From the IMG/VR virus record IMGVR_UViG_3300037067_011302, positions 96,001 to 160,000 of that record: DNA of 64,000 bases, one strand, 5' to 3'. Below are positions 1 through 64,000 of the stretch, in pieces. Every line of letters begins with the position of its first letter. Within the stretch, counting starts at the first letter, position 1. The notes under the pieces were generated by a model. The model was not told where the DNA came from. It searched no databases and saw only the letters and a list, made by a program, of their open reading frames with translations. Source of the DNA: a virus (taxonomy: Duplodnaviria; Caudoviricetes). The position numbers and the translations under genes were made by a program.

Positions 1-1987
1 TCTTGCCGTAGAAGATGTTGCTGATGTCGAAGAACGTCACCTGATTCGACGATGAATCACGAGTGCGTTGGTAGATCGTCAGCGGAGCACCCTTCTGAAT
101 TCCCGGATCGTACGTTCCTAATGCAACTTCCTTCGACACTTGATCGGCGTAATTGTCATACGCTGTGCCGGCGACCTTTCCAGGATTCTCTGGAGAGAAA
201 CCAACGATCGCGTCCACGAGTTCGGAATCCTCGTCAAAATCGCTGCCGAATAGCAATGACGACGTGAGCAACATGTTCCCTATGTTGACGAAGCTAAGTT
301 CCTGGACGCCAAAGTCATCGACGATCGAAGAACGATTACTCTCTGAGGCCAACAACGAAAATTGTGGAACGAACAGACCGTCATCGCAGGGCAACAACAT
401 CAAGTTCCTGTACTTGACGAACGGTTGATCGTACAAGAATTCATTCGCGCCCGCAGAAACTGTGGTGTTCACCAACGCAACGCCGGTGAGGTGATGAAGT
501 CGTGGGTGCGTACCGTTCGCAAAGTCCCTGACGTAGTTCTCGAGGTTGATGTAGTGACCGTTCACACCGAACGACATCGCAACGTTGAAAGGATCGTTCG
601 TCGAACCATCGACCTCAAAGAACGGCGTCTGCAGCACGCCACCGTGCGTTCCGACGAACTGCCTGAACGGACTGTCCTCAACGAAGAACGGAGGAACGTA
701 AAATGCTATTCTGTCGGGATCAATGTACGTCAAACCGACCGACGCCGACTGAACGATGTCAAGGTCCGACATGTAGTAGCGTTTGATGCTTAGATCATGA
801 AGTTCAGCGTTCAACGGATTCGTGAAATCATAGTCTGCATCCGCCGGACCTTCATATCCGGCCTCAGTATTCAACACCTCAAGCCCATCACGCGTTGATG
901 GATCCTCGGAAAAGAAGTATGACAATGAACCAGTTCCAAGATTGTTGCCTTGAAAGTAATTGCCGATGCACAACACATCAGGAGACGACGGACCACCGGC
1001 CGGAAATTCAAGCGGCGCGATAGTACTGGATGGAACGAGGAATTCTCCCTCATCGACTCCGTCAACATTGAACGAACCAGTTCCACCGTTGACGAGCGAC
1101 GTGCCCCACCTGACGATGACGTGGTGCCACCGGTTCCACTTCAACGAATTGTCGTTCGACAAGAACGTTAAATCATTTGGATACGTTCCAGTCGTTGCCA
1201 ACGAAGGCATCACGTCGGCACTGTGACTCAATTGAAGTTGCAACCTGAATCCGGTGACAAGACCATTGTGATCCTTTCCTGAACCTGTGACCAACGACAG
1301 AGCGTACGTCGATGACAGGTGAAAGATCGTGCCAGCGTTGAACGTAATTCCTAGACGCTCCGGTCGACGACTTGGCTTGACGTAGAAATCAAAACTAAAC
1401 GCACCTGACGGCACGTACACTCCGCTGACGTACCCAACGTGTGATGGACCACCGACGATGTTTGGATACAACAGTGCCGCCGTCGTGGGAACTCCAGAAG
1501 ACGTGAAGAAGTTGAGACAATTGTAATTCGTGTACGCCCAATGTGCTGATGGGTACGACACACGGTAGTATTGTGACAGAATGTCCTTGATGACGAGCTT
1601 TTTTACGGTGTTCGTCGTCCACGTGACCGTCGGCGTGAACCTCGCAACGTCGATCGACTTTTGTTTCCTAACGCTGGTCTGCTGTGCATTTACCTTCGTG
1701 AGGTACGAGTCCAACATTCCTTCGAATGAAGCGCTCATTGAACCGGTGACGTACGCGTACTTTCCCTTCTGCTGCACGACCCGTAACAACGTTTCGAGGT
1801 CAGAATCATCGTGCGTGCTCTCAATGAACGACGATAGAGGTGCCATCTCCTTCTCAATGCTCGATCGACGAGGAAAGACATAGACAGAACCGGTCGCGCC
1901 GGCAGAACTAGTGACGTACGTCCTGAACGGATTTGTGACGACCGTGACGGTGCTGACGTCACCTGGATTGACTCGATAGATCGACAT
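1..1987 (-). CDS. Large putative virion structural protein with a LamG/ConA-like segment (partial; runs off the left edge, absent from the ORF track)
   Basis: Manual translation from ATG 1987 (MSIYRVNPGDVSTVTVVTNPFRTY...) stays open to the window edge. It contains 'KWNRWHHVIVRW...LCIGNY...AELHDLSI', a LamG-like pattern, and lies among structural-type genes. Confidence 0.75.
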   Translation of the reverse strand, partial: MSIYRVNPGDVSTVTVVTNPFRTYVTSSAGATGSVYVFPRRSSIEKEMAPLSSFIESTHDDSDLETLLRVVQQKGKYAYVTGSMSASFEGMLDSYLTKVNAQQTSVRKQKSIDVARFTPTVTWTTNTVKKLVIKDILSQYYRVSYPSAHWAYTNYNCLNFFTSSGVPTTAALLYPNIVGGPSHVGYVSGVYVPSGAFSFDFYVKPSRRPERLGITFNAGTIFHLSSTYALSLVTGSGKDHNGLVTGFRLQLQLSHSADVMPSLATTGTYPNDLTFLSNDNSLKWNRWHHVIVRWGTSLVNGGTGSFNVDGVDEGEFLVPSSTIAPLEFPAGGPSSPDVLCIGNYFQGNNLGTGSLSYFFSEDPSTRDGLEVLNTEAGYEGPADADYDFTNPLNAELHDLSIKRYYMSDLDIVQSASVGLTYIDPDRIAFYVPPFFVEDSPFRQFVGTHGGVLQTPFFEVDGSTNDPFNVAMSFGVNGHYINLENYVRDFANGTHPRLHHLTGVALVNTTVSAGANEFLYDQPFVKYRNLMLLPCDDGLFVPQFSLLASESNRSSIVDDFGVQELSFVNIGNMLLTSSLLFGSDFDEDSELVDAIVGFSPENPGKVAGTAYDNYADQVSKEVALGTYDPGIQKGAPLTIYQRTRDSSSNQVTFFDISNIFYGK

Positions 1988-2009
1988 CGATTAAATCTAT
2001 TCTACAACG

Positions 2010-2252
2010 TCAAACATCGTTCATAAACATCCAAAGCTTGTCGCTGAGGAGTGAATACGTGTCTGAATTGAGATCCTTCAGCACAGCATCGAGCGTTGTC
2101 AGCGCCTCACGGCGTTGCTGAGCACTCATTGACCTGTACTGGAGAATGAACGCAAGCACTTGCTTCCTAATGTCTTCACAGAACTTGTCGATCGCACTCC
2201 TGAACACAAAGTCAGGAATGAATCCCAGGACGTCCTCGTTTAGCTTCTCCAT
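2010..2252 (-). CDS. Hypothetical protein (80 aa)
   Basis: ORF co-oriented with its neighbours; CTATTTC promoter-like variant just upstream (2258-2264, minus strand). Confidence 0.55.
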   Translation of the reverse strand: MEKLNEDVLGFIPDFVFRSAIDKFCEDIRKQVLAFILQYRSMSAQQRREALTTLDAVLKDLNSDTYSLLSDKLWMFMNDV

Positions 2253-2282
2253 GAATCGAAATAGGCGGCGGGCACCGCTTAG

Positions 2283-2480
2283 TCACTCGAAGAGCGTTCT
2301 ACAAATGACGCGTAGCGCCACTGTTGTTTGGCCCGTTCCGGCGAAGGATTTGCACTTCACGTGGCGATGAGAAAATATGGCGAACAATCATTCACAATTG
2401 AGTGCGTTGGAACGTTTGACGTTTTAGACGATGCGTTGAACGAGGAACAGGCATGGCACAAAAAACATCATACCACACCT
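2283..2480 (+). pseudogene. Remnant of a GIY-YIG-type homing endonuclease
   Basis: Reads SLEER..*RHCCLARSGEGFALHVAMRKYGEQSFTIECV...ALNEEQAW. This matches the 'RWxxH...LxxAxxKYGxxxF.IE...E' core of GIY-YIG enzymes, but the GIY/YIG N-terminus is missing and there is an in-frame TAG. Confidence 0.6.
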
Positions 2481-2499
2481 GATTGCAATCGACGTCGGC

Positions 2500-3714
2500 T
2501 CAGAAATCGAGCCTTGCGCGGAGGGTCAGATCCCTCTCGTTGCTCTTTTCCACGGGCCTCGACAACTTCGCGACCGCCAACAGGTTGTCCTGAGAATCGT
2601 AGAGACCGAGCGTGGTGATGAACGTGAAGCTCTGCTGCACGTCCTCCTGACCGGCATCGATCACGACGATGCGATTGTCACTGTCAACGTACGTGGGATT
2701 TGCACTGTAATTAAATTCGTCGCTATTCGCACGGCAAAACACCAATGTGCTGTTGATGTTCGTCACGTTTTGGAACGTCAAGGCCGTCAACGAACCCGAC
2801 TGCATCCTGCACCCAGCGATGTGATCAATGATGTTGTCAACGGATGCGCTGACGATGAAGTCAGGAATGAACTTCGAACAATATTGCGTCTCCGTTCCCA
2901 CACCGCCGAGGACCGTGGTGCCCAACGTTGCCATGGCATCGATCGTTCCAGACATGAACTGCGATGCACTCGTGACCTTCTCAAGGTCGAGCACGATGAT
3001 GCCCCTATCGTAGAAGATGAGTCCAACCTCGTTGCTGGTGTTCGATGCGTCAACGATGTTTCCCACGGCACCACCAAATGCGGTGATCTTGTTCGTTGCT
3101 GCACCGATGTCAGTGTAGATCGCTGAACCTGAGATTGTCGTCGCACCGAGGTTCGGTCCCTTCGTGAAGTCGGACTCAAATTGATTGTACGATGCAGTCT
3201 GGTAGAACCTCATCGCAAACGTCTCACGCTTGACCTGATCCCTGGCGAACAAACGCTTGAAGCTGATGAACAGAGCAGCATCAATCTCGTCAGACGCTGT
3301 CGACGAATCGAACGGCGCCTTGAACACGGTGTCAGCATCGCCCAGCAGCGACGAGGCAAATTGCCTGTAGATGTCAAGCTTCTCGCGCATCATCAACGAC
3401 GACGATGGAAATAGCTCCTTGCCTGCCGCGTCGGTTCCCGTCTGAGCATTCGTGACGATCGTGCTGTCAGCGTTCAGGCCGACCGTGATGTCGAACACGG
3501 GATTTGATGCCTGGACTGTGAAGTCCTGATCATACACTGTTTGAAACAACGAAGACGTCACGCCAGGACATGAATTAGCTCCTGTTACAAAATGTTGATA
3601 TTTTCTTCGTGAAACTGAGGCACTCACGTCCTCCTGGAGCACGTCCACGAGTTGATTCAGAAATGAACGTACGCTCTTGATGTCTGATGCTAGGACTTCT
3701 TTGAATGTCGACAC
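2500..3714 (-). CDS. Putative tail/baseplate structural protein
   Basis: 404 aa; C-terminal 'FITTLGLYDSQDNLLAVAKLSRPVEKSNERDLTLRARLDF' is typical of large-phage baseplate/tail-collar-like proteins. Confidence 0.6.
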   Translation of the reverse strand: MSTFKEVLASDIKSVRSFLNQLVDVLQEDVSASVSRRKYQHFVTGANSCPGVTSSLFQTVYDQDFTVQASNPVFDITVGLNADSTIVTNAQTGTDAAGKELFPSSSLMMREKLDIYRQFASSLLGDADTVFKAPFDSSTASDEIDAALFISFKRLFARDQVKRETFAMRFYQTASYNQFESDFTKGPNLGATTISGSAIYTDIGAATNKITAFGGAVGNIVDASNTSNEVGLIFYDRGIIVLDLEKVTSASQFMSGTIDAMATLGTTVLGGVGTETQYCSKFIPDFIVSASVDNIIDHIAGCRMQSGSLTALTFQNVTNINSTLVFCRANSDEFNYSANPTYVDSDNRIVVIDAGQEDVQQSFTFITTLGLYDSQDNLLAVAKLSRPVEKSNERDLTLRARLDF

Positions 3715-3788
3715 AATTTGCTCCGAATGATTTCTCGAATCTAACTAATCGGTGTGTGCTTATCGAAACCCGTCGACAAACATCGTCG

Positions 3789-4565
3789 TCAACCCAACCT
3801 CTCGACCATCGCATCGAACGTTCCCTTGTCACGTTCAATCACGACGAACCTTCTTCCCAGCTTCTTTGCCGCGAGCGCACACGTTCCAGAACCAGCAAAC
3901 GGATCGATGACCCACTCTTCCGGCTCAGTGTGCGTCTCAATCGGCACCTCGAACAATCGTTGAGGTTTTTGAGCAACGTGAACCTTTCCTCTGAACAGTT
4001 CATTCACGTCAGTCCAGACGTTGGTGCGACGATAGAACTCGCTCTTTGCCGGGTACTTCTTGTTGAACCCATCGTAGCCACGCTTCGTCTCCAACAATGG
4101 AACGTGAAACGTCCTCGGCTTCTTCACATCACCGCGTACAAAGTATGCCAACTCTTCCCTCGTGAAGAGGTAGTTGTGCGACAGTCCGTAAGCTCGGCGC
4201 TTTGACCACGTGATGAGGTTCGATAGCCTCAGCTCAGTGTGAAGCTCAACATTTACGAGATATCTGAAGAAAGGTCGAAACTCAGGTTTTCCTATTCCTC
4301 CCCAAACGTAGAAAGCGCCGCCCGGAAGCAATAAGTCAGTCCAAGAATTTGTCCATGACACCATCCACGCTGCAAAGTCTACGTCAACGTTCGCCTTGTC
4401 CCACTCCTCGTCAACGATGTTCCCGTAGGGTGGATCTGTGACGATCAATGGAACACACGTCGTTAGGCTTCTGACGAGGTCGATCACTTCCTTCGACGTT
4501 GAGTCTCCGTTGATCGCAACGCTACCATCAGAAAATGTCTGAGAACGAATGATCGGCACGCTCAT
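3789..4565 (-). CDS. DNA methyltransferase, N6-adenine/N4-cytosine, beta class (orphan)
   Basis: Catalytic DPPY near the N-terminus, 'HxxQKP' motif and SAM-binding DPFAGSG near the C-terminus; no adjacent restriction enzyme. Confidence 0.92.
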   Translation of the reverse strand: MSVPIIRSQTFSDGSVAINGDSTSKEVIDLVRSLTTCVPLIVTDPPYGNIVDEEWDKANVDVDFAAWMVSWTNSWTDLLLPGGAFYVWGGIGKPEFRPFFRYLVNVELHTELRLSNLITWSKRRAYGLSHNYLFTREELAYFVRGDVKKPRTFHVPLLETKRGYDGFNKKYPAKSEFYRRTNVWTDVNELFRGKVHVAQKPQRLFEVPIETHTEPEEWVIDPFAGSGTCALAAKKLGRRFVVIERDKGTFDAMVERLG

Positions 4566-4574
4566 TCGTTGATC

Positions 4575-5969
4575 TTAACCTCTCATGCGACCGACGACCA
4601 TCATTCTGACTCGATTGTCAACATCGTCCACCATTTTGTGAAGGTACTTTTTGTCAATGAGGCGGGCGACAGCTAATCGAACAATGGAACTCTCATCGTG
4701 CATCATTTCAGGGAGATATTTGGGATCAATGCGATCAACAACACTATTTCGAACCCTGTCACTCTCATCGTGCATCATCATGGGGAGGTACGACTTATCA
4801 ATCATAAAGGCAACCTCAGCACGAACGAACTTGTCAGGATCATTCATCATCCTTGGAAGATATGAACGATCAATTCGTTGTGCAACAATTTCACGTATTG
4901 CAGCATCCTCATCATCAATCATTAAAGGAACGTATTTTTGATTAATCAAACGAACGGCACGTTCACGTACGTCTCGATTTGCATTCTTTGCCACATGAGG
5001 AATGTGTGAAGGATCAATCCGTTCAAATACGATTGAATACACATCAAACGAGTCATCATTCGTCATCTGAGGTAAGAATTCAACGTCAATATTTTTTGCA
5101 ACTACGTGCCGAATTATGATCCTATCATGATGAACGAATCTCACTAAGAATGGTTTCGCAGCATCGCACTCTAAGATAGATTTCAACATAAAGACATCAT
5201 CTTCGTACAATTTTAGCGCCTGTTCGACATCTTTTTCTGTTGCAATGTTATTCTTGATCTTTGCGAGCATGCTCATCTCTCGCTTCGGAGCGTCTTGCTC
5301 GACGATCTTCAATAGATCCTTCAGTTCATCAGGAACTTCGTCAAGTTGAACATCCTCTGCATCGAAGATGTCAACCTCTAGTATGCTGTTGTCCACGTCT
5401 CGTTGTGCAGCGAATGCAACCTTGTAAAGATGATTTGTCTTCGGTAACGTCTTTGAGAGTGCAAAATAGAACACGACATTTGCACCCGTGTACCGTTCGA
5501 AGTATGAGTGTTCCTTCATCGTGATGCACCACTTGGTGCCTGAACCGTATAATTGTGAAGCGCCCCTATTTTTGATGTGGACAAGTTCGTAGTCGTTGTC
5601 CTCACCCATCTTCTCAACGCCAGACTCCTTCGTTGCCTTTCGTTCTTGTGTCTTAGTGGGTGTGATCGACTTCAGCTCATCCTCAAGTTCCTTCAACGTC
5701 TTGTACGCGTTGATGTCCCTGTTCTTGAACTTAGGTCCATTCTTGTGGAAGAATTCAATGGTCGGAATCAAGTCATTGATACTTGCTCCCATTGACAATT
5801 GCTTCACTCCCCACAACAAGTACTTCTGTGAACCCGACGGATCCGATGAAACTAACTCATCGATCTCCTTCTCGAGTTCAGGATACTTTTTCTTCGCGTC
5901 AGAGACGCGGTCCTCGAGCAGCAGAACTTCATGGATCAGACGACGTAGCGTTACGAGGACGATCTTCAT
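4575..5969 (-). CDS. HEAT/LRV-like repeat protein with an N-terminal 'LRRLIHE' leader and a 'GTKWCIT' domain
   Basis: 464 aa; the C-terminal part is ~24-aa repeats (YLPxMMxDxxxxVRxxVAxxID). Confidence 0.75.
   Translation of the reverse strand: MKIVLVTLRRLIHEVLLLEDRVSDAKKKYPELEKEIDELVSSDPSGSQKYLLWGVKQLSMGASINDLIPTIEFFHKNGPKFKNRDINAYKTLKELEDELKSITPTKTQERKATKESGVEKMGEDNDYELVHIKNRGASQLYGSGTKWCITMKEHSYFERYTGANVVFYFALSKTLPKTNHLYKVAFAAQRDVDNSILEVDIFDAEDVQLDEVPDELKDLLKIVEQDAPKREMSMLAKIKNNIATEKDVEQALKLYEDDVFMLKSILECDAAKPFLVRFVHHDRIIIRHVVAKNIDVEFLPQMTNDDSFDVYSIVFERIDPSHIPHVAKNANRDVRERAVRLINQKYVPLMIDDEDAAIREIVAQRIDRSYLPRMMNDPDKFVRAEVAFMIDKSYLPMMMHDESDRVRNSVVDRIDPKYLPEMMHDESSIVRLAVARLIDKKYLHKMVDDVDNRVRMMVVGRMRG
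4580..5150 (-). repeat. Coding tandem repeat, ~72-nt/24-aa HEAT-like units (about 8)
   Basis: Recurring LPxMxxD...VR...ID units in the translation; the DNA motif actctcatcgtgcatcat recurs 72 nt apart. Confidence 0.8.
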
Positions 5970-5974
5970 GCACG

Positions 5975-5981
5975 TAAGTAT
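5975..5981 (-). promoter_or_regulatory. Putative late-promoter motif ATACTTA
   Basis: 5 nt upstream of ATG 5969; the same ATANTTA motif recurs upstream of many structural and cargo genes. Confidence 0.5.
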
Positions 5982-5984
5982 GCA

Positions 5985-6701
5985 TCAGAGGTTCTTATTG
6001 ACAATCACAACAATCGTCTTCGTTGCACCGCTCTGAATGCCGGTGACGTTTACGTACATCTTGATCAACGTCTTGTCGGCCGTCGTGCCGTAGACCGTGA
6101 ACAAAGCGTCAGAAATGCTCTTGACCTGCAACGTGAACTGCACGCTCGATCCACCGTAGCTGTTCTCAGCCGGAGACCTGGTCACAATGTACGTTGCCTT
6201 CTGCTGCCCATCGATGTTCGTCGGCGTCTGTCGTTGAACCTGCAGAAACGCATTCGGAACGTCAATGATGAACGTCTGGTCACGCAGCTCAACGTCGATC
6301 GACGTCTCATTCACGATCGTCTGCTCAACAGTCATCGACGCAGTCTTCTGTTGATTCCTTCCCAACGTCACAGTCGACGTGGTGCCGTTGACGTTCGAGT
6401 CTCCTGACAGTGAGAAAGTCGGAAGCCTGAGTAAGTTAGGATTTGACACGCTGACGAGCTTATACTTCAACGCATGCGTTTGGTTCGTCATGCCCTCAAA
6501 GATCGGCGTGTTCTTCTCGATCTTCTCACGTCCCACGCTACGACCGTACTTCGTGATGATGCCGTAGTTGACCTCGTCATCTCCAAGCGCAAACTTAGTG
6601 ATCGAAAATGACCCGTCATTTCGAGCCAAGAACTGCCTCCCCGTGTCTGTGAGAACGCAGTCCATGATGATTGAATTGGTTGATGAATCGAGAAAACCCA
6701 T
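5985..6701 (-). CDS. Putative structural protein
   Basis: N-terminus 'MGFLD..IIMDCVLTDTGRQFLA..FSITKFALGDDEVNY' is a motif common in large-phage structural regions and resembles the N-terminus of 15210..16178. Confidence 0.6.
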   Translation of the reverse strand: MGFLDSSTNSIIMDCVLTDTGRQFLARNDGSFSITKFALGDDEVNYGIITKYGRSVGREKIEKNTPIFEGMTNQTHALKYKLVSVSNPNLLRLPTFSLSGDSNVNGTTSTVTLGRNQQKTASMTVEQTIVNETSIDVELRDQTFIIDVPNAFLQVQRQTPTNIDGQQKATYIVTRSPAENSYGGSSVQFTLQVKSISDALFTVYGTTADKTLIKMYVNVTGIQSGATKTIVVIVNKNL

Positions 6702-6818
6702 GATTTGTTCCTGTCAGAAATATCGGCGTTGAATCGATCTTACACCAGATCACTGACATGTCGCTCTAAGGGCCGCACAATTGACAATGGATGTCTCCTC
6801 ATCCAACGCTCAAAGGCG

Positions 6819-8765
6819 TCACCGTGACCTCTTGATGTCCTTCCTGACGGTCCTAGACGGTTTCAGCAGCTTCTTGTTCTTCGACGGCTCACCGACGGTC
6901 GTCCTATCATCGATCGAGACGTTTATGCGACCGTCACGTTGGTTGTCGAGGTTGATCACCTGCACAACGTACGAACCGACGTCCTGCTTCGTCGACACGA
7001 CCTTGACAGTCCGACCATCACCGTCAACGACAGAATAGAAATCAGGATTGAAGTACAACTTCGCGCGGCGCGATGATGAACCCGACGTCCTGATGGTGTC
7101 AACGAACGCATCAACGTTGATGTACATGTTTGGGTACGGCATCGGGGCACCGCTGTGACTGACCAACGTCCTCTTCAACTTATTTGAAAATTGGTCGAAC
7201 CACACCTCAAATTGTTCGGAATAGTTTGACGTGAATCCGTGAGCATCGATTGCAACGACTGCGTAGATGTATTTCGATTCGCTGGCTTTGAAATCATCGT
7301 CATAATAGAACGTATACGGAGTCGACGTCTTCTCAACTAATTCGGGCATCATCGTCTCACGCGAGGGTTGTGGCACGTCTGAGTCGTTGAAATCAAATGC
7401 CTTGATGAGCTCAAACGGACTCTCAACGTCCTTCCTACGAAAGACCTGAAATTGCTTGATGTCCCGCTGCGAATTTGGAGGAAATGCCCAGTGAATCATC
7501 AGACTACCGTGTGCGTTGACATCGAACGATGCTCCTGCTATCTGATTTCCTTCCAATAACGTAGAATTGATGCGTTCATAATCCCACGTAAAATTGAAGT
7601 CTGCAGGTGGAGGAGGTGCGATGTGTTCTTCAGTCACAACGTACGTCTTGTTTGACGGTCGTGAGCTGATCAACAACTTCAAGAATGCCAACGTTCCTGA
7701 GTCATCGTCTATCGCCGGAAGCACGAAGTGCGCAATCGCTCTGATCGCATACGCATACCTCGAACCGTACTTGACGTTGAAGTCAAGCGTGTGAAGTGTC
7801 TTCGGATTATCGATGACGATCGACGGGTGTGACTTCACTGTTCCATCATCAAAAATTTCAACCTTGTCGACGATGTACCCAACGATCTCTGGAACGTTGT
7901 CATTCGACGTAATGTTGCTCGGCATCACTCCGACGTGCTTGACAAACGTCTTGTAGTCTAACTCTGAGATTGTCTGCCTCCTCGATAGTGCTCTTCGTTG
8001 AAGTTTGTCAGCCGACGTACTGAGTGTGCCGACGTCAGACGCAAACGGTGAGTGAGGATCAACGATCGTGTCATTGATGATGTCGTTCACAAATCTGCTG
8101 CTGATCTGCACATTCACCGCAGCGTCCTTCTCCTCACGCAGTCTATCGGCAATGACCTGTACTCCTTCATTCTTGAAGAAACGTGCACCACTCGATTTGT
8201 CGAGCTGTGAAAGAGCGCCGTTCAAGAACGCCGGATTGATTGATTTTGGCGTCAAAGAATTCAACCTACTCGAGGCTTTGTGCGCACTGACATCTGAATC
8301 AATCACGTCTGTCGAACTAGCCTCACGCACGGTCAACGAGCCGGAGACAAATTGGTGTAGCTTGTCGTCCAATTCACCATCGTGAAAGTTGACGGCAACA
8401 TAATCGTCAGACGAAAACGTGTCCTCAGTGAGCACTTTGTCTAGGTTGTCACCGATCAATGATCCATATTGAACGCTACGAGGCAACGAGACATTTCGCT
8501 GTCGTGCTTCTGAAAATCTATGTTCAGACAAGACGGTTGCTTCCCAATTGAGGCTGACATACCTCGGAACGCGGGTCGACGCGTACTGGATGAAGTCTGA
8601 ATCGTACTCATCGGTACGCCGTGTTATCTCGCTCTGTGGCACGATTCCAACATCTGACGTGCACTCATCATGAACAAAGTAATTGTAGACGAACTTACCG
8701 ACGAACGACTTGACCTCAGGAACGTCGACGGCATAGACAAGACGTGAAGGCAGTGACGTTGACAT
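6819..8765 (-). CDS. Hypothetical protein with FN3-like beta segments (putative structural)
   Basis: 648 aa; 'YAYAIRAI' and 'YIYAVVAIDAHGFTSNYS' resemble FN3 C-terminal strands; coupled to its neighbours. Confidence 0.55.
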   Translation of the reverse strand: MSTSLPSRLVYAVDVPEVKSFVGKFVYNYFVHDECTSDVGIVPQSEITRRTDEYDSDFIQYASTRVPRYVSLNWEATVLSEHRFSEARQRNVSLPRSVQYGSLIGDNLDKVLTEDTFSSDDYVAVNFHDGELDDKLHQFVSGSLTVREASSTDVIDSDVSAHKASSRLNSLTPKSINPAFLNGALSQLDKSSGARFFKNEGVQVIADRLREEKDAAVNVQISSRFVNDIINDTIVDPHSPFASDVGTLSTSADKLQRRALSRRQTISELDYKTFVKHVGVMPSNITSNDNVPEIVGYIVDKVEIFDDGTVKSHPSIVIDNPKTLHTLDFNVKYGSRYAYAIRAIAHFVLPAIDDDSGTLAFLKLLISSRPSNKTYVVTEEHIAPPPPADFNFTWDYERINSTLLEGNQIAGASFDVNAHGSLMIHWAFPPNSQRDIKQFQVFRRKDVESPFELIKAFDFNDSDVPQPSRETMMPELVEKTSTPYTFYYDDDFKASESKYIYAVVAIDAHGFTSNYSEQFEVWFDQFSNKLKRTLVSHSGAPMPYPNMYINVDAFVDTIRTSGSSSRRAKLYFNPDFYSVVDGDGRTVKVVSTKQDVGSYVVQVINLDNQRDGRINVSIDDRTTVGEPSKNKKLLKPSRTVRKDIKRSR

Positions 8766-11700
8766 CAGATCGACTCCTTACCATACGTTTCGATTGACAC
8801 GAAGTACTTCTCAAATGTCATGTCACCCTCTCCTCGATCACGATCGCGGTACCTGTACGAATTCACAGTCGAGTCAAGGCCTCCTCTTATGACCTTCACC
8901 AATGTATTCATCGATACGTCACTTGCCCTCTTGATCTCTGATGAATTGACGCGACCAACTGCGGTGACGTCACCCTGTTTGATCAACTGTTCTAGCACGC
9001 GTTTGCCGTGAGGCGTTCTAGTCGTCATCGCGTAGTCTATTTCAAATTCATCCGGATCAATGATGACGTTGAACACCCTGTCAAACTTCTTTGGTGTCAA
9101 GATGCCCTTGAGCACGTTCTTTGGATCAGCAAATGGGATGATCATTCTTGACATTCCATCGATCACTCGCATTCCGTGCACGACAGCCTCAGCAGAACCA
9201 GCATTGATTCCTGAGATGCTCGTTGCCAACGTATCAACGCTCGGGCGAGCAATATTGGTGTCAACTATCGACTTCGCAATCGATTCTTTTGATGAATCCG
9301 GCGCACCGTACACGGGCATCGTTGACGTAAACAACGCTCCATTCGTCACCTTTGAAAACGATGATGCACCAATCGAACGTTCATTGACAGTTGACAGGAA
9401 CTTCTCGGCCAACGACTTTACAGTCGTGGGATCGATCAATTTCGCAATCGATGAAAGCGTGAACCTGTGCTCTCCAACGTTCAGGCCCGTCATGACCTTG
9501 ACGTATAGTTCCAACAGATAACTGATCACGTGATTTTGTGCCAACTCACGTTTCTCATCATCGCTCAAGAATGAATACGACGCGTCATCAAATGCTGCGA
9601 CGTTGCCCCTTCCGACGGCTCCTGTCGAAGCAACGTATCGACTCACTGTCCCACGGCCGACGCCAAAATCACGCATTGGTGCAGACGCAATGACGTCATC
9701 AATGTGTGAATTGCCCGACAATTGATCGTATTCATCATCATTACGCACAGGAAATCTTGACATCTCGAACAAAAACTTTCGTGGTTTGTACACGATGTCA
9801 CTGTTCTGAACGTCGATCTTATACACAACAACGTTGACAACATCGTCCTGTCTCTGTAAGTCAGACGTGTTTCTCACATCTTTGAGTTGAAACTTCTGTT
9901 GCAATTTCTTCGTAAAGCCCAGAGGCACGCCGACCGTCAAAATCTTCTTGTTGTAACCTTTCTTTGATGACATTGATTCTGATTTGAAGAATTCAAGAAC
10001 AATGCTCTTCATCTTCGTTGACAACACGCTGTCATCCAACATTTTCACGATGTCATCATTATCAAAGTTGCCATCATAGTCAACGTCTCCGGCCCTAGAA
10101 GCGACGGACGTTAAACTGGCGCGTGCTGACACGTCTCTGATCAACGATGAAGCAATGTATATCTGTTGAACGTTCATCAACATCCCCAATAGGTTAGCGT
10201 CGACGATTGAAGCGATTGAGTCAATCGTCTCTCGGTGAACTTTTGATTCAAGAGAATCAATCATGTTCTTTGTCGCTGAAGACAATTTCTGCAGTGCATT
10301 CATCACGACGTACGTTGACTGTTGTGCCAGTGACACCTCACGTTCAATGCGCGTGAGCATGTCGTTCACCTGTTCGTAGTGTGTGATGTTCGTTCGTGCA
10401 ATGTTGAACATCATTGCACCTGTCATTGCACCGCCAACCGTCGTGTTCAATGAAACAGACTCAAACGTTTGATTTCCATACTTTGCACACGTCGTCACCA
10501 ACGCATCAAACGTCATCATCATCACGATCGTGTCAACACATCCGCTGTACCTCGTCCTGTCATTCAGCAACGAACCTGACTTGGAGAACGTTGAACTGAT
10601 TGCCTTCATGTACGACGTAATGAACTTTGACACGTACGTTGATCCCTGCAACATCGTTTTGATGTCATCCAACGAAGGTGACAACGTCGTCATCGGATTA
10701 TATGAACCGGCAGCGTCAAAGAAGGGACTCATCGTTGTCTTCAACGATCCAAAAGGCAACTTTGATGACGTTATCTTGAGTTCTGCAACGATCAATTCAA
10801 TGACGTGTTGTAACGCTTGTTGGACGACTGACAAAGTCATGTCAGGTGGAGCAAGCGTATTGAACAGCGATGTTCCGGTGTCAGATGCCATCGTGCACAA
10901 GACGAAGTAGACAAACAACAACGATCGAAGGCGTAGATTGTCATTTGAAAGCGCCAACACTGCACACATTCCATCAACGTTGACCTGTTGGTTCGTGATG
11001 CCCGTCTTTTCATCTAGAATTGGTTGAATCACGGCCTTCATCAACAACAACGGATCGCTAAGTGTTTCAGAGAACTTGCCAGCAGCCTTGTCTGTCGAAT
11101 CAAACGTTTGTGCCGACAATAAATTTAGGCCGCCGACCAAGGTACCAAACTGCTTGTGCATCGTCGTCAGTGAGACGTACAGTTCCTTCAACCTAGACGT
11201 GTCAAAACGACCTGCATCAAAGTTCATCACCGAATCAACGTAGTATGCAGAACCTGGCGTCAACGTTCCAACGCTCGACTCAATGAATTGTTTTTCGAAC
11301 GTCAACACGACTGAACTCGTCGTCGGTCGAACCTGTGCAACTGACGCTAGCGATCCAGCGTTCGTCAGTGGAACATCATCGACAGACCTTCCCACGTGTC
11401 CGATCACCTTGTCAAACAACTCAACGTTCCCATTCTGTACGACTTGGTACTTGAAGTCGTCCAACAACGTCCGCTGCACGTCAGACAACGACAGGCCTCT
11501 CGAATAGCGATATTCCTTTGAAATTTGATTGACGAGCGCCGCAACCTTGGTCTCTGACGTTTGAAATGACGTATCAGCATACAATTCATTCCATGCCTTC
11601 TCCACCTGTTGAAGCAACGTGTTTGCATTCGATGAATTCAAAGAACTAATCGTGCCGATAGTGGGAACGTCAGTGAACTTTCCCTCCAACGAAAAACGTC

Positions 11701-12769
11701 GATCATCATTCGTAACAATCGTTGATGCATTGTCACTATTTTTTTGACGTGCGGTACCGAAGTCAACCAATCCAAGCGAATGGTACCTGTACAGGTCCTT
11801 CATCTCTGACAACAACTGTAGCCACACCTTCGACGACATGAAGGTTGCATTCACCGTCGATGGATCGTACCCAAATTTCACGAGAACGTCAGAAAATGAA
11901 TACTTTGTCGGAAGAGTCCTCTTTGCAAAGCTCAACAGACGATTGACAGAGTTCGTCGTGTACTGTTTGCTGAACGCAAGCGTAAATCCTTGGATGAACG
12001 TCTCCACTTGAACGTCATACATTACGTCATGTAGGTCCAAACGCTTCTTCAATTGTTCAAGTCCCTGAACGAGCGCGAACAATGCATCAACGACATCCCG
12101 ATATTTAGCGATCGTCATCTCGAATTCAGACGACTTACTCTTCAACAAATTCCTCAAATCAGCGTGTCGAAATGACAAATTTTTCACGAGTGAACGAACG
12201 TCATCATGTCTGAGCGATCTGACATTAAGTTGCGTCAGCATGAACCTACCAGCAGACGTCAACGTATAGTCGTCACCGTCGTGTGATGACTGTGTGACGC
12301 CGTCATCCTTCCTGTACAACGGAAGAAAGTTCGTGAGCATGACAATCTCTGGACGTTCATTTGAAATACCTGTCAACTTTTCAAACGGTTCCAACGCTCG
12401 AGCCGACAATAAGTTGTCATCAATGTCGTCAATTTCGAGTAGATCAATGTCTGCGCGTGGACCATAGCTAGTCACGATCGAATTTACGTTCCTCTGCATT
12501 GACGTCAACGTGGGCTCACTACCGTTGACGATTGAATCAACAATCGAAGAGATCGTCGTAATTGAAGATGCACCCAGTGACGTAATGTTTGAAACAGGAA
12601 TCGGAACGAGAGCTGCCGGAGATGCTGATGATGCATTTGAAATTGAAGGACTTGCCTGTGATTGAACGGCGGCAGAAATAGTCCCAACGATCGATTGCAC
12701 CTGCGGGTTACCGAGCGATGCTGCATTCTTTGTTAGTTTGAACGTTCGTGACATTTTAGCCTCAAACAA
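8765..12769 (-). CDS. Large hypothetical protein (1334 aa; the start may be 12754)
   Basis: Long ORF overlapping both neighbours; no motif recognised. Confidence 0.7.
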   Translation of the reverse strand: MFEAKMSRTFKLTKNAASLGNPQVQSIVGTISAAVQSQASPSISNASSASPAALVPIPVSNITSLGASSITTISSIVDSIVNGSEPTLTSMQRNVNSIVTSYGPRADIDLLEIDDIDDNLLSARALEPFEKLTGISNERPEIVMLTNFLPLYRKDDGVTQSSHDGDDYTLTSAGRFMLTQLNVRSLRHDDVRSLVKNLSFRHADLRNLLKSKSSEFEMTIAKYRDVVDALFALVQGLEQLKKRLDLHDVMYDVQVETFIQGFTLAFSKQYTTNSVNRLLSFAKRTLPTKYSFSDVLVKFGYDPSTVNATFMSSKVWLQLLSEMKDLYRYHSLGLVDFGTARQKNSDNASTIVTNDDRRFSLEGKFTDVPTIGTISSLNSSNANTLLQQVEKAWNELYADTSFQTSETKVAALVNQISKEYRYSRGLSLSDVQRTLLDDFKYQVVQNGNVELFDKVIGHVGRSVDDVPLTNAGSLASVAQVRPTTSSVVLTFEKQFIESSVGTLTPGSAYYVDSVMNFDAGRFDTSRLKELYVSLTTMHKQFGTLVGGLNLLSAQTFDSTDKAAGKFSETLSDPLLLMKAVIQPILDEKTGITNQQVNVDGMCAVLALSNDNLRLRSLLFVYFVLCTMASDTGTSLFNTLAPPDMTLSVVQQALQHVIELIVAELKITSSKLPFGSLKTTMSPFFDAAGSYNPMTTLSPSLDDIKTMLQGSTYVSKFITSYMKAISSTFSKSGSLLNDRTRYSGCVDTIVMMMTFDALVTTCAKYGNQTFESVSLNTTVGGAMTGAMMFNIARTNITHYEQVNDMLTRIEREVSLAQQSTYVVMNALQKLSSATKNMIDSLESKVHRETIDSIASIVDANLLGMLMNVQQIYIASSLIRDVSARASLTSVASRAGDVDYDGNFDNDDIVKMLDDSVLSTKMKSIVLEFFKSESMSSKKGYNKKILTVGVPLGFTKKLQQKFQLKDVRNTSDLQRQDDVVNVVVYKIDVQNSDIVYKPRKFLFEMSRFPVRNDDEYDQLSGNSHIDDVIASAPMRDFGVGRGTVSRYVASTGAVGRGNVAAFDDASYSFLSDDEKRELAQNHVISYLLELYVKVMTGLNVGEHRFTLSSIAKLIDPTTVKSLAEKFLSTVNERSIGASSFSKVTNGALFTSTMPVYGAPDSSKESIAKSIVDTNIARPSVDTLATSISGINAGSAEAVVHGMRVIDGMSRMIIPFADPKNVLKGILTPKKFDRVFNVIIDPDEFEIDYAMTTRTPHGKRVLEQLIKQGDVTAVGRVNSSEIKRASDVSMNTLVKVIRGGLDSTVNSYRYRDRDRGEGDMTFEKYFVSIETYGKESI

Positions 12770-15203
12770 TCACGACGTTTGACGTCGCACCTTCACCGGT
12801 CGAATAATCGTTATAGATCGGCATCACAAAATACCTCAGTGAACCTGAATCTCGTGTGCCCAATTCGTGAATGAACTGACAACCTCCCTCTGAAAATGAG
12901 GAGTGTGCCTTTCCAACAATGAACCTAATTCCATCGACGACTTTCATCACGACAAAGTGATCGCATTCAGTGGTACGCCCAACGACGTTCCATGAAACAA
13001 TATTCGTGCCAACATCAAACTTTGATACATTCGCACTGTCAACATGTGAACGTGCGACTTGTAGCCGTACTTCGATCGATGACACAACGCCAAGTTCACC
13101 GTGTGTCATCTCGTCTTTTGCAAATCTCTTCATTGCACCGTTCCTCGTGACGATCGTTCCCTCGTTGAGGTTAATCGGGTGCATAAACTTTGACGGACTG
13201 AAGACGTATGACTTTTTCGTAATTTCGTCGACACTGCTCTTGATGAACTTATCAAACATCGTCTCAGGTGAACGCATTAGCACTGAAACATCGTACCTGT
13301 ACCTATTCCCACTCACCAGAGGTTCAACTGCATAGTTTGATCGTAGCAACTTGTCAGAAAATCTTGAGACGGTGACAACTCCAAAGTCCTCTCGTAGACC
13401 GGTCGTCATGTTGATTCGGTGCACCTTGTACGCAATCAATCCGCTGAGAAATTCACGTTCCTTTTCAACGTCACCTTGAAATAATTCCATCTGCTGCGAC
13501 GTCGTCAACAATGATTTCAACACATCGTGATGATTCTCTAGGATTGACGAATTAATGGTGAACGATACGTCGTAACCACCGACGTTCGTGACCTCGAGGT
13601 CGGTCAACGATAGTGAGACTTTTCCTGGATTTTGAATGACATATTCAACAGTGTGATGGCCAACCAATTCAACTGAACCACACCTGTAAAATATTTTCGC
13701 GGCATACTCGTACACGTTGTGTTGCTTGACGTTCTTGTCAATCGTAATGATGCTGTCGGCTTCACGTATGCTGTCAGTAATCAACAACACGGTGCCTCCA
13801 ACGTTGCTGTGTGATTTTTCGAACAACGTCAAATTTCTGACACAAAATTCGACTGACACAACGTCAGTCGGTATTTTCGATGCCTCTAACTGAATTCCAC
13901 CATCAACCAACTTTGCCGTCAATGAGAATGATTTGATCCGTTGACCACGTGTAGTGCCGACGACGACGTTCGTGTACTCAGAACCGACGCATCCACTTTT
14001 ACCGATCGGAATGACGCGGTAGATGGTGGCAGAACCCTTGGGAACATCAACGCTGATCATCAACGATGGATCGGATGCTTTCACGTCGTATGAACCAATG
14101 TATGCATACGTCCCATCACCAACCGTTGAACAGTTAATGCGTTTGTAGTATACGTTCACCGCAACTGCTTTCTTGTCAATCTGTTTAATGTCAAGCAGTG
14201 CCTTTGACACAGCGTCTGACTTCAAGACATTCACGATCGGAGGAATCCTAGGTGTATAGAACAATTGCACGTGACGAGCAAGGTCTAGTTGCTTGATCAT
14301 GGTGGCCACTGACGTTCCGTCTGCGCTGTCAATGAGATCAAATTTTACGTTGAACGTTGAATTCGATGAACCGTCGACCGTCCTAGCACTGAACGGAATT
14401 GTAACATCGACAGGAATTGTGAGGTCATCGCACGATTCAGTGACGACAACGTGCGTCATCTCATCGTCAGCCACGTCGTCTGTCAACTTACCCTTCTTTA
14501 CGTCAACAGTCAAGTGTGAATTCAACAATTGCACGCGCGGCGACGTTGAAACTTCTTGAGTGATGCTCGTCCTAGACACGCCCTGTGACGAATCAAATGC
14601 AGTCGCGGCACGTGCATTGAGATTCAACGATGTCGACGGATCGACGTTCTGCCTAACGATCATGTCCTGCATCATTGCCCGTGAACTGACGCTAGAGGAC
14701 ACATACGATGGTGCATCATATTTGAACTCACGCGTCAACAACGGAAGCGTTTCATTCGATCGTTTGACAGACAACGTCGAAACAAGCTTTAGTGATTTTT
14801 TGTTCAACTGGACGATGCTGTCACTCGGAACATTTGCTAGCAATTGACCGACGACTTCGTTGTTCACGAATGACGTGATGCTGCTATCACGTGAGACGAC
14901 GTTGTATGATTCCTGTTGTCTCATTGCGTTGCGAGCATTTGACGTATCAGTCAGAATGTTCGTGATAAATTCATTGGAATCTATCGATCCGAGGTGCGTT
15001 GCCGTCAACATGGGACTCTTCGCGATTGACCTCGTCGACACCGAGACATTCACCGACAACAATTCCGATGAAATCGTTGATCGTTGGTTGACTGAATAGT
15101 GAAATCGAAACGTCGCATTGCCGACATCATCAACGTTCACCAATTGAGCGTAATCGTCATCGATCGTCAACAGACTAGCGCGTTTCTGTAATCGAAAGTA
15201 CAT
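12762..15203 (-). CDS. Hypothetical beta-rich protein (putative structural)
   Basis: 813 aa ORF with Ig/FN3-like strand patterns. Confidence 0.6.
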   Translation of the reverse strand: MYFRLQKRASLLTIDDDYAQLVNVDDVGNATFRFHYSVNQRSTISSELLSVNVSVSTRSIAKSPMLTATHLGSIDSNEFITNILTDTSNARNAMRQQESYNVVSRDSSITSFVNNEVVGQLLANVPSDSIVQLNKKSLKLVSTLSVKRSNETLPLLTREFKYDAPSYVSSSVSSRAMMQDMIVRQNVDPSTSLNLNARAATAFDSSQGVSRTSITQEVSTSPRVQLLNSHLTVDVKKGKLTDDVADDEMTHVVVTESCDDLTIPVDVTIPFSARTVDGSSNSTFNVKFDLIDSADGTSVATMIKQLDLARHVQLFYTPRIPPIVNVLKSDAVSKALLDIKQIDKKAVAVNVYYKRINCSTVGDGTYAYIGSYDVKASDPSLMISVDVPKGSATIYRVIPIGKSGCVGSEYTNVVVGTTRGQRIKSFSLTAKLVDGGIQLEASKIPTDVVSVEFCVRNLTLFEKSHSNVGGTVLLITDSIREADSIITIDKNVKQHNVYEYAAKIFYRCGSVELVGHHTVEYVIQNPGKVSLSLTDLEVTNVGGYDVSFTINSSILENHHDVLKSLLTTSQQMELFQGDVEKEREFLSGLIAYKVHRINMTTGLREDFGVVTVSRFSDKLLRSNYAVEPLVSGNRYRYDVSVLMRSPETMFDKFIKSSVDEITKKSYVFSPSKFMHPINLNEGTIVTRNGAMKRFAKDEMTHGELGVVSSIEVRLQVARSHVDSANVSKFDVGTNIVSWNVVGRTTECDHFVVMKVVDGIRFIVGKAHSSFSEGGCQFIHELGTRDSGSLRYFVMPIYNDYSTGEGATSNVVIV

Positions 15204-15209
15204 GATTCC

Positions 15210-16178
15210 TCACTGGAATACCAACGTAAAGATGTGAACAAATGTGTGCGTGCCGTTACCGTCCAACATGACCTTTCCGACAAAGAACGCATGGCGCGTT
15301 GAACCATTGATGATGTACTTTCCGAACTCAATCACGTCAAGCTTTTTCAATGAATCGTTGTTGATCTCAAAGAACTGAGCAACGAGACGATTGTTACGTG
15401 ACGTAGGATCGAATGAGATCGTCTTACAACACCCGACCCTCTCAAAGTGTGCCAACTCACTCTCCAGTTGTTCACCAGAAAGTGATGACCTTGATTTTCC
15501 CCAAGGCCTGAAATTTCCCAATAGACGTGGTTTAGAGCCTTCAGTAACTTTGTTGATTGGTGGCAAGTACCTAAAGTTGACGAGCCGACTAAGACGAGGA
15601 TCATTGAATAGGCTCTCAACGTCAGTCAAGTTCACCGTCCGCAACGAACTGTCAGGCACCGGTGATGTGTTAGTCATCACAAATGTCAATGAGTCATTCC
15701 CTATGCCGAATCCATCGTCCTCGAAAATCGGATCGTGCGTTCCGATGATCCTGAGGTTTCTGAAGTTGTCAGGAGATGACATCAACAACGATTGTGCAGT
15801 GGACGCAAATTCCTCACCGTTCATGAACGTCATTCCGGTGCTAGAACCCGTCAACACGGTGCCCATCGATTCATCGAACGTGCACTGTACGATCTGACCA
15901 TCGCACACTGAGATTCCTTCAGTGTTCTTGAACGGCAACAATCGTCCAGAATCATCCGCCTCGAACGTCACCTGATCCTGAGGAAGGTGACATGCCTCGA
16001 GGTAAATTCTGGTCGTTGCATCGGCGGAACCACTCACGACGTCCGCTTTGTAATACGTCGCGGAGTCCGTGAATGACACAAACTCAACCTTCAACTTGCC
16101 CGACGCTATCTGTCGTCGACCTTCAAGCGTCACAAGCGTGTCGATCACGCGTTGTTTGTTGTCTAGAATACCACTCAT
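15210..16178 (-). CDS. Putative structural protein
   Basis: N-terminus 'MSGILDNKQRVIDTLVTLEGRRQIA' resembles 5985..6701; ATATTTC motif and AGGA RBS upstream. Confidence 0.6.
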   Translation of the reverse strand: MSGILDNKQRVIDTLVTLEGRRQIASGKLKVEFVSFTDSATYYKADVVSGSADATTRIYLEACHLPQDQVTFEADDSGRLLPFKNTEGISVCDGQIVQCTFDESMGTVLTGSSTGMTFMNGEEFASTAQSLLMSSPDNFRNLRIIGTHDPIFEDDGFGIGNDSLTFVMTNTSPVPDSSLRTVNLTDVESLFNDPRLSRLVNFRYLPPINKVTEGSKPRLLGNFRPWGKSRSSLSGEQLESELAHFERVGCCKTISFDPTSRNNRLVAQFFEINNDSLKKLDVIEFGKYIINGSTRHAFFVGKVMLDGNGTHTFVHIFTLVFQ

Positions 16179-16226
16179 TCCTGAGTGAAATATGGTTCTC
16201 GATGTCTACAGACGCCCGAATGAATT

Positions 16227-17384
16227 TCAAGTGCCGGGCGAAAATGCAATCGGGTAGACGATCGTGACAATTCCACCCTCAGGTTGTGGGAAGCTCAGGC
16301 CGTAGAAGGCCCTCGTCACGCAGGAGACGACGCCGCCGTCCGGAATGTCGCCACCGCCGCTCACGTTGGAGACCGTGCCGTCACGACCGATGACGAAGCG
16401 GACGATCACGCGCCCGGCGAGGCTCGGGTTGTTGCGCAGACCGTTCTCGTAGCAGAGGCGGAAGCGGCCGAAGTTCTGGCGCACGATTCGTTGTATCACT
16501 TCCGGCGGGAGCCTCCCGCTGACGCTCGTGGCACCAATCCTCACTCGTGGAACTGCGATCCTGTGTCCTCCTGACAAACCTGCACGTCCGAACCCAAATC
16601 CTTGACCTGGACCCATACCTGCACCATGACCGATCGTTCCAATCGATCCTAGACCGATTCCTTCACCCTTCCCATTTCCTCCCTCGCCGATACCACTCAA
16701 TCCAAGCCCACCAGCACCGTAGGACTCACCGATGTCGCGACCCCACATTGCTCCATTAGCACTCAACGGGTCACTACCTGAGGCACTCTCAAGACCCCAG
16801 ATGGCCGTTGGTGAGTCGGGGTCAGCACCTGCTCCTGAGTTGAGCAGCCCAATCACACCAAATTCAGCAGCATCGCGGAGAGCACGTTGACGAGCGATGT
16901 GAGGATCGACGTTGTCAGAGGGTCCCTTCACGGCATAACGATTTCCACTGAGATCGCTGTTGACATTCCCCATCGATCCCTCTTCGCCCTTTGCCCGAGT
17001 GCCTGTGCCTCCTTCATGTTCATCACGACCTACGTCAACGACGGCTTCATCCCTTTGCTCAAAATCACGTTCAGAAGAAGAATCAACGAGGTGCTTGATG
17101 AAATAGCGCTGATCTTCAGAAACAACATCATCGCCGATCATCGATGACGGAGGCATGAACATTGCCATCGCCGTGAGAACCATGCAACCAGACGATTTGC
17201 TGTCATTACAATTAAAGTAAAGTGCTTCACCTGATTTTTTTGCCTGTTGTGCAAACCGACGTATGCTAACATCTGGCATCGCATCAAACAACGTTTGTGC
17301 AAATTTCATGCCAGTGTTAATTGCATGCATATCGTTTTTTGCCTCACGTAACACTTCAACAACATATGATTTTAACACATACAT
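16227..17384 (-). CDS. AgmX/PglI C-terminal domain (GltG/TonB-C-like) protein of myxobacterial origin with a phage-type N-terminal leader
   Basis: C-terminal 'SGRLPPEVIQRIVRQNFGRFRLCYENGL..NPSLAGRV.VRFVIGRDG.VS...VVSCV.RAFYGLSFPQPEGGIVTIVYPI.F' and Gly-rich linker 'GTRAKGEEGSMG...GLGLSGIGEGG' resemble Polyangiales GltG-like gliding proteins. Confidence 0.85.
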   Translation of the reverse strand: MYVLKSYVVEVLREAKNDMHAINTGMKFAQTLFDAMPDVSIRRFAQQAKKSGEALYFNCNDSKSSGCMVLTAMAMFMPPSSMIGDDVVSEDQRYFIKHLVDSSSERDFEQRDEAVVDVGRDEHEGGTGTRAKGEEGSMGNVNSDLSGNRYAVKGPSDNVDPHIARQRALRDAAEFGVIGLLNSGAGADPDSPTAIWGLESASGSDPLSANGAMWGRDIGESYGAGGLGLSGIGEGGNGKGEGIGLGSIGTIGHGAGMGPGQGFGFGRAGLSGGHRIAVPRVRIGATSVSGRLPPEVIQRIVRQNFGRFRLCYENGLRNNPSLAGRVIVRFVIGRDGTVSNVSGGGDIPDGGVVSCVTRAFYGLSFPQPEGGIVTIVYPIAFSPGT

Positions 17385-17465
17385 AAATAATATGTATTAT
17401 TCGCGAAATCGTGAAAAAACGTCTGGTGTTGGGCAAATGAACTGTCGATATGTGAAACTCATTTG

Positions 17466-17762
17466 CTAACGATCCGCCCAGAAAGAACGTCTTTCCTCTG
17501 CCACTTTACGAACTTTCGGGTCAACGTCATTCAACATTGATTCAACGTGTTGACCAATCCTGAGCACGACCTCATATCGCACGTGGCTATCATCGTCTTC
17601 CATCATCTAAGTGAGGTATTCTTTGTCAATGTGTTGAGCAACAAAACGACGTACTCTTATGCTCTCATCGTTCATCATCTAGGGGGAAGCAGCAGCACGA
17701 TCTTCTAGAAGGACGATCGATTCCCTGATCAGACGTCTCAACACGAAAATACGCATCTTCAT
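17466..17762 (-). pseudogene. Short paralogue of the HEAT-repeat protein 4575..5969, interrupted by two in-frame TAG codons
   Basis: Manual translation: MKMRIFVLRRLIRESIVLLEDRAAASP*MMNDESIRVRRFVAQHIDKEYLT*MMEDDDSHVRYEVVLRIGQHVESMLNDVDPKVRKVAEERRSFWADR*. Confidence 0.75.
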
Positions 17763-17831
17763 AGATGCAATTAGACGTGTAACGACAATGACAGGAAATG
17801 ATGAGATTTAACTACTAAATCTTGTTAGATG

Positions 17832-19241
17832 TCACAGGATCTGTGCCGCCAACGTTGCCAACGTGCTGCGCTCGCCCTTGATCAGGCTGACGTGACCGGC
17901 GATCTGTTGCTCCTTGAAACGTTCCGCCACGTACGTGAGGCCATTCGTGTAAATGTCAACATGGACATTATCGATTTGGGTAATATCGCCGATTAATACA
18001 ACCTTTGATCCCTCACCGACGCGAGTTATGATCGTCTTGATCTCGTGTGTTGACAGATTCTGACACTCGTCAACGATGACGAACGAATTTGGGATCGATC
18101 GACCACGAATGTAGGTCAGTGCCTCAACCTCAATGAGACCCTTCTCCTGGAGCAGTGACAAGTACGTTCCCTCATCGTGGGACGGTTTTTCACCATTGAA
18201 GTCCTTCGACGATTGCTTACGTACCTTCTGAGGTGGACGCTTCGACCCAAACAAGAAGTTCAGGTTGTCCTTGATGGGCGCGATCCACGGGTCCATCTTT
18301 TCGTTCAACGTTCCCGGGAGGAATCCGATGTCCTTTCCCATTGGCTGAACGGGCTTCGTCACGATGAGTCGATCGTACACCGCTCGAGATGAAGTGCCGA
18401 TTCCCTTGACCTGCTCAAGAGCAGCCGCCAACGTGACGCATGTCTTTCCGCACCCTGCTGGACCACCCAACGTGACAAGCTTCACGTCATTGTCAAACAA
18501 CAGCTCGAGCGCGAACGTCTGTTCCTTGTTCCTGGGCTTCAGGCCAAACGCAGACTTGCTCTCTTCGAGTGGAAGCAATGCATTGGCACTCTTCACGTAC
18601 CTCGTGATCGCTGACGATGAAGGCTGACCCTCGGCGACATACTTCAAGATGACGATCTGATTGGGAAACAATCGCGTTTCAAACAATACGTCCGACTCGA
18701 CGGCGATCGTCTTGTTGCCGTAGAACTGCTCGACGACGCTGAGCGGAACCTCGATCGTCGTGACGCCGCGGTAAAAGCTCTGTGGATCGTGAGCAATGCG
18801 CATCTTGAGGTAATCATCGCACTTGATCCCCATGCTGTCGCACTTGATCCTGACGTTGATGTCCTTAGAAACGAGGATCGCCTCTAGGCCACAATCAGGC
18901 TCAAACGTCTGCATGAACGCAATGATCAGATTGTCGACCTTGTTGCTCAACAGATCGGTGGGCAACCTACTATTGAGTTCATTGCCGATCATTGCAACGC
19001 TCAACGTTCCTCCACCCGTCAGCGGCACGCCCTTCTGTAGGCTAAAGCCAGACGTCCTCATCTCATCAAGAGTACGACTGACCTGTCGTGCATTTCGACC
19101 CACGTCATCCATGCGGCTCTTGTGCCTGTCCAATTCCTCGAGGACGACAAGTGGAATGATCACGTCATTGTCTTCAAATGCAAACATTGCATTCGAGTCA
19201 CTGAGAAGCACGTTGGTGTCGAGGACGTATATCTTTTTCAT
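17832..19241 (-). CDS. phoH: PIN-PhoH family protein (PhoH2/YlaK type)
   Basis: N-terminal PIN domain (YVLDTNVLL...VLEELD..K), Walker A GPAGCGKT, 'GFLPG', 'RGRS', 'DECQN', 'GDITQID'. Confidence 0.95.
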   Translation of the reverse strand: MKKIYVLDTNVLLSDSNAMFAFEDNDVIIPLVVLEELDRHKSRMDDVGRNARQVSRTLDEMRTSGFSLQKGVPLTGGGTLSVAMIGNELNSRLPTDLLSNKVDNLIIAFMQTFEPDCGLEAILVSKDINVRIKCDSMGIKCDDYLKMRIAHDPQSFYRGVTTIEVPLSVVEQFYGNKTIAVESDVLFETRLFPNQIVILKYVAEGQPSSSAITRYVKSANALLPLEESKSAFGLKPRNKEQTFALELLFDNDVKLVTLGGPAGCGKTCVTLAAALEQVKGIGTSSRAVYDRLIVTKPVQPMGKDIGFLPGTLNEKMDPWIAPIKDNLNFLFGSKRPPQKVRKQSSKDFNGEKPSHDEGTYLSLLQEKGLIEVEALTYIRGRSIPNSFVIVDECQNLSTHEIKTIITRVGEGSKVVLIGDITQIDNVHVDIYTNGLTYVAERFKEQQIAGHVSLIKGERSTLATLAAQIL

Positions 19242-19300
19242 TCTTTTGCCTTCAGTTAGTGTACTACATCACAGCGATGCTTACATTGAAATTGACCGCA

Positions 19301-19570
19301 ATGATTAATCCTAAGACATGTTATAAAACACAGTCTGAGCACAACGTTCGTTGTCAAAGACAAGGGTGCAAACACTGGTTCAAGTGCGCCGAGTGCAACA
19401 ATTGCACGATCATCGGTGCTCTAGACGGACAACACTCTCTACAGGAGATAGGTGACATGTTGGGCACCACTCGCATGCAAATTTGTCGCGTTGAAAGGGA
19501 CGTATTGCAAAAGTTCCGTGAGAGTGCTGAACGTATGATTGAACAATCAGACACGATCCCGACGTCGTGA
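19301..19570 (+). CDS. Small Cys-rich protein with a sigma-70 region-4-like HTH
   Basis: 'SLQEIGDMLGTTRMQICRVERDVLQKF' resembles sigma region 4; the N-terminus is Cys-rich. Confidence 0.7.
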   Translation: MINPKTCYKTQSEHNVRCQRQGCKHWFKCAECNNCTIIGALDGQHSLQEIGDMLGTTRMQICRVERDVLQKFRESAERMIEQSDTIPTS

Positions 19571-20044
19571 ACGCTTACGAGGTGCTTCAGTCTCAACGAC
19601 TTCCTCAACCTCTTCCTTGATGACGACGTCAGGAACGGTGTCAGGCAATTGACAGTCGACGGTGATCTCTTTGAGTTCGACGGGCTCTGTGATTGTCTTG
19701 CTCACGTGTAGAACGTTCTCATCAACGACGAGCACCTTTTCACCAACGTCGTCAAACATCAGGTCAGACAGTGCAGAATCCATGTCACCTGTGCAAGGCA
19801 ACGTCGGAGTGCTTTGTTCAACGTTGGAACCTCCAACGAGAATGACATTGTCGTTGTCGACGATCGTCACTGCATCGACCACCGAACCAGTTCCTTCAAA
19901 TGCCACGTCAACAAAGTTGACCTTGCTCTGTGCAACCGGACGAGGCACTCTGAGGTGACCCGAGTAATTCAACTCACTGTGTGGTTTCTTTGGATCGAGT
20001 GCACGATCCGTGATGTCCGCTAGGACTGCTCTTGGTGAAGGCAT
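19547..20044 (-). CDS. Acidic hypothetical protein
   Basis: 165 aa ORF with AAGGA RBS and CTAATTA motif upstream. Confidence 0.55.
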   Translation of the reverse strand: MPSPRAVLADITDRALDPKKPHSELNYSGHLRVPRPVAQSKVNFVDVAFEGTGSVVDAVTIVDNDNVILVGGSNVEQSTPTLPCTGDMDSALSDLMFDDVGEKVLVVDENVLHVSKTITEPVELKEITVDCQLPDTVPDVVIKEEVEEVVETEAPRKRSRRRDRV

Positions 20045-20077
20045 AATTCCTTTCCTTAATTAGGCACCATCGTCAAT

Positions 20078-20551
20078 TCAAGCGTCACTTGTGTCGATCT
20101 TGCGCTCATCGCTCTCATCATCTGCTTGTTTGCGAACGAGTGCACCATTTAAGTATGCCTTCAACTCTTCAGCGATCTTCCGTTGTTTTTCGATCTCCCT
20201 CAACAATTTTTTCCTTGAGCGTTCCAACATCGGAGTCGTGTCCTTCGTCCATGAAGTGCACGATGCCGTCGATTTTCGATTCGCTCGTTTGATCGGATAG
20301 AGCGCGTCATAGATGTTCATGATGTCAATGACCATCTGTTCTGAGTACTTTGCGATCAATCTAAGTGCCCGGCGCGCGCGAAGACCTGGTGAATACATGC
20401 CGGACTCACTCCTATAGACATCATACTCAATGAGCGTGATCAACTCTTTTATACGAGTCCATCGTTCTAGAAGAGTCTTTGGACTGTTCTGAACAACCTT
20501 GACCTTGCTGGGATTCTTCTTGTACTTTACTTTCTTCTTTTGCCTTGCCAT
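20078..20551 (-). CDS. Basic protein, possibly Hc1/histone H1-like DNA-binding family
   Basis: Lys/Arg-rich; 'LLERWTRIKELI..IEYDV.....PGLRARRALR' resembles the 'AGxRARK' helical-hairpin family. Confidence 0.45.
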   Translation of the reverse strand: MARQKKKVKYKKNPSKVKVVQNSPKTLLERWTRIKELITLIEYDVYRSESGMYSPGLRARRALRLIAKYSEQMVIDIMNIYDALYPIKRANRKSTASCTSWTKDTTPMLERSRKKLLREIEKQRKIAEELKAYLNGALVRKQADDESDERKIDTSDA

Positions 20552-20578
20552 TACCCCACACTACAACACGATCGCAGA

Positions 20579-22207
20579 TCAACACAACAACTTTGAAAAA
20601 TCATCTGGAAAGAACCTCTTGTTCTTGCGAAAGAAGTATCCCCAATCAGCGTCTAGAATATAAGAGATAGCATGATCGTTTGAATTCCTCACGCTTCTTC
20701 CTAGCGCCTGAACGATCGTCTTAGCAGTCGTGTAGTCATACCAAACAGGATCACTCTTCATCCTTCGCTTGATCACCTGATCGCCTATGTAAGGATAGGG
20801 AACCTTGCAGAGCACCTGAAACCTACTTGCGTCATCAGCGAGGTCAACGCCTTCTGTCATTGAGGGTGACAAGATGACTGTCGGTTCTGACGTCTCGAGG
20901 TGCAACTTTAACACCCTCTCACGATCTGCCGACTCATGGATCAACAACCTTTGTGAACTGACGTGCTCCTTGATGTATTGCGCGATTCGATACGTCTGAG
21001 CGTGAATTATCCCCTTCTCATTTGGGTGCAGTGCCAAGATATCGTTGATCACATCGACCATGACTGGGAGCGTCTTGTCGATGTTCTTGAGCGACATGCT
21101 GCCACACGAAAGAAAACACACCTTTCGATTGTTGACATCGAACGGTGAAGGCATACGACAATACGCAACGTCATTGACGTCCAATCCGACCGATCGACAG
21201 AACACGTCCTTGTCAAGGATCGTTGCTGACATCATCAAGACATAGTCGCCGAACTTGTAGAGGTGATCGGCGGCGTACGTTGAAACGTCAACGGGTTTGA
21301 ACTCAAACTTCTTGAAGACCTTTCTCGTCTTCGTCAAGCACTGTTCAACGTTCATGACCCATTTGTCAGGGTCGTACTCGTCGATGAAACGATTGACCTT
21401 GCAAATGTGCTTGTCAAGCATTGAGTATTGCTTGCTAATCTGCGCAACGTTCTCAACGTGTTGCTTCAGTTGCTTCTTGATCTGTCTTTCTGCACCGTTC
21501 AAACGCTTGACAACGCCTGCTTTATAGACGCTTGACACCCACTCGAACACATCAGCCTGTTCGATTGACTTGGGCGGCCGACACCTCAACACGTCACTCG
21601 CAAAACGTTCCGAAAACATCACCGCGATGAACGATGAAAGTGAATCCTCGATGGTGTGACACTCGTCGAGCACCAACAATTTTCTCGGCGTGAGCTTACC
21701 AGCGTATTGAGTCTCGGCAAGAAAGTAAGAAAAATTCGTCACGCCAATGATGGAGTGAAGAAACTTTTGTTTGTCAACGACATATTGGCAATTGTCCTTG
21801 CAACACTCGTAGAATTCAGTTCCCAACAACGTTGAGGCGAGGTTCGCGAGAATCCTCCTCGATTCACCACACGTTTGGTCAACATAGTACTTACACGCGT
21901 AGTTTGAACTGGACTTGATTGACCTAACGATGTCAAGCGCATTCGGACCAAAGTCGCGTAGGTATTGATCCTGCAATACCTTTTGTGTTGTGAGCACGTA
22001 GGATTGTGCTGAAACGTCCAGGTCGTTTAGGTACCTAGCGATGGTCACGGCAATCGCTGACTTTCCAATTCCAGTCGGAAGGTCCATCAGGCAAACGCGC
22101 TTCTTCTGAACAAGAAATGCATCGAGGGCGAAATTGATCGCCCTCCTTTGTTCGTCTCTCACCTCGTCAAAAGGAAAGAGATTATCAAACGAAAATTCTG
22201 TGCTCAT
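20579..22207 (-). CDS. DinG/Rad3-family SF2 DNA helicase
   Basis: Q motif, Walker A PTGIGKS, Fe-S cysteines, DECH box, 'MSAT', 'EGVD', 'QALGRSVR...D'. Confidence 0.93.
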   Translation of the reverse strand: MSTEFSFDNLFPFDEVRDEQRRAINFALDAFLVQKKRVCLMDLPTGIGKSAIAVTIARYLNDLDVSAQSYVLTTQKVLQDQYLRDFGPNALDIVRSIKSSSNYACKYYVDQTCGESRRILANLASTLLGTEFYECCKDNCQYVVDKQKFLHSIIGVTNFSYFLAETQYAGKLTPRKLLVLDECHTIEDSLSSFIAVMFSERFASDVLRCRPPKSIEQADVFEWVSSVYKAGVVKRLNGAERQIKKQLKQHVENVAQISKQYSMLDKHICKVNRFIDEYDPDKWVMNVEQCLTKTRKVFKKFEFKPVDVSTYAADHLYKFGDYVLMMSATILDKDVFCRSVGLDVNDVAYCRMPSPFDVNNRKVCFLSCGSMSLKNIDKTLPVMVDVINDILALHPNEKGIIHAQTYRIAQYIKEHVSSQRLLIHESADRERVLKLHLETSEPTVILSPSMTEGVDLADDASRFQVLCKVPYPYIGDQVIKRRMKSDPVWYDYTTAKTIVQALGRSVRNSNDHAISYILDADWGYFFRKNKRFFPDDFSKLLC

Positions 22208-22243
22208 GCCCTATTGTAAATACACGTCAGACGATACCTTCAC

Positions 22244-22837
22244 TCATCCAACGATCCGGTCGACGATTCCAAGTTTGATCGCCTCTTCGGCCGAGAAATA
22301 GCGATCCACACCACACCTCATGATCTCCTTGACTGCCTTCAAGGACATCTTCGTCTCAGACGCCAATGCCTGTTCGGCAAGTTCCTGACGACGTCGAATC
22401 TCTTCGGCGGTATTGACAAGTTCAAACACGTTCCCAATTGCACCTGCCGACAGAGGATGAATCATCACTCGTGCCGTCCGACCGATCAACCTCTCACCCT
22501 TCTTGCCGGATGCAAGAATGAGCACGCCTGCTGATAGGATCTTTCCAAATCCAACAGTGTACACTGGCGATGGAAGGAACTTGATGACGTCGTAGAGGTT
22601 GAACATCTCATCGACTGAACCTCCATTCGTTGAGACGACGAGCCTGATGGGATTTTGGTTGATCCTGGACAGTTCAAACAACTGCAGCACGACCATCGAA
22701 ATCATGCGTTCAGTGACATCGCCGTGCAACATGACAACGCGTGAGTCGAGCGACATCATCTGTGGCTGTTGTACCGAATCATCGTAAGACTCGTCAGGAC
22801 AGTTATTTCGAGATTTGTCGACAATCTTCCTACCCAT
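22244..22837 (-). CDS. clpP: ATP-dependent Clp protease proteolytic subunit
   Basis: 'STNGGSV' plus catalytic Ser (ILSAG), His (MIHP) and Asp (DRYFSAEEA..GIVD); start reassigned to ATG 22837. Confidence 0.92.
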   Translation of the reverse strand: MGRKIVDKSRNNCPDESYDDSVQQPQMMSLDSRVVMLHGDVTERMISMVVLQLFELSRINQNPIRLVVSTNGGSVDEMFNLYDVIKFLPSPVYTVGFGKILSAGVLILASGKKGERLIGRTARVMIHPLSAGAIGNVFELVNTAEEIRRRQELAEQALASETKMSLKAVKEIMRCGVDRYFSAEEAIKLGIVDRIVG

Positions 22838-23069
22838 TAGTATCTCCTTGTGACAAAAACACTTTGTTACCTGCGATGACCTTGATAGGATCAGTGAGAG
22901 CACGCATGAGCTCGATGTCCTCAATCTCAAGAGCAAGCAAGTAGATGATCATGATCCTTTGACGTTCCGAAATTTCAAGTGCTGAAATATCACGAACAAG
23001 TTCACGACACAGCGTATTCTCAGCCGCTTGACGTTCCGAATCCAGTTGACCATAGGTCATTGTACTCAT
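22830..23069 (-). CDS. Hypothetical protein
   Basis: 79 aa, overlap-coupled between neighbours. Confidence 0.6.
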   Translation of the reverse strand: MSTMTYGQLDSERQAAENTLCRELVRDISALEISERQRIMIIYLLALEIEDIELMRALTDPIKVIAGNKVFLSQGDTNG

Positions 23070-23554
23070 ACGATCACTTCTTCCCTCACAAATGTGTCAA
23101 CAGTGAACAGTCCCTCACCAACGATCACGACGTACTTTCCTTGCTTAACGTTTCCCTCTGTGTCAGACGTCAACAACACGACGTCACCCCACCTCTTTTC
23201 GTCACAGATGAATTTTGCCTGTTCCCACGTCGCCTGATCGACGTCGTTGGCGTCCAACAGTGCGCTCAATTTCTGTGGTAACGAACTCCTAATGTCGTCT
23301 ATCGTCAGTGCCGACGACATATGTTCTCGGTTCTGAACGATGTCAGAACGATTGATCTCAACGACGAGGTGAACGATGCCACAGTTCGGACACTGAACGT
23401 ACTTCTTTTGCACAACATCGTCAACAATCACCGAAAACACCGAAAATTGGTGCAAAGGAGGATCATTGGCCCTCCTGAATTGAGGCAATACACACCTACA
23501 CTTGATCAGGTGTTTTTGACCGACCTTGGTTGACATTGACATGCGCTCACTCAT
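23066..23554 (-). CDS. Hypothetical zinc-ribbon protein
   Basis: CxC and CPNCGIVH motifs; coupled to the downstream gene. Confidence 0.65.
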   Translation of the reverse strand: MSERMSMSTKVGQKHLIKCRCVLPQFRRANDPPLHQFSVFSVIVDDVVQKKYVQCPNCGIVHLVVEINRSDIVQNREHMSSALTIDDIRSSLPQKLSALLDANDVDQATWEQAKFICDEKRWGDVVLLTSDTEGNVKQGKYVVIVGEGLFTVDTFVREEVIV

Positions 23555-23604
23555 TTGAACGGTTCAACGATGCAAAAATACTTCGAATTGAATCTACGAA
23601 CGTA

Positions 23605-23898
23605 CTATGCACTTTTTTTCGCGCCGCGCTTCGGCGACGCATCATCCTTTTCAACGTCCTTGAGGTGTGCAAATTCCGCGTCGAACACCGCGATGAACGA
23701 CTTGATGCACGACTTGATGCAACGCTCATAGCCTTCATCGATGCTCGCATGGACCAACACGAGAACCTGATTAACATTTTCAGGACTGATCCCGTATTGT
23801 TTTCTTGACGACGCTACGGTGACATTTTTGTCAATGACGTCCTTGATTGAATCAGCAATCTGCCTCGCGGTCCTCGACAATTTTTCAGAAAGTTTCAT
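23605..23898 (-). CDS. Hypothetical protein
   Basis: MKLSEKL... with GAGGAG RBS. Confidence 0.6.
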   Translation of the reverse strand: MKLSEKLSRTARQIADSIKDVIDKNVTVASSRKQYGISPENVNQVLVLVHASIDEGYERCIKSCIKSFIAVFDAEFAHLKDVEKDDASPKRGAKKSA

Positions 23899-23932
23899 GT
23901 TGTACTCCTCACTGCATAGTACACCGCACACG

Positions 23933-23939
23933 ATACTTA
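23933..23939 (+). promoter_or_regulatory. Putative late-promoter motif ATACTTA
   Basis: Upstream of ATG 23961 of the counter-oriented gene. Confidence 0.45.
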
Positions 23940-23960
23940 CATTGGATTTCGGTGATCAAA

Positions 23961-24803
23961 ATGACAAAGATGACTCTCAAAGAACACATGCAGATCAAGA
24001 AGACGCGCGGCATTGTCAAAAAGGCACACCTCAGTGAGTCATTCCAAAAGAAGGGCAAAGTGACGATCAACGAGGCACTCAAGAAAGAGGACCTCGACAA
24101 GATGACGAAGATCATTGACAGCATTAGAGCACTGAAGAACTACGGTGTTGCATCGATCAGTGATGCCGCCGAAAAAGCAGCGCTCGATGCAGCAAATTAC
24201 ATCAGCAAGGGAACGGTTGGAAAAGCATGGAGTAGTCTCAAGACGATGTTCACGTCAGGTAAGGCAAATCCTGTCGCGAAGGCCGCTGGATTTGTATCAC
24301 TCGTAGGAGGTGCGTGCAGTCAAATGCCTCAAATCATCAAGAATGTTGTTGGAAATTTCGAGGCAACGAGCAACCAAACGTTGACCCAACTCGTCACAGA
24401 CGAAAAGAAAAAGAAGCAATTGAACGATCTGCTGATGAAGGCGTTCACTCCTGACAATCCGCTCGAAAAATTCTACGGAAATACAAATGCATTCGTGAAA
24501 GACGTCATGAACACTCCGTTAGAGAGCATCTCGAAGCTCGTCGACGGCGTTGCAAAGCTGAGTCCTGCCGTTGAAAGCATCATGAAATCTCAGGCAACAG
24601 AACAGCCCCAGCAAGCTCAGCAGCAAGCACCCGGCACGAAGCCAGCCGAAAAACAAAATGTGTCGACCGACAATGAAGCTGCCGCGGCGCTTTCAAAGAA
24701 GATGAATGACCCTGATTTCACATTGAAATTGTTGAAACTTGCGTCAGATCCGGAGACCAAGCAACTGATGCTACGGTTGATCAATCAGCCAGCAAATCAG
24801 TGA
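23961..24803 (+). CDS. Lys/Ala-rich helical hypothetical protein (possible virion internal protein)
   Basis: Counter-oriented in a minus-strand block; N-terminal LxE/IxE motifs (TLKE, HLSE, TINE); Q/P-rich linker. Confidence 0.6.
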   Translation: MTKMTLKEHMQIKKTRGIVKKAHLSESFQKKGKVTINEALKKEDLDKMTKIIDSIRALKNYGVASISDAAEKAALDAANYISKGTVGKAWSSLKTMFTSGKANPVAKAAGFVSLVGGACSQMPQIIKNVVGNFEATSNQTLTQLVTDEKKKKQLNDLLMKAFTPDNPLEKFYGNTNAFVKDVMNTPLESISKLVDGVAKLSPAVESIMKSQATEQPQQAQQQAPGTKPAEKQNVSTDNEAAAALSKKMNDPDFTLKLLKLASDPETKQLMLRLINQPANQ

Positions 24804-24807
24804 CCGA

Positions 24808-26052
24808 TCACGCAAGCACGGCACCCAATCGTTGAACTAGATCGCGCAATTGTTTGAACCGTGCGTTGACGGCAACCTCTGTCGACAATAACGTGCTTCC
24901 GTTTGAACCACGGACGATGCCGTACTTCGTTGCCGCGTGAAATGCTCGTAGTGTCCTATCGATCGATTGCATCCTCGATATGTACATTTCATCCGCACGT
25001 AGCCTGATCACAACGTGATTTGGAGACAACGATCGAATACGATCGTCCAACAATGACGCAACCTCATCGACAGTCTGTTCACTACGTTTTTTTCTGATGA
25101 ATTCAACGTGATCAATGACCCTACGTGACGTGCTTGATGACGTGATCGTGACGTTCGATCGTCCTATCATCGCCCTGTCAATCGTCCCACACTTTGACAA
25201 CGTGATCGCACCGATCAAATCGCCCTTTGTGCTCGACACGACGTCAATCCCTGAAACGATAGCAATGTCGTTCAGTACATTGATTCCACTGACGTCAAAC
25301 TTCACCGTGAAAGGAATCACGCCCAACGTACCTCGATCATAGTTGACGCGGATCGTGTTCAACACGTCGTCCGACAATCCTCGTGTGAACAACAACACAC
25401 GTTCTCCTGATTCATGTGCACCCTCAAATAGACCGTGTAATTCACCAACTGTTTCAACGTACCCATCAATGCACAGGATCCTGGGGTGGTGCAGAGTTGT
25501 GACAATATTCCAACATGGAACCAATGAAAATGTGTACCCATTGATCAGTTCAATCGATTCTACGTCAGACGACGATCGTTCAATGATGATCCTTCCGTTG
25601 TATCCCGCGAGGTCGAGCGCCTCAATCACAACGTCATGAACGATCGGATCGTCGACGAATGTCTCTAAAATAGATGCAACATCACTCCTAAACGGAACGC
25701 TCACCGTCACTCCAGAGTGACCGCTAGGGCCGCTTTCACAATTTAATGGTGGGACATCCATCGTCAGTCCAAAGGACGTTTCTAGGATGGTTTCTATGAA
25801 ACTGTCGAACCCTCCCGGTCCATCCTGTTCCGCTGACAATGCATGGGATATGACAAGTTCATACACTACACGGTGAAGTTCATCGTTAAACTTCAGTCCG
25901 AACAACGTCTGGAACTTCGTCTGGATGTACGTTCTATCTCGACAGACCAACACTCGTTCTAAATGATGGGACTGGATGTTTCTCAGTTCATCAAGAATGA
26001 ATTTAAGCGCAGAAATGACTTCATTTCTCATGAAAACGTGATGACATGTCAC
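24808..26052 (-). CDS. Divergent GroEL/Cpn60-like chaperonin (the start may be 26031)
   Basis: Apical-domain-like 'IELINGY...ILCIDG...LLFTRGLSDDVLNTIRVN..RG...LNDIAIVSG', followed by 'LLDDRIRSLS..VVIRL'; no GDGTT ATP motif. Confidence 0.7.
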   Translation of the reverse strand: MTCHHVFMRNEVISALKFILDELRNIQSHHLERVLVCRDRTYIQTKFQTLFGLKFNDELHRVVYELVISHALSAEQDGPGGFDSFIETILETSFGLTMDVPPLNCESGPSGHSGVTVSVPFRSDVASILETFVDDPIVHDVVIEALDLAGYNGRIIIERSSSDVESIELINGYTFSLVPCWNIVTTLHHPRILCIDGYVETVGELHGLFEGAHESGERVLLFTRGLSDDVLNTIRVNYDRGTLGVIPFTVKFDVSGINVLNDIAIVSGIDVVSSTKGDLIGAITLSKCGTIDRAMIGRSNVTITSSSTSRRVIDHVEFIRKKRSEQTVDEVASLLDDRIRSLSPNHVVIRLRADEMYISRMQSIDRTLRAFHAATKYGIVRGSNGSTLLSTEVAVNARFKQLRDLVQRLGAVLA

Positions 26053-26141
26053 AGATGAATTTTATGCCACGATGTGACAACTGGATTGTATGCGATCACA
26101 TTGAGAGATTATCTCCTCAGTGTATTCTACGCGCCCGCATT

Positions 26142-26280
26142 ATCTGATCCTCTGATATCAGAGATCTATTTATAGCTTTAAAGCTGTAAAGCTTTAAATC
26201 TGATCCTCTGATATCAGAGATCTATTTATAGCTTTAAAGCTGTAAAGCTTTAAATCTGATCCTCTGATATCAGAGATCTA
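26142..26280. repeat. 56-bp tandem repeat (2 full copies + 27-bp partial) containing palindromes CTCTGATATCAGAG and AGCTTTAAAGCT
   Basis: Unit atctgatcctctgatatcagagatctatttatagctttaaagctgtaaagctttaa starts at 26142, 26198 and 26254. Confidence 0.95.
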
Positions 26281-26283
26281 GAT

Positions 26284-26327
26284 TTTAAGATCTTAAATTT
26301 AAGATCTTAAATATTTAAGATCTTAAA
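26284..26327. repeat. Three copies of the 14-bp palindrome TTTAAGATCTTAAA
   Basis: At 26284-26297, 26298-26311 and 26314-26327. Confidence 0.95.
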
Positions 26328-26520
26328 TTCTGATCTCTGATATTCTCTGATATCAGAGATATTACATTGTTTTCAACTTGATCAAGTATTTTTCACTTTT
26401 TTCAATTTATTTCTATTTGATCAGTAAATGGCGCGCGAGCATACAAGAGCACGCCCGCGCGCGGGCTCGCGGGAACACAATTGTTGTTCAGTGAATGCGA
26501 ACGTAGTACAATGTTGAGGT

Positions 26521-28437
26521 ATGTTTGCAGACAACATCTTCTCACAGTCGACCATTCCAGAACAAGCAAAAATCGTCTTCGTTGCAGATCTCTTTGCTGA
26601 AGACTACACTGGTGGTGCTGAACTGACGACTCAAGCTTTGATCGATTCGTGTCCATTTGAACACTGTGAATTGCGATCTGCACAGGTCTCAATTGAAACA
26701 CTTAGGCAGGGAGCAGACAAATTTTGGATCTTTGGGAACTTTGCCAAACTCAATCCCCAGTTGATCCCAACGATAGTTGGCAATCTCCAATATGCAATTC
26801 TTGAGTACGATTACAAGTACTGTCAACATCGATCTCCAGAAAAACATGCATCGATCACCGGATCACCATGTGATTGCCACAACATGTTGAATGGAAAGAT
26901 TATTTCAGCATTCTACTACGGTGCAAAGGCACTCTGGTGGATGTCAGAGAAACAAAAAGAACGTTACCAAACGTTGTTTCCTTTCTTGAGTGAGAAAGAT
27001 AACTTTGTCCTGTCCAGCGTATTCGATCACAAGACGCTTGGCACGATCAAGCAATTACGATCGTTGGCAACTTCAACCGGAATCTCCAGAAACAAATGGA
27101 TCGTGTTGGGTTCTGACTCTTGGATCAAAGGATTTCAGGATGCAAAGGATTGGTGTGTAAAGAATGACGTTGATCACGATGTAGTGTGGAACGTGCCGTA
27201 CGATGTCATGTTGAAGATCCTATCAACTGCGAAAGGATTTGTGTACCTTCCCAAAGGAGGAGATACGTGTCCTAGAATGGTGATCGAGGCGAAACTCCTC
27301 GGATGTGAATTGCAGATCAATGAAAATGTGCAGCATGCCGCTGAATCTTGGTTTAATGCCTCTCTTGAGGAGATCGAAGAGTACCTATACTCAGCCCCAG
27401 GATTGTTTTGGACCGCCACGAAGAAGCTGATGGACTATCGACCTACGATCAGCGGATACACGACGACGTTCAATTGCATCAAGCAATCGTACCCATTCAT
27501 CCAGTGCATCAAGTCGATGTTGACGCTTTGTGATGAGGTCTGCATCGTCGACGGAGGATCTGACGATGGTACGTTTGAAAAGTTATTGAAGATGCACGAT
27601 GAAGATCCACGAATTCGAGTTCGCCGAGTCTCTCGCGATTGGACACACCCACGTTCAGCACTGTTCGACGGAATGCAGAAGGCAGAAGCAAGGACGATGT
27701 GTAAGTGTGAATTCTGTTGGCAGATGGACTCCGACGAAGTCATTCACGAGGATGACGTCAAGAAGGTCGTCGACATATGTTACCGCCTACCAAAAAACGT
27801 CAACGTTGTCTCCCTTCCAGTGATTGAATACTGGGGCGGTCCCGAGAAGGTTCGATTTGATGTCACGCCTTGGAAGTGGCGATTGACGCGGAACGTTCCG
27901 ACGTTGACGCATGGAATTCCAAAATCGTTACGTCGGTACGATGAAAGTGGTGAACTATACGCTGCACCTGGAACTGATGGGTGTGATGTGATTGATTCGA
28001 TCACCGGTGAGTGTCTACCACACGTTTCATTCTACACGCAGGAGGCCGACAAAATACGTTGTGAGGCACTGTCGGGCAATGAAGAAGCAAGAAAAACATA
28101 CGAACGATGGTTCAACGAAATCACCGAAAATGTTCCTGGCGTGTTTCACTATAGTTGGTACGACCTTGAACGTAAGATCAGGCTCTACAAGGATTTCTGG
28201 ACGCGTCATTGGAGTGTGTTGGAAGGAAAGACGTACGAAGACACGACAGAGACGAACATGATGTTCGACGTGCCGTGGTCAGAGGTCACCGACAAGATGA
28301 TTGAAGAACGTGCTGCGCTGATGAAGGTCCTGCTAGGAGGATGGGTGTGGCACCGAAAGTGGGACGGAAGGACGATGACGCCGCACATCACGTGTTCAAG
28401 GCGACAACCGGCAATCATGATCGAGGAGTGTAAGTAA
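26521..28437 (+). CDS. Two-domain glycosyltransferase (GT-B-like N-terminus + GT2 C-terminus)
   Basis: 'CPRMVIEAKLLGC' GT4-like motif; 'IVDGGSDDGT' and 'QMDSDE' GT2 motifs. Confidence 0.85.
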   Translation: MFADNIFSQSTIPEQAKIVFVADLFAEDYTGGAELTTQALIDSCPFEHCELRSAQVSIETLRQGADKFWIFGNFAKLNPQLIPTIVGNLQYAILEYDYKYCQHRSPEKHASITGSPCDCHNMLNGKIISAFYYGAKALWWMSEKQKERYQTLFPFLSEKDNFVLSSVFDHKTLGTIKQLRSLATSTGISRNKWIVLGSDSWIKGFQDAKDWCVKNDVDHDVVWNVPYDVMLKILSTAKGFVYLPKGGDTCPRMVIEAKLLGCELQINENVQHAAESWFNASLEEIEEYLYSAPGLFWTATKKLMDYRPTISGYTTTFNCIKQSYPFIQCIKSMLTLCDEVCIVDGGSDDGTFEKLLKMHDEDPRIRVRRVSRDWTHPRSALFDGMQKAEARTMCKCEFCWQMDSDEVIHEDDVKKVVDICYRLPKNVNVVSLPVIEYWGGPEKVRFDVTPWKWRLTRNVPTLTHGIPKSLRRYDESGELYAAPGTDGCDVIDSITGECLPHVSFYTQEADKIRCEALSGNEEARKTYERWFNEITENVPGVFHYSWYDLERKIRLYKDFWTRHWSVLEGKTYEDTTETNMMFDVPWSEVTDKMIEERAALMKVLLGGWVWHRKWDGRTMTPHITCSRRQPAIMIEECK

Positions 28438-29177
28438 TGAGGATCGTTCACATCAAACAGAAGTTGGAAGAACTACAGGTTGCCACCGACGGGATTGTCC
28501 TCGGCGATTTCGACATGATCGGTGAGTTTACGGCGAAGAGGTTCAGAGACCGCAACGATCCAAACTACAAGAAGTTCGGTGCGGCGTACAGAAGCAACTA
28601 TGAACGCGGCATCCTCGTTTACTTCCTGATCAGGCAATTAAACATCAAGACGATGTTGGAGATCGGCTTTGGAAGGGGATACGCAACCTTCTGCGCCGCG
28701 AAGGCGTTCGATGATGCCGGCGTCAAGGGAAAGATCGTAACGATCGATCCGAACGTCAATGAGGAACACGTCAACGCACTACAACGAGTTTTCCCCAGTT
28801 CGTGGTTCAAACACGTGAACCTCATCAAGGGACTGTCACAGGATGTCATTCCGAAGCTCAATGAACAATTTGGGCTCGTCTACATCAACGGCGATCATTC
28901 GATGGACGCAACGAAGCGTGATTGGGAATTGACGAACGTAAAGTGTACTCACGCAACGTTGTTCGATGATTATCACCTTCCATCGAAGGACGATCCTGGA
29001 ATCCATTGTCGTGATGCGATTGATCAGATTGATTGGAAGTCGAGTGGATTTCAAGAACCTGAATTGATCAAGCTGGACAGGAGAATCTTTGTCGATGAGA
29101 GAAGGTACACCGACGAACAGGTCGACTACGGTCAGGTCTTGGCACTCAAGGAAGGCGTCGGAATTCCGGAGTGGTAA
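28437..29177 (+). CDS. Class I SAM-dependent methyltransferase (Methyltransf_24-like)
   Basis: 'MLEIGFGRGYA', 'TIDP', 'YINGDH', 'LFDDY'. Confidence 0.85.
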   Translation: MRIVHIKQKLEELQVATDGIVLGDFDMIGEFTAKRFRDRNDPNYKKFGAAYRSNYERGILVYFLIRQLNIKTMLEIGFGRGYATFCAAKAFDDAGVKGKIVTIDPNVNEEHVNALQRVFPSSWFKHVNLIKGLSQDVIPKLNEQFGLVYINGDHSMDATKRDWELTNVKCTHATLFDDYHLPSKDDPGIHCRDAIDQIDWKSSGFQEPELIKLDRRIFVDERRYTDEQVDYGQVLALKEGVGIPEW

Positions 29178-29950
29178 TGGCTTCTGTCAAAGATAATCGT
29201 TTTGTGTTCGTGGCGTGCCATTTTAACATGGCTGACACCCTTTCTAGGATGCTTCATAGCATCGTCGGTCAATCGTACGAGAACTGGAAGCTCATCATCA
29301 CCGACGATGTTTCGGATCCTGATCAGTACGAAGCGCTGAAAGAAACTGTCAGTAAGTTCAGGACGCTCATGGGTTCGAGCACAAAGATTGAGACGTTCTT
29401 CAATGATACGAAGAGGTGGGAGGTAGAAAACGTCCTTCGTGCCATCAAGGAATGTGATGATGATGACATCATCTGTAGGATTGACTGCGATGATTGGTTG
29501 ACAGATGCTGATGCATTGTCGATCATCGATCATGCATATAAGTCATATGCTGTCGTTGATGCAATGTGGACGAAGCACAGGTGGGGATTCAGCGATAGAA
29601 ACATCAGCAATGACATGTCACAGGGTGCTGATCCATACGTGCACCCATGGGTTTCCTCTCACCTGAAGACGTTTCGAAAGAAGTTGTTGAACGGCATCCC
29701 AGTAGAAAATTTCAAGAACCAAGCAGGACAGTTTGTGCGTCGGGCAGGAGATCAGGCGATCTATTTACCGGCGCTCAAACGAGCAAACATGTGGTGCTTC
29801 ATTCCTCGTGTAATGTATCACTACTCGATCGACGAACGTGGAGGCGAGGTCTACACGACAGATGATGCAAAGTTTCAACGTGGTGAAGCTGAATTCTTGA
29901 GGGAACGAGGCTACGTCAACGAAGGCGAGCCGTGGGAGAAGTTTGTGTGA
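29177..29950 (+). CDS. Glycosyltransferase family 2
   Basis: 'SIVGQSYENWKLIITDDVS' and DxD motif 'IDCDDWL'. Confidence 0.9.
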   Translation: MASVKDNRFVFVACHFNMADTLSRMLHSIVGQSYENWKLIITDDVSDPDQYEALKETVSKFRTLMGSSTKIETFFNDTKRWEVENVLRAIKECDDDDIICRIDCDDWLTDADALSIIDHAYKSYAVVDAMWTKHRWGFSDRNISNDMSQGADPYVHPWVSSHLKTFRKKLLNGIPVENFKNQAGQFVRRAGDQAIYLPALKRANMWCFIPRVMYHYSIDERGGEVYTTDDAKFQRGEAEFLRERGYVNEGEPWEKFV

Positions 29951-30846
29951 GAATACACATCAATCGAGTTCCTATCAGGGACAAGGCATGGGGCGGCGGT
30001 AGGCACTTTTACAACGCAGTACACGATTATGCGCCTGAATTTGGGTGTGAGCTCGTCGGAGCAACACACGTGCCTGATGCATACCTGATCGCAGGGCTCG
30101 ATGACGATGATTGTTGCGTGTCGGCCGAAAAATTGTTGATGTACCGTGCACTCAGTTCTGATGTTAGGATTAGAACCGTCATTCGTGTGAATGAAAATGA
30201 CGCTAGGAAGAACACGAGGTTCGTTGATGAACGTTTGTTGAACCTGTCGTCGCGAGTTGATGGGACCGTGTTCGTGTCAAATTGGCTGCGTGATTACTTC
30301 GTGCACCGAGGTTGGAAGTGTCGCAACAATTGCGTGATTCACAACGGTGTCGACAGGAATGTTTTTCGTCGTTCACAGAAGATTGACAACGGAAAAGTCA
30401 ACATCGTCACGGCACATTGGAGTGACAATGCATTGAAGGGTCAGGACGTTGTTGAATGGTTGGATGAGTTCGTCGGAATGAACGCTGAACGATACACGTA
30501 CACGTACATCGGTAGGACAAAGGTCCGACTACGTAATTCTAAGCTGATTGCACCATTGTATGGTAAGGCACTCGGTGAAGAACTTGGTCGGTACGACGTG
30601 TGCATCAATGCAACGAGGTTCGATCCAGGACCGAACTCAGTGCTTGAACCAATCGCTTGTGAAATTCCAACGTACGTACACGTCGACGGAGGAGGTGCAG
30701 TTGAATTTGCTGGTTCAGATCACGCGTTTTCAAACACAAAAGAGTTGGAGATGATTGTCCTAGGTGAGCACGAATTGAACTCATTTGTGCCTAGCGAGTG
30801 GCGAAACGTCGTGAAGGAGTATGTTGATTTCGTCAGGAGCATTTAG
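29947..30846 (+). CDS. Glycosyltransferase family 4-like
   Basis: 'WGGG', 'VIHNGVD', 'DPGPNSVLEPIAC'. Confidence 0.85.
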   Translation: MRIHINRVPIRDKAWGGGRHFYNAVHDYAPEFGCELVGATHVPDAYLIAGLDDDDCCVSAEKLLMYRALSSDVRIRTVIRVNENDARKNTRFVDERLLNLSSRVDGTVFVSNWLRDYFVHRGWKCRNNCVIHNGVDRNVFRRSQKIDNGKVNIVTAHWSDNALKGQDVVEWLDEFVGMNAERYTYTYIGRTKVRLRNSKLIAPLYGKALGEELGRYDVCINATRFDPGPNSVLEPIACEIPTYVHVDGGGAVEFAGSDHAFSNTKELEMIVLGEHELNSFVPSEWRNVVKEYVDFVRSI

Positions 30847-30852
30847 AGTTCA

Positions 30853-31221
30853 ATGAAGGACACTGTAAAATTACATGAACTTTTCACAACGATCATAGGA
30901 GAACGTCTCACCGACATCATGATGCATCGGTCGTTGAATCACACCACGTGTGTCGAGATCTATCAAGTCATCTTCAACGTATTGTCTGACATCATTTCGA
31001 CGGCAAATGTACCGTTGACAAACGAGTCGATGAACTACGTTGCTCAACAGTACTATGACGGCGTGCTCATTAATGGAAACGCTGAACTCGATCCAAACAT
31101 CTTTGAACAACGTGCAAGGCTCGAAAACGTTGACACAAAGCAACTGGGATTGTTGATGGCGATGTTCAATCACACGCCGTTCGTCGTTCCGATCGTTGAG
31201 GAGTTTCGGAGGAGGAATTGA
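30853..31221 (+). CDS. Hypothetical protein
   Basis: 122 aa, overlaps the next gene. Confidence 0.6.
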   Translation: MKDTVKLHELFTTIIGERLTDIMMHRSLNHTTCVEIYQVIFNVLSDIISTANVPLTNESMNYVAQQYYDGVLINGNAELDPNIFEQRARLENVDTKQLGLLMAMFNHTPFVVPIVEEFRRRN

Positions 31222-32165
31222 GGGTACACTTTGACGGCGTCGACTTAGGTTCTTACAGCGGTCCAAACACGATGGCGAGAAATCTCGTCGTCGCAATGGT
31301 TGAGATGGGACATGAGATCGTCGACGAAGGTTCACGTGCAGACGTTTCATTGGTGTTCATTGAACCTTCTGGAAAACCACTCGCCAAGAAAGTCGTTCAG
31401 AGGCTAGATGGCATCTGGTTTTCACCTTCCGACTTCCTCATGAAAAATCGTAGGATCAAGTTGCTGTACGAATCCTGTGATCACGTCATTTGGCAGTCAG
31501 AATTCGACAGGATGATGACGACGAGGTGGTGGGGACAACCTCGCGTTGGAACGGTGATTCACAATGGAACGCCTGCTAACTCAGTCAAGTCATTTTCAAT
31601 TCCAGAATTTGAAAAGCTACGCAACGATCATGACGTGATCTTTGTGAGCTCTGCCAACTGGCACGGGCAAAAGCGTCTTCGCGCGAATGTAGATTTTTAC
31701 TACTATGCCAAGGATTCATTGTGTGCAGGCAAGAAGTGTTGCATGTTGATCTTTGGAACGAATCCTGATCGATTGATGGCGGATCCGACAATCTTCTATG
31801 CCGGATTGCAGTCGATGAACGTGTGTTTGGAAGCCTATTCGATGGCCGACTGGATGATTCACCTTGCGTGGTGCGATCACTCACCGAATACCGTCGTCCA
31901 GTGCCTATCGCAGGAAACGCCGGTGATCTGTACTGAAGCCGGTGGAACGGTTGAACTCGTTGATAAATTTGGCATCACGTTGAAGGAACCTTGGGACTAT
32001 GATTTTAGGCTCTATGACTACGATAGTCCTCCCGACATTGACGTCGGACAGGTCGAACGTTTGCCATCGAAGAAAGAGCTCGGTCATCACCGCGACGTGT
32101 CAATGAGAACGTGTGCAGTGCGGTACGTTGACGTGCTTGAACGTGTCATTGCCGGCCAAATATAG
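31218..32165 (+). CDS. Glycosyltransferase family 4-like
   Basis: 'RLDG', 'VIHNG', 'DHSPNTVVQCLSQETPVI..EAGG..ELV'. Confidence 0.85.
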   Translation: MRVHFDGVDLGSYSGPNTMARNLVVAMVEMGHEIVDEGSRADVSLVFIEPSGKPLAKKVVQRLDGIWFSPSDFLMKNRRIKLLYESCDHVIWQSEFDRMMTTRWWGQPRVGTVIHNGTPANSVKSFSIPEFEKLRNDHDVIFVSSANWHGQKRLRANVDFYYYAKDSLCAGKKCCMLIFGTNPDRLMADPTIFYAGLQSMNVCLEAYSMADWMIHLAWCDHSPNTVVQCLSQETPVICTEAGGTVELVDKFGITLKEPWDYDFRLYDYDSPPDIDVGQVERLPSKKELGHHRDVSMRTCAVRYVDVLERVIAGQI

Positions 32166-32172
32166 TTGACAT

Positions 32173-33078
32173 ATGCGGAAGGTTTATGTCAATTCACCCA
32201 ACGAGGGATGGATCGTTGATAGGTTCGTCGACGAATGGTACCGCGACAACGCAGACATTTCAACGAACGATCCTACAAATGCTGACGTCATCTGGTTGTT
32301 GTCTGATTGGACGTGGAATCGATTTCCGCTCAAGCTGTTGCGCGATAAGAAGGTCATCACCACCGTTCATCACATCGTTCCAGAAAAATTTGATTCTGCG
32401 GCGAAGGATGATTTCTTTCGTCGTGATGAGATCACTGACGTCTATCACGTCTTCAACGAAAGGGCATTGCAACAGGTTCGTTTCTTGTCAAAGAAGAACG
32501 TTGAATTGATCCCGTATTGGGCGAACCAACGCATCTGGCACAGGACCACCGATAGCAATTTTCTCCGTGCAAAGTACGGAATTCCAATTAATTCCTATGC
32601 CTGTGGTTCATTTCAACGTGACACTGAAGGTTCTGACCTCAAGAGCCCAAAACTTGAAAAGGGTCCGGACTTGCTAGCCGACGCACTCATCAAGTTCAAG
32701 AGTTGGAATGTTAACCTACACGTTGTCCTCGCTGGTTGGCGTAGGCAATACATCATGCGTCGTCTTGACGACGCTGGAATCAATTTTACGTACGTTGAAA
32801 GGCCAAATCAAGAGATTGTAAATGAGCTATACCAAACGCTTAGCTTATATCCTGTCACTGCTAGGCACGAAGGCGGTCCTCAATCGTTGATCGAATGTGG
32901 CTTGTTGGAAGTACCCGTCGTTTCAAGACCCGTCGGCATTGCAGAACAGGTGCTTCCATTATCGTCAATCTCTGACGACATTACGCTTGCAAAGCCAGCA
33001 GTTCCTAACGTGAAGCACATGTTGCTTCCTGAGGGTTACAAACCGTACAGAGCGTTGATTGAGAGCGTTGAATTCTGA
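32173..33078 (+). CDS. Glycosyltransferase family 4-like
   Basis: 'EKGPD', 'HEGGPQSLIECG...PVVS'. Confidence 0.85.
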   Translation: MRKVYVNSPNEGWIVDRFVDEWYRDNADISTNDPTNADVIWLLSDWTWNRFPLKLLRDKKVITTVHHIVPEKFDSAAKDDFFRRDEITDVYHVFNERALQQVRFLSKKNVELIPYWANQRIWHRTTDSNFLRAKYGIPINSYACGSFQRDTEGSDLKSPKLEKGPDLLADALIKFKSWNVNLHVVLAGWRRQYIMRRLDDAGINFTYVERPNQEIVNELYQTLSLYPVTARHEGGPQSLIECGLLEVPVVSRPVGIAEQVLPLSSISDDITLAKPAVPNVKHMLLPEGYKPYRALIESVEF

Positions 33079-33089
33079 GGTAAATTATC

Positions 33090-34244
33090 ATGTCGAAAAA
33101 GTTAAACATTTTGGTTCTTGACACAGATGATAGAGGAGCACAGGCAGGTTTTCCTTATCATTATTGTAAACTTGGACACAATGTTTATATGCCAAAACCA
33201 AAAAGTGTTGGAATTCCGTGGCATAGGACAGTGACTTGGCCTCGTTTGTTGATGAGACCGATGTTTGACGATAATGTGTTGATGAATGTTGATAAACATC
33301 CGTTAGAACTTCCTGTTACATTTGGTGAAGACAACATGCTTGTTGATGAACTTGATGATATCAGGTCACAACACATACAATCAATTGCGCGGTGTGAGCT
33401 TGTTGATCTATCAAAAGAAAAAATTCATATAGATGCGTTTCATACCTCTAGTAACGCCGTTGCTGAATTAAAAACGTTGTTCAAGTACGTTAGTGATTAT
33501 ACACCAAGCGCAAAGTGGATATCATCGTCATTCAATCACTGGGATCATAATCCATATGGATTATCACCTAAAAATGTCGTGAGATCGTTGACGGCAAATT
33601 ATGACAACAAATATAATGATGTAAATGTTTGTGATTGTTATAGACATCATACAGAGTTTGACTTATTGGGTGTTGACAGAAATGTCAAGCATAATCGTAG
33701 TGGATTTGCGTCATTTAATCACAACTACAGCATGCGTCATCCTGAGGAATGGCAATTTTTCTGTGAGATGAACAAAATACTTGTCTCTATGAGATATCCA
33801 CAAGTTCCAAATCACGGTGGAAATATTAGAGGACAAGGTGCTGACACACGTTATTCTGGAAACAACGGAATAACCGGACAGTTGGTCACGTTGACTCCAA
33901 GACAAGCTGCACAAAAATACATGACAATACGTGCAGTAGTTCATTTCAAAAAAACTGACTGGCACAGTGGTGGAGTTCCTTCGTGTTGTAGATTTGCTTC
34001 CACACCTCTGATCACCACAAGAACGTTCGTTGATACGTCGCACTCACAGTCAACGCTCATCGACGGAGAAAATTGTGTGATCGTCAACACACCACGTCAG
34101 GCCGCAGAAGCAGTGATGAGGTTGACGCACGATGATGCATACGTGAAGAAGCTTTCGCTTGGAATGGAACAATCACACAAGCGAATCTTTGAGTCGCAAT
34201 CATATTGGGATGCGTGGGAACGTATGTTGAACAACTTGGTGTGA
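33090..34244 (+). CDS. Putative GT-B glycosyltransferase (AT-rich)
   Basis: C-terminal 'TPLIT...LIDGENC' is GT-B-like; sits inside the glycan cluster. Confidence 0.55.
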   Translation: MSKKLNILVLDTDDRGAQAGFPYHYCKLGHNVYMPKPKSVGIPWHRTVTWPRLLMRPMFDDNVLMNVDKHPLELPVTFGEDNMLVDELDDIRSQHIQSIARCELVDLSKEKIHIDAFHTSSNAVAELKTLFKYVSDYTPSAKWISSSFNHWDHNPYGLSPKNVVRSLTANYDNKYNDVNVCDCYRHHTEFDLLGVDRNVKHNRSGFASFNHNYSMRHPEEWQFFCEMNKILVSMRYPQVPNHGGNIRGQGADTRYSGNNGITGQLVTLTPRQAAQKYMTIRAVVHFKKTDWHSGGVPSCCRFASTPLITTRTFVDTSHSQSTLIDGENCVIVNTPRQAAEAVMRLTHDDAYVKKLSLGMEQSHKRIFESQSYWDAWERMLNNLV

Positions 34245-34263
34245 TTAAGTTAGGATTATAAAT

Positions 34264-34995
34264 ATGATGAAAATATTTGTTGGTGTGATATCATGTGGAG
34301 AAGGAGATAAAGATCGAAGTTTTTCTTCAATAGAGGCACAAGAACGTGGCAACATCATTAGTGATGTTGAAATATTCAAAATTGACGATCTTTCTGAAAA
34401 AAAAGCACATGATCTATTGCATGAAGCATTTCGTGATGCATCAATGAACAACTATGATGTGTTGATCAAAGTTGATGCTGATACAGTTTTAGCACACCAA
34501 CAAATATTTATCAATATATGTGAACAGTTTGTAGCAAATCCTAAAGTCACTAAAGTACAAGCGCCATTGCATGATTATTTCATAGATGATTTGTTGAATG
34601 GTCTTAATAGCTTTTCTAGAAATGTGAAATTTCGTAAATCATGTGACACATTATTTTGTGATCGTGTTGATGAAGCTCACAATGTGAGGTTGTATCAGAG
34701 AGATCTACCACAAAGTCTCATTCCTGCAGGATTTCATTGTCACTATGCGACCGAATGTCAGGCATTTCATTATGGTCTTCATCGTGAATTAAAGGGACAA
34801 AAAGATACACTTGCATTAGTTAAAAAAGCGTTCCAAAAAAATAGAGATCGAATACGTGGCATGGCACTCCTCGGTGCACAGGCAGCAGGCTCATTCACAA
34901 AATTTGGTGGATTCAACTATGCTGACAAACAATTTTGTGATGCATTTGAAAAATCTTCAAATGAATATGATCGTTTGATTACTTGTTTGAGATGA
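34264..34995 (+). CDS. Putative GT-A glycosyltransferase (AT-rich)
   Basis: DxD motif 'IKVDADTVL'. Confidence 0.65.
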   Translation: MMKIFVGVISCGEGDKDRSFSSIEAQERGNIISDVEIFKIDDLSEKKAHDLLHEAFRDASMNNYDVLIKVDADTVLAHQQIFINICEQFVANPKVTKVQAPLHDYFIDDLLNGLNSFSRNVKFRKSCDTLFCDRVDEAHNVRLYQRDLPQSLIPAGFHCHYATECQAFHYGLHRELKGQKDTLALVKKAFQKNRDRIRGMALLGAQAAGSFTKFGGFNYADKQFCDAFEKSSNEYDRLITCLR

Positions 34996-34999
34996 TTGA

Positions 35000-35200
35000 A
35001 TGCGTTCACGAATCTTGTGTATTGTTGACACGAAGGACTATGTTTTCTCGAAGATCTATCAACACAAACTGCACAAAGCGTATGAACGTGATGTTACACA
35101 CATCATTCGTGAGTCTGCACTCCGGCATCAAGCAGAATTGGAGCGGGTGGGAAAGAGGAAATTTTCACATCGCATGTACGAACACTGGAGTATAAATTAA
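35000..35200 (+). CDS. Short hypothetical protein or truncated gene fragment
   Basis: 66 aa ORF filling the gap between a glycosyltransferase and ugd. Confidence 0.35.
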   Translation: MRSRILCIVDTKDYVFSKIYQHKLHKAYERDVTHIIRESALRHQAELERVGKRKFSHRMYEHWSIN

Positions 35201-35209
35201 GGTATTACC

Positions 35210-36151
35210 ATGGCAAAAAGCGTTGCAGTGATCGGTCAGGGATTTGTCGGTGGGTCATTGACGACCGTTTTGAACGAGCGGTGCATTGACGTGTTCGTCT
35301 ACGATAAGGCCGGAAAAGTATCTCCTGGAGGAATTCCTGGAGTCGGCGGCAAACCCATGTTTTCGTCGTTGACGAACATGGTTGAATTGATCGAGCAGAA
35401 TCAAAAGTTTTCGAGGATTTACTTCGTGTGTCTGCCGACTCCGATGAACAAGGACGGAAGTGCAAACCTGTCTATCGTTGAAGGCGCTCTGACAGAGCTG
35501 GCGAACATTCCTGGAAAGGAACGGATTGCCGTTGTCAAGTCGACCGTTCCACCCGGATCAACACAGGCATGGAACGATAAGTTTGCCGACAAGCTTCACG
35601 TCGTGTTCTGTCCTGAATTTCTCACCGAAGCAAACGCCCTCGACGACATGAGGAACCAAGATCGGATCATCCTCGGTGGGCCACGCCCGTGGATCAACAA
35701 GGTGAAGCAGCTATTTCAGACTGCATTTCCAAACGTTCCGATCATCAAGACGAGCAGCACGAATGCCGAGCTGACGAAGTACGTCACCAACTGTTTCTTG
35801 GCACTGAAGGTCTCGTTTGCAAACGAACTGTACCAGCTATGTGCCGCGCTCGATGCCAAGGGTCTCAATGCAGACTACGATCGTGTCGTTGAGTGTGCAA
35901 CACTCGATAAACGACTCGGAACGTCTCACTGGCAAGTTCCAGGACCCATGCCAGCATCGGACACAGGAGAGCCAGCGTTCGGTTGGGCTGGATCGTGCTT
36001 CATCAAGGATGTCAACGCCCTAATCTATGTCGCTCGACAATTAGGTATCGATCCAAAGGTGATCGATGGCGCATGGCAGAAGAACCTTGAGGTCAGGCCA
36101 CAACGTGATTGGGAGAAGCTCGTCGGTCGTGCCGTCACAGAAGAAAAGTGA
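35210..36151 (+). CDS. ugd: UDP-glucose/GDP-mannose dehydrogenase family protein (short form)
   Basis: GQGFVG Rossmann motif, 'VCLPTP', 'KSTVPPG', 'PEFL', 'AELTKY..N' and catalytic 'GSCFIKD'; 313 aa. Confidence 0.9.
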   Translation: MAKSVAVIGQGFVGGSLTTVLNERCIDVFVYDKAGKVSPGGIPGVGGKPMFSSLTNMVELIEQNQKFSRIYFVCLPTPMNKDGSANLSIVEGALTELANIPGKERIAVVKSTVPPGSTQAWNDKFADKLHVVFCPEFLTEANALDDMRNQDRIILGGPRPWINKVKQLFQTAFPNVPIIKTSSTNAELTKYVTNCFLALKVSFANELYQLCAALDAKGLNADYDRVVECATLDKRLGTSHWQVPGPMPASDTGEPAFGWAGSCFIKDVNALIYVARQLGIDPKVIDGAWQKNLEVRPQRDWEKLVGRAVTEEK

Positions 36152-36388
36152 TTAGATAGAACCGAAATTGCCGCCTCGTCGAGGACGATCTGCGCCGGCC
36201 ATAGGAAAGTGTCCCACGTGTTCTGAATGAGCACGCTCTTCCTCTGCACACTCAGGACACAGTTCTTCGTCGGTGCAGAATGGGCACATCTCTTTGTCGT
36301 CTTCTTCTGGGAATCCAACGTCAGGTTCGTTCTCCTGCCACTCACGTAGCACGCACTTGATGAATCGTTTCAGAGTGTCCTTTGTCAT
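36152..36388 (-). CDS. Small acidic zinc-finger protein with an 'LKRFIKCVLRE' leader
   Basis: CPFC..CPEC motif; counter-oriented; CTATTTA motif at 36394-36400. Confidence 0.6.
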   Translation of the reverse strand: MTKDTLKRFIKCVLREWQENEPDVGFPEEDDKEMCPFCTDEELCPECAEEERAHSEHVGHFPMAGADRPRRGGNFGSI

Positions 36389-36409
36389 GTGTCTAAATAG
36401 GGAGTCAAC

Positions 36410-36661
36410 GTGAAATTCCTATTTGAATTGACGCTTGAACGGGAACACAGATCATTGTATGTTCATTTCGTGTTCAAGTGTCCTTGGTGTAACGCACAAT
36501 TTGCGTCAGAGTCTTCTGTCGTTCGACATTCGGGTCGAATTCACAAGCACGGTCGTCGTGACTATGACGTTCTCATGAAGTACAACAGCATCATTCCAAC
36601 ATGTGAATGTGGATGTGGCGAAGAAGTTAGTGATCGTCATTATTTAATTGTTGTAAATTGA
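36410..36661 (+). pseudogene. Truncated C2H2 zinc finger + CxCGCG module (homing-endonuclease-like N-terminus)
   Basis: 'FKCPWC...VRH..RIH' and 'PTCECGCGEEV', then a stop immediately before tnpB. Confidence 0.55.
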
Positions 36662-36670
36662 AATTGTCAA

Positions 36671-37822
36671 ATGTTTCGCGCGGTCAAAACCAAGTTGGAT
36701 AATCTTTTGGAATCTGAGATTCAGTCTCTTAGAGAAACCCAGCGTATTGCAACGAACGTGTACAATGACTATGTCAACTACGCGTTTGAGCACCAAAAGT
36801 GCTCAAGGTTCGACCTACAGAAGGCGTTGTACTATGTTGAACGGGAGAAGTTTCCTGAATTTCATTCTTCACTCGTTCAATCGATCATCGTTGAAGTAAT
36901 GAGTGCACTCAAGGCGGTCAAGTACAAGTTTCGCCCACACCGGAGTGAGAACGCTTCTCTCACGTATGACGTGAGGATGTTCAAATTACGAGGTGATCAA
37001 CTTTCGCTCAGCACGACAGGAAAGCGCTTCAGGACGATCATTCAGTTTCCTGACTGGTGTAAAGACATCATTAAGGAAGGAAAATCAAAGACAATTCAAC
37101 TTATTTGGGACAGGAAAAATCAGCGGTTTGATGCTCGGATCGTGTTCAAACTTCCCGATGTTGAGAAGAAGGACGAAGGTAAGGTCATCGGAATTGACCA
37201 AGGATTGGTCAATTTGGCAGTCACTTCAGAAGGTGAATTTTTTGGTGCGAAGAAAACAAGGAGGAATCAAAGGAAGTTTTTATTTTTGAGGAGAAAGCTC
37301 TCGGCAAAAGGCACTCGTTCCGCAAAGAGATTGTTGAAAAATCTCAGTGGAAAAGAGAAGCGGTTTAACCGAGACGTAAATCACTGCATTGCAAAGAAGC
37401 TTGCGTCACGTAGTGACGTAAAGGCATACGTCATTGAGGATCTCAAGGGAATCAGGAACCAAAAATGTGGGAAAAAGCTTAACAAACTTCTTTCCTCATG
37501 GACGTTCTGTCAACTTGAATCTTTCCTCACGTACAAGTGCCTTGCGAATGGAATCTCCGTTCAAAAAGTGAGTCCAGCGTACACCTCACAGAAGTGTTCA
37601 AATTGTGGACGGATCCATAAAGAGAATCGTAATCAAGGACGTTACGTTTGTGATAAGTGTGGGTTCAAAATTCATGCAGATGTAAACGCAGCGATCAACA
37701 TACGAGATAAGTGGGTCTCAAAATCATCCTATGGTTTAGCCCATAGGCAGGGTACATTCGATTGCCCGAACGGGAATAACAGAAATGTCAAGTCCCAAGA
37801 TCATCACATAGGTAATGGTTAA
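36671..37822 (+). CDS. tnpB: IS200/IS605-family RNA-guided nuclease TnpB (no tnpA)
   Basis: RuvC-I GIDQG, RuvC-II IEDL, 'YTSQKCSNC...CDKC', RuvC-III HADVNAAINI. Confidence 0.93.
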   Translation: MFRAVKTKLDNLLESEIQSLRETQRIATNVYNDYVNYAFEHQKCSRFDLQKALYYVEREKFPEFHSSLVQSIIVEVMSALKAVKYKFRPHRSENASLTYDVRMFKLRGDQLSLSTTGKRFRTIIQFPDWCKDIIKEGKSKTIQLIWDRKNQRFDARIVFKLPDVEKKDEGKVIGIDQGLVNLAVTSEGEFFGAKKTRRNQRKFLFLRRKLSAKGTRSAKRLLKNLSGKEKRFNRDVNHCIAKKLASRSDVKAYVIEDLKGIRNQKCGKKLNKLLSSWTFCQLESFLTYKCLANGISVQKVSPAYTSQKCSNCGRIHKENRNQGRYVCDKCGFKIHADVNAAINIRDKWVSKSSYGLAHRQGTFDCPNGNNRNVKSQDHHIGNG

Positions 37823-37828
37823 GTCGAA

Positions 37829-38959
37829 ATGACGTACGATTATGCGATCATCGGTGCCGGTTTGAGCGGAGCAACATTCGCTGAACGTGCAGTCAAGAAC
37901 GGAAAGAGGGTGTTGGTCATCGACAAACGTGAACACGTTGCTGGCAATTGCTACACCAGTCGCGGATTCATGGGAAGCATGATCAACGTTCACCAGTACG
38001 GACCGCACATCTTTCACACGTCTGACAAGCAAATTTGGGAATACGTAAATCACTTTGCGTTGTTCAACGGCTACGTTCATAGTGGTCACGCGATCGTCAA
38101 CGGCGAACACTGGTCATTGCCGATAAACATGGCAACGATGAACAAATTGTGGGGTGTGAAGGATCCTGATGAAGCAATGGCACGAGTGGCGTCATCACGA
38201 ATTGTTCCAAAACCGGGCAGCGATGACTGTGAATCATGGATGCTGAGCGTTGTTGGGCGTGAACTCTATGAACTCCTCTTCAAGGAGTACACGACCAAGC
38301 AATGGGGAAAACATCCTAGTGAACTTCCTTCAAGCATCTTCAAGCGATTGCCCATTAGGTTCACGTGGAACGATCGTTATTACAATGATACGTTTCAGGG
38401 AATTCCCGTTCACGGATATACGTCAATGATCGAGAAGATGTTGCAGGGAGCGTGCGTCGTTCGCGGGTGCGATTATGCGTATGAGAAGAACTTCATCAAC
38501 AAGATTGCAAAGCACGTTGTGTACACCGGACCAATTGACGCTTTCTTTGAACACTCGTGTGGCAAATTAGAGTATCGTTCACTACATTTTGAACACGATC
38601 TAGTGAAAAAACCCGACTTTCAAGGTACTTCCGTCATTAACTACCCGAGCAAAGACGTCAAATACACTAGAATCATTGAACACGTACACTTCGACGATCG
38701 AACGAGTCTACCATCAGTTGATGACAACAACACGGTCATTACGTACGAATACCCATGCATGTATCAGGCTGCCGAAGAACCGTTCTATCCCGTGTGCACG
38801 GCAGACAACCTGTTGAAACTCGAAAAATATCAGAGGAAAGCAAGTGAGATTCGAGATAGGTACACGTTCTTGGGTCGCCTAGGGACGTTCCAATATCTTG
38901 ACATGGATGACGCAATTTACTTTGCACTCAAGGCGGCCACTCGTTTAGGAATGCAGTGA
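37829..38959 (+). CDS. glf: UDP-galactopyranose mutase
   Basis: GAGLSG FAD motif, 'HQYGPHIFHT', 'YTTKQWG', 'LEYRSL', 'GRLGTFQYLDMD'. Confidence 0.96.
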   Translation: MTYDYAIIGAGLSGATFAERAVKNGKRVLVIDKREHVAGNCYTSRGFMGSMINVHQYGPHIFHTSDKQIWEYVNHFALFNGYVHSGHAIVNGEHWSLPINMATMNKLWGVKDPDEAMARVASSRIVPKPGSDDCESWMLSVVGRELYELLFKEYTTKQWGKHPSELPSSIFKRLPIRFTWNDRYYNDTFQGIPVHGYTSMIEKMLQGACVVRGCDYAYEKNFINKIAKHVVYTGPIDAFFEHSCGKLEYRSLHFEHDLVKKPDFQGTSVINYPSKDVKYTRIIEHVHFDDRTSLPSVDDNNTVITYEYPCMYQAAEEPFYPVCTADNLLKLEKYQRKASEIRDRYTFLGRLGTFQYLDMDDAIYFALKAATRLGMQ

Positions 38960-39132
38960 AATTCATAAAGGAACACACAAAGGAGGAGATCATCGACGCG
39001 ATCAATGACCTGTTGGCACAGCGTGCGAAGTACGTGGCAATGGTCGAGGCAGGTCATCCAGAGGTGTTGGTGGCCATCCAGTTCATCGACAATGTCCTAC
39101 GAATGACCGGTGTGCCCAAGAAGGATGGTTAA
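38956..39132 (+). CDS. Small hypothetical protein (58 aa; below the ORF-track cut-off)
   Basis: GTGA overlap with the glf stop and AGGA RBS; MKFIKEHTKEEIIDAINDLLAQRAKY... Confidence 0.55.
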   Translation: MKFIKEHTKEEIIDAINDLLAQRAKYVAMVEAGHPEVLVAIQFIDNVLRMTGVPKKDG

Positions 39133-39209
39133 TCATTGACATTCGTCGGCGGCACGTGCACAATCGTGGGTCACTTGAACGAGCATTGACTTTGGTGTAA
39201 ATTTGTTCA

Positions 39210-40016
39210 ATGGACAAAATTGACGATTCGCGATTTCAATTGCTTCCCAATAAGAAGAAGCACGTTTCTTTCTCTGAACTGCGTCAATGGTGTGAGTGTT
39301 CATGGCGACACAAGGTTCAATTTATAGACGGAATTGACCTCAGCACTCCTGGCACTGCGCTAGACTTCGGCACGTCAATTCATGCTGCGCACGAGCAATT
39401 CATCAACACGCGCGTCATGTCGCCTGAGATTTCAACACAATCGATCGACAAATTGTGGTTGGAGCACTCTCACGGTCCTGCAATCAAGGGACAATTCATC
39501 AATGAATCCAATGCAATTCTTGCCGAAGTGCCGTCATTTTATGACGTGACATTTCCTGGTTGGGAATCAACGAGTGCAGAACACTTTCTGTATGAACCAG
39601 TCGGAAACGGAGATCACGCGTTCAAGGGATACATCGACGCGATCATCACAGCACCAGGTCCGCGCAACAAGAAGTTGACGTGGATCATTGACGTAAAGAC
39701 AACATCGTGGGGTTGGGACAGGGAGAAGAAGGAGAATGAACTCACGAGGATGCAGATCGTCCTCTACAAGAAGTTTTGGTCGCTGAAGACGGGGACCGAT
39801 CCAAAGGACGTGAGGTGTGCATTCTTGTTGCTCAAACGTGCCGCAAAGACGAACAATCGGTGTGAACTGTTCACTATTTCTGCCGGCGACAAGACGATGG
39901 ATCGAGCGATGAAGCGCGTGACGAGCATGTTGAATGGAATGAAAAAGGGAATTGCGATCAAGAATCGCTATTCGTGCATCTACTGTCCCTACAAGGACAC
40001 AAAGTGGTGCACGTGA
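39210..40016 (+). CDS. PD-(D/E)XK nuclease, Cas4/AddB-like
   Basis: 'SFSEL', 'FGTSIH', 'GYIDA', 'IIDVKT', 'QIVLY', with one N-terminal and three C-terminal cysteines (CIYCPY...WC). Confidence 0.88.
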   Translation: MDKIDDSRFQLLPNKKKHVSFSELRQWCECSWRHKVQFIDGIDLSTPGTALDFGTSIHAAHEQFINTRVMSPEISTQSIDKLWLEHSHGPAIKGQFINESNAILAEVPSFYDVTFPGWESTSAEHFLYEPVGNGDHAFKGYIDAIITAPGPRNKKLTWIIDVKTTSWGWDREKKENELTRMQIVLYKKFWSLKTGTDPKDVRCAFLLLKRAAKTNNRCELFTISAGDKTMDRAMKRVTSMLNGMKKGIAIKNRYSCIYCPYKDTKWCT

Positions 40017-40019
40017 GCG

Positions 40020-40655
40020 TCATACCTTCGATAACTTGAACACTTCGCGCATAGTTTCTGGCGTGATGAAGTGAGCAGTAATTGCACCGCCCACCTTCAA
40101 TGAATCTATCGAAGGGTCACGCCTGAACACGTTGTCATGGCGTCTTGCAATCTTTGCTTCCCTCATCCAGAGGCCGATTGACGTGTCGCTATTTTTGGTG
40201 ATTGCAATGCTATCACCTTGAGAGATGACGTACTTCGATAGTTCAATCATCGCGGTCTTACTTACGATGATTCCTGCACCACCACGTGGGAATTCAACGT
40301 TGTCGTTTAGTCCAACGTTTCCTGCGATTATTTTTGCGTTCGTCATGCATCCGACGAACCTGTAGTTGCCGATGACGATCGATTCATTTGGATCGCACTT
40401 TGACAGGTAGTCGTTCATCATCTTGACGTTTACGTACGTGTCGTCGTCGACGAGGACGTACCAGTCATGTGTTACGTTGACTCTACGAAAGAATGTTACG
40501 TACTTGTATGGGCATGAGTCATAGCCCAACACAGGTGAGTCGTCATCGCTGAGTTTGATCAGTTCGTCGACCTGAGAGCCCCACGTTTCAATGACCGCCT
40601 TGAATCGTGTTTGCTCATAATTTCCACACGTCAACACAACATATGCGATCGACAT
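40020..40655 (-). CDS. Fringe-like/GT31 glycosyltransferase
   Basis: 'ETWG', 'WYVLVDDDTYV', 'GGAGIIVS', 'DTSIGLW', 'TAH'; counter-oriented. Confidence 0.85.
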   Translation of the reverse strand: MSIAYVVLTCGNYEQTRFKAVIETWGSQVDELIKLSDDDSPVLGYDSCPYKYVTFFRRVNVTHDWYVLVDDDTYVNVKMMNDYLSKCDPNESIVIGNYRFVGCMTNAKIIAGNVGLNDNVEFPRGGAGIIVSKTAMIELSKYVISQGDSIAITKNSDTSIGLWMREAKIARRHDNVFRRDPSIDSLKVGGAITAHFITPETMREVFKLSKV

Positions 40656-40749
40656 GAAAATATGTATGTGTCACGATGACACAAAATTTGCTCATCATTC
40701 GACAATTCATGAACACATCACACATGCAAAGTATATTCGGTTCAAGCTG

Positions 40750-42066
40750 ATGTCACCGATTAGTTCACTTCCACAGGCGAATTTTTCTCTTGCGAACAAT
40801 TTTTTGGGTCCACAGAAGAAAAAAATTATGTGGATCTCAGATCATCCTCTGAGCACGTCTGGCGTCGGCACGCAGGCACGGTGGCTGATCGACGGTCTGT
40901 TGAGGACCGAGAGGTACTCATTCAGGTGCTTCGGCGGTGCACTGAAGCACGATGACATGAACACAATCACCGTCACTCCCGATTGGATCATCAAGCCGAC
41001 GAATGGGTACGGTGACATAAACATGCTACGTCAGGTGCTCGTCCAAGAAAAACCTGACGCCCTCGTGTTGTTCACTGATCCTAGATTTTTTACGTGGACG
41101 TGGGAAATGGAGGACGAAATACACCAAGTGTGTCCGATCGCCTACAATCACCTGTGGGACAACCTTCCCGTTCCGGCATTTAATCGCGTGTTGTACGAGA
41201 GCACTGACTTGTTGAACTGTATCAACTATCCTACGTATGAATTCGTTCACGATTGGTTGCCAGATCGCACGAACTACGTTCCGCACGCTGCACCACGCGA
41301 GCTATATTTCCCACTTCAACAGGAAGCAATTCAGAACGTGAGGAAGACGTTCTTCGGTAATTCTCGAGCGGATCACTTCATTGTGCTGTTCGTCGGTAGG
41401 AATGCACGTCGTAAGTGCACCAGCGATATCATTGCCGCGTTCAAGATGTTCGTTGACGAACTGTTTGAGAGGCACGGCCACCGCAAGGCGACGCTCGTCA
41501 TGCATACTGATCCACATGACAGAGAGGGACCAAATCTCTATCACATGTTGGACGCATTCAACGTGAAGGAAAATGTCGTATTTTCCAATGATCGCGTGAA
41601 GTTTGAGGAGATGAACCTCCTCTACAACTCGTGTGATGCACTCGTGCAGTTCAGTAGCGCAGAAGGCTTTGGATTGCCAGTGTTGGAGGCAAAGATGGCA
41701 GGAAAGCCAATCATTGCAATGAAGACTGGCGGCGTGACTCGACAAGTTGAGGACCATGAGACGAATGAACAATTCGGCGTTGCCATCGATCCTGAGGTTC
41801 AAACGTTGGCAGGAAATCAATTGGTTCCTTTCATCTATGAGGATTATGCATCACACAGGACGCTCGCGAATGCATACATGAAGGTGTTCGAAATGGGTCA
41901 CGATGAACGTTCAAGGATCGGTCTTCGAGCTCGTGAACACGCGTTGAAGAACTACAACATTGATGAAATGATCTCAACGTGGGACAGAACGTTGACTGAC
42001 CTCATCGATCGGTGGAAACGTGGTGAGTGTCCGAACAACAAACGATGGCGAACAGTGACCCTTTGA
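40750..42066 (+). CDS. Glycosyltransferase family 4
   Basis: 'SDHPLSTSGVG', 'RNARRK', 'EGFGLPVLEAKMAGKPII'; start reassigned to 40750. Confidence 0.9.
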   Translation: MSPISSLPQANFSLANNFLGPQKKKIMWISDHPLSTSGVGTQARWLIDGLLRTERYSFRCFGGALKHDDMNTITVTPDWIIKPTNGYGDINMLRQVLVQEKPDALVLFTDPRFFTWTWEMEDEIHQVCPIAYNHLWDNLPVPAFNRVLYESTDLLNCINYPTYEFVHDWLPDRTNYVPHAAPRELYFPLQQEAIQNVRKTFFGNSRADHFIVLFVGRNARRKCTSDIIAAFKMFVDELFERHGHRKATLVMHTDPHDREGPNLYHMLDAFNVKENVVFSNDRVKFEEMNLLYNSCDALVQFSSAEGFGLPVLEAKMAGKPIIAMKTGGVTRQVEDHETNEQFGVAIDPEVQTLAGNQLVPFIYEDYASHRTLANAYMKVFEMGHDERSRIGLRAREHALKNYNIDEMISTWDRTLTDLIDRWKRGECPNNKRWRTVTL

Positions 42067-42078
42067 GGAGTGATGACA

Positions 42079-43251
42079 ATGAAAAGCATTGTGATGCGTG
42101 GACCGTGCATGACGGTCAGTGGTTACGGAAATCACGCTCGCGAGGTTGCGAAGTGGTTGCTCAGCAAAAAAGACGTTGACGTCAAGTTTGTTCTCACTCC
42201 GTGGGGAGACACGCCTTGGATCGTTGATAGGACTCGGCACGGAGGATTGATCGATGAGATCGTGAAACGATCTGCAAAGCCTTCACAAGGAATGGCTGAC
42301 GTGTCGATCCAACTACAATTACCGAATGAGTGGGATCCGAAGCTCGCGACCGTGAACGTCGGCATCACTGCCGGCGTTGAGACCGATCGTTGTAACCCAT
42401 CATGGATTACGTCTTGCAGTGCAATGGACGCAGTCGTCGTTCCGTCAACACACGTTGCTGATTGCTTCACGAACACTGGAATTGTGAATAAGCTCATTCA
42501 CGTTGTGCCTGAATCTTATGGCAATCGTGCCGGTGATAGGTCGACAAATAACATCGTTGATGTGCTTCCTGAGTTGACGACGGCGTTCAACTTTCTCGTC
42601 TTCGGACAAATCACAGGAAATTCTCCGCACAATGATAGAAAGAACACGTTCAACACTGTGAAGTGGCTATGCGAGGCATTCCGCGACGATCCTGACGTCG
42701 GAATCGTCATCAAGACGAACGTCGGTAGGAATTCATTGATTGATCTGAACATCACGACGTCGCTGGTGAAGAAGCTCCTGGAAGAGGTCAGGCGTGGACC
42801 GTTTCCAAAGGTGTACCTCGTACACGGTGACGTTCCAGACGCTGACATCGCAGCAATCTATGCACACCCCAAGGTGAAGGCACTCGTCTCACTCACAAGA
42901 GGAGAGGGATTCGGTCTGCCCATTCTTGAAGCGGCCGCTAGTGGACTGCCGATCATCGCGACCGGATGGTCAGGACACATGGACTACTTGAAGCACGGTA
43001 AGTTCATCAACGTTGATTATGTCCTACAGGATGTTCATCCGTCTCGCGTTGACAACAACATCTTCATGAAGGGTGCGAGGTGGGCAGAAGCATCATCAGA
43101 AGACGTCAAGAAGAAATTGACCAAGTTTAGAAATTCCAGCACCATTCCTGAGTCTTGGGCAACTGAACTTGCGACGAAGGTCGTTGAAAAGTATTCATTC
43201 GATGAAGTGTGCAAGCAGTACGACGTTGTGCTGGGTGAGGTCATCAAGTGA
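42079..43251 (+). CDS. Glycosyltransferase family 4
   Basis: 'SGYGNHAR', 'DRKN', 'RGEGFGLPILEAAASGLPII'. Confidence 0.9.
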   Translation: MKSIVMRGPCMTVSGYGNHAREVAKWLLSKKDVDVKFVLTPWGDTPWIVDRTRHGGLIDEIVKRSAKPSQGMADVSIQLQLPNEWDPKLATVNVGITAGVETDRCNPSWITSCSAMDAVVVPSTHVADCFTNTGIVNKLIHVVPESYGNRAGDRSTNNIVDVLPELTTAFNFLVFGQITGNSPHNDRKNTFNTVKWLCEAFRDDPDVGIVIKTNVGRNSLIDLNITTSLVKKLLEEVRRGPFPKVYLVHGDVPDADIAAIYAHPKVKALVSLTRGEGFGLPILEAAASGLPIIATGWSGHMDYLKHGKFINVDYVLQDVHPSRVDNNIFMKGARWAEASSEDVKKKLTKFRNSSTIPESWATELATKVVEKYSFDEVCKQYDVVLGEVIK

Positions 43252-43574
43252 CAACTGCGTTCATGTTTGTGTTCCTATTTGCGTGGTTGATCACGACGAT
43301 CGGTCTTGTGATTAGCATCTCAAAGAACGTCAAGTTGATTGAAAAGCTCGATCGCGTTGCCGAACAGGTTGAGAAGTCACTTGATGTGATTGACACAAAG
43401 TACGCAAAGATAGCGTACATCGCGTCGACGCCGGTGTTGTCGAATGAACCACAGATCAAGTCGTTGATGTCAAACGTTCGTGACACAAAGAATGCAATCA
43501 TTGACATCGTCAATGCACTCGTTGATTCGGTCAACGATGAAGAGACTAAGACAGAAAGTGACGTAGACGAGTGA
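43248..43574 (+). CDS. Small membrane-anchored protein
   Basis: N-terminal hydrophobic helix followed by a coiled region. Confidence 0.6.
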   Translation: MTTAFMFVFLFAWLITTIGLVISISKNVKLIEKLDRVAEQVEKSLDVIDTKYAKIAYIASTPVLSNEPQIKSLMSNVRDTKNAIIDIVNALVDSVNDEETKTESDVDE

Positions 43575-44323
43575 TGGAAAAAAAAGAAATCGTAAAGAAA
43601 TCACGTGCTCCTCGTGGTTCAAAGCAGAAGGATCCTTCGAAGCTATACTTTCACAAGGGAACTCAGGCGGCAATCGTTGCCTACCAACAGGTCGTAGACA
43701 ACCAAAAGGAACGTGAAAAGATATACGTCACCGACATCCTTCCGGCATTTACACGATTGGTGGAGAATCTCATCAACGTGTACAAGTTTGCATCGCTTCA
43801 CGATTCGTTCGATGACTTGAAGCACGACTGTGTCAACTTCTTGTTCGAGTCAATCGGCAAGTTTGACAACACCCGTGGGACCAACGCATTCTCGTACTTC
43901 AACGTCGTTGCGAAGAATTTTCTCATTGTGAGGACGAAGCAGAAGGCACAGAGGATCAAACGTAGCATCAGCATGGACGACGTCAGGGCACTCAACACGC
44001 ACGAGTGCAGCATCGTAGAGGAAAATTCGACCATACCTGCGCAGGATCTGGTGTATGAAAATGCAACGATCACGCACAATATAATCAAAATGTTGTACGA
44101 GATTCGTTCGAAGATGAGGACGGACAACGAACTCGTCTGTATCAATTCGATCATCACCATATTTGAACACATCGACGACATTGACATCCTGACGCGCAGT
44201 GCAATTCACCTCTACATTCGTGAAATGTCAGGACTCAGTCCAAAGCAACTGTTGACGAGCATGCAAGCGATAAAGAAGCACTACAAGAAGATGAAGCTCG
44301 ACATGGGTCCCGATCTTTTTTGA
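43574..44323 (+). CDS. Phage RNA polymerase sigma factor (gp55-like, putative late sigma)
   Basis: Region-2-like 'LVENLI...DDLKHDCV.FL...KFD..RG.NAFSYF..VAKN'. Confidence 0.75.
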   Translation: MEKKEIVKKSRAPRGSKQKDPSKLYFHKGTQAAIVAYQQVVDNQKEREKIYVTDILPAFTRLVENLINVYKFASLHDSFDDLKHDCVNFLFESIGKFDNTRGTNAFSYFNVVAKNFLIVRTKQKAQRIKRSISMDDVRALNTHECSIVEENSTIPAQDLVYENATITHNIIKMLYEIRSKMRTDNELVCINSIITIFEHIDDIDILTRSAIHLYIREMSGLSPKQLLTSMQAIKKHYKKMKLDMGPDLF

Positions 44324-44332
44324 GGAACGACG

Positions 44333-44719
44333 ATGGTAGACGAAAGTAATGATGTTGACAACCGCGAACTTGTTGAAATTGCAAAGGTCAACATCGGCGA
44401 GAGGATAAGCAATTTTGCTTCGTTGCTGGGAAAGCTCACCGGACTCGACGACAAGGCGAAACAATTGTGGACCGAGATCTACGAAAATGCCATCTGCGAT
44501 CGACAGAACTCGTACGTGATGTTCATGCGATTGGCACAGATTTCAGGTGCCAAGAGCACCGAGCACGCAATTCACGGTAAGTCGTTGGCATCGTACATTG
44601 AACGCATGCAGAAGGCGAACGAACAGTTGCTTCGCCTCGCCGAGCTCGTCGCGAAGGTTGATCGTGAAACTGAACCGATGAACGTCGACGACGTTTTTTC
44701 GCAGATCAGGAAGAAGTGA
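44333..44719 (+). CDS. Hypothetical helical protein
   Basis: 128 aa, GAGGA RBS. Confidence 0.65.
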   Translation: MVDESNDVDNRELVEIAKVNIGERISNFASLLGKLTGLDDKAKQLWTEIYENAICDRQNSYVMFMRLAQISGAKSTEHAIHGKSLASYIERMQKANEQLLRLAELVAKVDRETEPMNVDDVFSQIRKK

Positions 44720-44724
44720 ACTAG

Positions 44725-46263
44725 ATGCCGCCGAATCGCTACAGCAAGCTGGACAAACAGATAGTCGAGGGCACCGCACATCGTGTAATAAGCGAACGTA
44801 ACGTGTACGGCGACAACACGGGCTCGCCTCCTCCTCCGTTCATGCGATTCGTCGTCATTGAAGTGATATTCGATCCAACGATCGTTGACGACAACAAGGC
44901 GGCGTACTTTGAGCATGTGATCGGCGTATCAAATCAACAGTACGCTAAGGTGTTGCCACGAAATGCAATAATCGCGCAGCAAGTGATCTATGGAGATGCA
45001 AATGCGCCATCCCAACCGATGTTCCTGTTTCCGTTCTTTCCTCCTCACTTGTCACTTCCGTGTCAGCCAGGCGAGCACGTTTGGGCGATGTTTGAAAATG
45101 CTGGTGGTTCGATCAGCGACTTGGGATATTGGTTCTGTCGAATCGTCGAACCAGGATTTGTAGAAGACGTAAATCACACTCACGCTCCACGTTCACTTGA
45201 TTCAGGCTTTGTCACAACGACAAAGGAATCATTCGACGGTCAGGTTCCGCCAAAGTATGAATTCCGTAACGGAATGGCGATGATGACGCCTGACGGTGCG
45301 CGCCAGACGATCGCAGAGACTGCATTCATGAATGAGGACGAAGGTGTCTATGAGCGATTGATGCACAATTCAGATGCCGGTCGCACGATGACGTACGAGG
45401 CGGTTCCTCGCTACAGAAAACGTCCTGCTGACGTGACGTTGGAAGGTTGCAACAACACATTGATCGTGCTCGGAAAGGACAGGGTCGGGCCCGCAGCACA
45501 GTTCGTCAGTGATGATGAATCAAAGTTTGCCGTCGTCGTCCCACAAGAGATCCCAGAACGTGGCGTTGGTGCAATCGACATCGTGGCTGGCAGGGGACAA
45601 ATTCCTGAGACGGCTGGAAGTGTTGTCGCGTGTTCATCGATCAACGGAGAGCCAACGGGTCAACTTGAATTGGGCAAATCAACGGTTGAGTTGGTTCCAA
45701 ATGAAGGTGATCCGGATTTTTTGCACGATCGTAGCAGAGTGTACGTTGCACAGAAGACACGCGTTGACACCAATTTTGGCCTGTCGTCGTTCAATCTAGC
45801 GTTCGGCGCTGGTACAATACAAGGAACGAGCGTCAGGGGATCGGAATCTGATGCGTACGTCGGAGATGAAGCAGGAGGTGACGGAGCGGTCGTCGTTAGG
45901 TCCGACAAGGTGAGGTTGATTGCACGGTCTGACATTGAAATCGTCGTCACGGGAGTGGACTCGAGGGACGCCGAGGGCCGCCTGGTGGCGAGTTCTGACG
46001 TGTCGGGGTATGCGTCAATAACGATCAAGGCAAATGGTGATATCGTCATGAAACCTTCGGCAAAGGGCTACGTCAAGTTGGGCGGCGACGATGCTGACAA
46101 GGGATTGTTGTGCACAGATCAACCAGTTGTTGCTCAGGAAGGACTCGTGCAGGGTCCACCACTGATCACGACGATGGGTGGTCAGATCGGTGGAAGCACA
46201 GGCGACGGCACGGCGCTCGTGACCGGTCAGGGTAGGTACGCAGCAAAGGTCTTGGTGAAGTGA
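44725..46263 (+). CDS. Putative baseplate hub/spike protein (gp5/VgrG OB-fold-like)
   Basis: 'PFFPPHLSLPCQPGEHVW', 'DVTLEG.NN', C-terminal beta strands; two genes upstream of the gp25-like gene. Confidence 0.6.
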   Translation: MPPNRYSKLDKQIVEGTAHRVISERNVYGDNTGSPPPPFMRFVVIEVIFDPTIVDDNKAAYFEHVIGVSNQQYAKVLPRNAIIAQQVIYGDANAPSQPMFLFPFFPPHLSLPCQPGEHVWAMFENAGGSISDLGYWFCRIVEPGFVEDVNHTHAPRSLDSGFVTTTKESFDGQVPPKYEFRNGMAMMTPDGARQTIAETAFMNEDEGVYERLMHNSDAGRTMTYEAVPRYRKRPADVTLEGCNNTLIVLGKDRVGPAAQFVSDDESKFAVVVPQEIPERGVGAIDIVAGRGQIPETAGSVVACSSINGEPTGQLELGKSTVELVPNEGDPDFLHDRSRVYVAQKTRVDTNFGLSSFNLAFGAGTIQGTSVRGSESDAYVGDEAGGDGAVVVRSDKVRLIARSDIEIVVTGVDSRDAEGRLVASSDVSGYASITIKANGDIVMKPSAKGYVKLGGDDADKGLLCTDQPVVAQEGLVQGPPLITTMGGQIGGSTGDGTALVTGQGRYAAKVLVK

Positions 46264-47897
46264 TGGCCGGCGACGGGTGTCAATATCACGCTGGAATCTT
46301 GAATCCTGATGGCACGTTGACCTACATTGCAAAGCAAAAGTTCATCCGTGAAGTGAAGGACCAACTTGTTCACGGAACTGACAACATGCCGGCCGCACTG
46401 ATGTTTCCGTGTGGAAAGCCGGTGCCGCCGAACCCATGGGCTGCGCAACTTGACCTTGAGAACGAAGAAAAGTTTCCCGACTTTCACAAGTACATGTTGG
46501 GAAGTTTTGAAAAGATTGCGCGCGCGCTTGACATGAAGTCCGACTTCAAATTTCTGCCGATATGCTGTCCAGTGTCGCTTGGATTCGTGCTCGATGCCAA
46601 CATCGAACTTGATTTCGTGGATGGCTTCATTCCGTTCTTTTCGCCAGCGCTTCCGCTCCTCGCCGTCAAGCTCGACATCATGCCTCCTCCGAAGTTGGCC
46701 GTCAAGTTACCCGGGCTTCCTCAGATTCCTCCTCCGATTCCGAAGTTTGAACTGCCGACGTTCGATCCTGAATTGTTGATCGACTTGTTTAACTTCAACA
46801 TGTCGTTTATACTCGGCATTCCTAAGTTCATAGCAAACCTGGCACTCAACATTCCAAAGTTGATCCTCAAATTGCCGAGCGTTCCTGACCTATTCAAGGA
46901 GATCTGTACGATCGCATTTGACTCTGACCTGTTCGGTGACATCGATAGTCGGTCGATCGTTGAGATCACGTCGGTGAAGGTCCTGACGACGAGGGTCGCT
47001 GAGATGTCGTTCATTGCGGCAACTGGTACCACGGTGGGTTCATCACAGGGAGGAATCGTCGGTGGACTCGGCCGCGAGCTCGGATACGTTCCGCCCGATC
47101 CTGTGCCGCCCGACAAGAAGAATGAAACGATCAGAGAACGCATTATCACCAGAGCGAGGGAAAGCGTCGGGTTGTCATACGGTGACATCACAAAGAGACA
47201 AGATTATACGTACCTGTTATTGCCTGCAGAATGTAGCAGTCAAGTTCCTGGTGATTGTGGAAAGTTTCAGACGACGCCATTTGCCGAAAACATGGCTAGC
47301 ACAGCATCGTCTTGTGGCATGTTTGCACGAGCGTGTTTGGCTAACGCTGGGTGCACACATAGGTTGATCACCGGCATGTATGACTTAAAGTGGACCAGCA
47401 CCATTGACTATGAAATCGACAACATGCCAAATGAAAAGCGTCTAAAGATTCGACCGTACAAGGTGAGGTACTCTCCTCAAGGTGAGAGCTTTCCTGTCCC
47501 GTTGAAAAAGGGCGACATAATCATCATAGGTCTTGGCGGCGGCGGTGTTCAAAGTGCTATCGATGACATCCAACACGTTTTGATCGTTGAGGAAGATCAC
47601 AACGGTGACATTCGTACCTCGCTGAAGGCGATCGCCGGAGGACAATCAGATCCAAACAATAAGAAGTACGGCGATGGTGGCACATTCAGTCTACAACCGA
47701 CTGCGATCGATCGATACGAATATAAGTCGGTCGTCGTAGGATCGACAGAGGTCACCGCCCTTCGACGTGCAGCTATAGGTCCAAAAGGTCAGTTTGTTTG
47801 GGCACTCGGTGAGGGAATTAAGTCGAAGGCCATCTATTCGATCTACGACGCCGATGAATTCGCCAAGTACCTCGGGAGCACGTTCCCAACGTCATAA
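46263..47897 (+). CDS. Baseplate-region protein with a C-terminal CHAP/NlpC-P60-like domain
   Basis: Pro-rich N-terminal half; 'SSCGMFA...KGDIIII...QHVLIVE' Cys/His pattern. Confidence 0.5.
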   Translation: MAGDGCQYHAGILNPDGTLTYIAKQKFIREVKDQLVHGTDNMPAALMFPCGKPVPPNPWAAQLDLENEEKFPDFHKYMLGSFEKIARALDMKSDFKFLPICCPVSLGFVLDANIELDFVDGFIPFFSPALPLLAVKLDIMPPPKLAVKLPGLPQIPPPIPKFELPTFDPELLIDLFNFNMSFILGIPKFIANLALNIPKLILKLPSVPDLFKEICTIAFDSDLFGDIDSRSIVEITSVKVLTTRVAEMSFIAATGTTVGSSQGGIVGGLGRELGYVPPDPVPPDKKNETIRERIITRARESVGLSYGDITKRQDYTYLLLPAECSSQVPGDCGKFQTTPFAENMASTASSCGMFARACLANAGCTHRLITGMYDLKWTSTIDYEIDNMPNEKRLKIRPYKVRYSPQGESFPVPLKKGDIIIIGLGGGGVQSAIDDIQHVLIVEEDHNGDIRTSLKAIAGGQSDPNNKKYGDGGTFSLQPTAIDRYEYKSVVVGSTEVTALRRAAIGPKGQFVWALGEGIKSKAIYSIYDADEFAKYLGSTFPTS

Positions 47898-47900
47898 TTA
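47894..47900 (+). promoter_or_regulatory. Putative late-promoter motif ATAATTA
   Basis: 5 nt upstream of the gp25-like ATG. Confidence 0.45.
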
Positions 47901-47905
47901 GATGC

Positions 47906-48373
47906 ATGGGAACGTATAGCTTCAAGAGCAGCGGAAAAACGAGCGTTCAAAAAGTTGATGAAACGCCTGCAGAAACGCCTCTACCGATCGGCATCGTCAC
48001 TCCTCTCAGGCTCGGAGATCAACACGGTTTTTTGGCGATGCACACATCGCTCGCTGATCAAATGCACGACAACCTGAGAAACTTACTTCTCACAAATTGG
48101 GGCAGTAGACTAGGACAGTTTGACCTCGGAGGAAACTTACGACCATTGTTATCAGAGTTCACGACGCAGGATGACTTTGACACTCAGGCGATCGAACGAA
48201 TACGTAGTGCTGTAGGAAAGTGGATGTCATTCATATCATTGAACGATTTTTCTTCTGTCGTTGACCACGTTGACAACAAGCACACGGGAACCGTATTACT
48301 GACAATCACGTACGACATTCCTCTACTGAACGTCAAGGGACGCAAGTTGTTGCTCACTCTCTATGTGATGTAG
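47906..48373 (+). CDS. Baseplate wedge protein gp25/GpW-like
   Basis: 'NLRNLLLTNWGSR...GGNLRPLL.E...I..AVGKWM.FI'. Confidence 0.85.
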   Translation: MGTYSFKSSGKTSVQKVDETPAETPLPIGIVTPLRLGDQHGFLAMHTSLADQMHDNLRNLLLTNWGSRLGQFDLGGNLRPLLSEFTTQDDFDTQAIERIRSAVGKWMSFISLNDFSSVVDHVDNKHTGTVLLTITYDIPLLNVKGRKLLLTLYVM

Positions 48374-48375
48374 GA

Positions 48376-48918
48376 TCAATGATCTCTTTCTAGTTCTTCT
48401 TCAATATCTAGAAGATCTGCCCAAAAACCATTTCCTTCTGAATCCTCACCAGCGAGCGTAAAATCGAAACCATCACCGCCCGTAGCATCAATGAGTTGTT
48501 GGAGTGAATCATATCCCTCGCTATTCATAGTTTCTTGAATTTTCTTTTGAACGTTGCGAGGCAGTGCATTGAACGCAGCATCATAATCAAAAGCGTCTTT
48601 CGCACCAGGAACGTTAAATTCAATCCATCCTGGATCATTCGGTAGTGGACCGTTATTTCCATTCATGTCTGCACAAGATGGATGATAATGAAACTTTATT
48701 CCGTTGCCTCGTGGTGTGCCAAAGTCATCTTCTGTTGAAGTGCCAAAAATATCATCGTGTTGTTTCTTAGAGAACGCATCACATCCTACGTTTGGACACT
48801 CAACGCTGTTCATTCCAATGTACGCGTCTTTTCCACCACATTGTGGACACGTTGCCTCGTGGACAATGTGTTCAATGAGAGTACGTAGTCGTTTCATTGA
48901 CAATTTCATAGTCTTCAT
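48376..48918 (-). CDS. Zinc-ribbon protein with an 'LRTLIEHIVHE' leader
   Basis: Counter-oriented; CPQC..CPNVGC module shared with 62906..63583; ATATTTA upstream. Confidence 0.7.
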   Translation of the reverse strand: MKTMKLSMKRLRTLIEHIVHEATCPQCGGKDAYIGMNSVECPNVGCDAFSKKQHDDIFGTSTEDDFGTPRGNGIKFHYHPSCADMNGNNGPLPNDPGWIEFNVPGAKDAFDYDAAFNALPRNVQKKIQETMNSEGYDSLQQLIDATGGDGFDFTLAGEDSEGNGFWADLLDIEEELERDH

Positions 48919-48940
48919 GGTATAGTTTGACTCCAAATGT

Positions 48941-48947
48941 TAAATAT
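48941..48947 (-). promoter_or_regulatory. Putative late-promoter motif ATATTTA
   Basis: Upstream of a GGAG RBS and ATG 48918. Confidence 0.5.
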
Positions 48948-49047
48948 TAGCTTTTTTCAGTGCACATAACAATTAACCTGTCACGATTGTGACGCAATCT
49001 ACGAAGCAGGAAGAGTTGGAACCCACGACGATACCTACAATAGGCAC

Positions 49048-50892
49048 ATGACTCTCAAGCGTGATGATCTCAAGAGCGTGCGACAACGTAGGTACGTCGC
49101 AAAGGACTTCGATGGACTACGTGCTCTGTTGTTGGAATACGTTCGCCTTTACTATCCCGACAGGATCAAAGATTTTTCTGAGACGTCTGTCGGTGGAATG
49201 TTTCTTGAGCTCGCCGCGTATGTAGGCGACAATCTATCGTTTTACCTCGATCACCAGTACGGTGAGCTCAATCCTACGACCGCCGTCGAGACGACGAACA
49301 TCGAACGTGCACTGAAGATTGCCGGCGTGCCGATCGTCGGAGCGGCTCCGGCACTCGTTTCTGTGATGTGCTACGTTCAGGTGCCCGCAGAAAAGGTTTC
49401 AAACGTTCAGGGACCGATGACGTCAGCAATTCCAACAGCACTGGCTGGTTCAATATTTTCGGCTGACAATGGCACGGTGTTCATTCTGTTGGAGGACATT
49501 GACTTCAATAAGAAACGTTCCGACGGAAAGTACGTTGCCGACGTACGTGTAAGTCAAAAGACGACAACGGGAGTTCCGACATCGTACGTCATGGCGTTGG
49601 CTGGACTGTGCATTTCTGGTGCTGAGACGACGGAAAGCGTCACATTGTCGGGTCCATTTGAGGCATTCAAGAAGATCACGCTTTCATACGCAAATGTATC
49701 GGAAATCGTTAGTGTGTACGACGATCTAGGAAACACATACTATCAGGTCAATTCACTGTCTCACGATGTCGTCTACAAGAATGTCTTGAACACCTCAAAG
49801 GACACCGACCTCGTGAAGGATGTCATCAAGATCATTCCTGCGCCGTATAGGTTCATTACGTCAGTCGACCTAGCATCAAGGAGGACGACATTGACGATGG
49901 GAGGAGGCAGCGCTGACACGTTGGAAGACGATGTAATTCCTGATCCTGCCGACTTTGCAATATCGTTCCCATACAGCAAGACATTCTCAAGGATCTCAAT
50001 AGATCCGAACAAACTGTTGCAGACGAAGACGCTCGGCGTCTGTGCAACTGACACAACGTTGTCGATCACGTACAGGTACGGTGGAGGACTCAGCCACAGC
50101 GTTCCACCCAACACGATTCGAACCGTCAAATCGTTGAAGATGCAATTTCCAAACAGTCCACAACCGGCAACTGCATCACAGGTTCGTACGAGCCTTGAGG
50201 TCTCAAATCCGCGTGAGGCGGCAGGAAGCGACGATGCTCCGACCGCGGACGAGTTGAAGATGCTGATTCCTCAATATAGGAGCGCTCAGGAACGAATCGT
50301 TTCACGTGAAGATCTGCTTGCACGAGTGTACACATTGCCATCAAACTTTGGGCGTGTGTTTAGGGCAGCTGTCAGGTCGAATCCAAACAATCCATTGGCA
50401 CTACAGTTGTTCATCATCTCAAGGAACGCCGACAGTCAATTGATCGTGTCTCCTGACACGCTCAAGCAGAACCTGAGGACGTACCTAAATCCGTACAGAT
50501 CAATTTCAGATGCCATTGATGTCATTGATGCCAGAGTCATCAACGTAAAGTTAGACTTCGACGTCCTGTTGGATCCGTCGTTGAACAAGAGCATCGTCAT
50601 GCAGACGATCCTCAAGAAGTTGCAGAAGACGATGGACATCAAGAACTTCCAAATCGATCAACCGATCGTGATTGAAGACGTGAGAGACGTCATCTTCTCA
50701 ACGCCCGGTGTCGTGTCGGTGAATGGAATAAAGTTCGACAGTGTGAACGGCATTGTCGGCACTCGAACGTATAGTACAGAAGTGTTTGACGTTGCTGCAA
50801 ATACAAACAAAGGAATCATATTCCCAACGGGAGGCGCAATCTTTGAGTGTCGCTATCCAGAATATGACATCACCGGAAAGGTAACTGGTTAA
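49048..50892 (+). CDS. Baseplate wedge protein (T4 gp6/baseplate J-like)
   Basis: 'KDFDGLR..L..Y...YYP...DFSE.S.G.MF.EL.AYVGD.LSFYLD', 'YRYGGG', 'AQERIVSRED'. Confidence 0.88.
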   Translation: MTLKRDDLKSVRQRRYVAKDFDGLRALLLEYVRLYYPDRIKDFSETSVGGMFLELAAYVGDNLSFYLDHQYGELNPTTAVETTNIERALKIAGVPIVGAAPALVSVMCYVQVPAEKVSNVQGPMTSAIPTALAGSIFSADNGTVFILLEDIDFNKKRSDGKYVADVRVSQKTTTGVPTSYVMALAGLCISGAETTESVTLSGPFEAFKKITLSYANVSEIVSVYDDLGNTYYQVNSLSHDVVYKNVLNTSKDTDLVKDVIKIIPAPYRFITSVDLASRRTTLTMGGGSADTLEDDVIPDPADFAISFPYSKTFSRISIDPNKLLQTKTLGVCATDTTLSITYRYGGGLSHSVPPNTIRTVKSLKMQFPNSPQPATASQVRTSLEVSNPREAAGSDDAPTADELKMLIPQYRSAQERIVSREDLLARVYTLPSNFGRVFRAAVRSNPNNPLALQLFIISRNADSQLIVSPDTLKQNLRTYLNPYRSISDAIDVIDARVINVKLDFDVLLDPSLNKSIVMQTILKKLQKTMDIKNFQIDQPIVIEDVRDVIFSTPGVVSVNGIKFDSVNGIVGTRTYSTEVFDVAANTNKGIIFPTGGAIFECRYPEYDITGKVTG

Positions 50893-52409
50893 TGTATCGC
50901 ATCTATCGTGCCGACAAGGACGCATACATCACGGATCGCGTGATCAACACGGTGCGTCGCACCGGAGCAAACACTGGTAGGTGTGGTACGCTTGACCTGT
51001 TTAAGTTGTACGGGTACAACGTCAGCGGTTCATCTGCAGAACCACTGTATGAACTCTCGAGGTTACTTGTCCACTTTGACATCACTGGACTACGAACGTT
51101 GTTCGACGACGGGAAGTTTGATCCTGGAAATTCGAGCTTTTCATGCACTCTCAAGTTGTTCGACGTCTACGGTGGACAACCCACACCTGCAAATTTTACC
51201 GTCACGGCGTCACCATTGTCACGCTCGTTTGACGAAGGCTTGGGACGTGACCTCGTGCAGTACGCCGACACGGATGCGTGCAACTTTCTGACGGCTTCAT
51301 GGACATCAGGCAGCTGGTATGCAAGTGGGTGCGGCCTCGGCGGCGTGTCTGGGCAGTCTGTCGATTTCATTACGTCATCGTTGGCAGGAACTTCACTATC
51401 GTCAGAACAACTGTTTCACACCGGTGAAGAGGACCTTGAACTTGACGTCACGACTGTCATTTCTGCAACGTTGGCAGGCACGATCGACGATCACGGGTTT
51501 AGAATTGCACTGTCGTCTAGCCTAGAGGACGACGTTCACACCTACTTCGTCAAGAGATTTGCGTCTCGTCACGCGTACGATGAAAGCAAGCACCCAAGGT
51601 TGATCGTCAGGTACGATGATTCAATCGAGGACGATTCGCAAGACCTGTACCTCGACGCAACCAGCACGTTGTTCATGCACAATTACGTCAGAGGAGTGCA
51701 CGCAATATTAGCGTCAGGTTCGGCGTTGACGCCGATCACGGGAACAAACTGCGTGATCCTAAAATTGTCGACTGACATTTCAGGCGGTACATACACGTTG
51801 GCGTTCTCGGGTTCTCAACACTTCTCTGGCATCAACGCGGTGATGGGTGTCTATTCAGCGAGCGTCTACATTCCATCGACGAATGCGAACGTCATCTCAA
51901 AGTTGGCACTGTCAAGTTCAATCGCGTTCACGCCAGTGTGGGGTTCCGTTGATGGTTCTGTCGGGTACGTGACCGGGTCAACGATCTATGCGTACCCTGC
52001 GCAACGTGTTGCTGCAACGATCGATTCGTCTAGGTACCACGTCAACATTTATGGTCTCAGGGAGAGCTACAACACGACTGACACAATCTCTGCACGTGTT
52101 AACGTGCTTGACCATTCATCGCCGACGATCAGGCTGGTGAAGACACCTGTCGAACTTCCTGGAGTCGTCCTACGCGATGTTCACTTTCAGGTCCGCGACG
52201 CTGTGACGAACGTCATCGAGATTCCATTTGACACGGTGTACAATTCAACGAGGTGCTCGAGCGATTCAATGGGAATGTATTTTTCGATTGACGCATCGTC
52301 GTTGACGAAGGATCGTTCATACGTTGTGGACGTGTCAATGAACGTCGGCGATGGAAGGCACGTCTACAAGGCAGCATCTCCTACGTTTAGAGTGAGCGAC
52401 GTTCAGTGA
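50892..52409 (+). CDS. Putative baseplate/tail structural protein
   Basis: Coupled to the gp6-like gene; 'ADKDAYIT...SRLLVHFD...FASR...PRLIVRYDD'. Confidence 0.6.
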   Translation: MYRIYRADKDAYITDRVINTVRRTGANTGRCGTLDLFKLYGYNVSGSSAEPLYELSRLLVHFDITGLRTLFDDGKFDPGNSSFSCTLKLFDVYGGQPTPANFTVTASPLSRSFDEGLGRDLVQYADTDACNFLTASWTSGSWYASGCGLGGVSGQSVDFITSSLAGTSLSSEQLFHTGEEDLELDVTTVISATLAGTIDDHGFRIALSSSLEDDVHTYFVKRFASRHAYDESKHPRLIVRYDDSIEDDSQDLYLDATSTLFMHNYVRGVHAILASGSALTPITGTNCVILKLSTDISGGTYTLAFSGSQHFSGINAVMGVYSASVYIPSTNANVISKLALSSSIAFTPVWGSVDGSVGYVTGSTIYAYPAQRVAATIDSSRYHVNIYGLRESYNTTDTISARVNVLDHSSPTIRLVKTPVELPGVVLRDVHFQVRDAVTNVIEIPFDTVYNSTRCSSDSMGMYFSIDASSLTKDRSYVVDVSMNVGDGRHVYKAASPTFRVSDVQ

Positions 52410-52438
52410 GGTATTATCTCTCTTGCTATGGAGTAATT

Positions 52439-53638
52439 GTGTCTCATTTATCACACAAAATCAGGCTATATCCGAACAAACAGGTCTTGAACTATTTCGT
52501 TCAAGCCGTGGGTACGGCGCGATTTTCCTGGAATTGGGCACTTGCTAAGTGGCAGGAACTCTATAAAAAAGGCGTCAAGGATCTTTCAGGATACACACTC
52601 GATAAGGAATTCAATAGGATCAAAAAGGAAGAATTTCCTTGGACGAAAGAAATAGCTGCGCATATTACTGATGTGTCGATTCAAAATCTTGGAAATGCGT
52701 TCAAGAGGTTCTTTAATAAGAAATCGGGATATCCAAAATTCAAGAAGAGAGGTGTTTCAAAGGAATCATTCTATGTTAGGTTGAACAATTCGAAAGTCGT
52801 AGGTAAGTTTCTAAGGATTCCACGTCTCAAGTCATCAATTCGAATGGCTGAAGAAGTGAGGTTTCCTGGAAAGATCAAAAGTGCGGTGATCTCGAAGGGT
52901 TCCAACGGAAATTGGTACGCATCCTTTGGGATCGAGTTGGATGAGTCATACGTCTATCCACACAAGTGTGAGAGCCAAGCACGAGTTGGTGTGGACCTCG
53001 GAATCAAGACGCTCGCCGTCTGTTCCAACGGAACAAGGTTTGAGAACCCGAAGTGTTACAGGACACGTGAGAGGAAGATCAGGTCGTTGAGCCAATCTCT
53101 CTGCCGAAAGAAGAGAGGTTCTTCGAACCGGATGAAGGCACGGATTAAGTTAGCATGTGCTCACGTGAGGATCAGGCGGATTAGATTGGACGCAATTCAT
53201 AAGATGACCTCTATGATCGTGAAAAGGTTCAAAGTGATCTGCATCGAGGATCTCAACGTTAAAGGCATGCTCAAGAACCACTGTCTTGCGAAGTCAATTT
53301 CTGACGCATCATTTTCTGAGATTCGGCGTCAATTGGTGTACAAGTCGAAGTTGAGTGGGTCAAAGTTGATCATCGTGAATAGATTTTTCCCATCGAGCAA
53401 GTTGTGTTCCGATTGCGGACACAAGATGGAAGAACTTGATCTCTCGATCCGTGAATGGGTGTGTCCTGAATGTGGTGTTGTTCACGATCGTGACCTGAAC
53501 GCTGCACAAAATTTGGAAAAGTGGGTCGCCCCGGGACATGAGGAGACCAAAAACGCCCGTGGAGATGGTGTTAGACGAGCGAGGGTTCGCAAGAACCCAC
53601 GTGAGCAGCTGTCTGTGAAGCAGGAAGTCACATTGTGA
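52439..53638 (+). CDS. tnpB: RNA-guided nuclease TnpB (IS200/IS605/IS607 OrfB; no tnpA)
   Basis: 'HKIRLYPN' HTH, GVDLG, IEDL, PSSKLCSDC..CPEC, DRDLNAA; GTG start at 52439 with GGAG RBS. Confidence 0.95.
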   Translation: MSHLSHKIRLYPNKQVLNYFVQAVGTARFSWNWALAKWQELYKKGVKDLSGYTLDKEFNRIKKEEFPWTKEIAAHITDVSIQNLGNAFKRFFNKKSGYPKFKKRGVSKESFYVRLNNSKVVGKFLRIPRLKSSIRMAEEVRFPGKIKSAVISKGSNGNWYASFGIELDESYVYPHKCESQARVGVDLGIKTLAVCSNGTRFENPKCYRTRERKIRSLSQSLCRKKRGSSNRMKARIKLACAHVRIRRIRLDAIHKMTSMIVKRFKVICIEDLNVKGMLKNHCLAKSISDASFSEIRRQLVYKSKLSGSKLIIVNRFFPSSKLCSDCGHKMEELDLSIREWVCPECGVVHDRDLNAAQNLEKWVAPGHEETKNARGDGVRRARVRKNPREQLSVKQEVTL

Positions 53639-53654
53639 CATATCAGAGGATCAG

Positions 53655-56600
53655 ATGACGACGAGGCACACAGTCACATCACCGTTCATTCCTTCATTCT
53701 TGATCGCTGCTGCCGAAGGAACGAGGCCTGTGCAGTTATCGTTCAATGACGTCAGCGACACGAATATGTTGAGCACGTCGTCATTCATGTACGATGCAGC
53801 CGATGCACCGATGAAGTCAACGCAGCAGCTCAACGTTGACTGGGCGCACTTCGAGAATCACACGTTCTTCATGTCGGCCGAGGCAAAGGTCAACCTAGCG
53901 TTCGACCAAATCATCAACGGATTTCCGTTCGATGGTTCTAGAAAGGACGTTGAAGAATTCTTTGAAAGGTTGACTGGGTACGACAAGTGGGTATTCAACG
54001 AATTTCCGAAGCACCGAGGACAACTGCGATTTTCGGGAGGTCCTGTCGGTTCTTACGTTGTCGTCGAGGACGTTGCCGGCGGACTCTATCCTGAACTGGC
54101 AAAGAACAAGACGGGTGAGTCAATCCTGAATCCCAAGGACGGTGCATCGCTCAGTGTAGAGATGCAGTTGTTCCTTCCAAAGGTCACGAACGATTGTCAG
54201 GTCGTGTGCCAAAAATTGAGCGGCAGCACGCAGGGATTTTCGCTGTACGTTTCAGCGAGTTCACTTACGTCAAGTGCCGAGGCAATGTTCAGCGTCGTCT
54301 CGGGCACCACGTGTCTCACCGTGCCCTTCACGCTCGACAAGGGGTTGTATAACCACCTGTGCGTGTCGTTGAATCGAGAGGGCGGCCTGCACTATCTGGA
54401 AGCATTCCAGGGTGCGGTGCTCAGTTCCTCGACACAGGCCCGTGCCGTGATCGGCGACATGGACATCGATGATTCACAGTTCATCATAGGCTCAGGGACA
54501 ACGCTTTCGTTGGATGGAACCACGTTCACTCCGAAACAGACGTTGTCGGGTACGATCGATGAGCTACGAGTGTTCCACTCAACACGTACCGAATCGCAGC
54601 AGGCGTTGTACGCTCAGAAGGCGCTGTATTCGACGTCCGACCTCAAGCTCTACTACAGGTTCAATGAGCCACCGATGTTGGCGACTTCAGGCAGCACGAT
54701 CGATTCAATCGTCATTGATAGCAGCGGAAATGCACTTCACTCGTATGTCACTAACTTCACAGGAAGCTTGAGGGAAAATTCAGCGCTCGATGCACTCAAT
54801 CCGATGGTGTACGAAAAGGATGAAACGATTCCTGTCCTATTCCCAAAGTACGCTGGCGTCGTTGATTTCAACGTTGAATTGTTGGCAAGCGCGTCCGAAT
54901 ACGACAGAGCAAATCCAAACCTCATCACGAGGCTCGTTCCTGAACACTACCTGCTCGAGGGCGCAACGTTTGACGGATTTGATGAACCTGAGTGCAACGG
55001 CAATGATGCGTACTCCGGTGAAGGAATTCCCGGTGAGGGAAAGATCGGCAACGTGCAGATCATGTTGTCGTTGCTCTACGTGTACGCAAGATTTTTCGAC
55101 GAATTGAAGTTGTTCGTCGATGCGTTCAGCACGATTGGGTACGTTGACTACGACACGAACCTAAGCATGCCGAACAACTTCCTTCGTGACGTGATTTCGA
55201 GCTATGGTTTTGAGCTGCCTCCGTTGTTCAACGATTCGACGATCGAACAGTACATACGTGCCGAGAACATCGATCCGATGATCAGCACCGGTACGACGCC
55301 GTTGAAGAGCGTACAGCACGAATTGTTGCGACGTGTGTTGATCAACCTGCCGGACGTCATTCGTTCAAAGGGAACGCAGCACAGCATCAAGGCATTCCTA
55401 CGAACGATCGGCATCGATCCTGACAACAGCATGAGGATCAGGGAGTACGGCGGCCCGACGTCGCGGCACCTGACGTTCTCTCGAGAAAAGAAACGTGACG
55501 TCATGACGATGGTCGAATTTTCAACGTCATCGTACTTTGACACCGGAATATTGTCCGGCTCTCGCGTTGAGGTGGGATATCCCGAAGTCAGCGGCACGAT
55601 GGTCATGAAGGACATTTTTGCGCCGCACGGCGTCAGCGACAGTGTTGATGACGGAATGTTCACGTCAGGATCGTGGACAATCGAGGCAACGTATGCATAC
55701 AAGAAGACGCACGTTTCCTCGATGACGAATGCGACGCAGAGCCTCGTGAGGATGAACCTCATCGGGTGCAACACCTACAATGAGCCCGTGGGGTCAGGAA
55801 TTGATCCACTTCTCGTTGCGAACTTGCTGGCGATTTCATCGTCAGTCGATCCCAGGATCTCCCTGTACATCAAGCCGACGATCTTGAATCGACCGATTGA
55901 CGCTCCACTCGTGTTGACGTTGGACATTCCGACGGGAACGTTCTTTGACGGTGACGTGTGGCAGGTGTCGTTCGGGTGCCAACGAAATGATGAAATCGAT
56001 TCATTGACATCATCGTCGTACTTCTTACGCGTGGCATGTCAGAACAACGGAGAGATCTGGCACAGTCAGTCGACGTCGTCATACTACGATGATTCTGTGC
56101 AACACCTTGCAGGCAATCCCGACTATCCTAACGTTCTACGTAGCAAGTCGCTCGTCACTAGTCCTAGCCACGACCCTCACTTGAACATGGACGGCGTCGG
56201 AATCACATTGTCGATGGGAACAAATCAATCGATCGCGTCAGGCCCAGGGGGTGACTATTTCTTGTTGAATACGACGGACGTTAATGTTCCTCCTGAAGCT
56301 CGAGCGACCGACTTCAATGGCATGGCGTCGAACCTTAGGTTCTGGTCGAAGGCACTGACGACAGACGAGTGGAAAGAACACGTGCTGAACTACAACTCAC
56401 GCGGCGTTCATGATCCATTGGTGAACTTTAACTTTGAGCACGTTCGCACCGGTTCGTTCGAACGTCTAAGGCTTGAGACATTGTGTAAACAGGACACCCG
56501 TCGAGCAATTGCAACGGCAAGCCTAGGAATCCTGGGAACGATTGAATTTCTTGACTTCAGTCAGAACGGCATTCATTGTTCTGGTAGCGGTTTTCCAATC

Positions 56601-57209
56601 GAAAAAGACTGCGTGAAGCCGACGATGATTGACTTCAGCTACGTTTCGCCGAGGTTCGATGAGGCGGTCACTGATGAAAAGGTGAGGATCAGGAGCTACA
56701 ATGATCAAGCGCTCGTCGATGCAACGCCCTGGGCAGCACACGCTCCTGTGTATGAACTGTTGAAGAGCGAAGAGCCCATGGACGACACGAGGTTTTCAGT
56801 TGAATTTTCGTTGACTGATGCGCTCGACAGGGACATCGTCACGATGTTTGCGACGTTGGACTCGTTCGACAATGCACTCGGCGCGCCGGAACTGTTGAAC
56901 TCACCTGACTATCCCGACCTGGCAAGGTTGCAGGACATTTACTTTCATCGCATCGGTGAGAAGTTGAACTTCAAGGCGTTCCATGAATTCTTCAGGTGGT
57001 TCGATTCATCGATCGGCACGTTCATTTCACAGCTCGTGCCGAAGAAGACCAATTTCAAGGGAGTGAACTTTACCGTGGAATCTCACATGTTGGAACGCTC
57101 TCACCTCGAATACTACCAGAATGAACAATATTTGTCGGAGACATCACGCGTGAGATTCAGTGATTCGTTGGTCCTACAACAGATCTTCGGAACGATCAAG
57201 AAATACTGA
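53655..57209 (+). CDS. Large baseplate/tail protein with LamG-like domains
   Basis: 1184 aa; 'SGTIDELRVF', 'LKLYYRFNE', 'RRVLINLP...SKGT..SI' (wedge-like), 'SNLRFWSKAL'. Confidence 0.7.
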   Translation: MTTRHTVTSPFIPSFLIAAAEGTRPVQLSFNDVSDTNMLSTSSFMYDAADAPMKSTQQLNVDWAHFENHTFFMSAEAKVNLAFDQIINGFPFDGSRKDVEEFFERLTGYDKWVFNEFPKHRGQLRFSGGPVGSYVVVEDVAGGLYPELAKNKTGESILNPKDGASLSVEMQLFLPKVTNDCQVVCQKLSGSTQGFSLYVSASSLTSSAEAMFSVVSGTTCLTVPFTLDKGLYNHLCVSLNREGGLHYLEAFQGAVLSSSTQARAVIGDMDIDDSQFIIGSGTTLSLDGTTFTPKQTLSGTIDELRVFHSTRTESQQALYAQKALYSTSDLKLYYRFNEPPMLATSGSTIDSIVIDSSGNALHSYVTNFTGSLRENSALDALNPMVYEKDETIPVLFPKYAGVVDFNVELLASASEYDRANPNLITRLVPEHYLLEGATFDGFDEPECNGNDAYSGEGIPGEGKIGNVQIMLSLLYVYARFFDELKLFVDAFSTIGYVDYDTNLSMPNNFLRDVISSYGFELPPLFNDSTIEQYIRAENIDPMISTGTTPLKSVQHELLRRVLINLPDVIRSKGTQHSIKAFLRTIGIDPDNSMRIREYGGPTSRHLTFSREKKRDVMTMVEFSTSSYFDTGILSGSRVEVGYPEVSGTMVMKDIFAPHGVSDSVDDGMFTSGSWTIEATYAYKKTHVSSMTNATQSLVRMNLIGCNTYNEPVGSGIDPLLVANLLAISSSVDPRISLYIKPTILNRPIDAPLVLTLDIPTGTFFDGDVWQVSFGCQRNDEIDSLTSSSYFLRVACQNNGEIWHSQSTSSYYDDSVQHLAGNPDYPNVLRSKSLVTSPSHDPHLNMDGVGITLSMGTNQSIASGPGGDYFLLNTTDVNVPPEARATDFNGMASNLRFWSKALTTDEWKEHVLNYNSRGVHDPLVNFNFEHVRTGSFERLRLETLCKQDTRRAIATASLGILGTIEFLDFSQNGIHCSGSGFPIEKDCVKPTMIDFSYVSPRFDEAVTDEKVRIRSYNDQALVDATPWAAHAPVYELLKSEEPMDDTRFSVEFSLTDALDRDIVTMFATLDSFDNALGAPELLNSPDYPDLARLQDIYFHRIGEKLNFKAFHEFFRWFDSSIGTFISQLVPKKTNFKGVNFTVESHMLERSHLEYYQNEQYLSETSRVRFSDSLVLQQIFGTIKKY

Positions 57210-57290
57210 CGAAGCTAAATAGCAATGTGCTAAATTGAACACATCGACAATTGATTCGTCGAATTGCATCATTTGTTGTAGGATGTAATC

Positions 57291-58487
57291 GTGCCTCACC
57301 TGACCCATAAAATCAGATTGTATCCAAACAAACAGGCCTTGAGTTACTTCGCTCAAGCAGCGGGTACGGCTCGATTTTCTTGGAACTGGGCACTCGCCAA
57401 GTGGCAGGAACTTTATAAACAGGGCATCAAGGGTCTCTCAGGGTACACACTTGACAAGGAATTCAATAGGATCAAGAAGGATGAATTTCCTTGGACGAGT
57501 GAAATGTCTTCACAAGTCACTCAGGTATCGATCCAAAATCTTGGAAAGGCGTTCAAGGGATTTTTCAATGGAAAAGGGTATCCAAAGTTCAAGAAGAGAG
57601 GTGCATCGAAAGAATCGTTTTATGTTGGACTGAATAATTCAAAAGTTGTAGGTAAATTCTTAAGGATCCCACGACTCAAGTCGTCAATTCTGATGGCGGA
57701 AGAAGTGAGGTTTTCTGGGAAAATTAAAAATGCAGTGATCTCGAAGGGTTCTGACGGAAACTGGTACGCTTCGTTCGGGATCGAGCTGGACGAAAGTTAC
57801 GTCTATCCACATAAGTGTGAGAGCCAAGCACGAGTCGGTGTGGACCTTGGAATCAAGACGTTAGCAGTCTGTTCCGATGGTACGAGATTCGAGAACCCAA
57901 AGAGTTACAGGACACGTGAGAGGAAGATCAAGTCGTTGAGCCAATCTCTTTGTAGAAAGAAAAGAGGTTCTTCGAATCGGATGAAGGCACGGATCAAGTT
58001 AGCATGTGCTCATGCAAGAATCAGGCGGATCAGGTTGGACGCGATTCACAAGATGACAACGTCAATCGTGAAGAGGTTCAGAGTGATCTGCATCGAAGAT
58101 CTCAACGTGAAAGGCATGTTAAAGAACCACTGCCTTGCGAAGTCAGTTTCAGATGCATCATTCTCTGAGATTCGACGTCAGTTGGCGTACAAATCGAAAC
58201 TGAGTGGGTCAGAGTTGAACATTGTGAATAGGTTCTTCCCATCGAGCAAATTGTGTTCAGATTGTGGGCACAAGATGGAAGAACTTGATCTTTCGATTCG
58301 TGAGTGGGATTGTCCTGAGTGTGGCGCGGTCCATGACAGGGACCTAAACGCCGCACAAAATTTAGAAAAGTGGGTCGCCTTGGGGCACAGGGAGACCGAA
58401 AACGCCTGTGGAGATGGTACAAGACGTGTAAAGGTTCGCAAGAACCCATCAACGCAACTATTTACGAAGCAGGAAGTCACACTGTGA
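57291..58487 (+). CDS. tnpB: RNA-guided nuclease TnpB (close paralogue of 52439..53638; no tnpA)
   Basis: Same motifs as the 52439 copy; catalytic D-E-D intact. Confidence 0.95.
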   Translation: MPHLTHKIRLYPNKQALSYFAQAAGTARFSWNWALAKWQELYKQGIKGLSGYTLDKEFNRIKKDEFPWTSEMSSQVTQVSIQNLGKAFKGFFNGKGYPKFKKRGASKESFYVGLNNSKVVGKFLRIPRLKSSILMAEEVRFSGKIKNAVISKGSDGNWYASFGIELDESYVYPHKCESQARVGVDLGIKTLAVCSDGTRFENPKSYRTRERKIKSLSQSLCRKKRGSSNRMKARIKLACAHARIRRIRLDAIHKMTTSIVKRFRVICIEDLNVKGMLKNHCLAKSVSDASFSEIRRQLAYKSKLSGSELNIVNRFFPSSKLCSDCGHKMEELDLSIREWDCPECGAVHDRDLNAAQNLEKWVALGHRETENACGDGTRRVKVRKNPSTQLFTKQEVTL

Positions 58488-58507
58488 TGTGTCAAGGATA
58501 GACGTAC

Positions 58508-60346
58508 ATGGCGACAGAACAATTTTCAAACGCGGCAACGACGACGCTGGCTTCAGGTATTTCTTCTGTCGCGACGACGCTCACCGTGTCGTCTGCAACG
58601 AAGTTTCCAACCGTCGGACAGTTCAGGTTGTTGATTGACGATGAGATCATGCTCGTCACGGGCGTGTCCGGCACGACGTTCACCGTCGTCCGTGCATCCG
58701 AGGGAACGACGAACGTCATACACTCCGCTGGTACTGTGGTGATCCATCCACTCACTGCAGGTGCGATGCTTGCATTTCAAGCAGACACACTGTCGAGCGT
58801 GTTCAGCGCGTCGTTGTCAGGATCGAGCGTCGTGTGCGCTGCGGCTGGCGTGACGATCAACGGTCCGAGCACATTCATCACCGGAAGCACATTGTTGGGG
58901 CTCACCGGTTCAACGGTGACGCTTACGGGCAAATCGTCAATCAACGGAACGAACGTTTGCCTGACTGGAAGCAATCTCATTGGATTGTCAGGATCAACAT
59001 TGTCTGCAACTGGATCATTAATGTCTGTCGACTACTCGAGGACATTCATAACTGGTAGTGCTTATCTTGGTCTAAAGTGCAATGCAACATCGTATACCGA
59101 GATAACACCAATGACAACTTGGATTCAATCGCCAGTGGCGAGCATTCAAGGAAGTACAGCATTTAATGCCTATGCTACAACAAATACAATTCTTGGATAT
59201 ACGAATACATTCATCACCGGAAGCATATTTTTGGGTCTCACTGGTTCATCGGTGTTGATCGCAGGTAAGACGTCAATCGATGGCACAAACGTCTGCCTGA
59301 CAGGTAGTAACCTCGTCGGACTGTCCGGTTCGTCAATTCGTGTCAATAGTGACAACACAATCATCAATGGTTCGACAACGATCGATGGCACAAGAACGTT
59401 CGTCACCGGTTCAACGTTGTTGGGTCTAAAGGGAACGACGATTGCGTTGGCTGGCAACACGACAATCGATGGAACGAATTCATATCTGACAGGTAGCAAC
59501 CTCATCGGGTTGTCGGGTTCATCGATTACATTGTCCAGTGATAACATCACGTTGAGCGGAACGCTGACGACAATCGGTGTAGACGGTGTTGCATCTACAC
59601 TACAATTGGGTCCGACAGGTGCTGGTGCCGTCGTGACACGAAAATTGACCACTGGCACTGGTGACAACATACACATTCAGGCAACAACAGGTGGATCATT
59701 TCAAATTAATGCAAATGGAAATGCGTTTGGATGGCCTGATGGCGTGTATGGCAACGGCACCGTCACGTATATCGGCGCAAATAATGTATGGGGAATTCAG
59801 CTTTCAAATGTTCTTTTTCAAACGTATTTGCCTCTTCGAATTAAATCATCGACAGATTCTCTTCCGTTGACAGGCGATAGCATTCTATTCGGTTCAGATG
59901 ATGCTTCAAATGGTTTAACAGGCGTGACTGTAAAGATTCGTGCCGCCAATCTGACGTTGTCAAGTTCAGTTCCAAATAGCATTGCGATTGAAACTGGTAA
60001 GGGCCCAACGATCGGTGGCACGGGTTCTCTGAATGCCGGTGGAGGAGCACAACGAGTCAATTGGAGCGATGTTGGCGTTCAACTCACCGGAAGCCTCGTA
60101 CAGATCACCGGTTCCAACATTGGTCTATACGGCGACACGATCTTGATGCGTGGGCCCGATTCAAACAATGCGGCGTTCCATGCACAACCTCAGAGTTGGA
60201 ACTCAGGAAAGGGAACATTGTTCCTTGGAGATTGTACGGTCGTTCCGGTGGCGGCACCGGTCTCAGGCGTCTACCTATACGTTGAGAGCGGGAGCCTGAA
60301 GGCGATGTCTCCGTCCGGATACGTTGCAACGCTGTGTCCTGCATGA
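58508..60346 (+). CDS. Putative tail fibre/spike protein with G/S/T-rich internal repeats
   Basis: N-terminal 'TTLASGIS...FP..G...IDDEIM.VT...VRA.EGT...H..G' anchor module; repeated 'TGSxLxGLxGS'. Confidence 0.7.
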   Translation: MATEQFSNAATTTLASGISSVATTLTVSSATKFPTVGQFRLLIDDEIMLVTGVSGTTFTVVRASEGTTNVIHSAGTVVIHPLTAGAMLAFQADTLSSVFSASLSGSSVVCAAAGVTINGPSTFITGSTLLGLTGSTVTLTGKSSINGTNVCLTGSNLIGLSGSTLSATGSLMSVDYSRTFITGSAYLGLKCNATSYTEITPMTTWIQSPVASIQGSTAFNAYATTNTILGYTNTFITGSIFLGLTGSSVLIAGKTSIDGTNVCLTGSNLVGLSGSSIRVNSDNTIINGSTTIDGTRTFVTGSTLLGLKGTTIALAGNTTIDGTNSYLTGSNLIGLSGSSITLSSDNITLSGTLTTIGVDGVASTLQLGPTGAGAVVTRKLTTGTGDNIHIQATTGGSFQINANGNAFGWPDGVYGNGTVTYIGANNVWGIQLSNVLFQTYLPLRIKSSTDSLPLTGDSILFGSDDASNGLTGVTVKIRAANLTLSSSVPNSIAIETGKGPTIGGTGSLNAGGGAQRVNWSDVGVQLTGSLVQITGSNIGLYGDTILMRGPDSNNAAFHAQPQSWNSGKGTLFLGDCTVVPVAAPVSGVYLYVESGSLKAMSPSGYVATLCPA

Positions 60347-60355
60347 GGAATAACA

Positions 60356-60751
60356 ATGGCAATCGTCTACAATGATTGGTCAGGTGGAATCGCATCACAG
60401 GGATGCGTGACGGTCATCGGTGCGACCAGAACACGGTTGGGTTACGTGCTCGACGCTGACTTACCAGCATCGGCGGGAGCAAATAAAGCACTGATCAAGG
60501 TTTCATTATCAGCCCGCGCGACTTCCGGTGACTACATGTGTGGGCACGACATTTATGAATTCAACGGTGGCGAAGGTTCGCATGACTGGCTAATCCTGGA
60601 TCGTAGTTGGTTGTCGAGCGGCGCTGACAACTGGACAGTTGAATTTGCTGACGGCACTGACCTGGAGTTATTCTTCACCGGCGAGGCTGCACACACGATT
60701 GACGTAGGTTACACGATTGAGATTTTGAATAAGTCGAGGTACTCGCTGTGA
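60356..60751 (+). CDS. Hypothetical protein (tail region)
   Basis: 131 aa, GAGGA RBS. Confidence 0.6.
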   Translation: MAIVYNDWSGGIASQGCVTVIGATRTRLGYVLDADLPASAGANKALIKVSLSARATSGDYMCGHDIYEFNGGEGSHDWLILDRSWLSSGADNWTVEFADGTDLELFFTGEAAHTIDVGYTIEILNKSRYSL

Positions 60752-61800
60752 ACACACTTGATGAATTTAACATCACGTCAATCGGCTACAGGGACCTCGC
60801 CGGCGCCGGAACGAATGAGATCAACACGATCTGTTCTGCAACGTTGCCGGACGGCACAATCTCACTCGTTACGTCGTACTTTAATGCATGTGAAGATGCC
60901 AGTCCATCGAATGAAAGGTACGGATTCATTCAATCTCTTGTACAGAGGTCAGGTTCAAATGTGTCGATCATTGGAACAGTGACGTCGTCGATTGCGGGTT
61001 CAATGGACTGGCAGTTCATCATGTCATCCAGTTCGTCAACATTGTTGACAAGCCTCTCATCGTCTGACGCAAAGATTAAAAACGTGAACGTCACGATGCA
61101 CGTTGAGCCAGCGTTTACAATGTTCGATCCAATGATCCTATCGCCCCTCGCGTACTATAAAGCCGTTCCAAAGAACCTTGCATTCGATGCGACTGGAAAG
61201 GTGACGACGCTATTGAATTCTGTGTCAACGTCGTACATGTTAACACAATCAAATGCAACGTTAAGACCATCGTACTCTCCACGAGCAACGTGGCACACTT
61301 CCAACGCACAATCACATTATCTTCAATCAGGACCGATCCCGTTGGCATCAGGTGATCCTGTGTACACGATTGCATTTGTCGCGGAATTTACAAGCCTTCC
61401 AGCCGCTGGTGAATTTCCTCACATCATTCAAATAGGTGCATCAACGTTGTCAGGCGTTCGTATCTACCTTGCACCTGGAAATACGTGGGTCATCTATCAT
61501 GATGGTGTGGAGTACGCAGCATTTTCAGCCACTCCACCCACCGGATCGTGCTTCAGTGGTGTTGCATATTATGACGGAACGAACATTGCAATGACAATGA
61601 ATAATGTTGTGATTAGAACGCCAACGCCTCTTGGTAATCTCACAGAACCAACAGTATGTACAACATTTGGATCTGACAATACAGGTGCGTACATATTCTA
61701 TGGAAAGATCTACGAGGCCGCGGTCTACGATCGGTGTCTCACTGCCGACGAAAGAAGACGATTGTCTGCTTATTACACCTCGATGTATGGCGTTGCGTGA
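60748..61800 (+). CDS. LamG/ConA-like domain protein (putative tail appendage)
   Basis: C-terminal 'FYGKIYEAAVYDRCLT..E...L..Y'. Confidence 0.7.
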   Translation: MNTLDEFNITSIGYRDLAGAGTNEINTICSATLPDGTISLVTSYFNACEDASPSNERYGFIQSLVQRSGSNVSIIGTVTSSIAGSMDWQFIMSSSSSTLLTSLSSSDAKIKNVNVTMHVEPAFTMFDPMILSPLAYYKAVPKNLAFDATGKVTTLLNSVSTSYMLTQSNATLRPSYSPRATWHTSNAQSHYLQSGPIPLASGDPVYTIAFVAEFTSLPAAGEFPHIIQIGASTLSGVRIYLAPGNTWVIYHDGVEYAAFSATPPTGSCFSGVAYYDGTNIAMTMNNVVIRTPTPLGNLTEPTVCTTFGSDNTGAYIFYGKIYEAAVYDRCLTADERRRLSAYYTSMYGVA

Positions 61801-61807
61801 GGACTAA

Positions 61808-62902
61808 ATGACATCTTACTACGACACAATCAGTGGAAAAGTTGCGTCTGGAATCGCCTACGTTTCTGGCTCCGGAATTGCAACCATCTGTCGCTATACG
61901 CCGACCGACGGACACATCGTCAACGTGCGCGCACCCTACATAGCCGTTGCCGTGTCAGGAGACTGCAGAGGTGGAATTGTGTCAGGTGCAATCTATCGCT
62001 CCGGATCTGTGACGTCGATATTGTCCACGGGTCACGATTCACTCTCAAGTGGTTCAACGGCTTCCTCATGGTCATGCAACCTCGACTCGCTCGGCACTGA
62101 CGTGTTGCTGTCATTCACTGGTTCAGTGGATGCTGTAAAGGTCGCCGGTTCGATGACAGCGTCTCCGAGCACACTTGCGTGGAATCCTCTATTGTTGTCT
62201 CCTATGGCATACTACGTTGCCACGTCGTCAGTCATGACGTTGAGTGGGAACGACGTTGTCCAGTGGAACGATGCATCGGGCAACGGATATCACCTCGGAC
62301 AGGCGACCGAATCAAAGAGGCCTCACCTCGTCGATGCACCGACGATCACCAACAACACGATCGGCAGAAAGTCGCCGGCCGTGCAGTTCACCAAAGCAGC
62401 AACACAGTTTCTCACCGGCACGGTGTTACCTTACCTGACGTCTTCATACACAATGTCGTCGGTCGTTCGAATGAACACTGGAAGCTGGCCGAATGCATCA
62501 CAGACGAATTGTCTTTGGATCAACGGTGAGGTTGCAGGCTCAGGACAATCAGTTGACATACGCATCTTGTCAACCGTCCTCGGCGTTCTTCTCTACCACG
62601 CGCCGCCAATCAACGCAATGTGTTTCAATGGCGTTGCGGAGAGCTATGAGCCCAAGTCGGTGTCAGTGAGGTACGGTTCTGATGTCGGTGAGGTGAGGTA
62701 CGGAAGTGACGTTGCGACTGCTGCGATGGTAACGTCGTCGATTGCCGTCGGATTTAACACGATCGGTGCACGAGCAAATACTTCTTCAGATGCGTTCGAC
62801 GGCTACGTGCACGAGATGTCAATCTACAATCGACGATTGGATGACGCTGAAATTGCGATGCTGTCGCAGTATTACCTGTCACGATATGGCACGCCGGCGT
62901 AG
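61808..62902 (+). CDS. LamG/ConA-like domain protein (putative tail appendage)
   Basis: 'V.QWNDASGNGYHL.Q' and 'FDGYVHEMSIYNRRL'. Confidence 0.75.
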   Translation: MTSYYDTISGKVASGIAYVSGSGIATICRYTPTDGHIVNVRAPYIAVAVSGDCRGGIVSGAIYRSGSVTSILSTGHDSLSSGSTASSWSCNLDSLGTDVLLSFTGSVDAVKVAGSMTASPSTLAWNPLLLSPMAYYVATSSVMTLSGNDVVQWNDASGNGYHLGQATESKRPHLVDAPTITNNTIGRKSPAVQFTKAATQFLTGTVLPYLTSSYTMSSVVRMNTGSWPNASQTNCLWINGEVAGSGQSVDIRILSTVLGVLLYHAPPINAMCFNGVAESYEPKSVSVRYGSDVGEVRYGSDVATAAMVTSSIAVGFNTIGARANTSSDAFDGYVHEMSIYNRRLDDAEIAMLSQYYLSRYGTPA

Positions 62903-62905
62903 GCG

Positions 62906-63583
62906 TCAAACGTCATCGATGTCTGTCGTGTATTCGAAATCGACGTCACTCTCATCGGGATTGTAGACACCCGCTCCAGGAAGCCAGTAATCCCTCAAGA
63001 ATTTTCTTATGTTTTCCTTGGGACCCTCGACAGAAAAAATTGGATTACCATGTAGATCGGCCTTGCCGTCGACAAACTCGCAGTCAAGTTTGAGCGGCGC
63101 GCAAACCGTTTTAGCCCATGACAAATTGTCAGAGCATGATGCCTTGTAAATTTTTTCAACGCTCGCATCGACAACGTCATCTTTCATGCCAACGTCATCA
63201 TATTGTTTCTGCGAAAATGAACTGCACTTTCTTTCAGGACACTCGACATCGTTCATCCCAATATACGCATTTTTGTTGCCACACTTTGGACAGACGGCTT
63301 CATCAACGCCGAAGTTGGTACGCCGCCAACCCATCATTCCTCGAGCAGCCTTTCCTTTACGTGACAGGCTTCCCAACACCTCACGCGCGATCGTTTGAGT
63401 CGTTGGTGTGCCACTGTCGAGCATGAAGTCGGCAACATCGTGCACTGTCTTTGCACCGGCTGACAGTGCCTGCAGAGCTAGGTCTTCACGTTCCTTGTCT
63501 TCCCAAGAATCTCCACGTGATTCACGCACGACTTGTTTGATCAATCCACGTAGTTGGCCAGGTGACAATTTCATAGTTTTCAT
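62906..63583 (-). CDS. Zinc-ribbon protein with an 'LRGLIKQVVRE' leader
   Basis: Counter-oriented; shares the CPxC..AYIGMN.VECP..C module with 48376..48918; ATAGTTA at 63599-63605. Confidence 0.7.
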   Translation of the reverse strand: MKTMKLSPGQLRGLIKQVVRESRGDSWEDKEREDLALQALSAGAKTVHDVADFMLDSGTPTTQTIAREVLGSLSRKGKAARGMMGWRRTNFGVDEAVCPKCGNKNAYIGMNDVECPERKCSSFSQKQYDDVGMKDDVVDASVEKIYKASCSDNLSWAKTVCAPLKLDCEFVDGKADLHGNPIFSVEGPKENIRKFLRDYWLPGAGVYNPDESDVDFEYTTDIDDV

Positions 63584-63714
63584 GGTGATTCCGATGATTA
63601 ACTATGTTTGTGCACGTGTATTGTCGCAGACGTTGTGTGATTTGTAATTGTGTTGCACGTGGCCGAACATGTTCATCGCTTTCTACTTAGAGGTGTCAAC
63701 TACAGGAATTCACG

Positions 63715-64000
63715 ATGACGACTGGTCTTCTCGGCACTCGCTACAGTTGGTTCAGTAACATTCTTCTCGGTGCACCCGAGGATGAAGGCGTTCCTGTTGA
63801 ACACCTGCTGACGTCCAGCATTGACACGTCGGAAATTGATGCGTACCGTCAGGGCGTTGAACTACGACTGCCAAAACACTACGAGCAAGGCGTCGTCAAG
63901 ATTCATTCTGGAGAGACAGACCACGTCCTCAAACAACAATGGTTCGGAATGGGCGACAAATGGTGGAAGGATGCGTTCTTCACCGACAAGCAAGAATTTC
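63715..64000 (+). CDS. Hypothetical protein (partial, runs off the right edge)
   Basis: Manual translation MTTGLLGTRYSWFSNILLG...SIDTSEIDAYRQGVELRL... is open to the end; AGGA RBS and CTACTTA (63683-63689) upstream. Confidence 0.6.
   Translation, partial: MTTGLLGTRYSWFSNILLGAPEDEGVPVEHLLTSSIDTSEIDAYRQGVELRLPKHYEQGVVKIHSGETDHVLKQQWFGMGDKWWKDAFFTDKQEF

Follow-up and report, generated by a model that had tools for sequence, protein, structure and literature searches.

The window analyzed here is a 64,000-nucleotide stretch (positions 96,001 to 160,000) of the viral record IMGVR_UViG_3300037067_011302, a 184-kb sequence estimated to be 54% complete, and it carries several genes whose products begin with a similar N-terminal leader. 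The phage is large, uncultured, and T4 related, with a capsid protein of the T4 type (Gp23, 2e-75) and a prohead protease of the T4 gp21 type (Peptidase_S77, 1.1e-19). The protease aligned to T4 gp21 (5JBL) on either side of an intein, which is inserted beside the conserved D-H-P motif. The window also encodes a gp55-like late sigma factor (43571..44323, plus strand; phrog_234, E = 9.5e-7). A megablast search of 20 kb of the phage DNA against known phages returned no match.

The six N termini listed in the initial annotation, at 5969, 17762, 17384, 36388, 48918, and 63583 on the minus strand, all translate as described. The first gene (4575..5969, minus strand) encodes the leader (profile score of 24.7), a conserved virus-only domain, and HEAT/LRV repeats. 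The record contains six intact paralogues, this one included; the HEAT match is weak in this product, and HEAT/LRV matches are strong in the paralogues. The leader at 17762 is also present, but it opens a reading frame of just 27 codons and belongs to a relic of the same family (17466..17762, minus strand), in whose translation the leader is followed by two in-frame TAG codons inside HEAT/LRV-like repeats. No tRNA genes were found, so there is no support for suppression of these two codons. The neighboring gene (16227..17384, minus strand) encodes a short, weak, truncated copy of the leader (profile score of 9.1), about 55 novel residues, and the C-terminal half of a myxobacterial FHA-AgmX/PglI protein, with residues 69 to 385 being 71% identical to residues 356 to 673 of a 674-amino-acid (aa) bacterial protein. 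This cargo is a periplasmic-type host domain encoded among baseplate genes behind a truncated leader, and the product could be a tail component instead of head cargo.

The other three leader genes are single minus-strand genes among plus-strand neighbors. One (36152..36388) encodes a 78-aa protein with two CxxC pairs. Another (48376..48918), located between two baseplate wedge genes, encodes the leader followed by a zinc ribbon and a variable C terminus, and the third (62906..63583) is its zinc ribbon paralogue, in which an insert of about 75 residues separates the leader from the ribbon. Translation of these two paralogues probably starts at the second ATG (48909 and 63574, respectively). A homologue search with the protein encoded at 63583 found just one close relative, and an AlphaFold model of the zinc ribbon protein (5 sequences; mean pLDDT, 49.5) was unusable. 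At the junctions of both zinc ribbon genes, two related records have no gene. The gene at 23961..24803 (plus strand) shows the reverse orientation, being a plus-strand gene among minus-strand neighbors, and together these four bear out the earlier description of single genes inserted against the local direction of transcription. This gene has ATACTTA 22 nt upstream and had been cited as a weaker leader match; the leader profile does not detect it, and by that measure it is not a leader gene. The payloads named earlier, that is, HEAT/LRV repeats, zinc ribbons, and the C-terminal half of AgmX/PglI, were all recovered.

Across the 184-kb record, about 20 proteins start with the consensus M-K-x5-L-(R/K)-x-Φ-(I/V)-x-E, and they fall into 14 cargo families once the leader is trimmed. 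The carriers had been called otherwise unrelated, which holds for the most part genome-wide but not among the six cited genes, where 5969/17762 and 48918/63583 are paralogue pairs; the window therefore contains four independent cargo families rather than six. A profile built from the leaders recovered the roughly 20 N-terminal copies, including head module genes absent from the initial open reading frame (ORF) calls. The predicted enrichment over background N termini was clear: a 9-residue core pattern had 15 matches in the first 35 residues of called ORFs and 3 in the other ~52,000 residues, compared with a mean of 0.45 matches in shuffled proteins. Most copies have the conserved Leu at residue 8. 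Their amphipathic character is strong (helical hydrophobic moment of 1.59 versus 0.73 for other N termini; P = 2e-10), and with charges every 3 to 4 positions and this high moment, the leaders lack the uninterrupted hydrophobic core of a Sec or Tat signal peptide.

Could such a leader lack a shared function and reflect either coincidental similarity or residual homology among small genes that evolve fast? The two paralogue pairs among the six cited genes lend this idea something, as does the fact that unrelatedness cannot be demonstrated for small ORFans. It is nevertheless contradicted by the N-terminal match statistics and by the gene at 17384, in which a fragment of a host gene is fused to the leader. 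The leader also has a fixed register, is conserved in hundreds of representatives of one protein family, and is retained where the remainder of the protein diverges completely. We therefore regard this explanation as very improbable.

That family comprises conserved 135-aa proteins (741 representatives), of which the leader is the nearly invariant N terminus, with M1, K2, L8, K9, K13, E14, L16, E18, L20, and G23 as near-invariant positions. In all 21 related loci with room for it, the gene starts 6 to 520 nt downstream of the prohead protease gene, and in the record analyzed here, three small genes around those for the portal, protease, and scaffold begin with the leader. AlphaFold modeled the 135-aa protein as a noncompact helical structure in which residues 5 to 28 form a helix with pLDDT values of >90. 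A BFVD fold search with this model returned nothing at E values of <1, hhalign detected no homology between the family and T4 gp68 or gp22, and the family was assigned to none in Pfam or PHROG (50 members scanned against Pfam yielded no meaningful match). Likewise, Pfam and PHROGs assigned no family to 10 small leader proteins and the head module proteins, among which the sole match, to a scaffold, was weak (E = 0.0015) and came from the gene preceding the portal gene. From the gene position and the helical model, we infer a role for the 135-aa protein in the prohead core. On this reading, the leader is copied from the N-terminal helix of this conserved head assembly protein.

The leaders also contain candidate protease sites. 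[LIV]xE ends at residues 8 to 24 in 19 of 20 leaders, compared with 30 of 151 other proteins (P = 4e-11), and in 13 of 14 nonredundant leaders (P = 6e-8), a match that is not fully independent of the leader motif, since the Glu belongs to the leader consensus and [LIV]xE is short. In the capsid protein, L-L-E51 and L-R-E60 lie in the vicinity of the position aligned with the T4 gp23 maturation site, and related capsid N termini have I-S-E, V-S-E, or L-M-E in the corresponding stretch, as read by eye rather than from a computed alignment. In the zinc ribbon family, [LV]xE is invariant 2 to 3 residues before the ribbon, even past the ~75-residue insert, and in the scaffold protein, [LIV]xE sites occur at a twofold excess.

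Most of the cited genes had been credited with their own upstream ATANTTA-like motif, and for 15 of 21 leader genes, TA[CTG]TTA indeed occurs in the preceding 40 nt (expectation, ~0.007 per gene). In the window, the motif is ATACTTA at 5975..5981 (minus strand), with the TACTTA core ending 5 nt before the ATG of the 5969 gene; ATATTTA at 48941..48947 (minus strand), upstream of the zinc ribbon gene at 48918; and ATAGTTA at 63599..63605 (minus strand), upstream of its paralogue. TATTTA begins 11 nt upstream of the ATG of the 36388 gene (5-nt spacer), and the motif upstream of the 17762 relic is degenerate. TA(C/T/G)TTA also precedes sheath, scaffold, and tail genes, a distribution which indicates that it is probably the general late gene motif of this phage and is not cargo specific. 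Promoter and leader therefore do not form a unit, and the proposal that they travel together as a portable cassette is not supported in that form; sharing of the leader at the DNA level is also confined to 20 of 21 bases in a single paralogue pair. The gp55-like sigma factor is the likely reader of the motif. Scans for sigma-70 promoters and terminators around the antisense genes gave results at the chance level.

A 5-nt gap separates the motif from the ATG in nine leader genes, whose mRNAs would accordingly have little or no 5' leader. The absence of a Shine-Dalgarno sequence implied by this spacing, together with the ability of amphipathic helices to bind membranes, would suit a tag that serves some other process, such as recognition by a RiPP-like modifying enzyme, membrane or pole targeting, degradation (a degron), or translation of leaderless late mRNAs. 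We think that such a role is unlikely. A tag for a radical SAM enzyme is disfavored by the lack of any PF04055 match in the 184-kb, ~54% complete record, in which positive controls responded; an RNA-level signal is disfavored by conservation of the leader as protein, with synonymous codons free; and leaderless translation is disfavored by some leader genes with enough room for a ribosome-binding site. Nor would these alternatives explain why the founding family is in such tight synteny with the prohead protease gene or why the leaders match the cleavage rule of the protease.

Leader proteins differ greatly among relatives. The 47 leader proteins of six partial genomes formed 33 clusters, and those widely shared were exclusively head module proteins. 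Each of five related records has 3 to 12 leader genes (E values down to 3e-6), some of them in tandem arrays, and four more-distant T4-like phages gave 0 to 1 weak match each to the leader profile. Short products that combine an acidic linker with a basic tail are common among the leader proteins. The small acidic ones might be additional subunits of the core or scaffold, broken down and expelled at maturation and not delivered to the next host as cargo, with the helix acting as an assembly (coscaffolding) module; the twofold excess of [LIV]xE sites in the scaffold protein and the origin of the leader as the N terminus of a conserved all-helical head module protein would agree with this. However, subunits of that kind would not account for leaders on 400- to 500-aa repeat proteins (six paralogues), on a host-derived domain, and on a zinc ribbon family whose C termini are hypervariable, nor would structural scaffold parts be expected to show the near-complete turnover of cargo seen between relatives. 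Furthermore, residues 39 to 191 of the 4575..5969 product resemble a virion protein of phage PA5oct, confirmed by electrospray ionization-tandem mass spectrometry (ESI-MS/MS), and thus a homologue occurs in mature virions. We consider a purely coscaffolding role improbable.

The interpretation that we favor, and hold to be reasonably likely, is that the leader represents a longer form of the T4 capsid-targeting sequence (CTS), peculiar to this lineage, by which proteins would be packaged, cleaved, and injected. Capsid loading had been proposed in the initial annotation, and apart from the cassette idea, it fits the protease, the head gene origin of the leader, the (L/I/V)-x-E sites, the shared upstream motif, and the PA5oct homologue. 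Under this model, the gp55-like sigma factor would transcribe the leader genes late in infection from TA(C/T/G)TTA, and residues ~3 to 18 of each product would fold into an amphipathic helix, a copy of the helix of the all-helical protease-adjacent protein. This helix would let leader proteins bind to and coassemble with the scaffolding core during prohead formation. The gp21-type serine protease would then cut after the Glu of (L/I/V)-x-E, at residue 14 and/or 18-19, freeing cargo that would be retained within the head and ejected along with the DNA when the next cell is infected.

It is possible, although less likely than not, that an entire clade of large phages of the Far-T4 type, represented by the hundreds of members of the 135-aa family, employs the ~18 N-terminal residues of a core protein as an address label that can be moved between proteins. 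In that case, the set of injected "effectors" of each phage could be read from sequence alone, including hypervariable binder repertoires (HEAT/LRV repeats and zinc ribbons with variable C termini) and recently captured host domains such as the gliding motor TonB-like domain, which may act in the periplasm during entry. A working tag would permit capsid-carried proteins codelivered with DNA to be listed for uncultured large phages. It would also show how such a tag originates, as the copied N-terminal helix of a core protein, and how further cargo is acquired, with a host gene at 71% identity as one example, and the CTS, known from a few T-even proteins, would become a general design of distant T4-like phages. 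The short helix could double as a packaging handle for engineering. In T4, the internal proteins (IPs) loaded into the capsid are counterdefense and host takeover factors.

The CTS of T4 IPI, IPII, IPIII, and Alt is removed by the gp21 prohead protease. It consists of 10 residues and is cleaved after L/I-x-E (PMC9026906); among IPs, the CTS alone is conserved and the cargo varies widely (PMC3012670), and the CTS has already been suggested to be an evolutionary means of loading varied proteins (PMC9026906, PMC3012670). The leader described here resembles it in being a short N-terminal peptide with an M-K start and an I-x-E end on otherwise unrelated proteins, and in accompanying a gp21 family protease; late expression, predicted from the motif and the sigma factor, would be a further parallel. 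As at T-even IP loci, cargo is hypervariable between relatives, and some of it is in tandem arrays. In contrast to the T4 CTS, the leader has 14 to 19 residues and another consensus, and comparison with the N termini of T4 ipII and ipIII (NC_000866) showed likeness just at the M-K start and the I-x-E end. There are ~20 leader genes in half a genome versus 4 in T4, many of them dispersed, antisense, and single; the leader also occurs on a conserved protease-adjacent gene, and among the cargo are HEAT/LRV repeat proteins of 400 to 500 aa and a periplasmic domain of host origin. Whereas the T4 system is experimentally established, the present one is known from sequence. Giant phages of the phiKZ/SPN3US type offer a second comparison, as many of their head-internal proteins, which make up a large ejection protein set, have propeptides that a divergent gp21 homologue cleaves after S/A-x-E (PMC9026906, PMC7411985). 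A gp21-related protease with Glu-directed processing, here a prediction, is common to both. The phiKZ/SPN3US-type phages have no single shared N-terminal tag and have S/A at P3, whereas the phage described here has L/I/V at P3 and uses one leader repeatedly.

The record is a single virus record of 184,219 bp, ~54% complete (CheckV), with the window at its bases 96001 to 160000. Its genes include those for a major capsid protein of the T4 type (Pfam Gp23, 1.7e-75), a prohead protease of the T4 gp21 type (Peptidase_S77, 1.1e-19; genome 79502-80554, minus strand; L005:7502-8554 in its stretch), baseplate wedge proteins, and a gp55-like late sigma factor (window 43571-44323). An intein interrupts the protease gene (residues ~80 to 226, as estimated from a gap in the alignment with gp21), adjoining the conserved D-H-P motif. 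The closest known-phage capsid proteins, all <50% identical, are those of an uncultured phage of 484 kb, Flavobacterium phage immuto, Microcystis phage Mel-JY01, and Rhodothermus phage RM378, which places this phage among the “Far-T4” phages (PMC4360716). At 633 aa versus 521 in T4, the capsid protein (L005:1698-3599, minus strand) carries a ~200-residue insertion (roughly residues 125 to 330) that separates two gp23-aligning blocks. Stop codons across the record are 75% TGA.

The initial annotation had described a shared N-terminal leader on otherwise unrelated proteins, and all six N-termini (starts at 5969, 17762, 17384, 36388, 48918, and 63583, minus strand) were confirmed, that of 17384 being a short, weak copy; a weaker match at 23961 (plus strand) was not detected by the leader profile. 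ORFs were called across the whole record rather than the window alone, and many further copies emerged. A profile built from the leaders and searched against the six-frame translation recovered ~20 N-terminal copies, with the consensus M-K-x5-L-(R/K)-x-Φ-(I/V)-x-E-x-Φ (Leu at residue 8 in most) and a markedly amphipathic predicted helix. The motif stands above background: a nine-residue core had 15 matches within residues 1 to 35 of proteins, versus a mean of 0.45 in shuffled proteins, and 3 times elsewhere (59,077 residues; ORF calls, whole record). A leader-like segment also occurs mid-protein (around residues 145 to 165, no adjacent start codon) in a 328-aa protein (L001:6783-7769, minus strand), and a second one lies at the C terminus of a 98-aa leader protein (L003:13137-13433, minus strand); in these proteins the propeptide may be of a two-module or double-ended design.

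Once the leader was trimmed off, 20 leader proteins fell into 14 cargo families, and HEAT repeats, zinc ribbons, and a host-derived AgmX/PglI payload were all found behind leaders. Among the cited genes, 17762 is a relic belonging to the 5969-type family, and 48918 and 63583 are paralogues with a common zinc ribbon. In six intact paralogues, the leader is joined to a conserved domain and to HEAT/LRV repeats that vary; in this family, residues 39 to 191 show similarity to a PA5oct protein whose annotation as structural is based on ESI-MS/MS. The relic (window 17466-17762, minus strand) ends after 27 codons; its family membership, judged from sequence, follows from the LRV-like repeats that the frame enters after crossing two in-frame TAG codons. 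The TAG codons occupy the equivalent position of two successive repeats, with ATGATG after each. Recoding is disfavored, since a search found no tRNA genes in the record, and the relic reads more plausibly as a decayed, duplicated repeat unit, though the TAG coincidence is odd.

In the gene at window 16227-17384, a truncated leader is followed by ~55 novel residues and then by the C-terminal half of an FHA-AgmX/PglI protein from myxobacteria (71% identity). This is clearly a case in which host DNA became joined to the tag fairly recently, and the captured gene points to a Polyangiaceae-type myxobacterium as the likely host. That the leaders reflect chance or pure descent is a reading to which we give almost no weight, as it is excluded by the enrichment statistics and this host fusion. 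Both zinc-ribbon genes (window 48376-48918 and 62906-63583) run antisense to the baseplate/tail module that surrounds them; their leaders have 20 of the first 21 bases in common, whereas the flanks are no more alike than random sequence. Canonical leader spacing is obtained from the second ATG, where the sole close homologue begins. For each gene, the orthologues on either side adjoin one another in two related records, with nothing intervening, so the two genes are apparently lineage-specific insertions, unless both relatives have lost them. TnpB/transposase-like genes also occur in the tail-gene region (window 36671-37822, 52406-53638, and 57291-58487, all plus strand), of which only the first was tested (phrog_506, 8e-53), and one neighbors the antisense leader gene 36152-36388.

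An upstream motif, TA[CTG]TTA, is present in 74 copies on both strands, ~3.6-fold fewer than the ~270 that we estimate from base composition, and over the whole record 29 copies lie no more than 40 nt ahead of a start codon. Such a copy precedes 15 of 21 leader genes versus 14 of 151 other genes. The latter mostly encode structural proteins, among them the two sheath paralogues, the scaffold, and several large tail proteins, and the motif therefore seems not to be the cargo-specific element originally suggested. Given the gp55-like sigma factor, we read it as the putative phage late promoter. In nine leader genes it begins 11 nt upstream of the ATG, leaving a 5-nt spacer with no space for a Shine-Dalgarno sequence; it ends 4 to 5 nt before the start codon in these nine and three other genes, which would make leaderless or near-leaderless mRNAs.

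The leader profile also matched head-module genes overlooked by the ORF caller: 135-aa and 87-aa proteins encoded between the protease and scaffold/capsid genes and a 102-aa protein encoded immediately upstream of the 1538-codon portal gene (genome 81439-86055, L005:9439-14055, minus strand). A peptide deformylase gene (genome 78599-79117, L005:6599-7117, minus strand; phrog_2890, 2.8e-34) is flanked, within this module, by the protease gene and the 135-aa gene; relatives have no gene at this position. The 135-aa protein is a member of a large, uncharacterized family (741 representatives, E ≤ 1e-3), for which profile comparison gave no link to T4 gp68 or gp22. In a 50-sequence alignment, conservation peaks in the first 25 residues, with M1, K9, E14, and E18 invariant and K2, L8, K13, C15, L16, L20, and G23 nearly so. 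AlphaFold (50 sequences) predicts an extended, all-helical fold with a confident helix at residues 5 to 28 (pLDDT >90). In all 21 related loci with enough sequence downstream of the protease gene, the family gene starts 6 to 520 nt downstream of it on the same strand. The cargo leaders are therefore copied from the N-terminal ~18 residues of this protease-linked protein, whose gene position and shape suggest that it may act in the prohead core. It is unlikely that the tag serves some other process, which would leave the protease synteny unexplained; no radical-SAM partner was found in this ~54% complete record, and synonymous codons vary freely among leader copies, so that constraint acts on the protein and an RNA signal is improbable.

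T4 gp21 cleaves after L/I-x-E, and the 10 N-terminal residues of IPIII are enough for capsid targeting (PMC9026906). Of the 20 leaders, 19 contain [LIV]xE ending at residues 8 to 24, usually at Glu14 and Glu18/19, compared with 30 among 151 other proteins (p = 4e-11); in the nonredundant set, the leader count is 13 of 14. In the zinc-ribbon family, [LV]xE is invariant 2 to 3 residues ahead of the ribbon in all five members, even with a ~75-residue insert between site and leader, and the C termini are unrelated. Aligned with mature gp23*, the T4 cut maps near capsid protein residue 55, between L-L-E51 and L-R-E60; read by eye, without alignment, the corresponding stretch holds I-S-E in Mel-JY01, V-S-E in immuto, and L-M-E in RM378. 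At the N termini of T4 gp24 and gp22 are short peptides that end in L-R-E and I-A-E, and the N termini of ipII and ipIII are the published capsid targeting sequence (CTS).

The reading with the best support, which we consider somewhat probable, is that the leader is a longer, lineage-specific CTS. A tagged protein would dock on the scaffolding core via the leader helix, the S77 protease would then cut after Glu, and the cargo would be retained in the head and, by further extension, might be delivered into the host. The small leader proteins might instead be extra scaffold parts that are degraded, a reading open to the small acidic ones, but we regard it as improbable, as it leaves large, variable, or host-derived cargo unexplained.

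Close protease relatives are encoded at 24 IMG/VR loci, with leader genes in their head modules, and five long related records hold 3 to 12 leader genes each (E down to 3e-6). In contrast, the control phages immuto, Mel-JY01, RM378, and PA5oct (130 to 287 kb each) gave no match or one weak match to the profile. Across six genomes, 47 leader proteins form 33 cargo clusters, of which only head-module proteins are widely shared. The CTS principle is known from T4, where it was proposed as an evolutionary loading mechanism (PMC9026906). New here are the sequence and length of the tag, its derivation from a conserved gene family linked to the protease, the scale (half a genome holds ~20 leader genes), the layout as dispersed, antisense single genes, the late motif abutting the start codon, and the kinds of cargo. 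The cargo clusters show the pattern of the T-even internal proteins, in which cargo is diverse and only the CTS is conserved (PMC3012670). One of the five related records (G003) carries four leader genes in tandem (L046:1501-2793, plus strand) directly after a sheath-like gene, two of them zinc-ribbon relatives of window gene 48918, an array that resembles the T-even internal-protein loci.

Follow-up and report, generated by a model that had tools for sequence, protein, structure and literature searches.

Introduction

Gliding of M. xanthus by the Agl-Glt machinery depends on GltG: deletion of gltG abolishes gliding, GltD clusters require GltF, GltG and GltH, and two-hybrid analysis detected an AglR-GltG interaction (PMC3169522). 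In the nomenclature of this organism, pglI is gltG and agmX is gltJ (PMC3169522). An AlphaFold model assigns separate partners to the successive parts of the GltG chain. The transmembrane helix (residues 330-348) and the adjoining FHA domain bind AglR5QS, and the N-terminal FHA domain binds GltI. GltG residues 428-543, which are disordered when free, wrap into a crevice of GltD, and the TonB-CTD-like domain docks on GltD-Nt and strand-pairs with GltF. These GltG-GltD/GltF contacts are AlphaFold models and not solved structures (PMC11761067).

Here, we describe a GltG-like open reading frame (ORF) encoded by a phage. The ORF lies in a window of 64,000 nucleotides (the whole stretch of DNA that was analysed), which corresponds to positions 96001-160000 of a 184,219-bp IMG/VR virus record. 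The record, with a whole-record GC content of 0.50, belongs to a T4-type jumbo phage, and its CheckV completeness of 54% implies a genome of roughly 340 kb. No cultured representative was found for this group of jumbo phages with ~340-kb genomes of ~50% GC.

Results

Domain organization and family of the GltG-like ORF

The segments of the ORF and its flanking features are listed in Table 1. From residue ~68 to residue 385, the phage protein shares 70-76% identity with the C-terminal half of Polyangiaceae GltG, and a profile of 72 full-length host proteins aligns phage residues 47-384. The GltG model NF033760 (NCBIfam) matches residues 120-383 at profile positions 402-647 of 650 with an E value of 3.5e-38, and the Gly-rich middle segment covers positions 402-~545 of this profile. 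The whole-protein score of 131.6 bits is below the curated equivalog cutoff of 650 bits, as are the scores of full-length Sorangium and Polyangium orthologues (324 and 305 bits), which nevertheless match the model end to end. Residues 294-382 match the AgmX/PglI C-terminal domain model NF033768 (76.3 bits versus a cutoff of 40; profile positions 3-92 of 92), and the Pfam family TonB_C (PF03544) scores 14.2 bits, below its gathering cutoff of 24.6.

Table 1. Features of the GltG-like ORF and of its flanks, in window coordinates
Feature	Position	Strand	Remark
Whole GltG-C-like ORF, 385 aa + stop	16227..17384	-	
Codons 1-67, AT-rich orphan N-terminus, starting MYVLKSYVVEVLRE	17184..17384	-	three low-confidence helices
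Codons 68-79, C-terminal remnant of the host transmembrane helix (MVLTAMAMFMPP)	17148..17183	-	homology start
Codons 80-120, post-helix linker	17025..17147	-	weakly conserved among hosts too
Codons 121-283, apparently old, ameliorated Gly-rich segment	16536..17024	-	counterpart of the GltD-wrapping part of GltG
Codons 284-385, apparently young, host-like TonB-CTD-fold domain (AgmX/PglI C-terminal domain)	16230..16535	-	
PhoH-like gene	17832..19241	-	upstream border of the insertion slot
Decayed paralogue of the leader + HEAT family	17466..17762	-	upstream of the GltG-like ORF, marks the variable slot
Conserved phage gene, 322 aa	15210..16178	-	downstream, defines the insertion site

Cellular relatives are ~660-674 aa long, contain FHA domains and share at most 75% identity over the C-terminal 82% of the query. 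In alignments with full-length cellular proteins, homology begins at '...LTAMAMFMPP', in the last third of the host transmembrane helix. The phage ORF lacks the FHA domains (no match in Pfam or NCBIfam), the cytoplasmic linker and most of the transmembrane helix. The remnant of the helix reaches a Kyte-Doolittle 19-residue maximum of 1.29, compared with 1.7-2.3 in host helices. No signal peptide or full transmembrane helix is recognizable in the phage protein, which contains only a 12-residue hydrophobic remnant. The linker that follows the remnant shows an amino-acid identity of ~0.33-0.40 to the hosts and a pN of 0.35-0.41.

A first-pass annotation of this DNA had read the ORF as the captured C-terminal (periplasmic) half of a myxobacterial GltG with only a stub of the membrane helix. 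The NF033760 match and the Polyangiaceae at the top of the match list bear out the capture, and the start of homology and the low hydropathy maximum bear out the stub. That annotation had also used the label AgmX, which does not hold. The GltJ (AgmX) model NF033761 scores 19.2 bits only, with the C-terminal domain alone, and the ZnR/GYF N-terminus by which GltJ is recognized is missing. Given these scores for GltG and GltJ, the protein is of the GltG/PglI type and AgmX is a misnomer.

Donor lineage

The best 80 genomic matches are nearly all from Polyangiaceae or less finely labelled Myxococcota MAGs, in agreement with the predicted myxobacterial origin, and Polyangium, Sorangium, Minicystis and Byssovorax are named among them. 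The two outliers among these 80 are 1.7-2.1 kb contigs in MAGs of other phyla. The homologue of Sorangium cellulosum matches the GltG model end to end; GltC, a 1280-aa TPR protein and a GltE-like protein are encoded upstream of it and a giant GltI-like TPR protein (>2151 aa) downstream. These gltC, GltD-like, GltE-like and GltI-like neighbors identify the Sorangium cellulosum locus as a glt-type cluster, and the donor gene is a true gltG of a glt cluster. The phage gene itself is located outside any glt cluster, between PhoH and a conserved phage block. Polyangium jinanense contains two GltG-type loci (L005 and L009), each ~70-72% identical to the phage protein. The presence of both loci in one Polyangiaceae genome indicates that paralogous Glt-like machines exist in the donor family.

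Genomic context and junctions

PhoH, a helicase and a ClpP-type protease are encoded upstream of the GltG-like ORF on the same strand. The decayed leader + HEAT paralogue is in the same frame as the GltG-like gene, with stops between them. The 322-aa gene on the downstream side opens a conserved 322-813-1334-648 block and belongs to a large viral family with 607 relatives, found on contigs as long as 357 kb. In the nearest relative, L085, PhoH is followed by an 88-aa ORF and then by 329-, 817-, 1349- and 644-aa homologues of the block; a GltG-like gene is absent, and the DNA common to L085 and the window starts only at the 322-aa gene. This gene order shows that the GltG-like gene was inserted, specifically in this lineage, into a variable slot of an otherwise conserved arrangement.

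Both junctions are found in a second contig, L082 (Ga0172380_10116023, 2,156 nt), which matches window positions 17211-15056 at 99.72% identity. Its 6 mismatches indicate a separate assembly of a slightly different variant. The sequence of L082 includes the point where homology begins, the change of composition inside the gene, its stop codon and the two phage genes that follow. An assembly chimera is thus unlikely, as the capture claimed by the first-pass annotation had presupposed. Among phages, the gene is carried by this phage only, as two near-identical contigs. No relative was found in the INPHARED phage collection by DNA or protein, or in IMG/VR when searched with the protein and with the family alignment, and a 2026 survey of 790 myxophages mentions no Agl-Glt component.

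A T4-type portal gene that carries an HNH intein is located elsewhere in the record and adjoins a split gene for a gp21-type Peptidase_S77 prohead protease. The ClpP-type protease at 22244-22936 was considered as the prohead protease and was dropped because the gp21-type S77 protease sits beside the portal. Further GC islands were considered as host captures, and these were also rejected because the strongest island is the intein-bearing portal gene and is not host DNA.

Compositional and phylogenetic mosaic

The host-derived part of the ORF is not uniform. GC3 is 0.27-0.53 in the Gly-rich middle segment versus 0.77-0.97 in the C-terminal domain, with a compositional switch at codon ~284/285. 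Amino-acid identity to the hosts rises across the switch from 0.70-0.76 to 0.90-0.92 and nucleotide identity from 0.65-0.72 to ~0.82. The middle segment has a saturated pS of 0.75-0.86 and a pN of ~0.20. For the C-terminal domain, dS to the best hosts is 0.68-0.80, which lies inside the host-versus-host range of 0.35-0.96 for this segment, and dN to the closest loci is 0.07-0.12.

The two segments also differ in their phylogenetic position. In the tree of the middle segment, the phage falls outside all sampled hosts on an end branch of 0.67, and the maximal phage-host identity (0.76) is approximately equal to the minimal host-host identity (0.75). In the tree of the C-terminal domain, the phage is placed inside a clade of 12 uncultured sequences (SH-aLRT 97) on an end branch of 0.093, and its nearest neighbors there are labelled Polyangiaceae, Myxococcales or Deltaproteobacteria. 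The best 119 proteins from a set of 5.8 billion show the same division, with identities of at most 0.76 in the middle segment and up to 0.91 in the C-terminal domain. Host DNA similarity ends 3-4 nt before the stop codon, and no host 3' flank is present.

The simplest reading of these sequence patterns is that the gene was captured long ago and that its C-terminal domain was converted recently against a gltG on a host chromosome. The end of the converted tract within the coding region fits gene conversion from host gltG, and both crossovers would have occurred inside the homologous coding region.

Sequence constraint and predicted structure

The middle segment aligns with the host proteins over its full length. 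The phage protein retains 78 of the 86 host-invariant residues in the middle segment and 48 of the 50 in the C-terminal domain (91-96%), whereas its agreement with the consensus amounts to only 38-56% at the variable columns. As read from these substitution patterns, the Gly-rich middle was kept under purifying selection until its synonymous sites were saturated and its GC3 had become low and unlike that of the hosts.

AlphaFold2, run with a 65-row alignment, models the C-terminal domain confidently (pLDDT ~90-96), leaves the middle disordered and places three helices of low confidence at the N-terminus. The C-terminal domain (residues ~290-385) adopts the TonB/TolA-CTD fold, and 10 of its top 12 structural matches are TonB, TolA or FusB CTDs, the best being the H. 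pylori TonB-CTD 5lw8 (Z 8.2, rmsd 2.8 A, 87 residues). Although disordered by itself, the middle segment is conserved, and continued binding to one and the same partner best explains this conservation. When phage residues 115-290 were modelled together with L045 GltD (its C-terminal 760 aa), the predicted complex had a weak score of 0.47 (best of 3 controls, 0.00). For comparison, only 7 of 80 solved complexes scored 0.60 or lower; of 110 mismatched pairs 2 passed, and both of these also fell in that range. The runs of this prediction share at least 46% of contacts, with a partner pLDDT of at least 44.

The orphan N-terminus

The first 67 codons have a GC content of 0.38 and a GC3 of 0.31. Their score for phage codon usage is 0.114 in frame, compared with an in-frame 5th percentile of 0.069 and an off-frame 95th percentile of -0.177, and an open frame over 67 codons of 38% GC DNA has a chance of roughly 1% under base composition. 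These codons appear to be coding and translated, as judged from their composition. Another gene caller starts the protein at M68 (P0002, 318 aa), and no Shine-Dalgarno motif tells the candidate starts apart. An in-frame TAA is present 5 codons 5' of the ATG of the ORF. Upstream extension of the ORF by TAG recoding was rejected because the window contains no tRNA and the TAA also intervenes.

Where does this N-terminus come from? Decay of the host cytoplasmic part or helix was rejected, since residues 1-67 match the host-family profile no better than shuffled sequences (nothing significant; 94 of 300 shuffles score equally well). The motif 'GEALY' at residues 52-56 looks like the host 'GAMLY'. 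No paralogue of residues 1-67 was found within the phage, no counterpart in the equivalent intergenic region of L085, and no relative in a word search of 5.8 billion proteins. A search of 1.84 billion representatives returned one marginal match (E 5.7e-4), inside a 2501-aa protein. The AlphaFold2 pLDDT of the region is ~50, and its helices give generic fold matches only (Z at most 4.1).

The phage genome encodes a family of N-terminal leaders, L[KR]xLIxxVL[RH]E, for which 10 of 11 motif matches are located at start codons versus 0.1 expected. A profile search adds further members, and the leaders sit on unrelated cargo proteins. By analogy, in a T4-type phage such leaders could direct proteins to the capsid and provide a site for cleavage by gp21. 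The GltG-like protein has L-R-E at residues 12-14, and against a leader profile built without the query its N-terminus scores 5.2 bits (E 1.9; rank ~24 of 1711 ATG starts). The first-pass annotation, which had described the gene as refitted with an AT-rich phage leader, was thus right about the base composition, but its identification of the leader is not upheld by this score.

Discussion

What would a phage gain from half of a gliding protein? We propose, as a reading that we hold to be evenly balanced between right and wrong, that the phage maintains, with this gene, a mimic of host GltG, the TonB/TolA-like gliding linker, which comprises only the periplasmic half of GltG and is uncoupled from the motor. 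As the sequence comparisons show, a T4-type jumbo phage took up the part of a Polyangiaceae gltG that lies 3' of a cut within the transmembrane helix, and this 3' half was inserted between PhoH and the conserved four-gene block. The absence of the FHA domains and of the complete helix removes the binding sites for AglR5QS and GltI. Because the modelled GltD/GltF-binding parts are kept and the motor and GltI parts are lost, the protein would be expected to occupy GltD/GltF without transmitting force. It may thus act as a dominant negative that uncouples the outer-membrane/periplasmic gliding transducer from the motor or, alternatively, it may use the GltD/GltF complex as a docking site. With its C-terminal domain recently renewed, the mimic would stay matched to the partners of the current host. 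A soluble, motor-less decoy of this kind is plausible but unproven. The phage copy could also be regarded as an auxiliary metabolic gene that substitutes for GltG and sustains gliding, a reading that was rejected because neither the helix nor the FHA domain that bind the motor is present. Two observations weigh on the proposed mimic itself. GltD and GltF are periplasmic and neither a signal peptide nor a full helix is recognizable in the phage protein, so access to its partners counts against it; and since the gene occurs in one phage only, as two near-identical contigs, the reading has no comparative support within phages.

Several other explanations have to be weighed against the motor-uncoupled mimic. 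The protein might be virion cargo for entry, which we consider unlikely: MYVLKSYVVEVLRE would be a T4-type capsid-targeting sequence that is cut after L-R-E by the gp21-type protease, and the protein would be packed into the head and ejected with the DNA, its GltD/GltF-binding parts then docking the ejection path on the envelope-spanning complex or halting the cell at once. The T4-type portal and Peptidase_S77 (gp21-type) protease of the phage, the leader family in its genome and L-R-E at residues 12-14 all point in this direction, and T4 offers a precedent, in that 10 N-terminal residues are enough for capsid targeting, processing relies on positions 8 and 10, and foreign proteins fused to the targeting sequence are delivered into the host (PMC9026906). 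However, the N-terminus of the GltG-like protein ranks poorly against the leader profile, and [LIV]-x-E is frequent near N-termini by chance. Moreover, T4 internal proteins end in the cytoplasm and not in the periplasm. The fuller scenario, in which a mimic refreshed by repeated gene conversion from the chromosome of each infected host is loaded into the capsid via a T4-like leader, injected with the DNA and uncouples the gliding transducer at infection, appears decidedly unlikely. We give similarly low credence to superinfection exclusion or receptor masking, in which GltD/GltF binding would alter or freeze the outer-membrane Glt platform (GltA/B/H/K and CglB), the platform would be the receptor of this phage or of its competitors, and the selected effect would be exclusion and not motility arrest. 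The anatomy and constraint that underlie the mimic reading would serve exclusion identically, and there are precedents at the type IV pilus: Tip of D3112 and Aqs1 of DMS3 are phage proteins that block type IV pili and exclude other phages. Nevertheless, nothing points to the Glt complex as a phage receptor, and exclusion faces the same obstacle of localization as the mimic.

The existence of more than one GltG-type locus in Polyangiaceae means that the target could be a paralogous Glt-like machine, such as an Nfs-type spore-coat transporter, instead of the gliding one. With such a target, the phage protein would hold the host in its vegetative state by blocking sporulation or another process of development or envelope transport. 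Several glt gene copies are known in Myxococcales (PMC3169522), and the two Polyangium jinanense loci both resemble the phage protein. The nfs operons have a gene order like gltC-D-E-G, and this contiguous order is that of the donor-type locus. However, the GltG model is matched over its whole length by the donor-type loci of Sorangium and Polyangium, and in Sorangium the next protein is the giant GltI-like TPR protein, which to our knowledge is missing from Nfs clusters. These features make the paralogous target improbable. A functionless passenger or an assembly artefact, that is, accidental host DNA or an assembler join, would agree with the restriction of the gene to a single phage lineage and with the orphan character of its N-terminus, but this explanation is largely refuted and, in our estimate, extremely improbable. 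The gene has an unbroken frame of 385 codons, its pN of 0.20 goes with a saturated pS, it retains 91-96% of the residues that are invariant in hosts, and two separate host-derived layers occur within it; in addition, the junctions preserve the reading frame, with their end at the stop codon, and a second contig with 6 SNPs has the identical structure.

Phages are already known to capture genes of their hosts and to interfere with host surface motility. What appears to be new, judging from sequence comparison, is a captured fragment of the force-transmitting linker of a gliding motor that would act as a motor-less mimic and would have been re-homogenized from the host. The two-age mosaic would be a clean example of a viral mimic re-homogenized against the host gene, which would be a way of keeping mimicry current that is rarely documented in phages. 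The gene also assigns the jumbo phage to a host among Polyangiaceae, with uncultured relatives making up the clade in which the phage sequence nests. If the protein binds GltD/GltF, it would be a natural dominant-negative tool that parts the periplasmic contacts of GltG from motor coupling, and the published AlphaFold model of the bacterial focal adhesion would become directly testable.

The phage protein shares with GltG of the M. xanthus Agl-Glt system (PglI, MXAN_4867) and its Polyangiaceae orthologues the homologous linker, Gly-rich segment and TonB-CTD-like domain, with identities to the orthologues of 70-76% overall and 90-92% in the CTD. Unlike GltG, it is phage-encoded, lacks the FHA domains and a complete transmembrane helix, begins with an unrelated 67-aa N-terminus and appears to be a mosaic of two acquisition ages. 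TonB and TolA CTDs, which act by strand pairing with partner peptides, share the fold of residues ~290-385 (H. pylori 5lw8 and E. coli 1tol; Z 8.2-6.3, rmsd 2.3-2.8 A, 77-93 residues), whereas the phage protein has neither a membrane anchor nor ExbBD/TolQR-type coupling, and its expected partner is GltD/GltF and not a TonB-dependent transporter. As with the T4 internal proteins (IPI-III and Alt), the phage has a T4-type head module and the protein a short N-terminal peptide ending in [LIV]-x-E, but its leader match is not significant and the T4 proteins act in the cytoplasm. Tip of D3112 and Aqs1 of DMS3 are comparable in that the GltG-like phage protein, too, is proposed to disable a host surface-motility machine. 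However, Tip and Aqs1 are small, are not host-derived and bind the cytoplasmic PilB ATPase of type IV pili, whereas the GltG-like protein would be a captured fragment of the machine itself, aimed at the periplasmic partners of the gliding motor.

Small ORF upstream of the GltG-like gene

A small ORF lies on the upstream side of the GltG-like gene and shares its reading frame. The small ORF is a paralogue of a 464-aa leader-and-HEAT family (4575-5969, minus strand) that carries an internal deletion. Its leader is intact (MKMRIFVLRRLIRES...), and its tail aligns with residues 397-461 of the 464-aa paralogue with a score of 113, compared with 32.8 +/- 5.1 for shuffled sequences. In-frame TAG codons break the ORF, and each TAG is followed by ATGATG. 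Two readings fit this ORF: it is a pseudogene, or its TAG codons are read through. An inverted repeat (AGATTTA-n5-TAAATCT) is located immediately past the PhoH stop codon, upstream of this broken ORF.

Conserved block and the variant contig

The GltG-like gene is directly followed by orf322, the 322-aa member of a four-gene block that is common to many jumbo-phage contigs, the largest of 357 kb. In more distant relatives, four paralogous genes of ~450 aa precede the block. None of the four block proteins matched Pfam or PHROG, and the 813-aa protein yielded only weak Fn3/Ig-like leads. The metagenome contig L082, a second copy of this region (99.72% identical), differs from the window at six positions, all of which are nonsynonymous. 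Five fall within 23 codons of orf322 (T127P, R140G, L142F, T147K and D149A), in a region that is not variable across the 322-aa protein family. The sixth, D346V (window 16348), is located in the C-terminal domain of the GltG-like protein.

Coordinates of the features described
Feature	Position	Strand	Context
Small ORF	window 17466-17762	-	between PhoH and GltG-like gene
Inverted repeat	window 17805-17825	-
Block of 322-, 813-, 1334- and 648-aa genes	window 6819-16178	-	loci carrying block: L083, L085, L086
Cluster of five L082 differences	window 15733-15800		orf322 codons 127-149
Leader sites	window 5969, 36388, 48918, 63583	-
Leader sites	genome 19531, 86481, 176361	+
Leader sites	genome 47779, 70679, 32756, 49433	-
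Portal/protease island	G000:C1:79595-83881		outside window; loci L087-L089

Recurrent leader and the prohead protease

The portal gene is the strongest other GC island of the record, and its intein carries an HNH endonuclease. The adjoining Peptidase_S77 prohead protease matches in two pieces within a single open frame, a split that is consistent with an intein. Throughout the record, the leader MK...L[KR]RLIxEVL..E recurs at the N-termini of several unrelated proteins; 10 of 11 pattern matches immediately follow a start codon, and shuffled DNA would be expected to give 0.1 matches. This recurrence, combined with the presence of a gp21-type protease gene, suggests that the leaders are T4-like capsid-targeting sequences.
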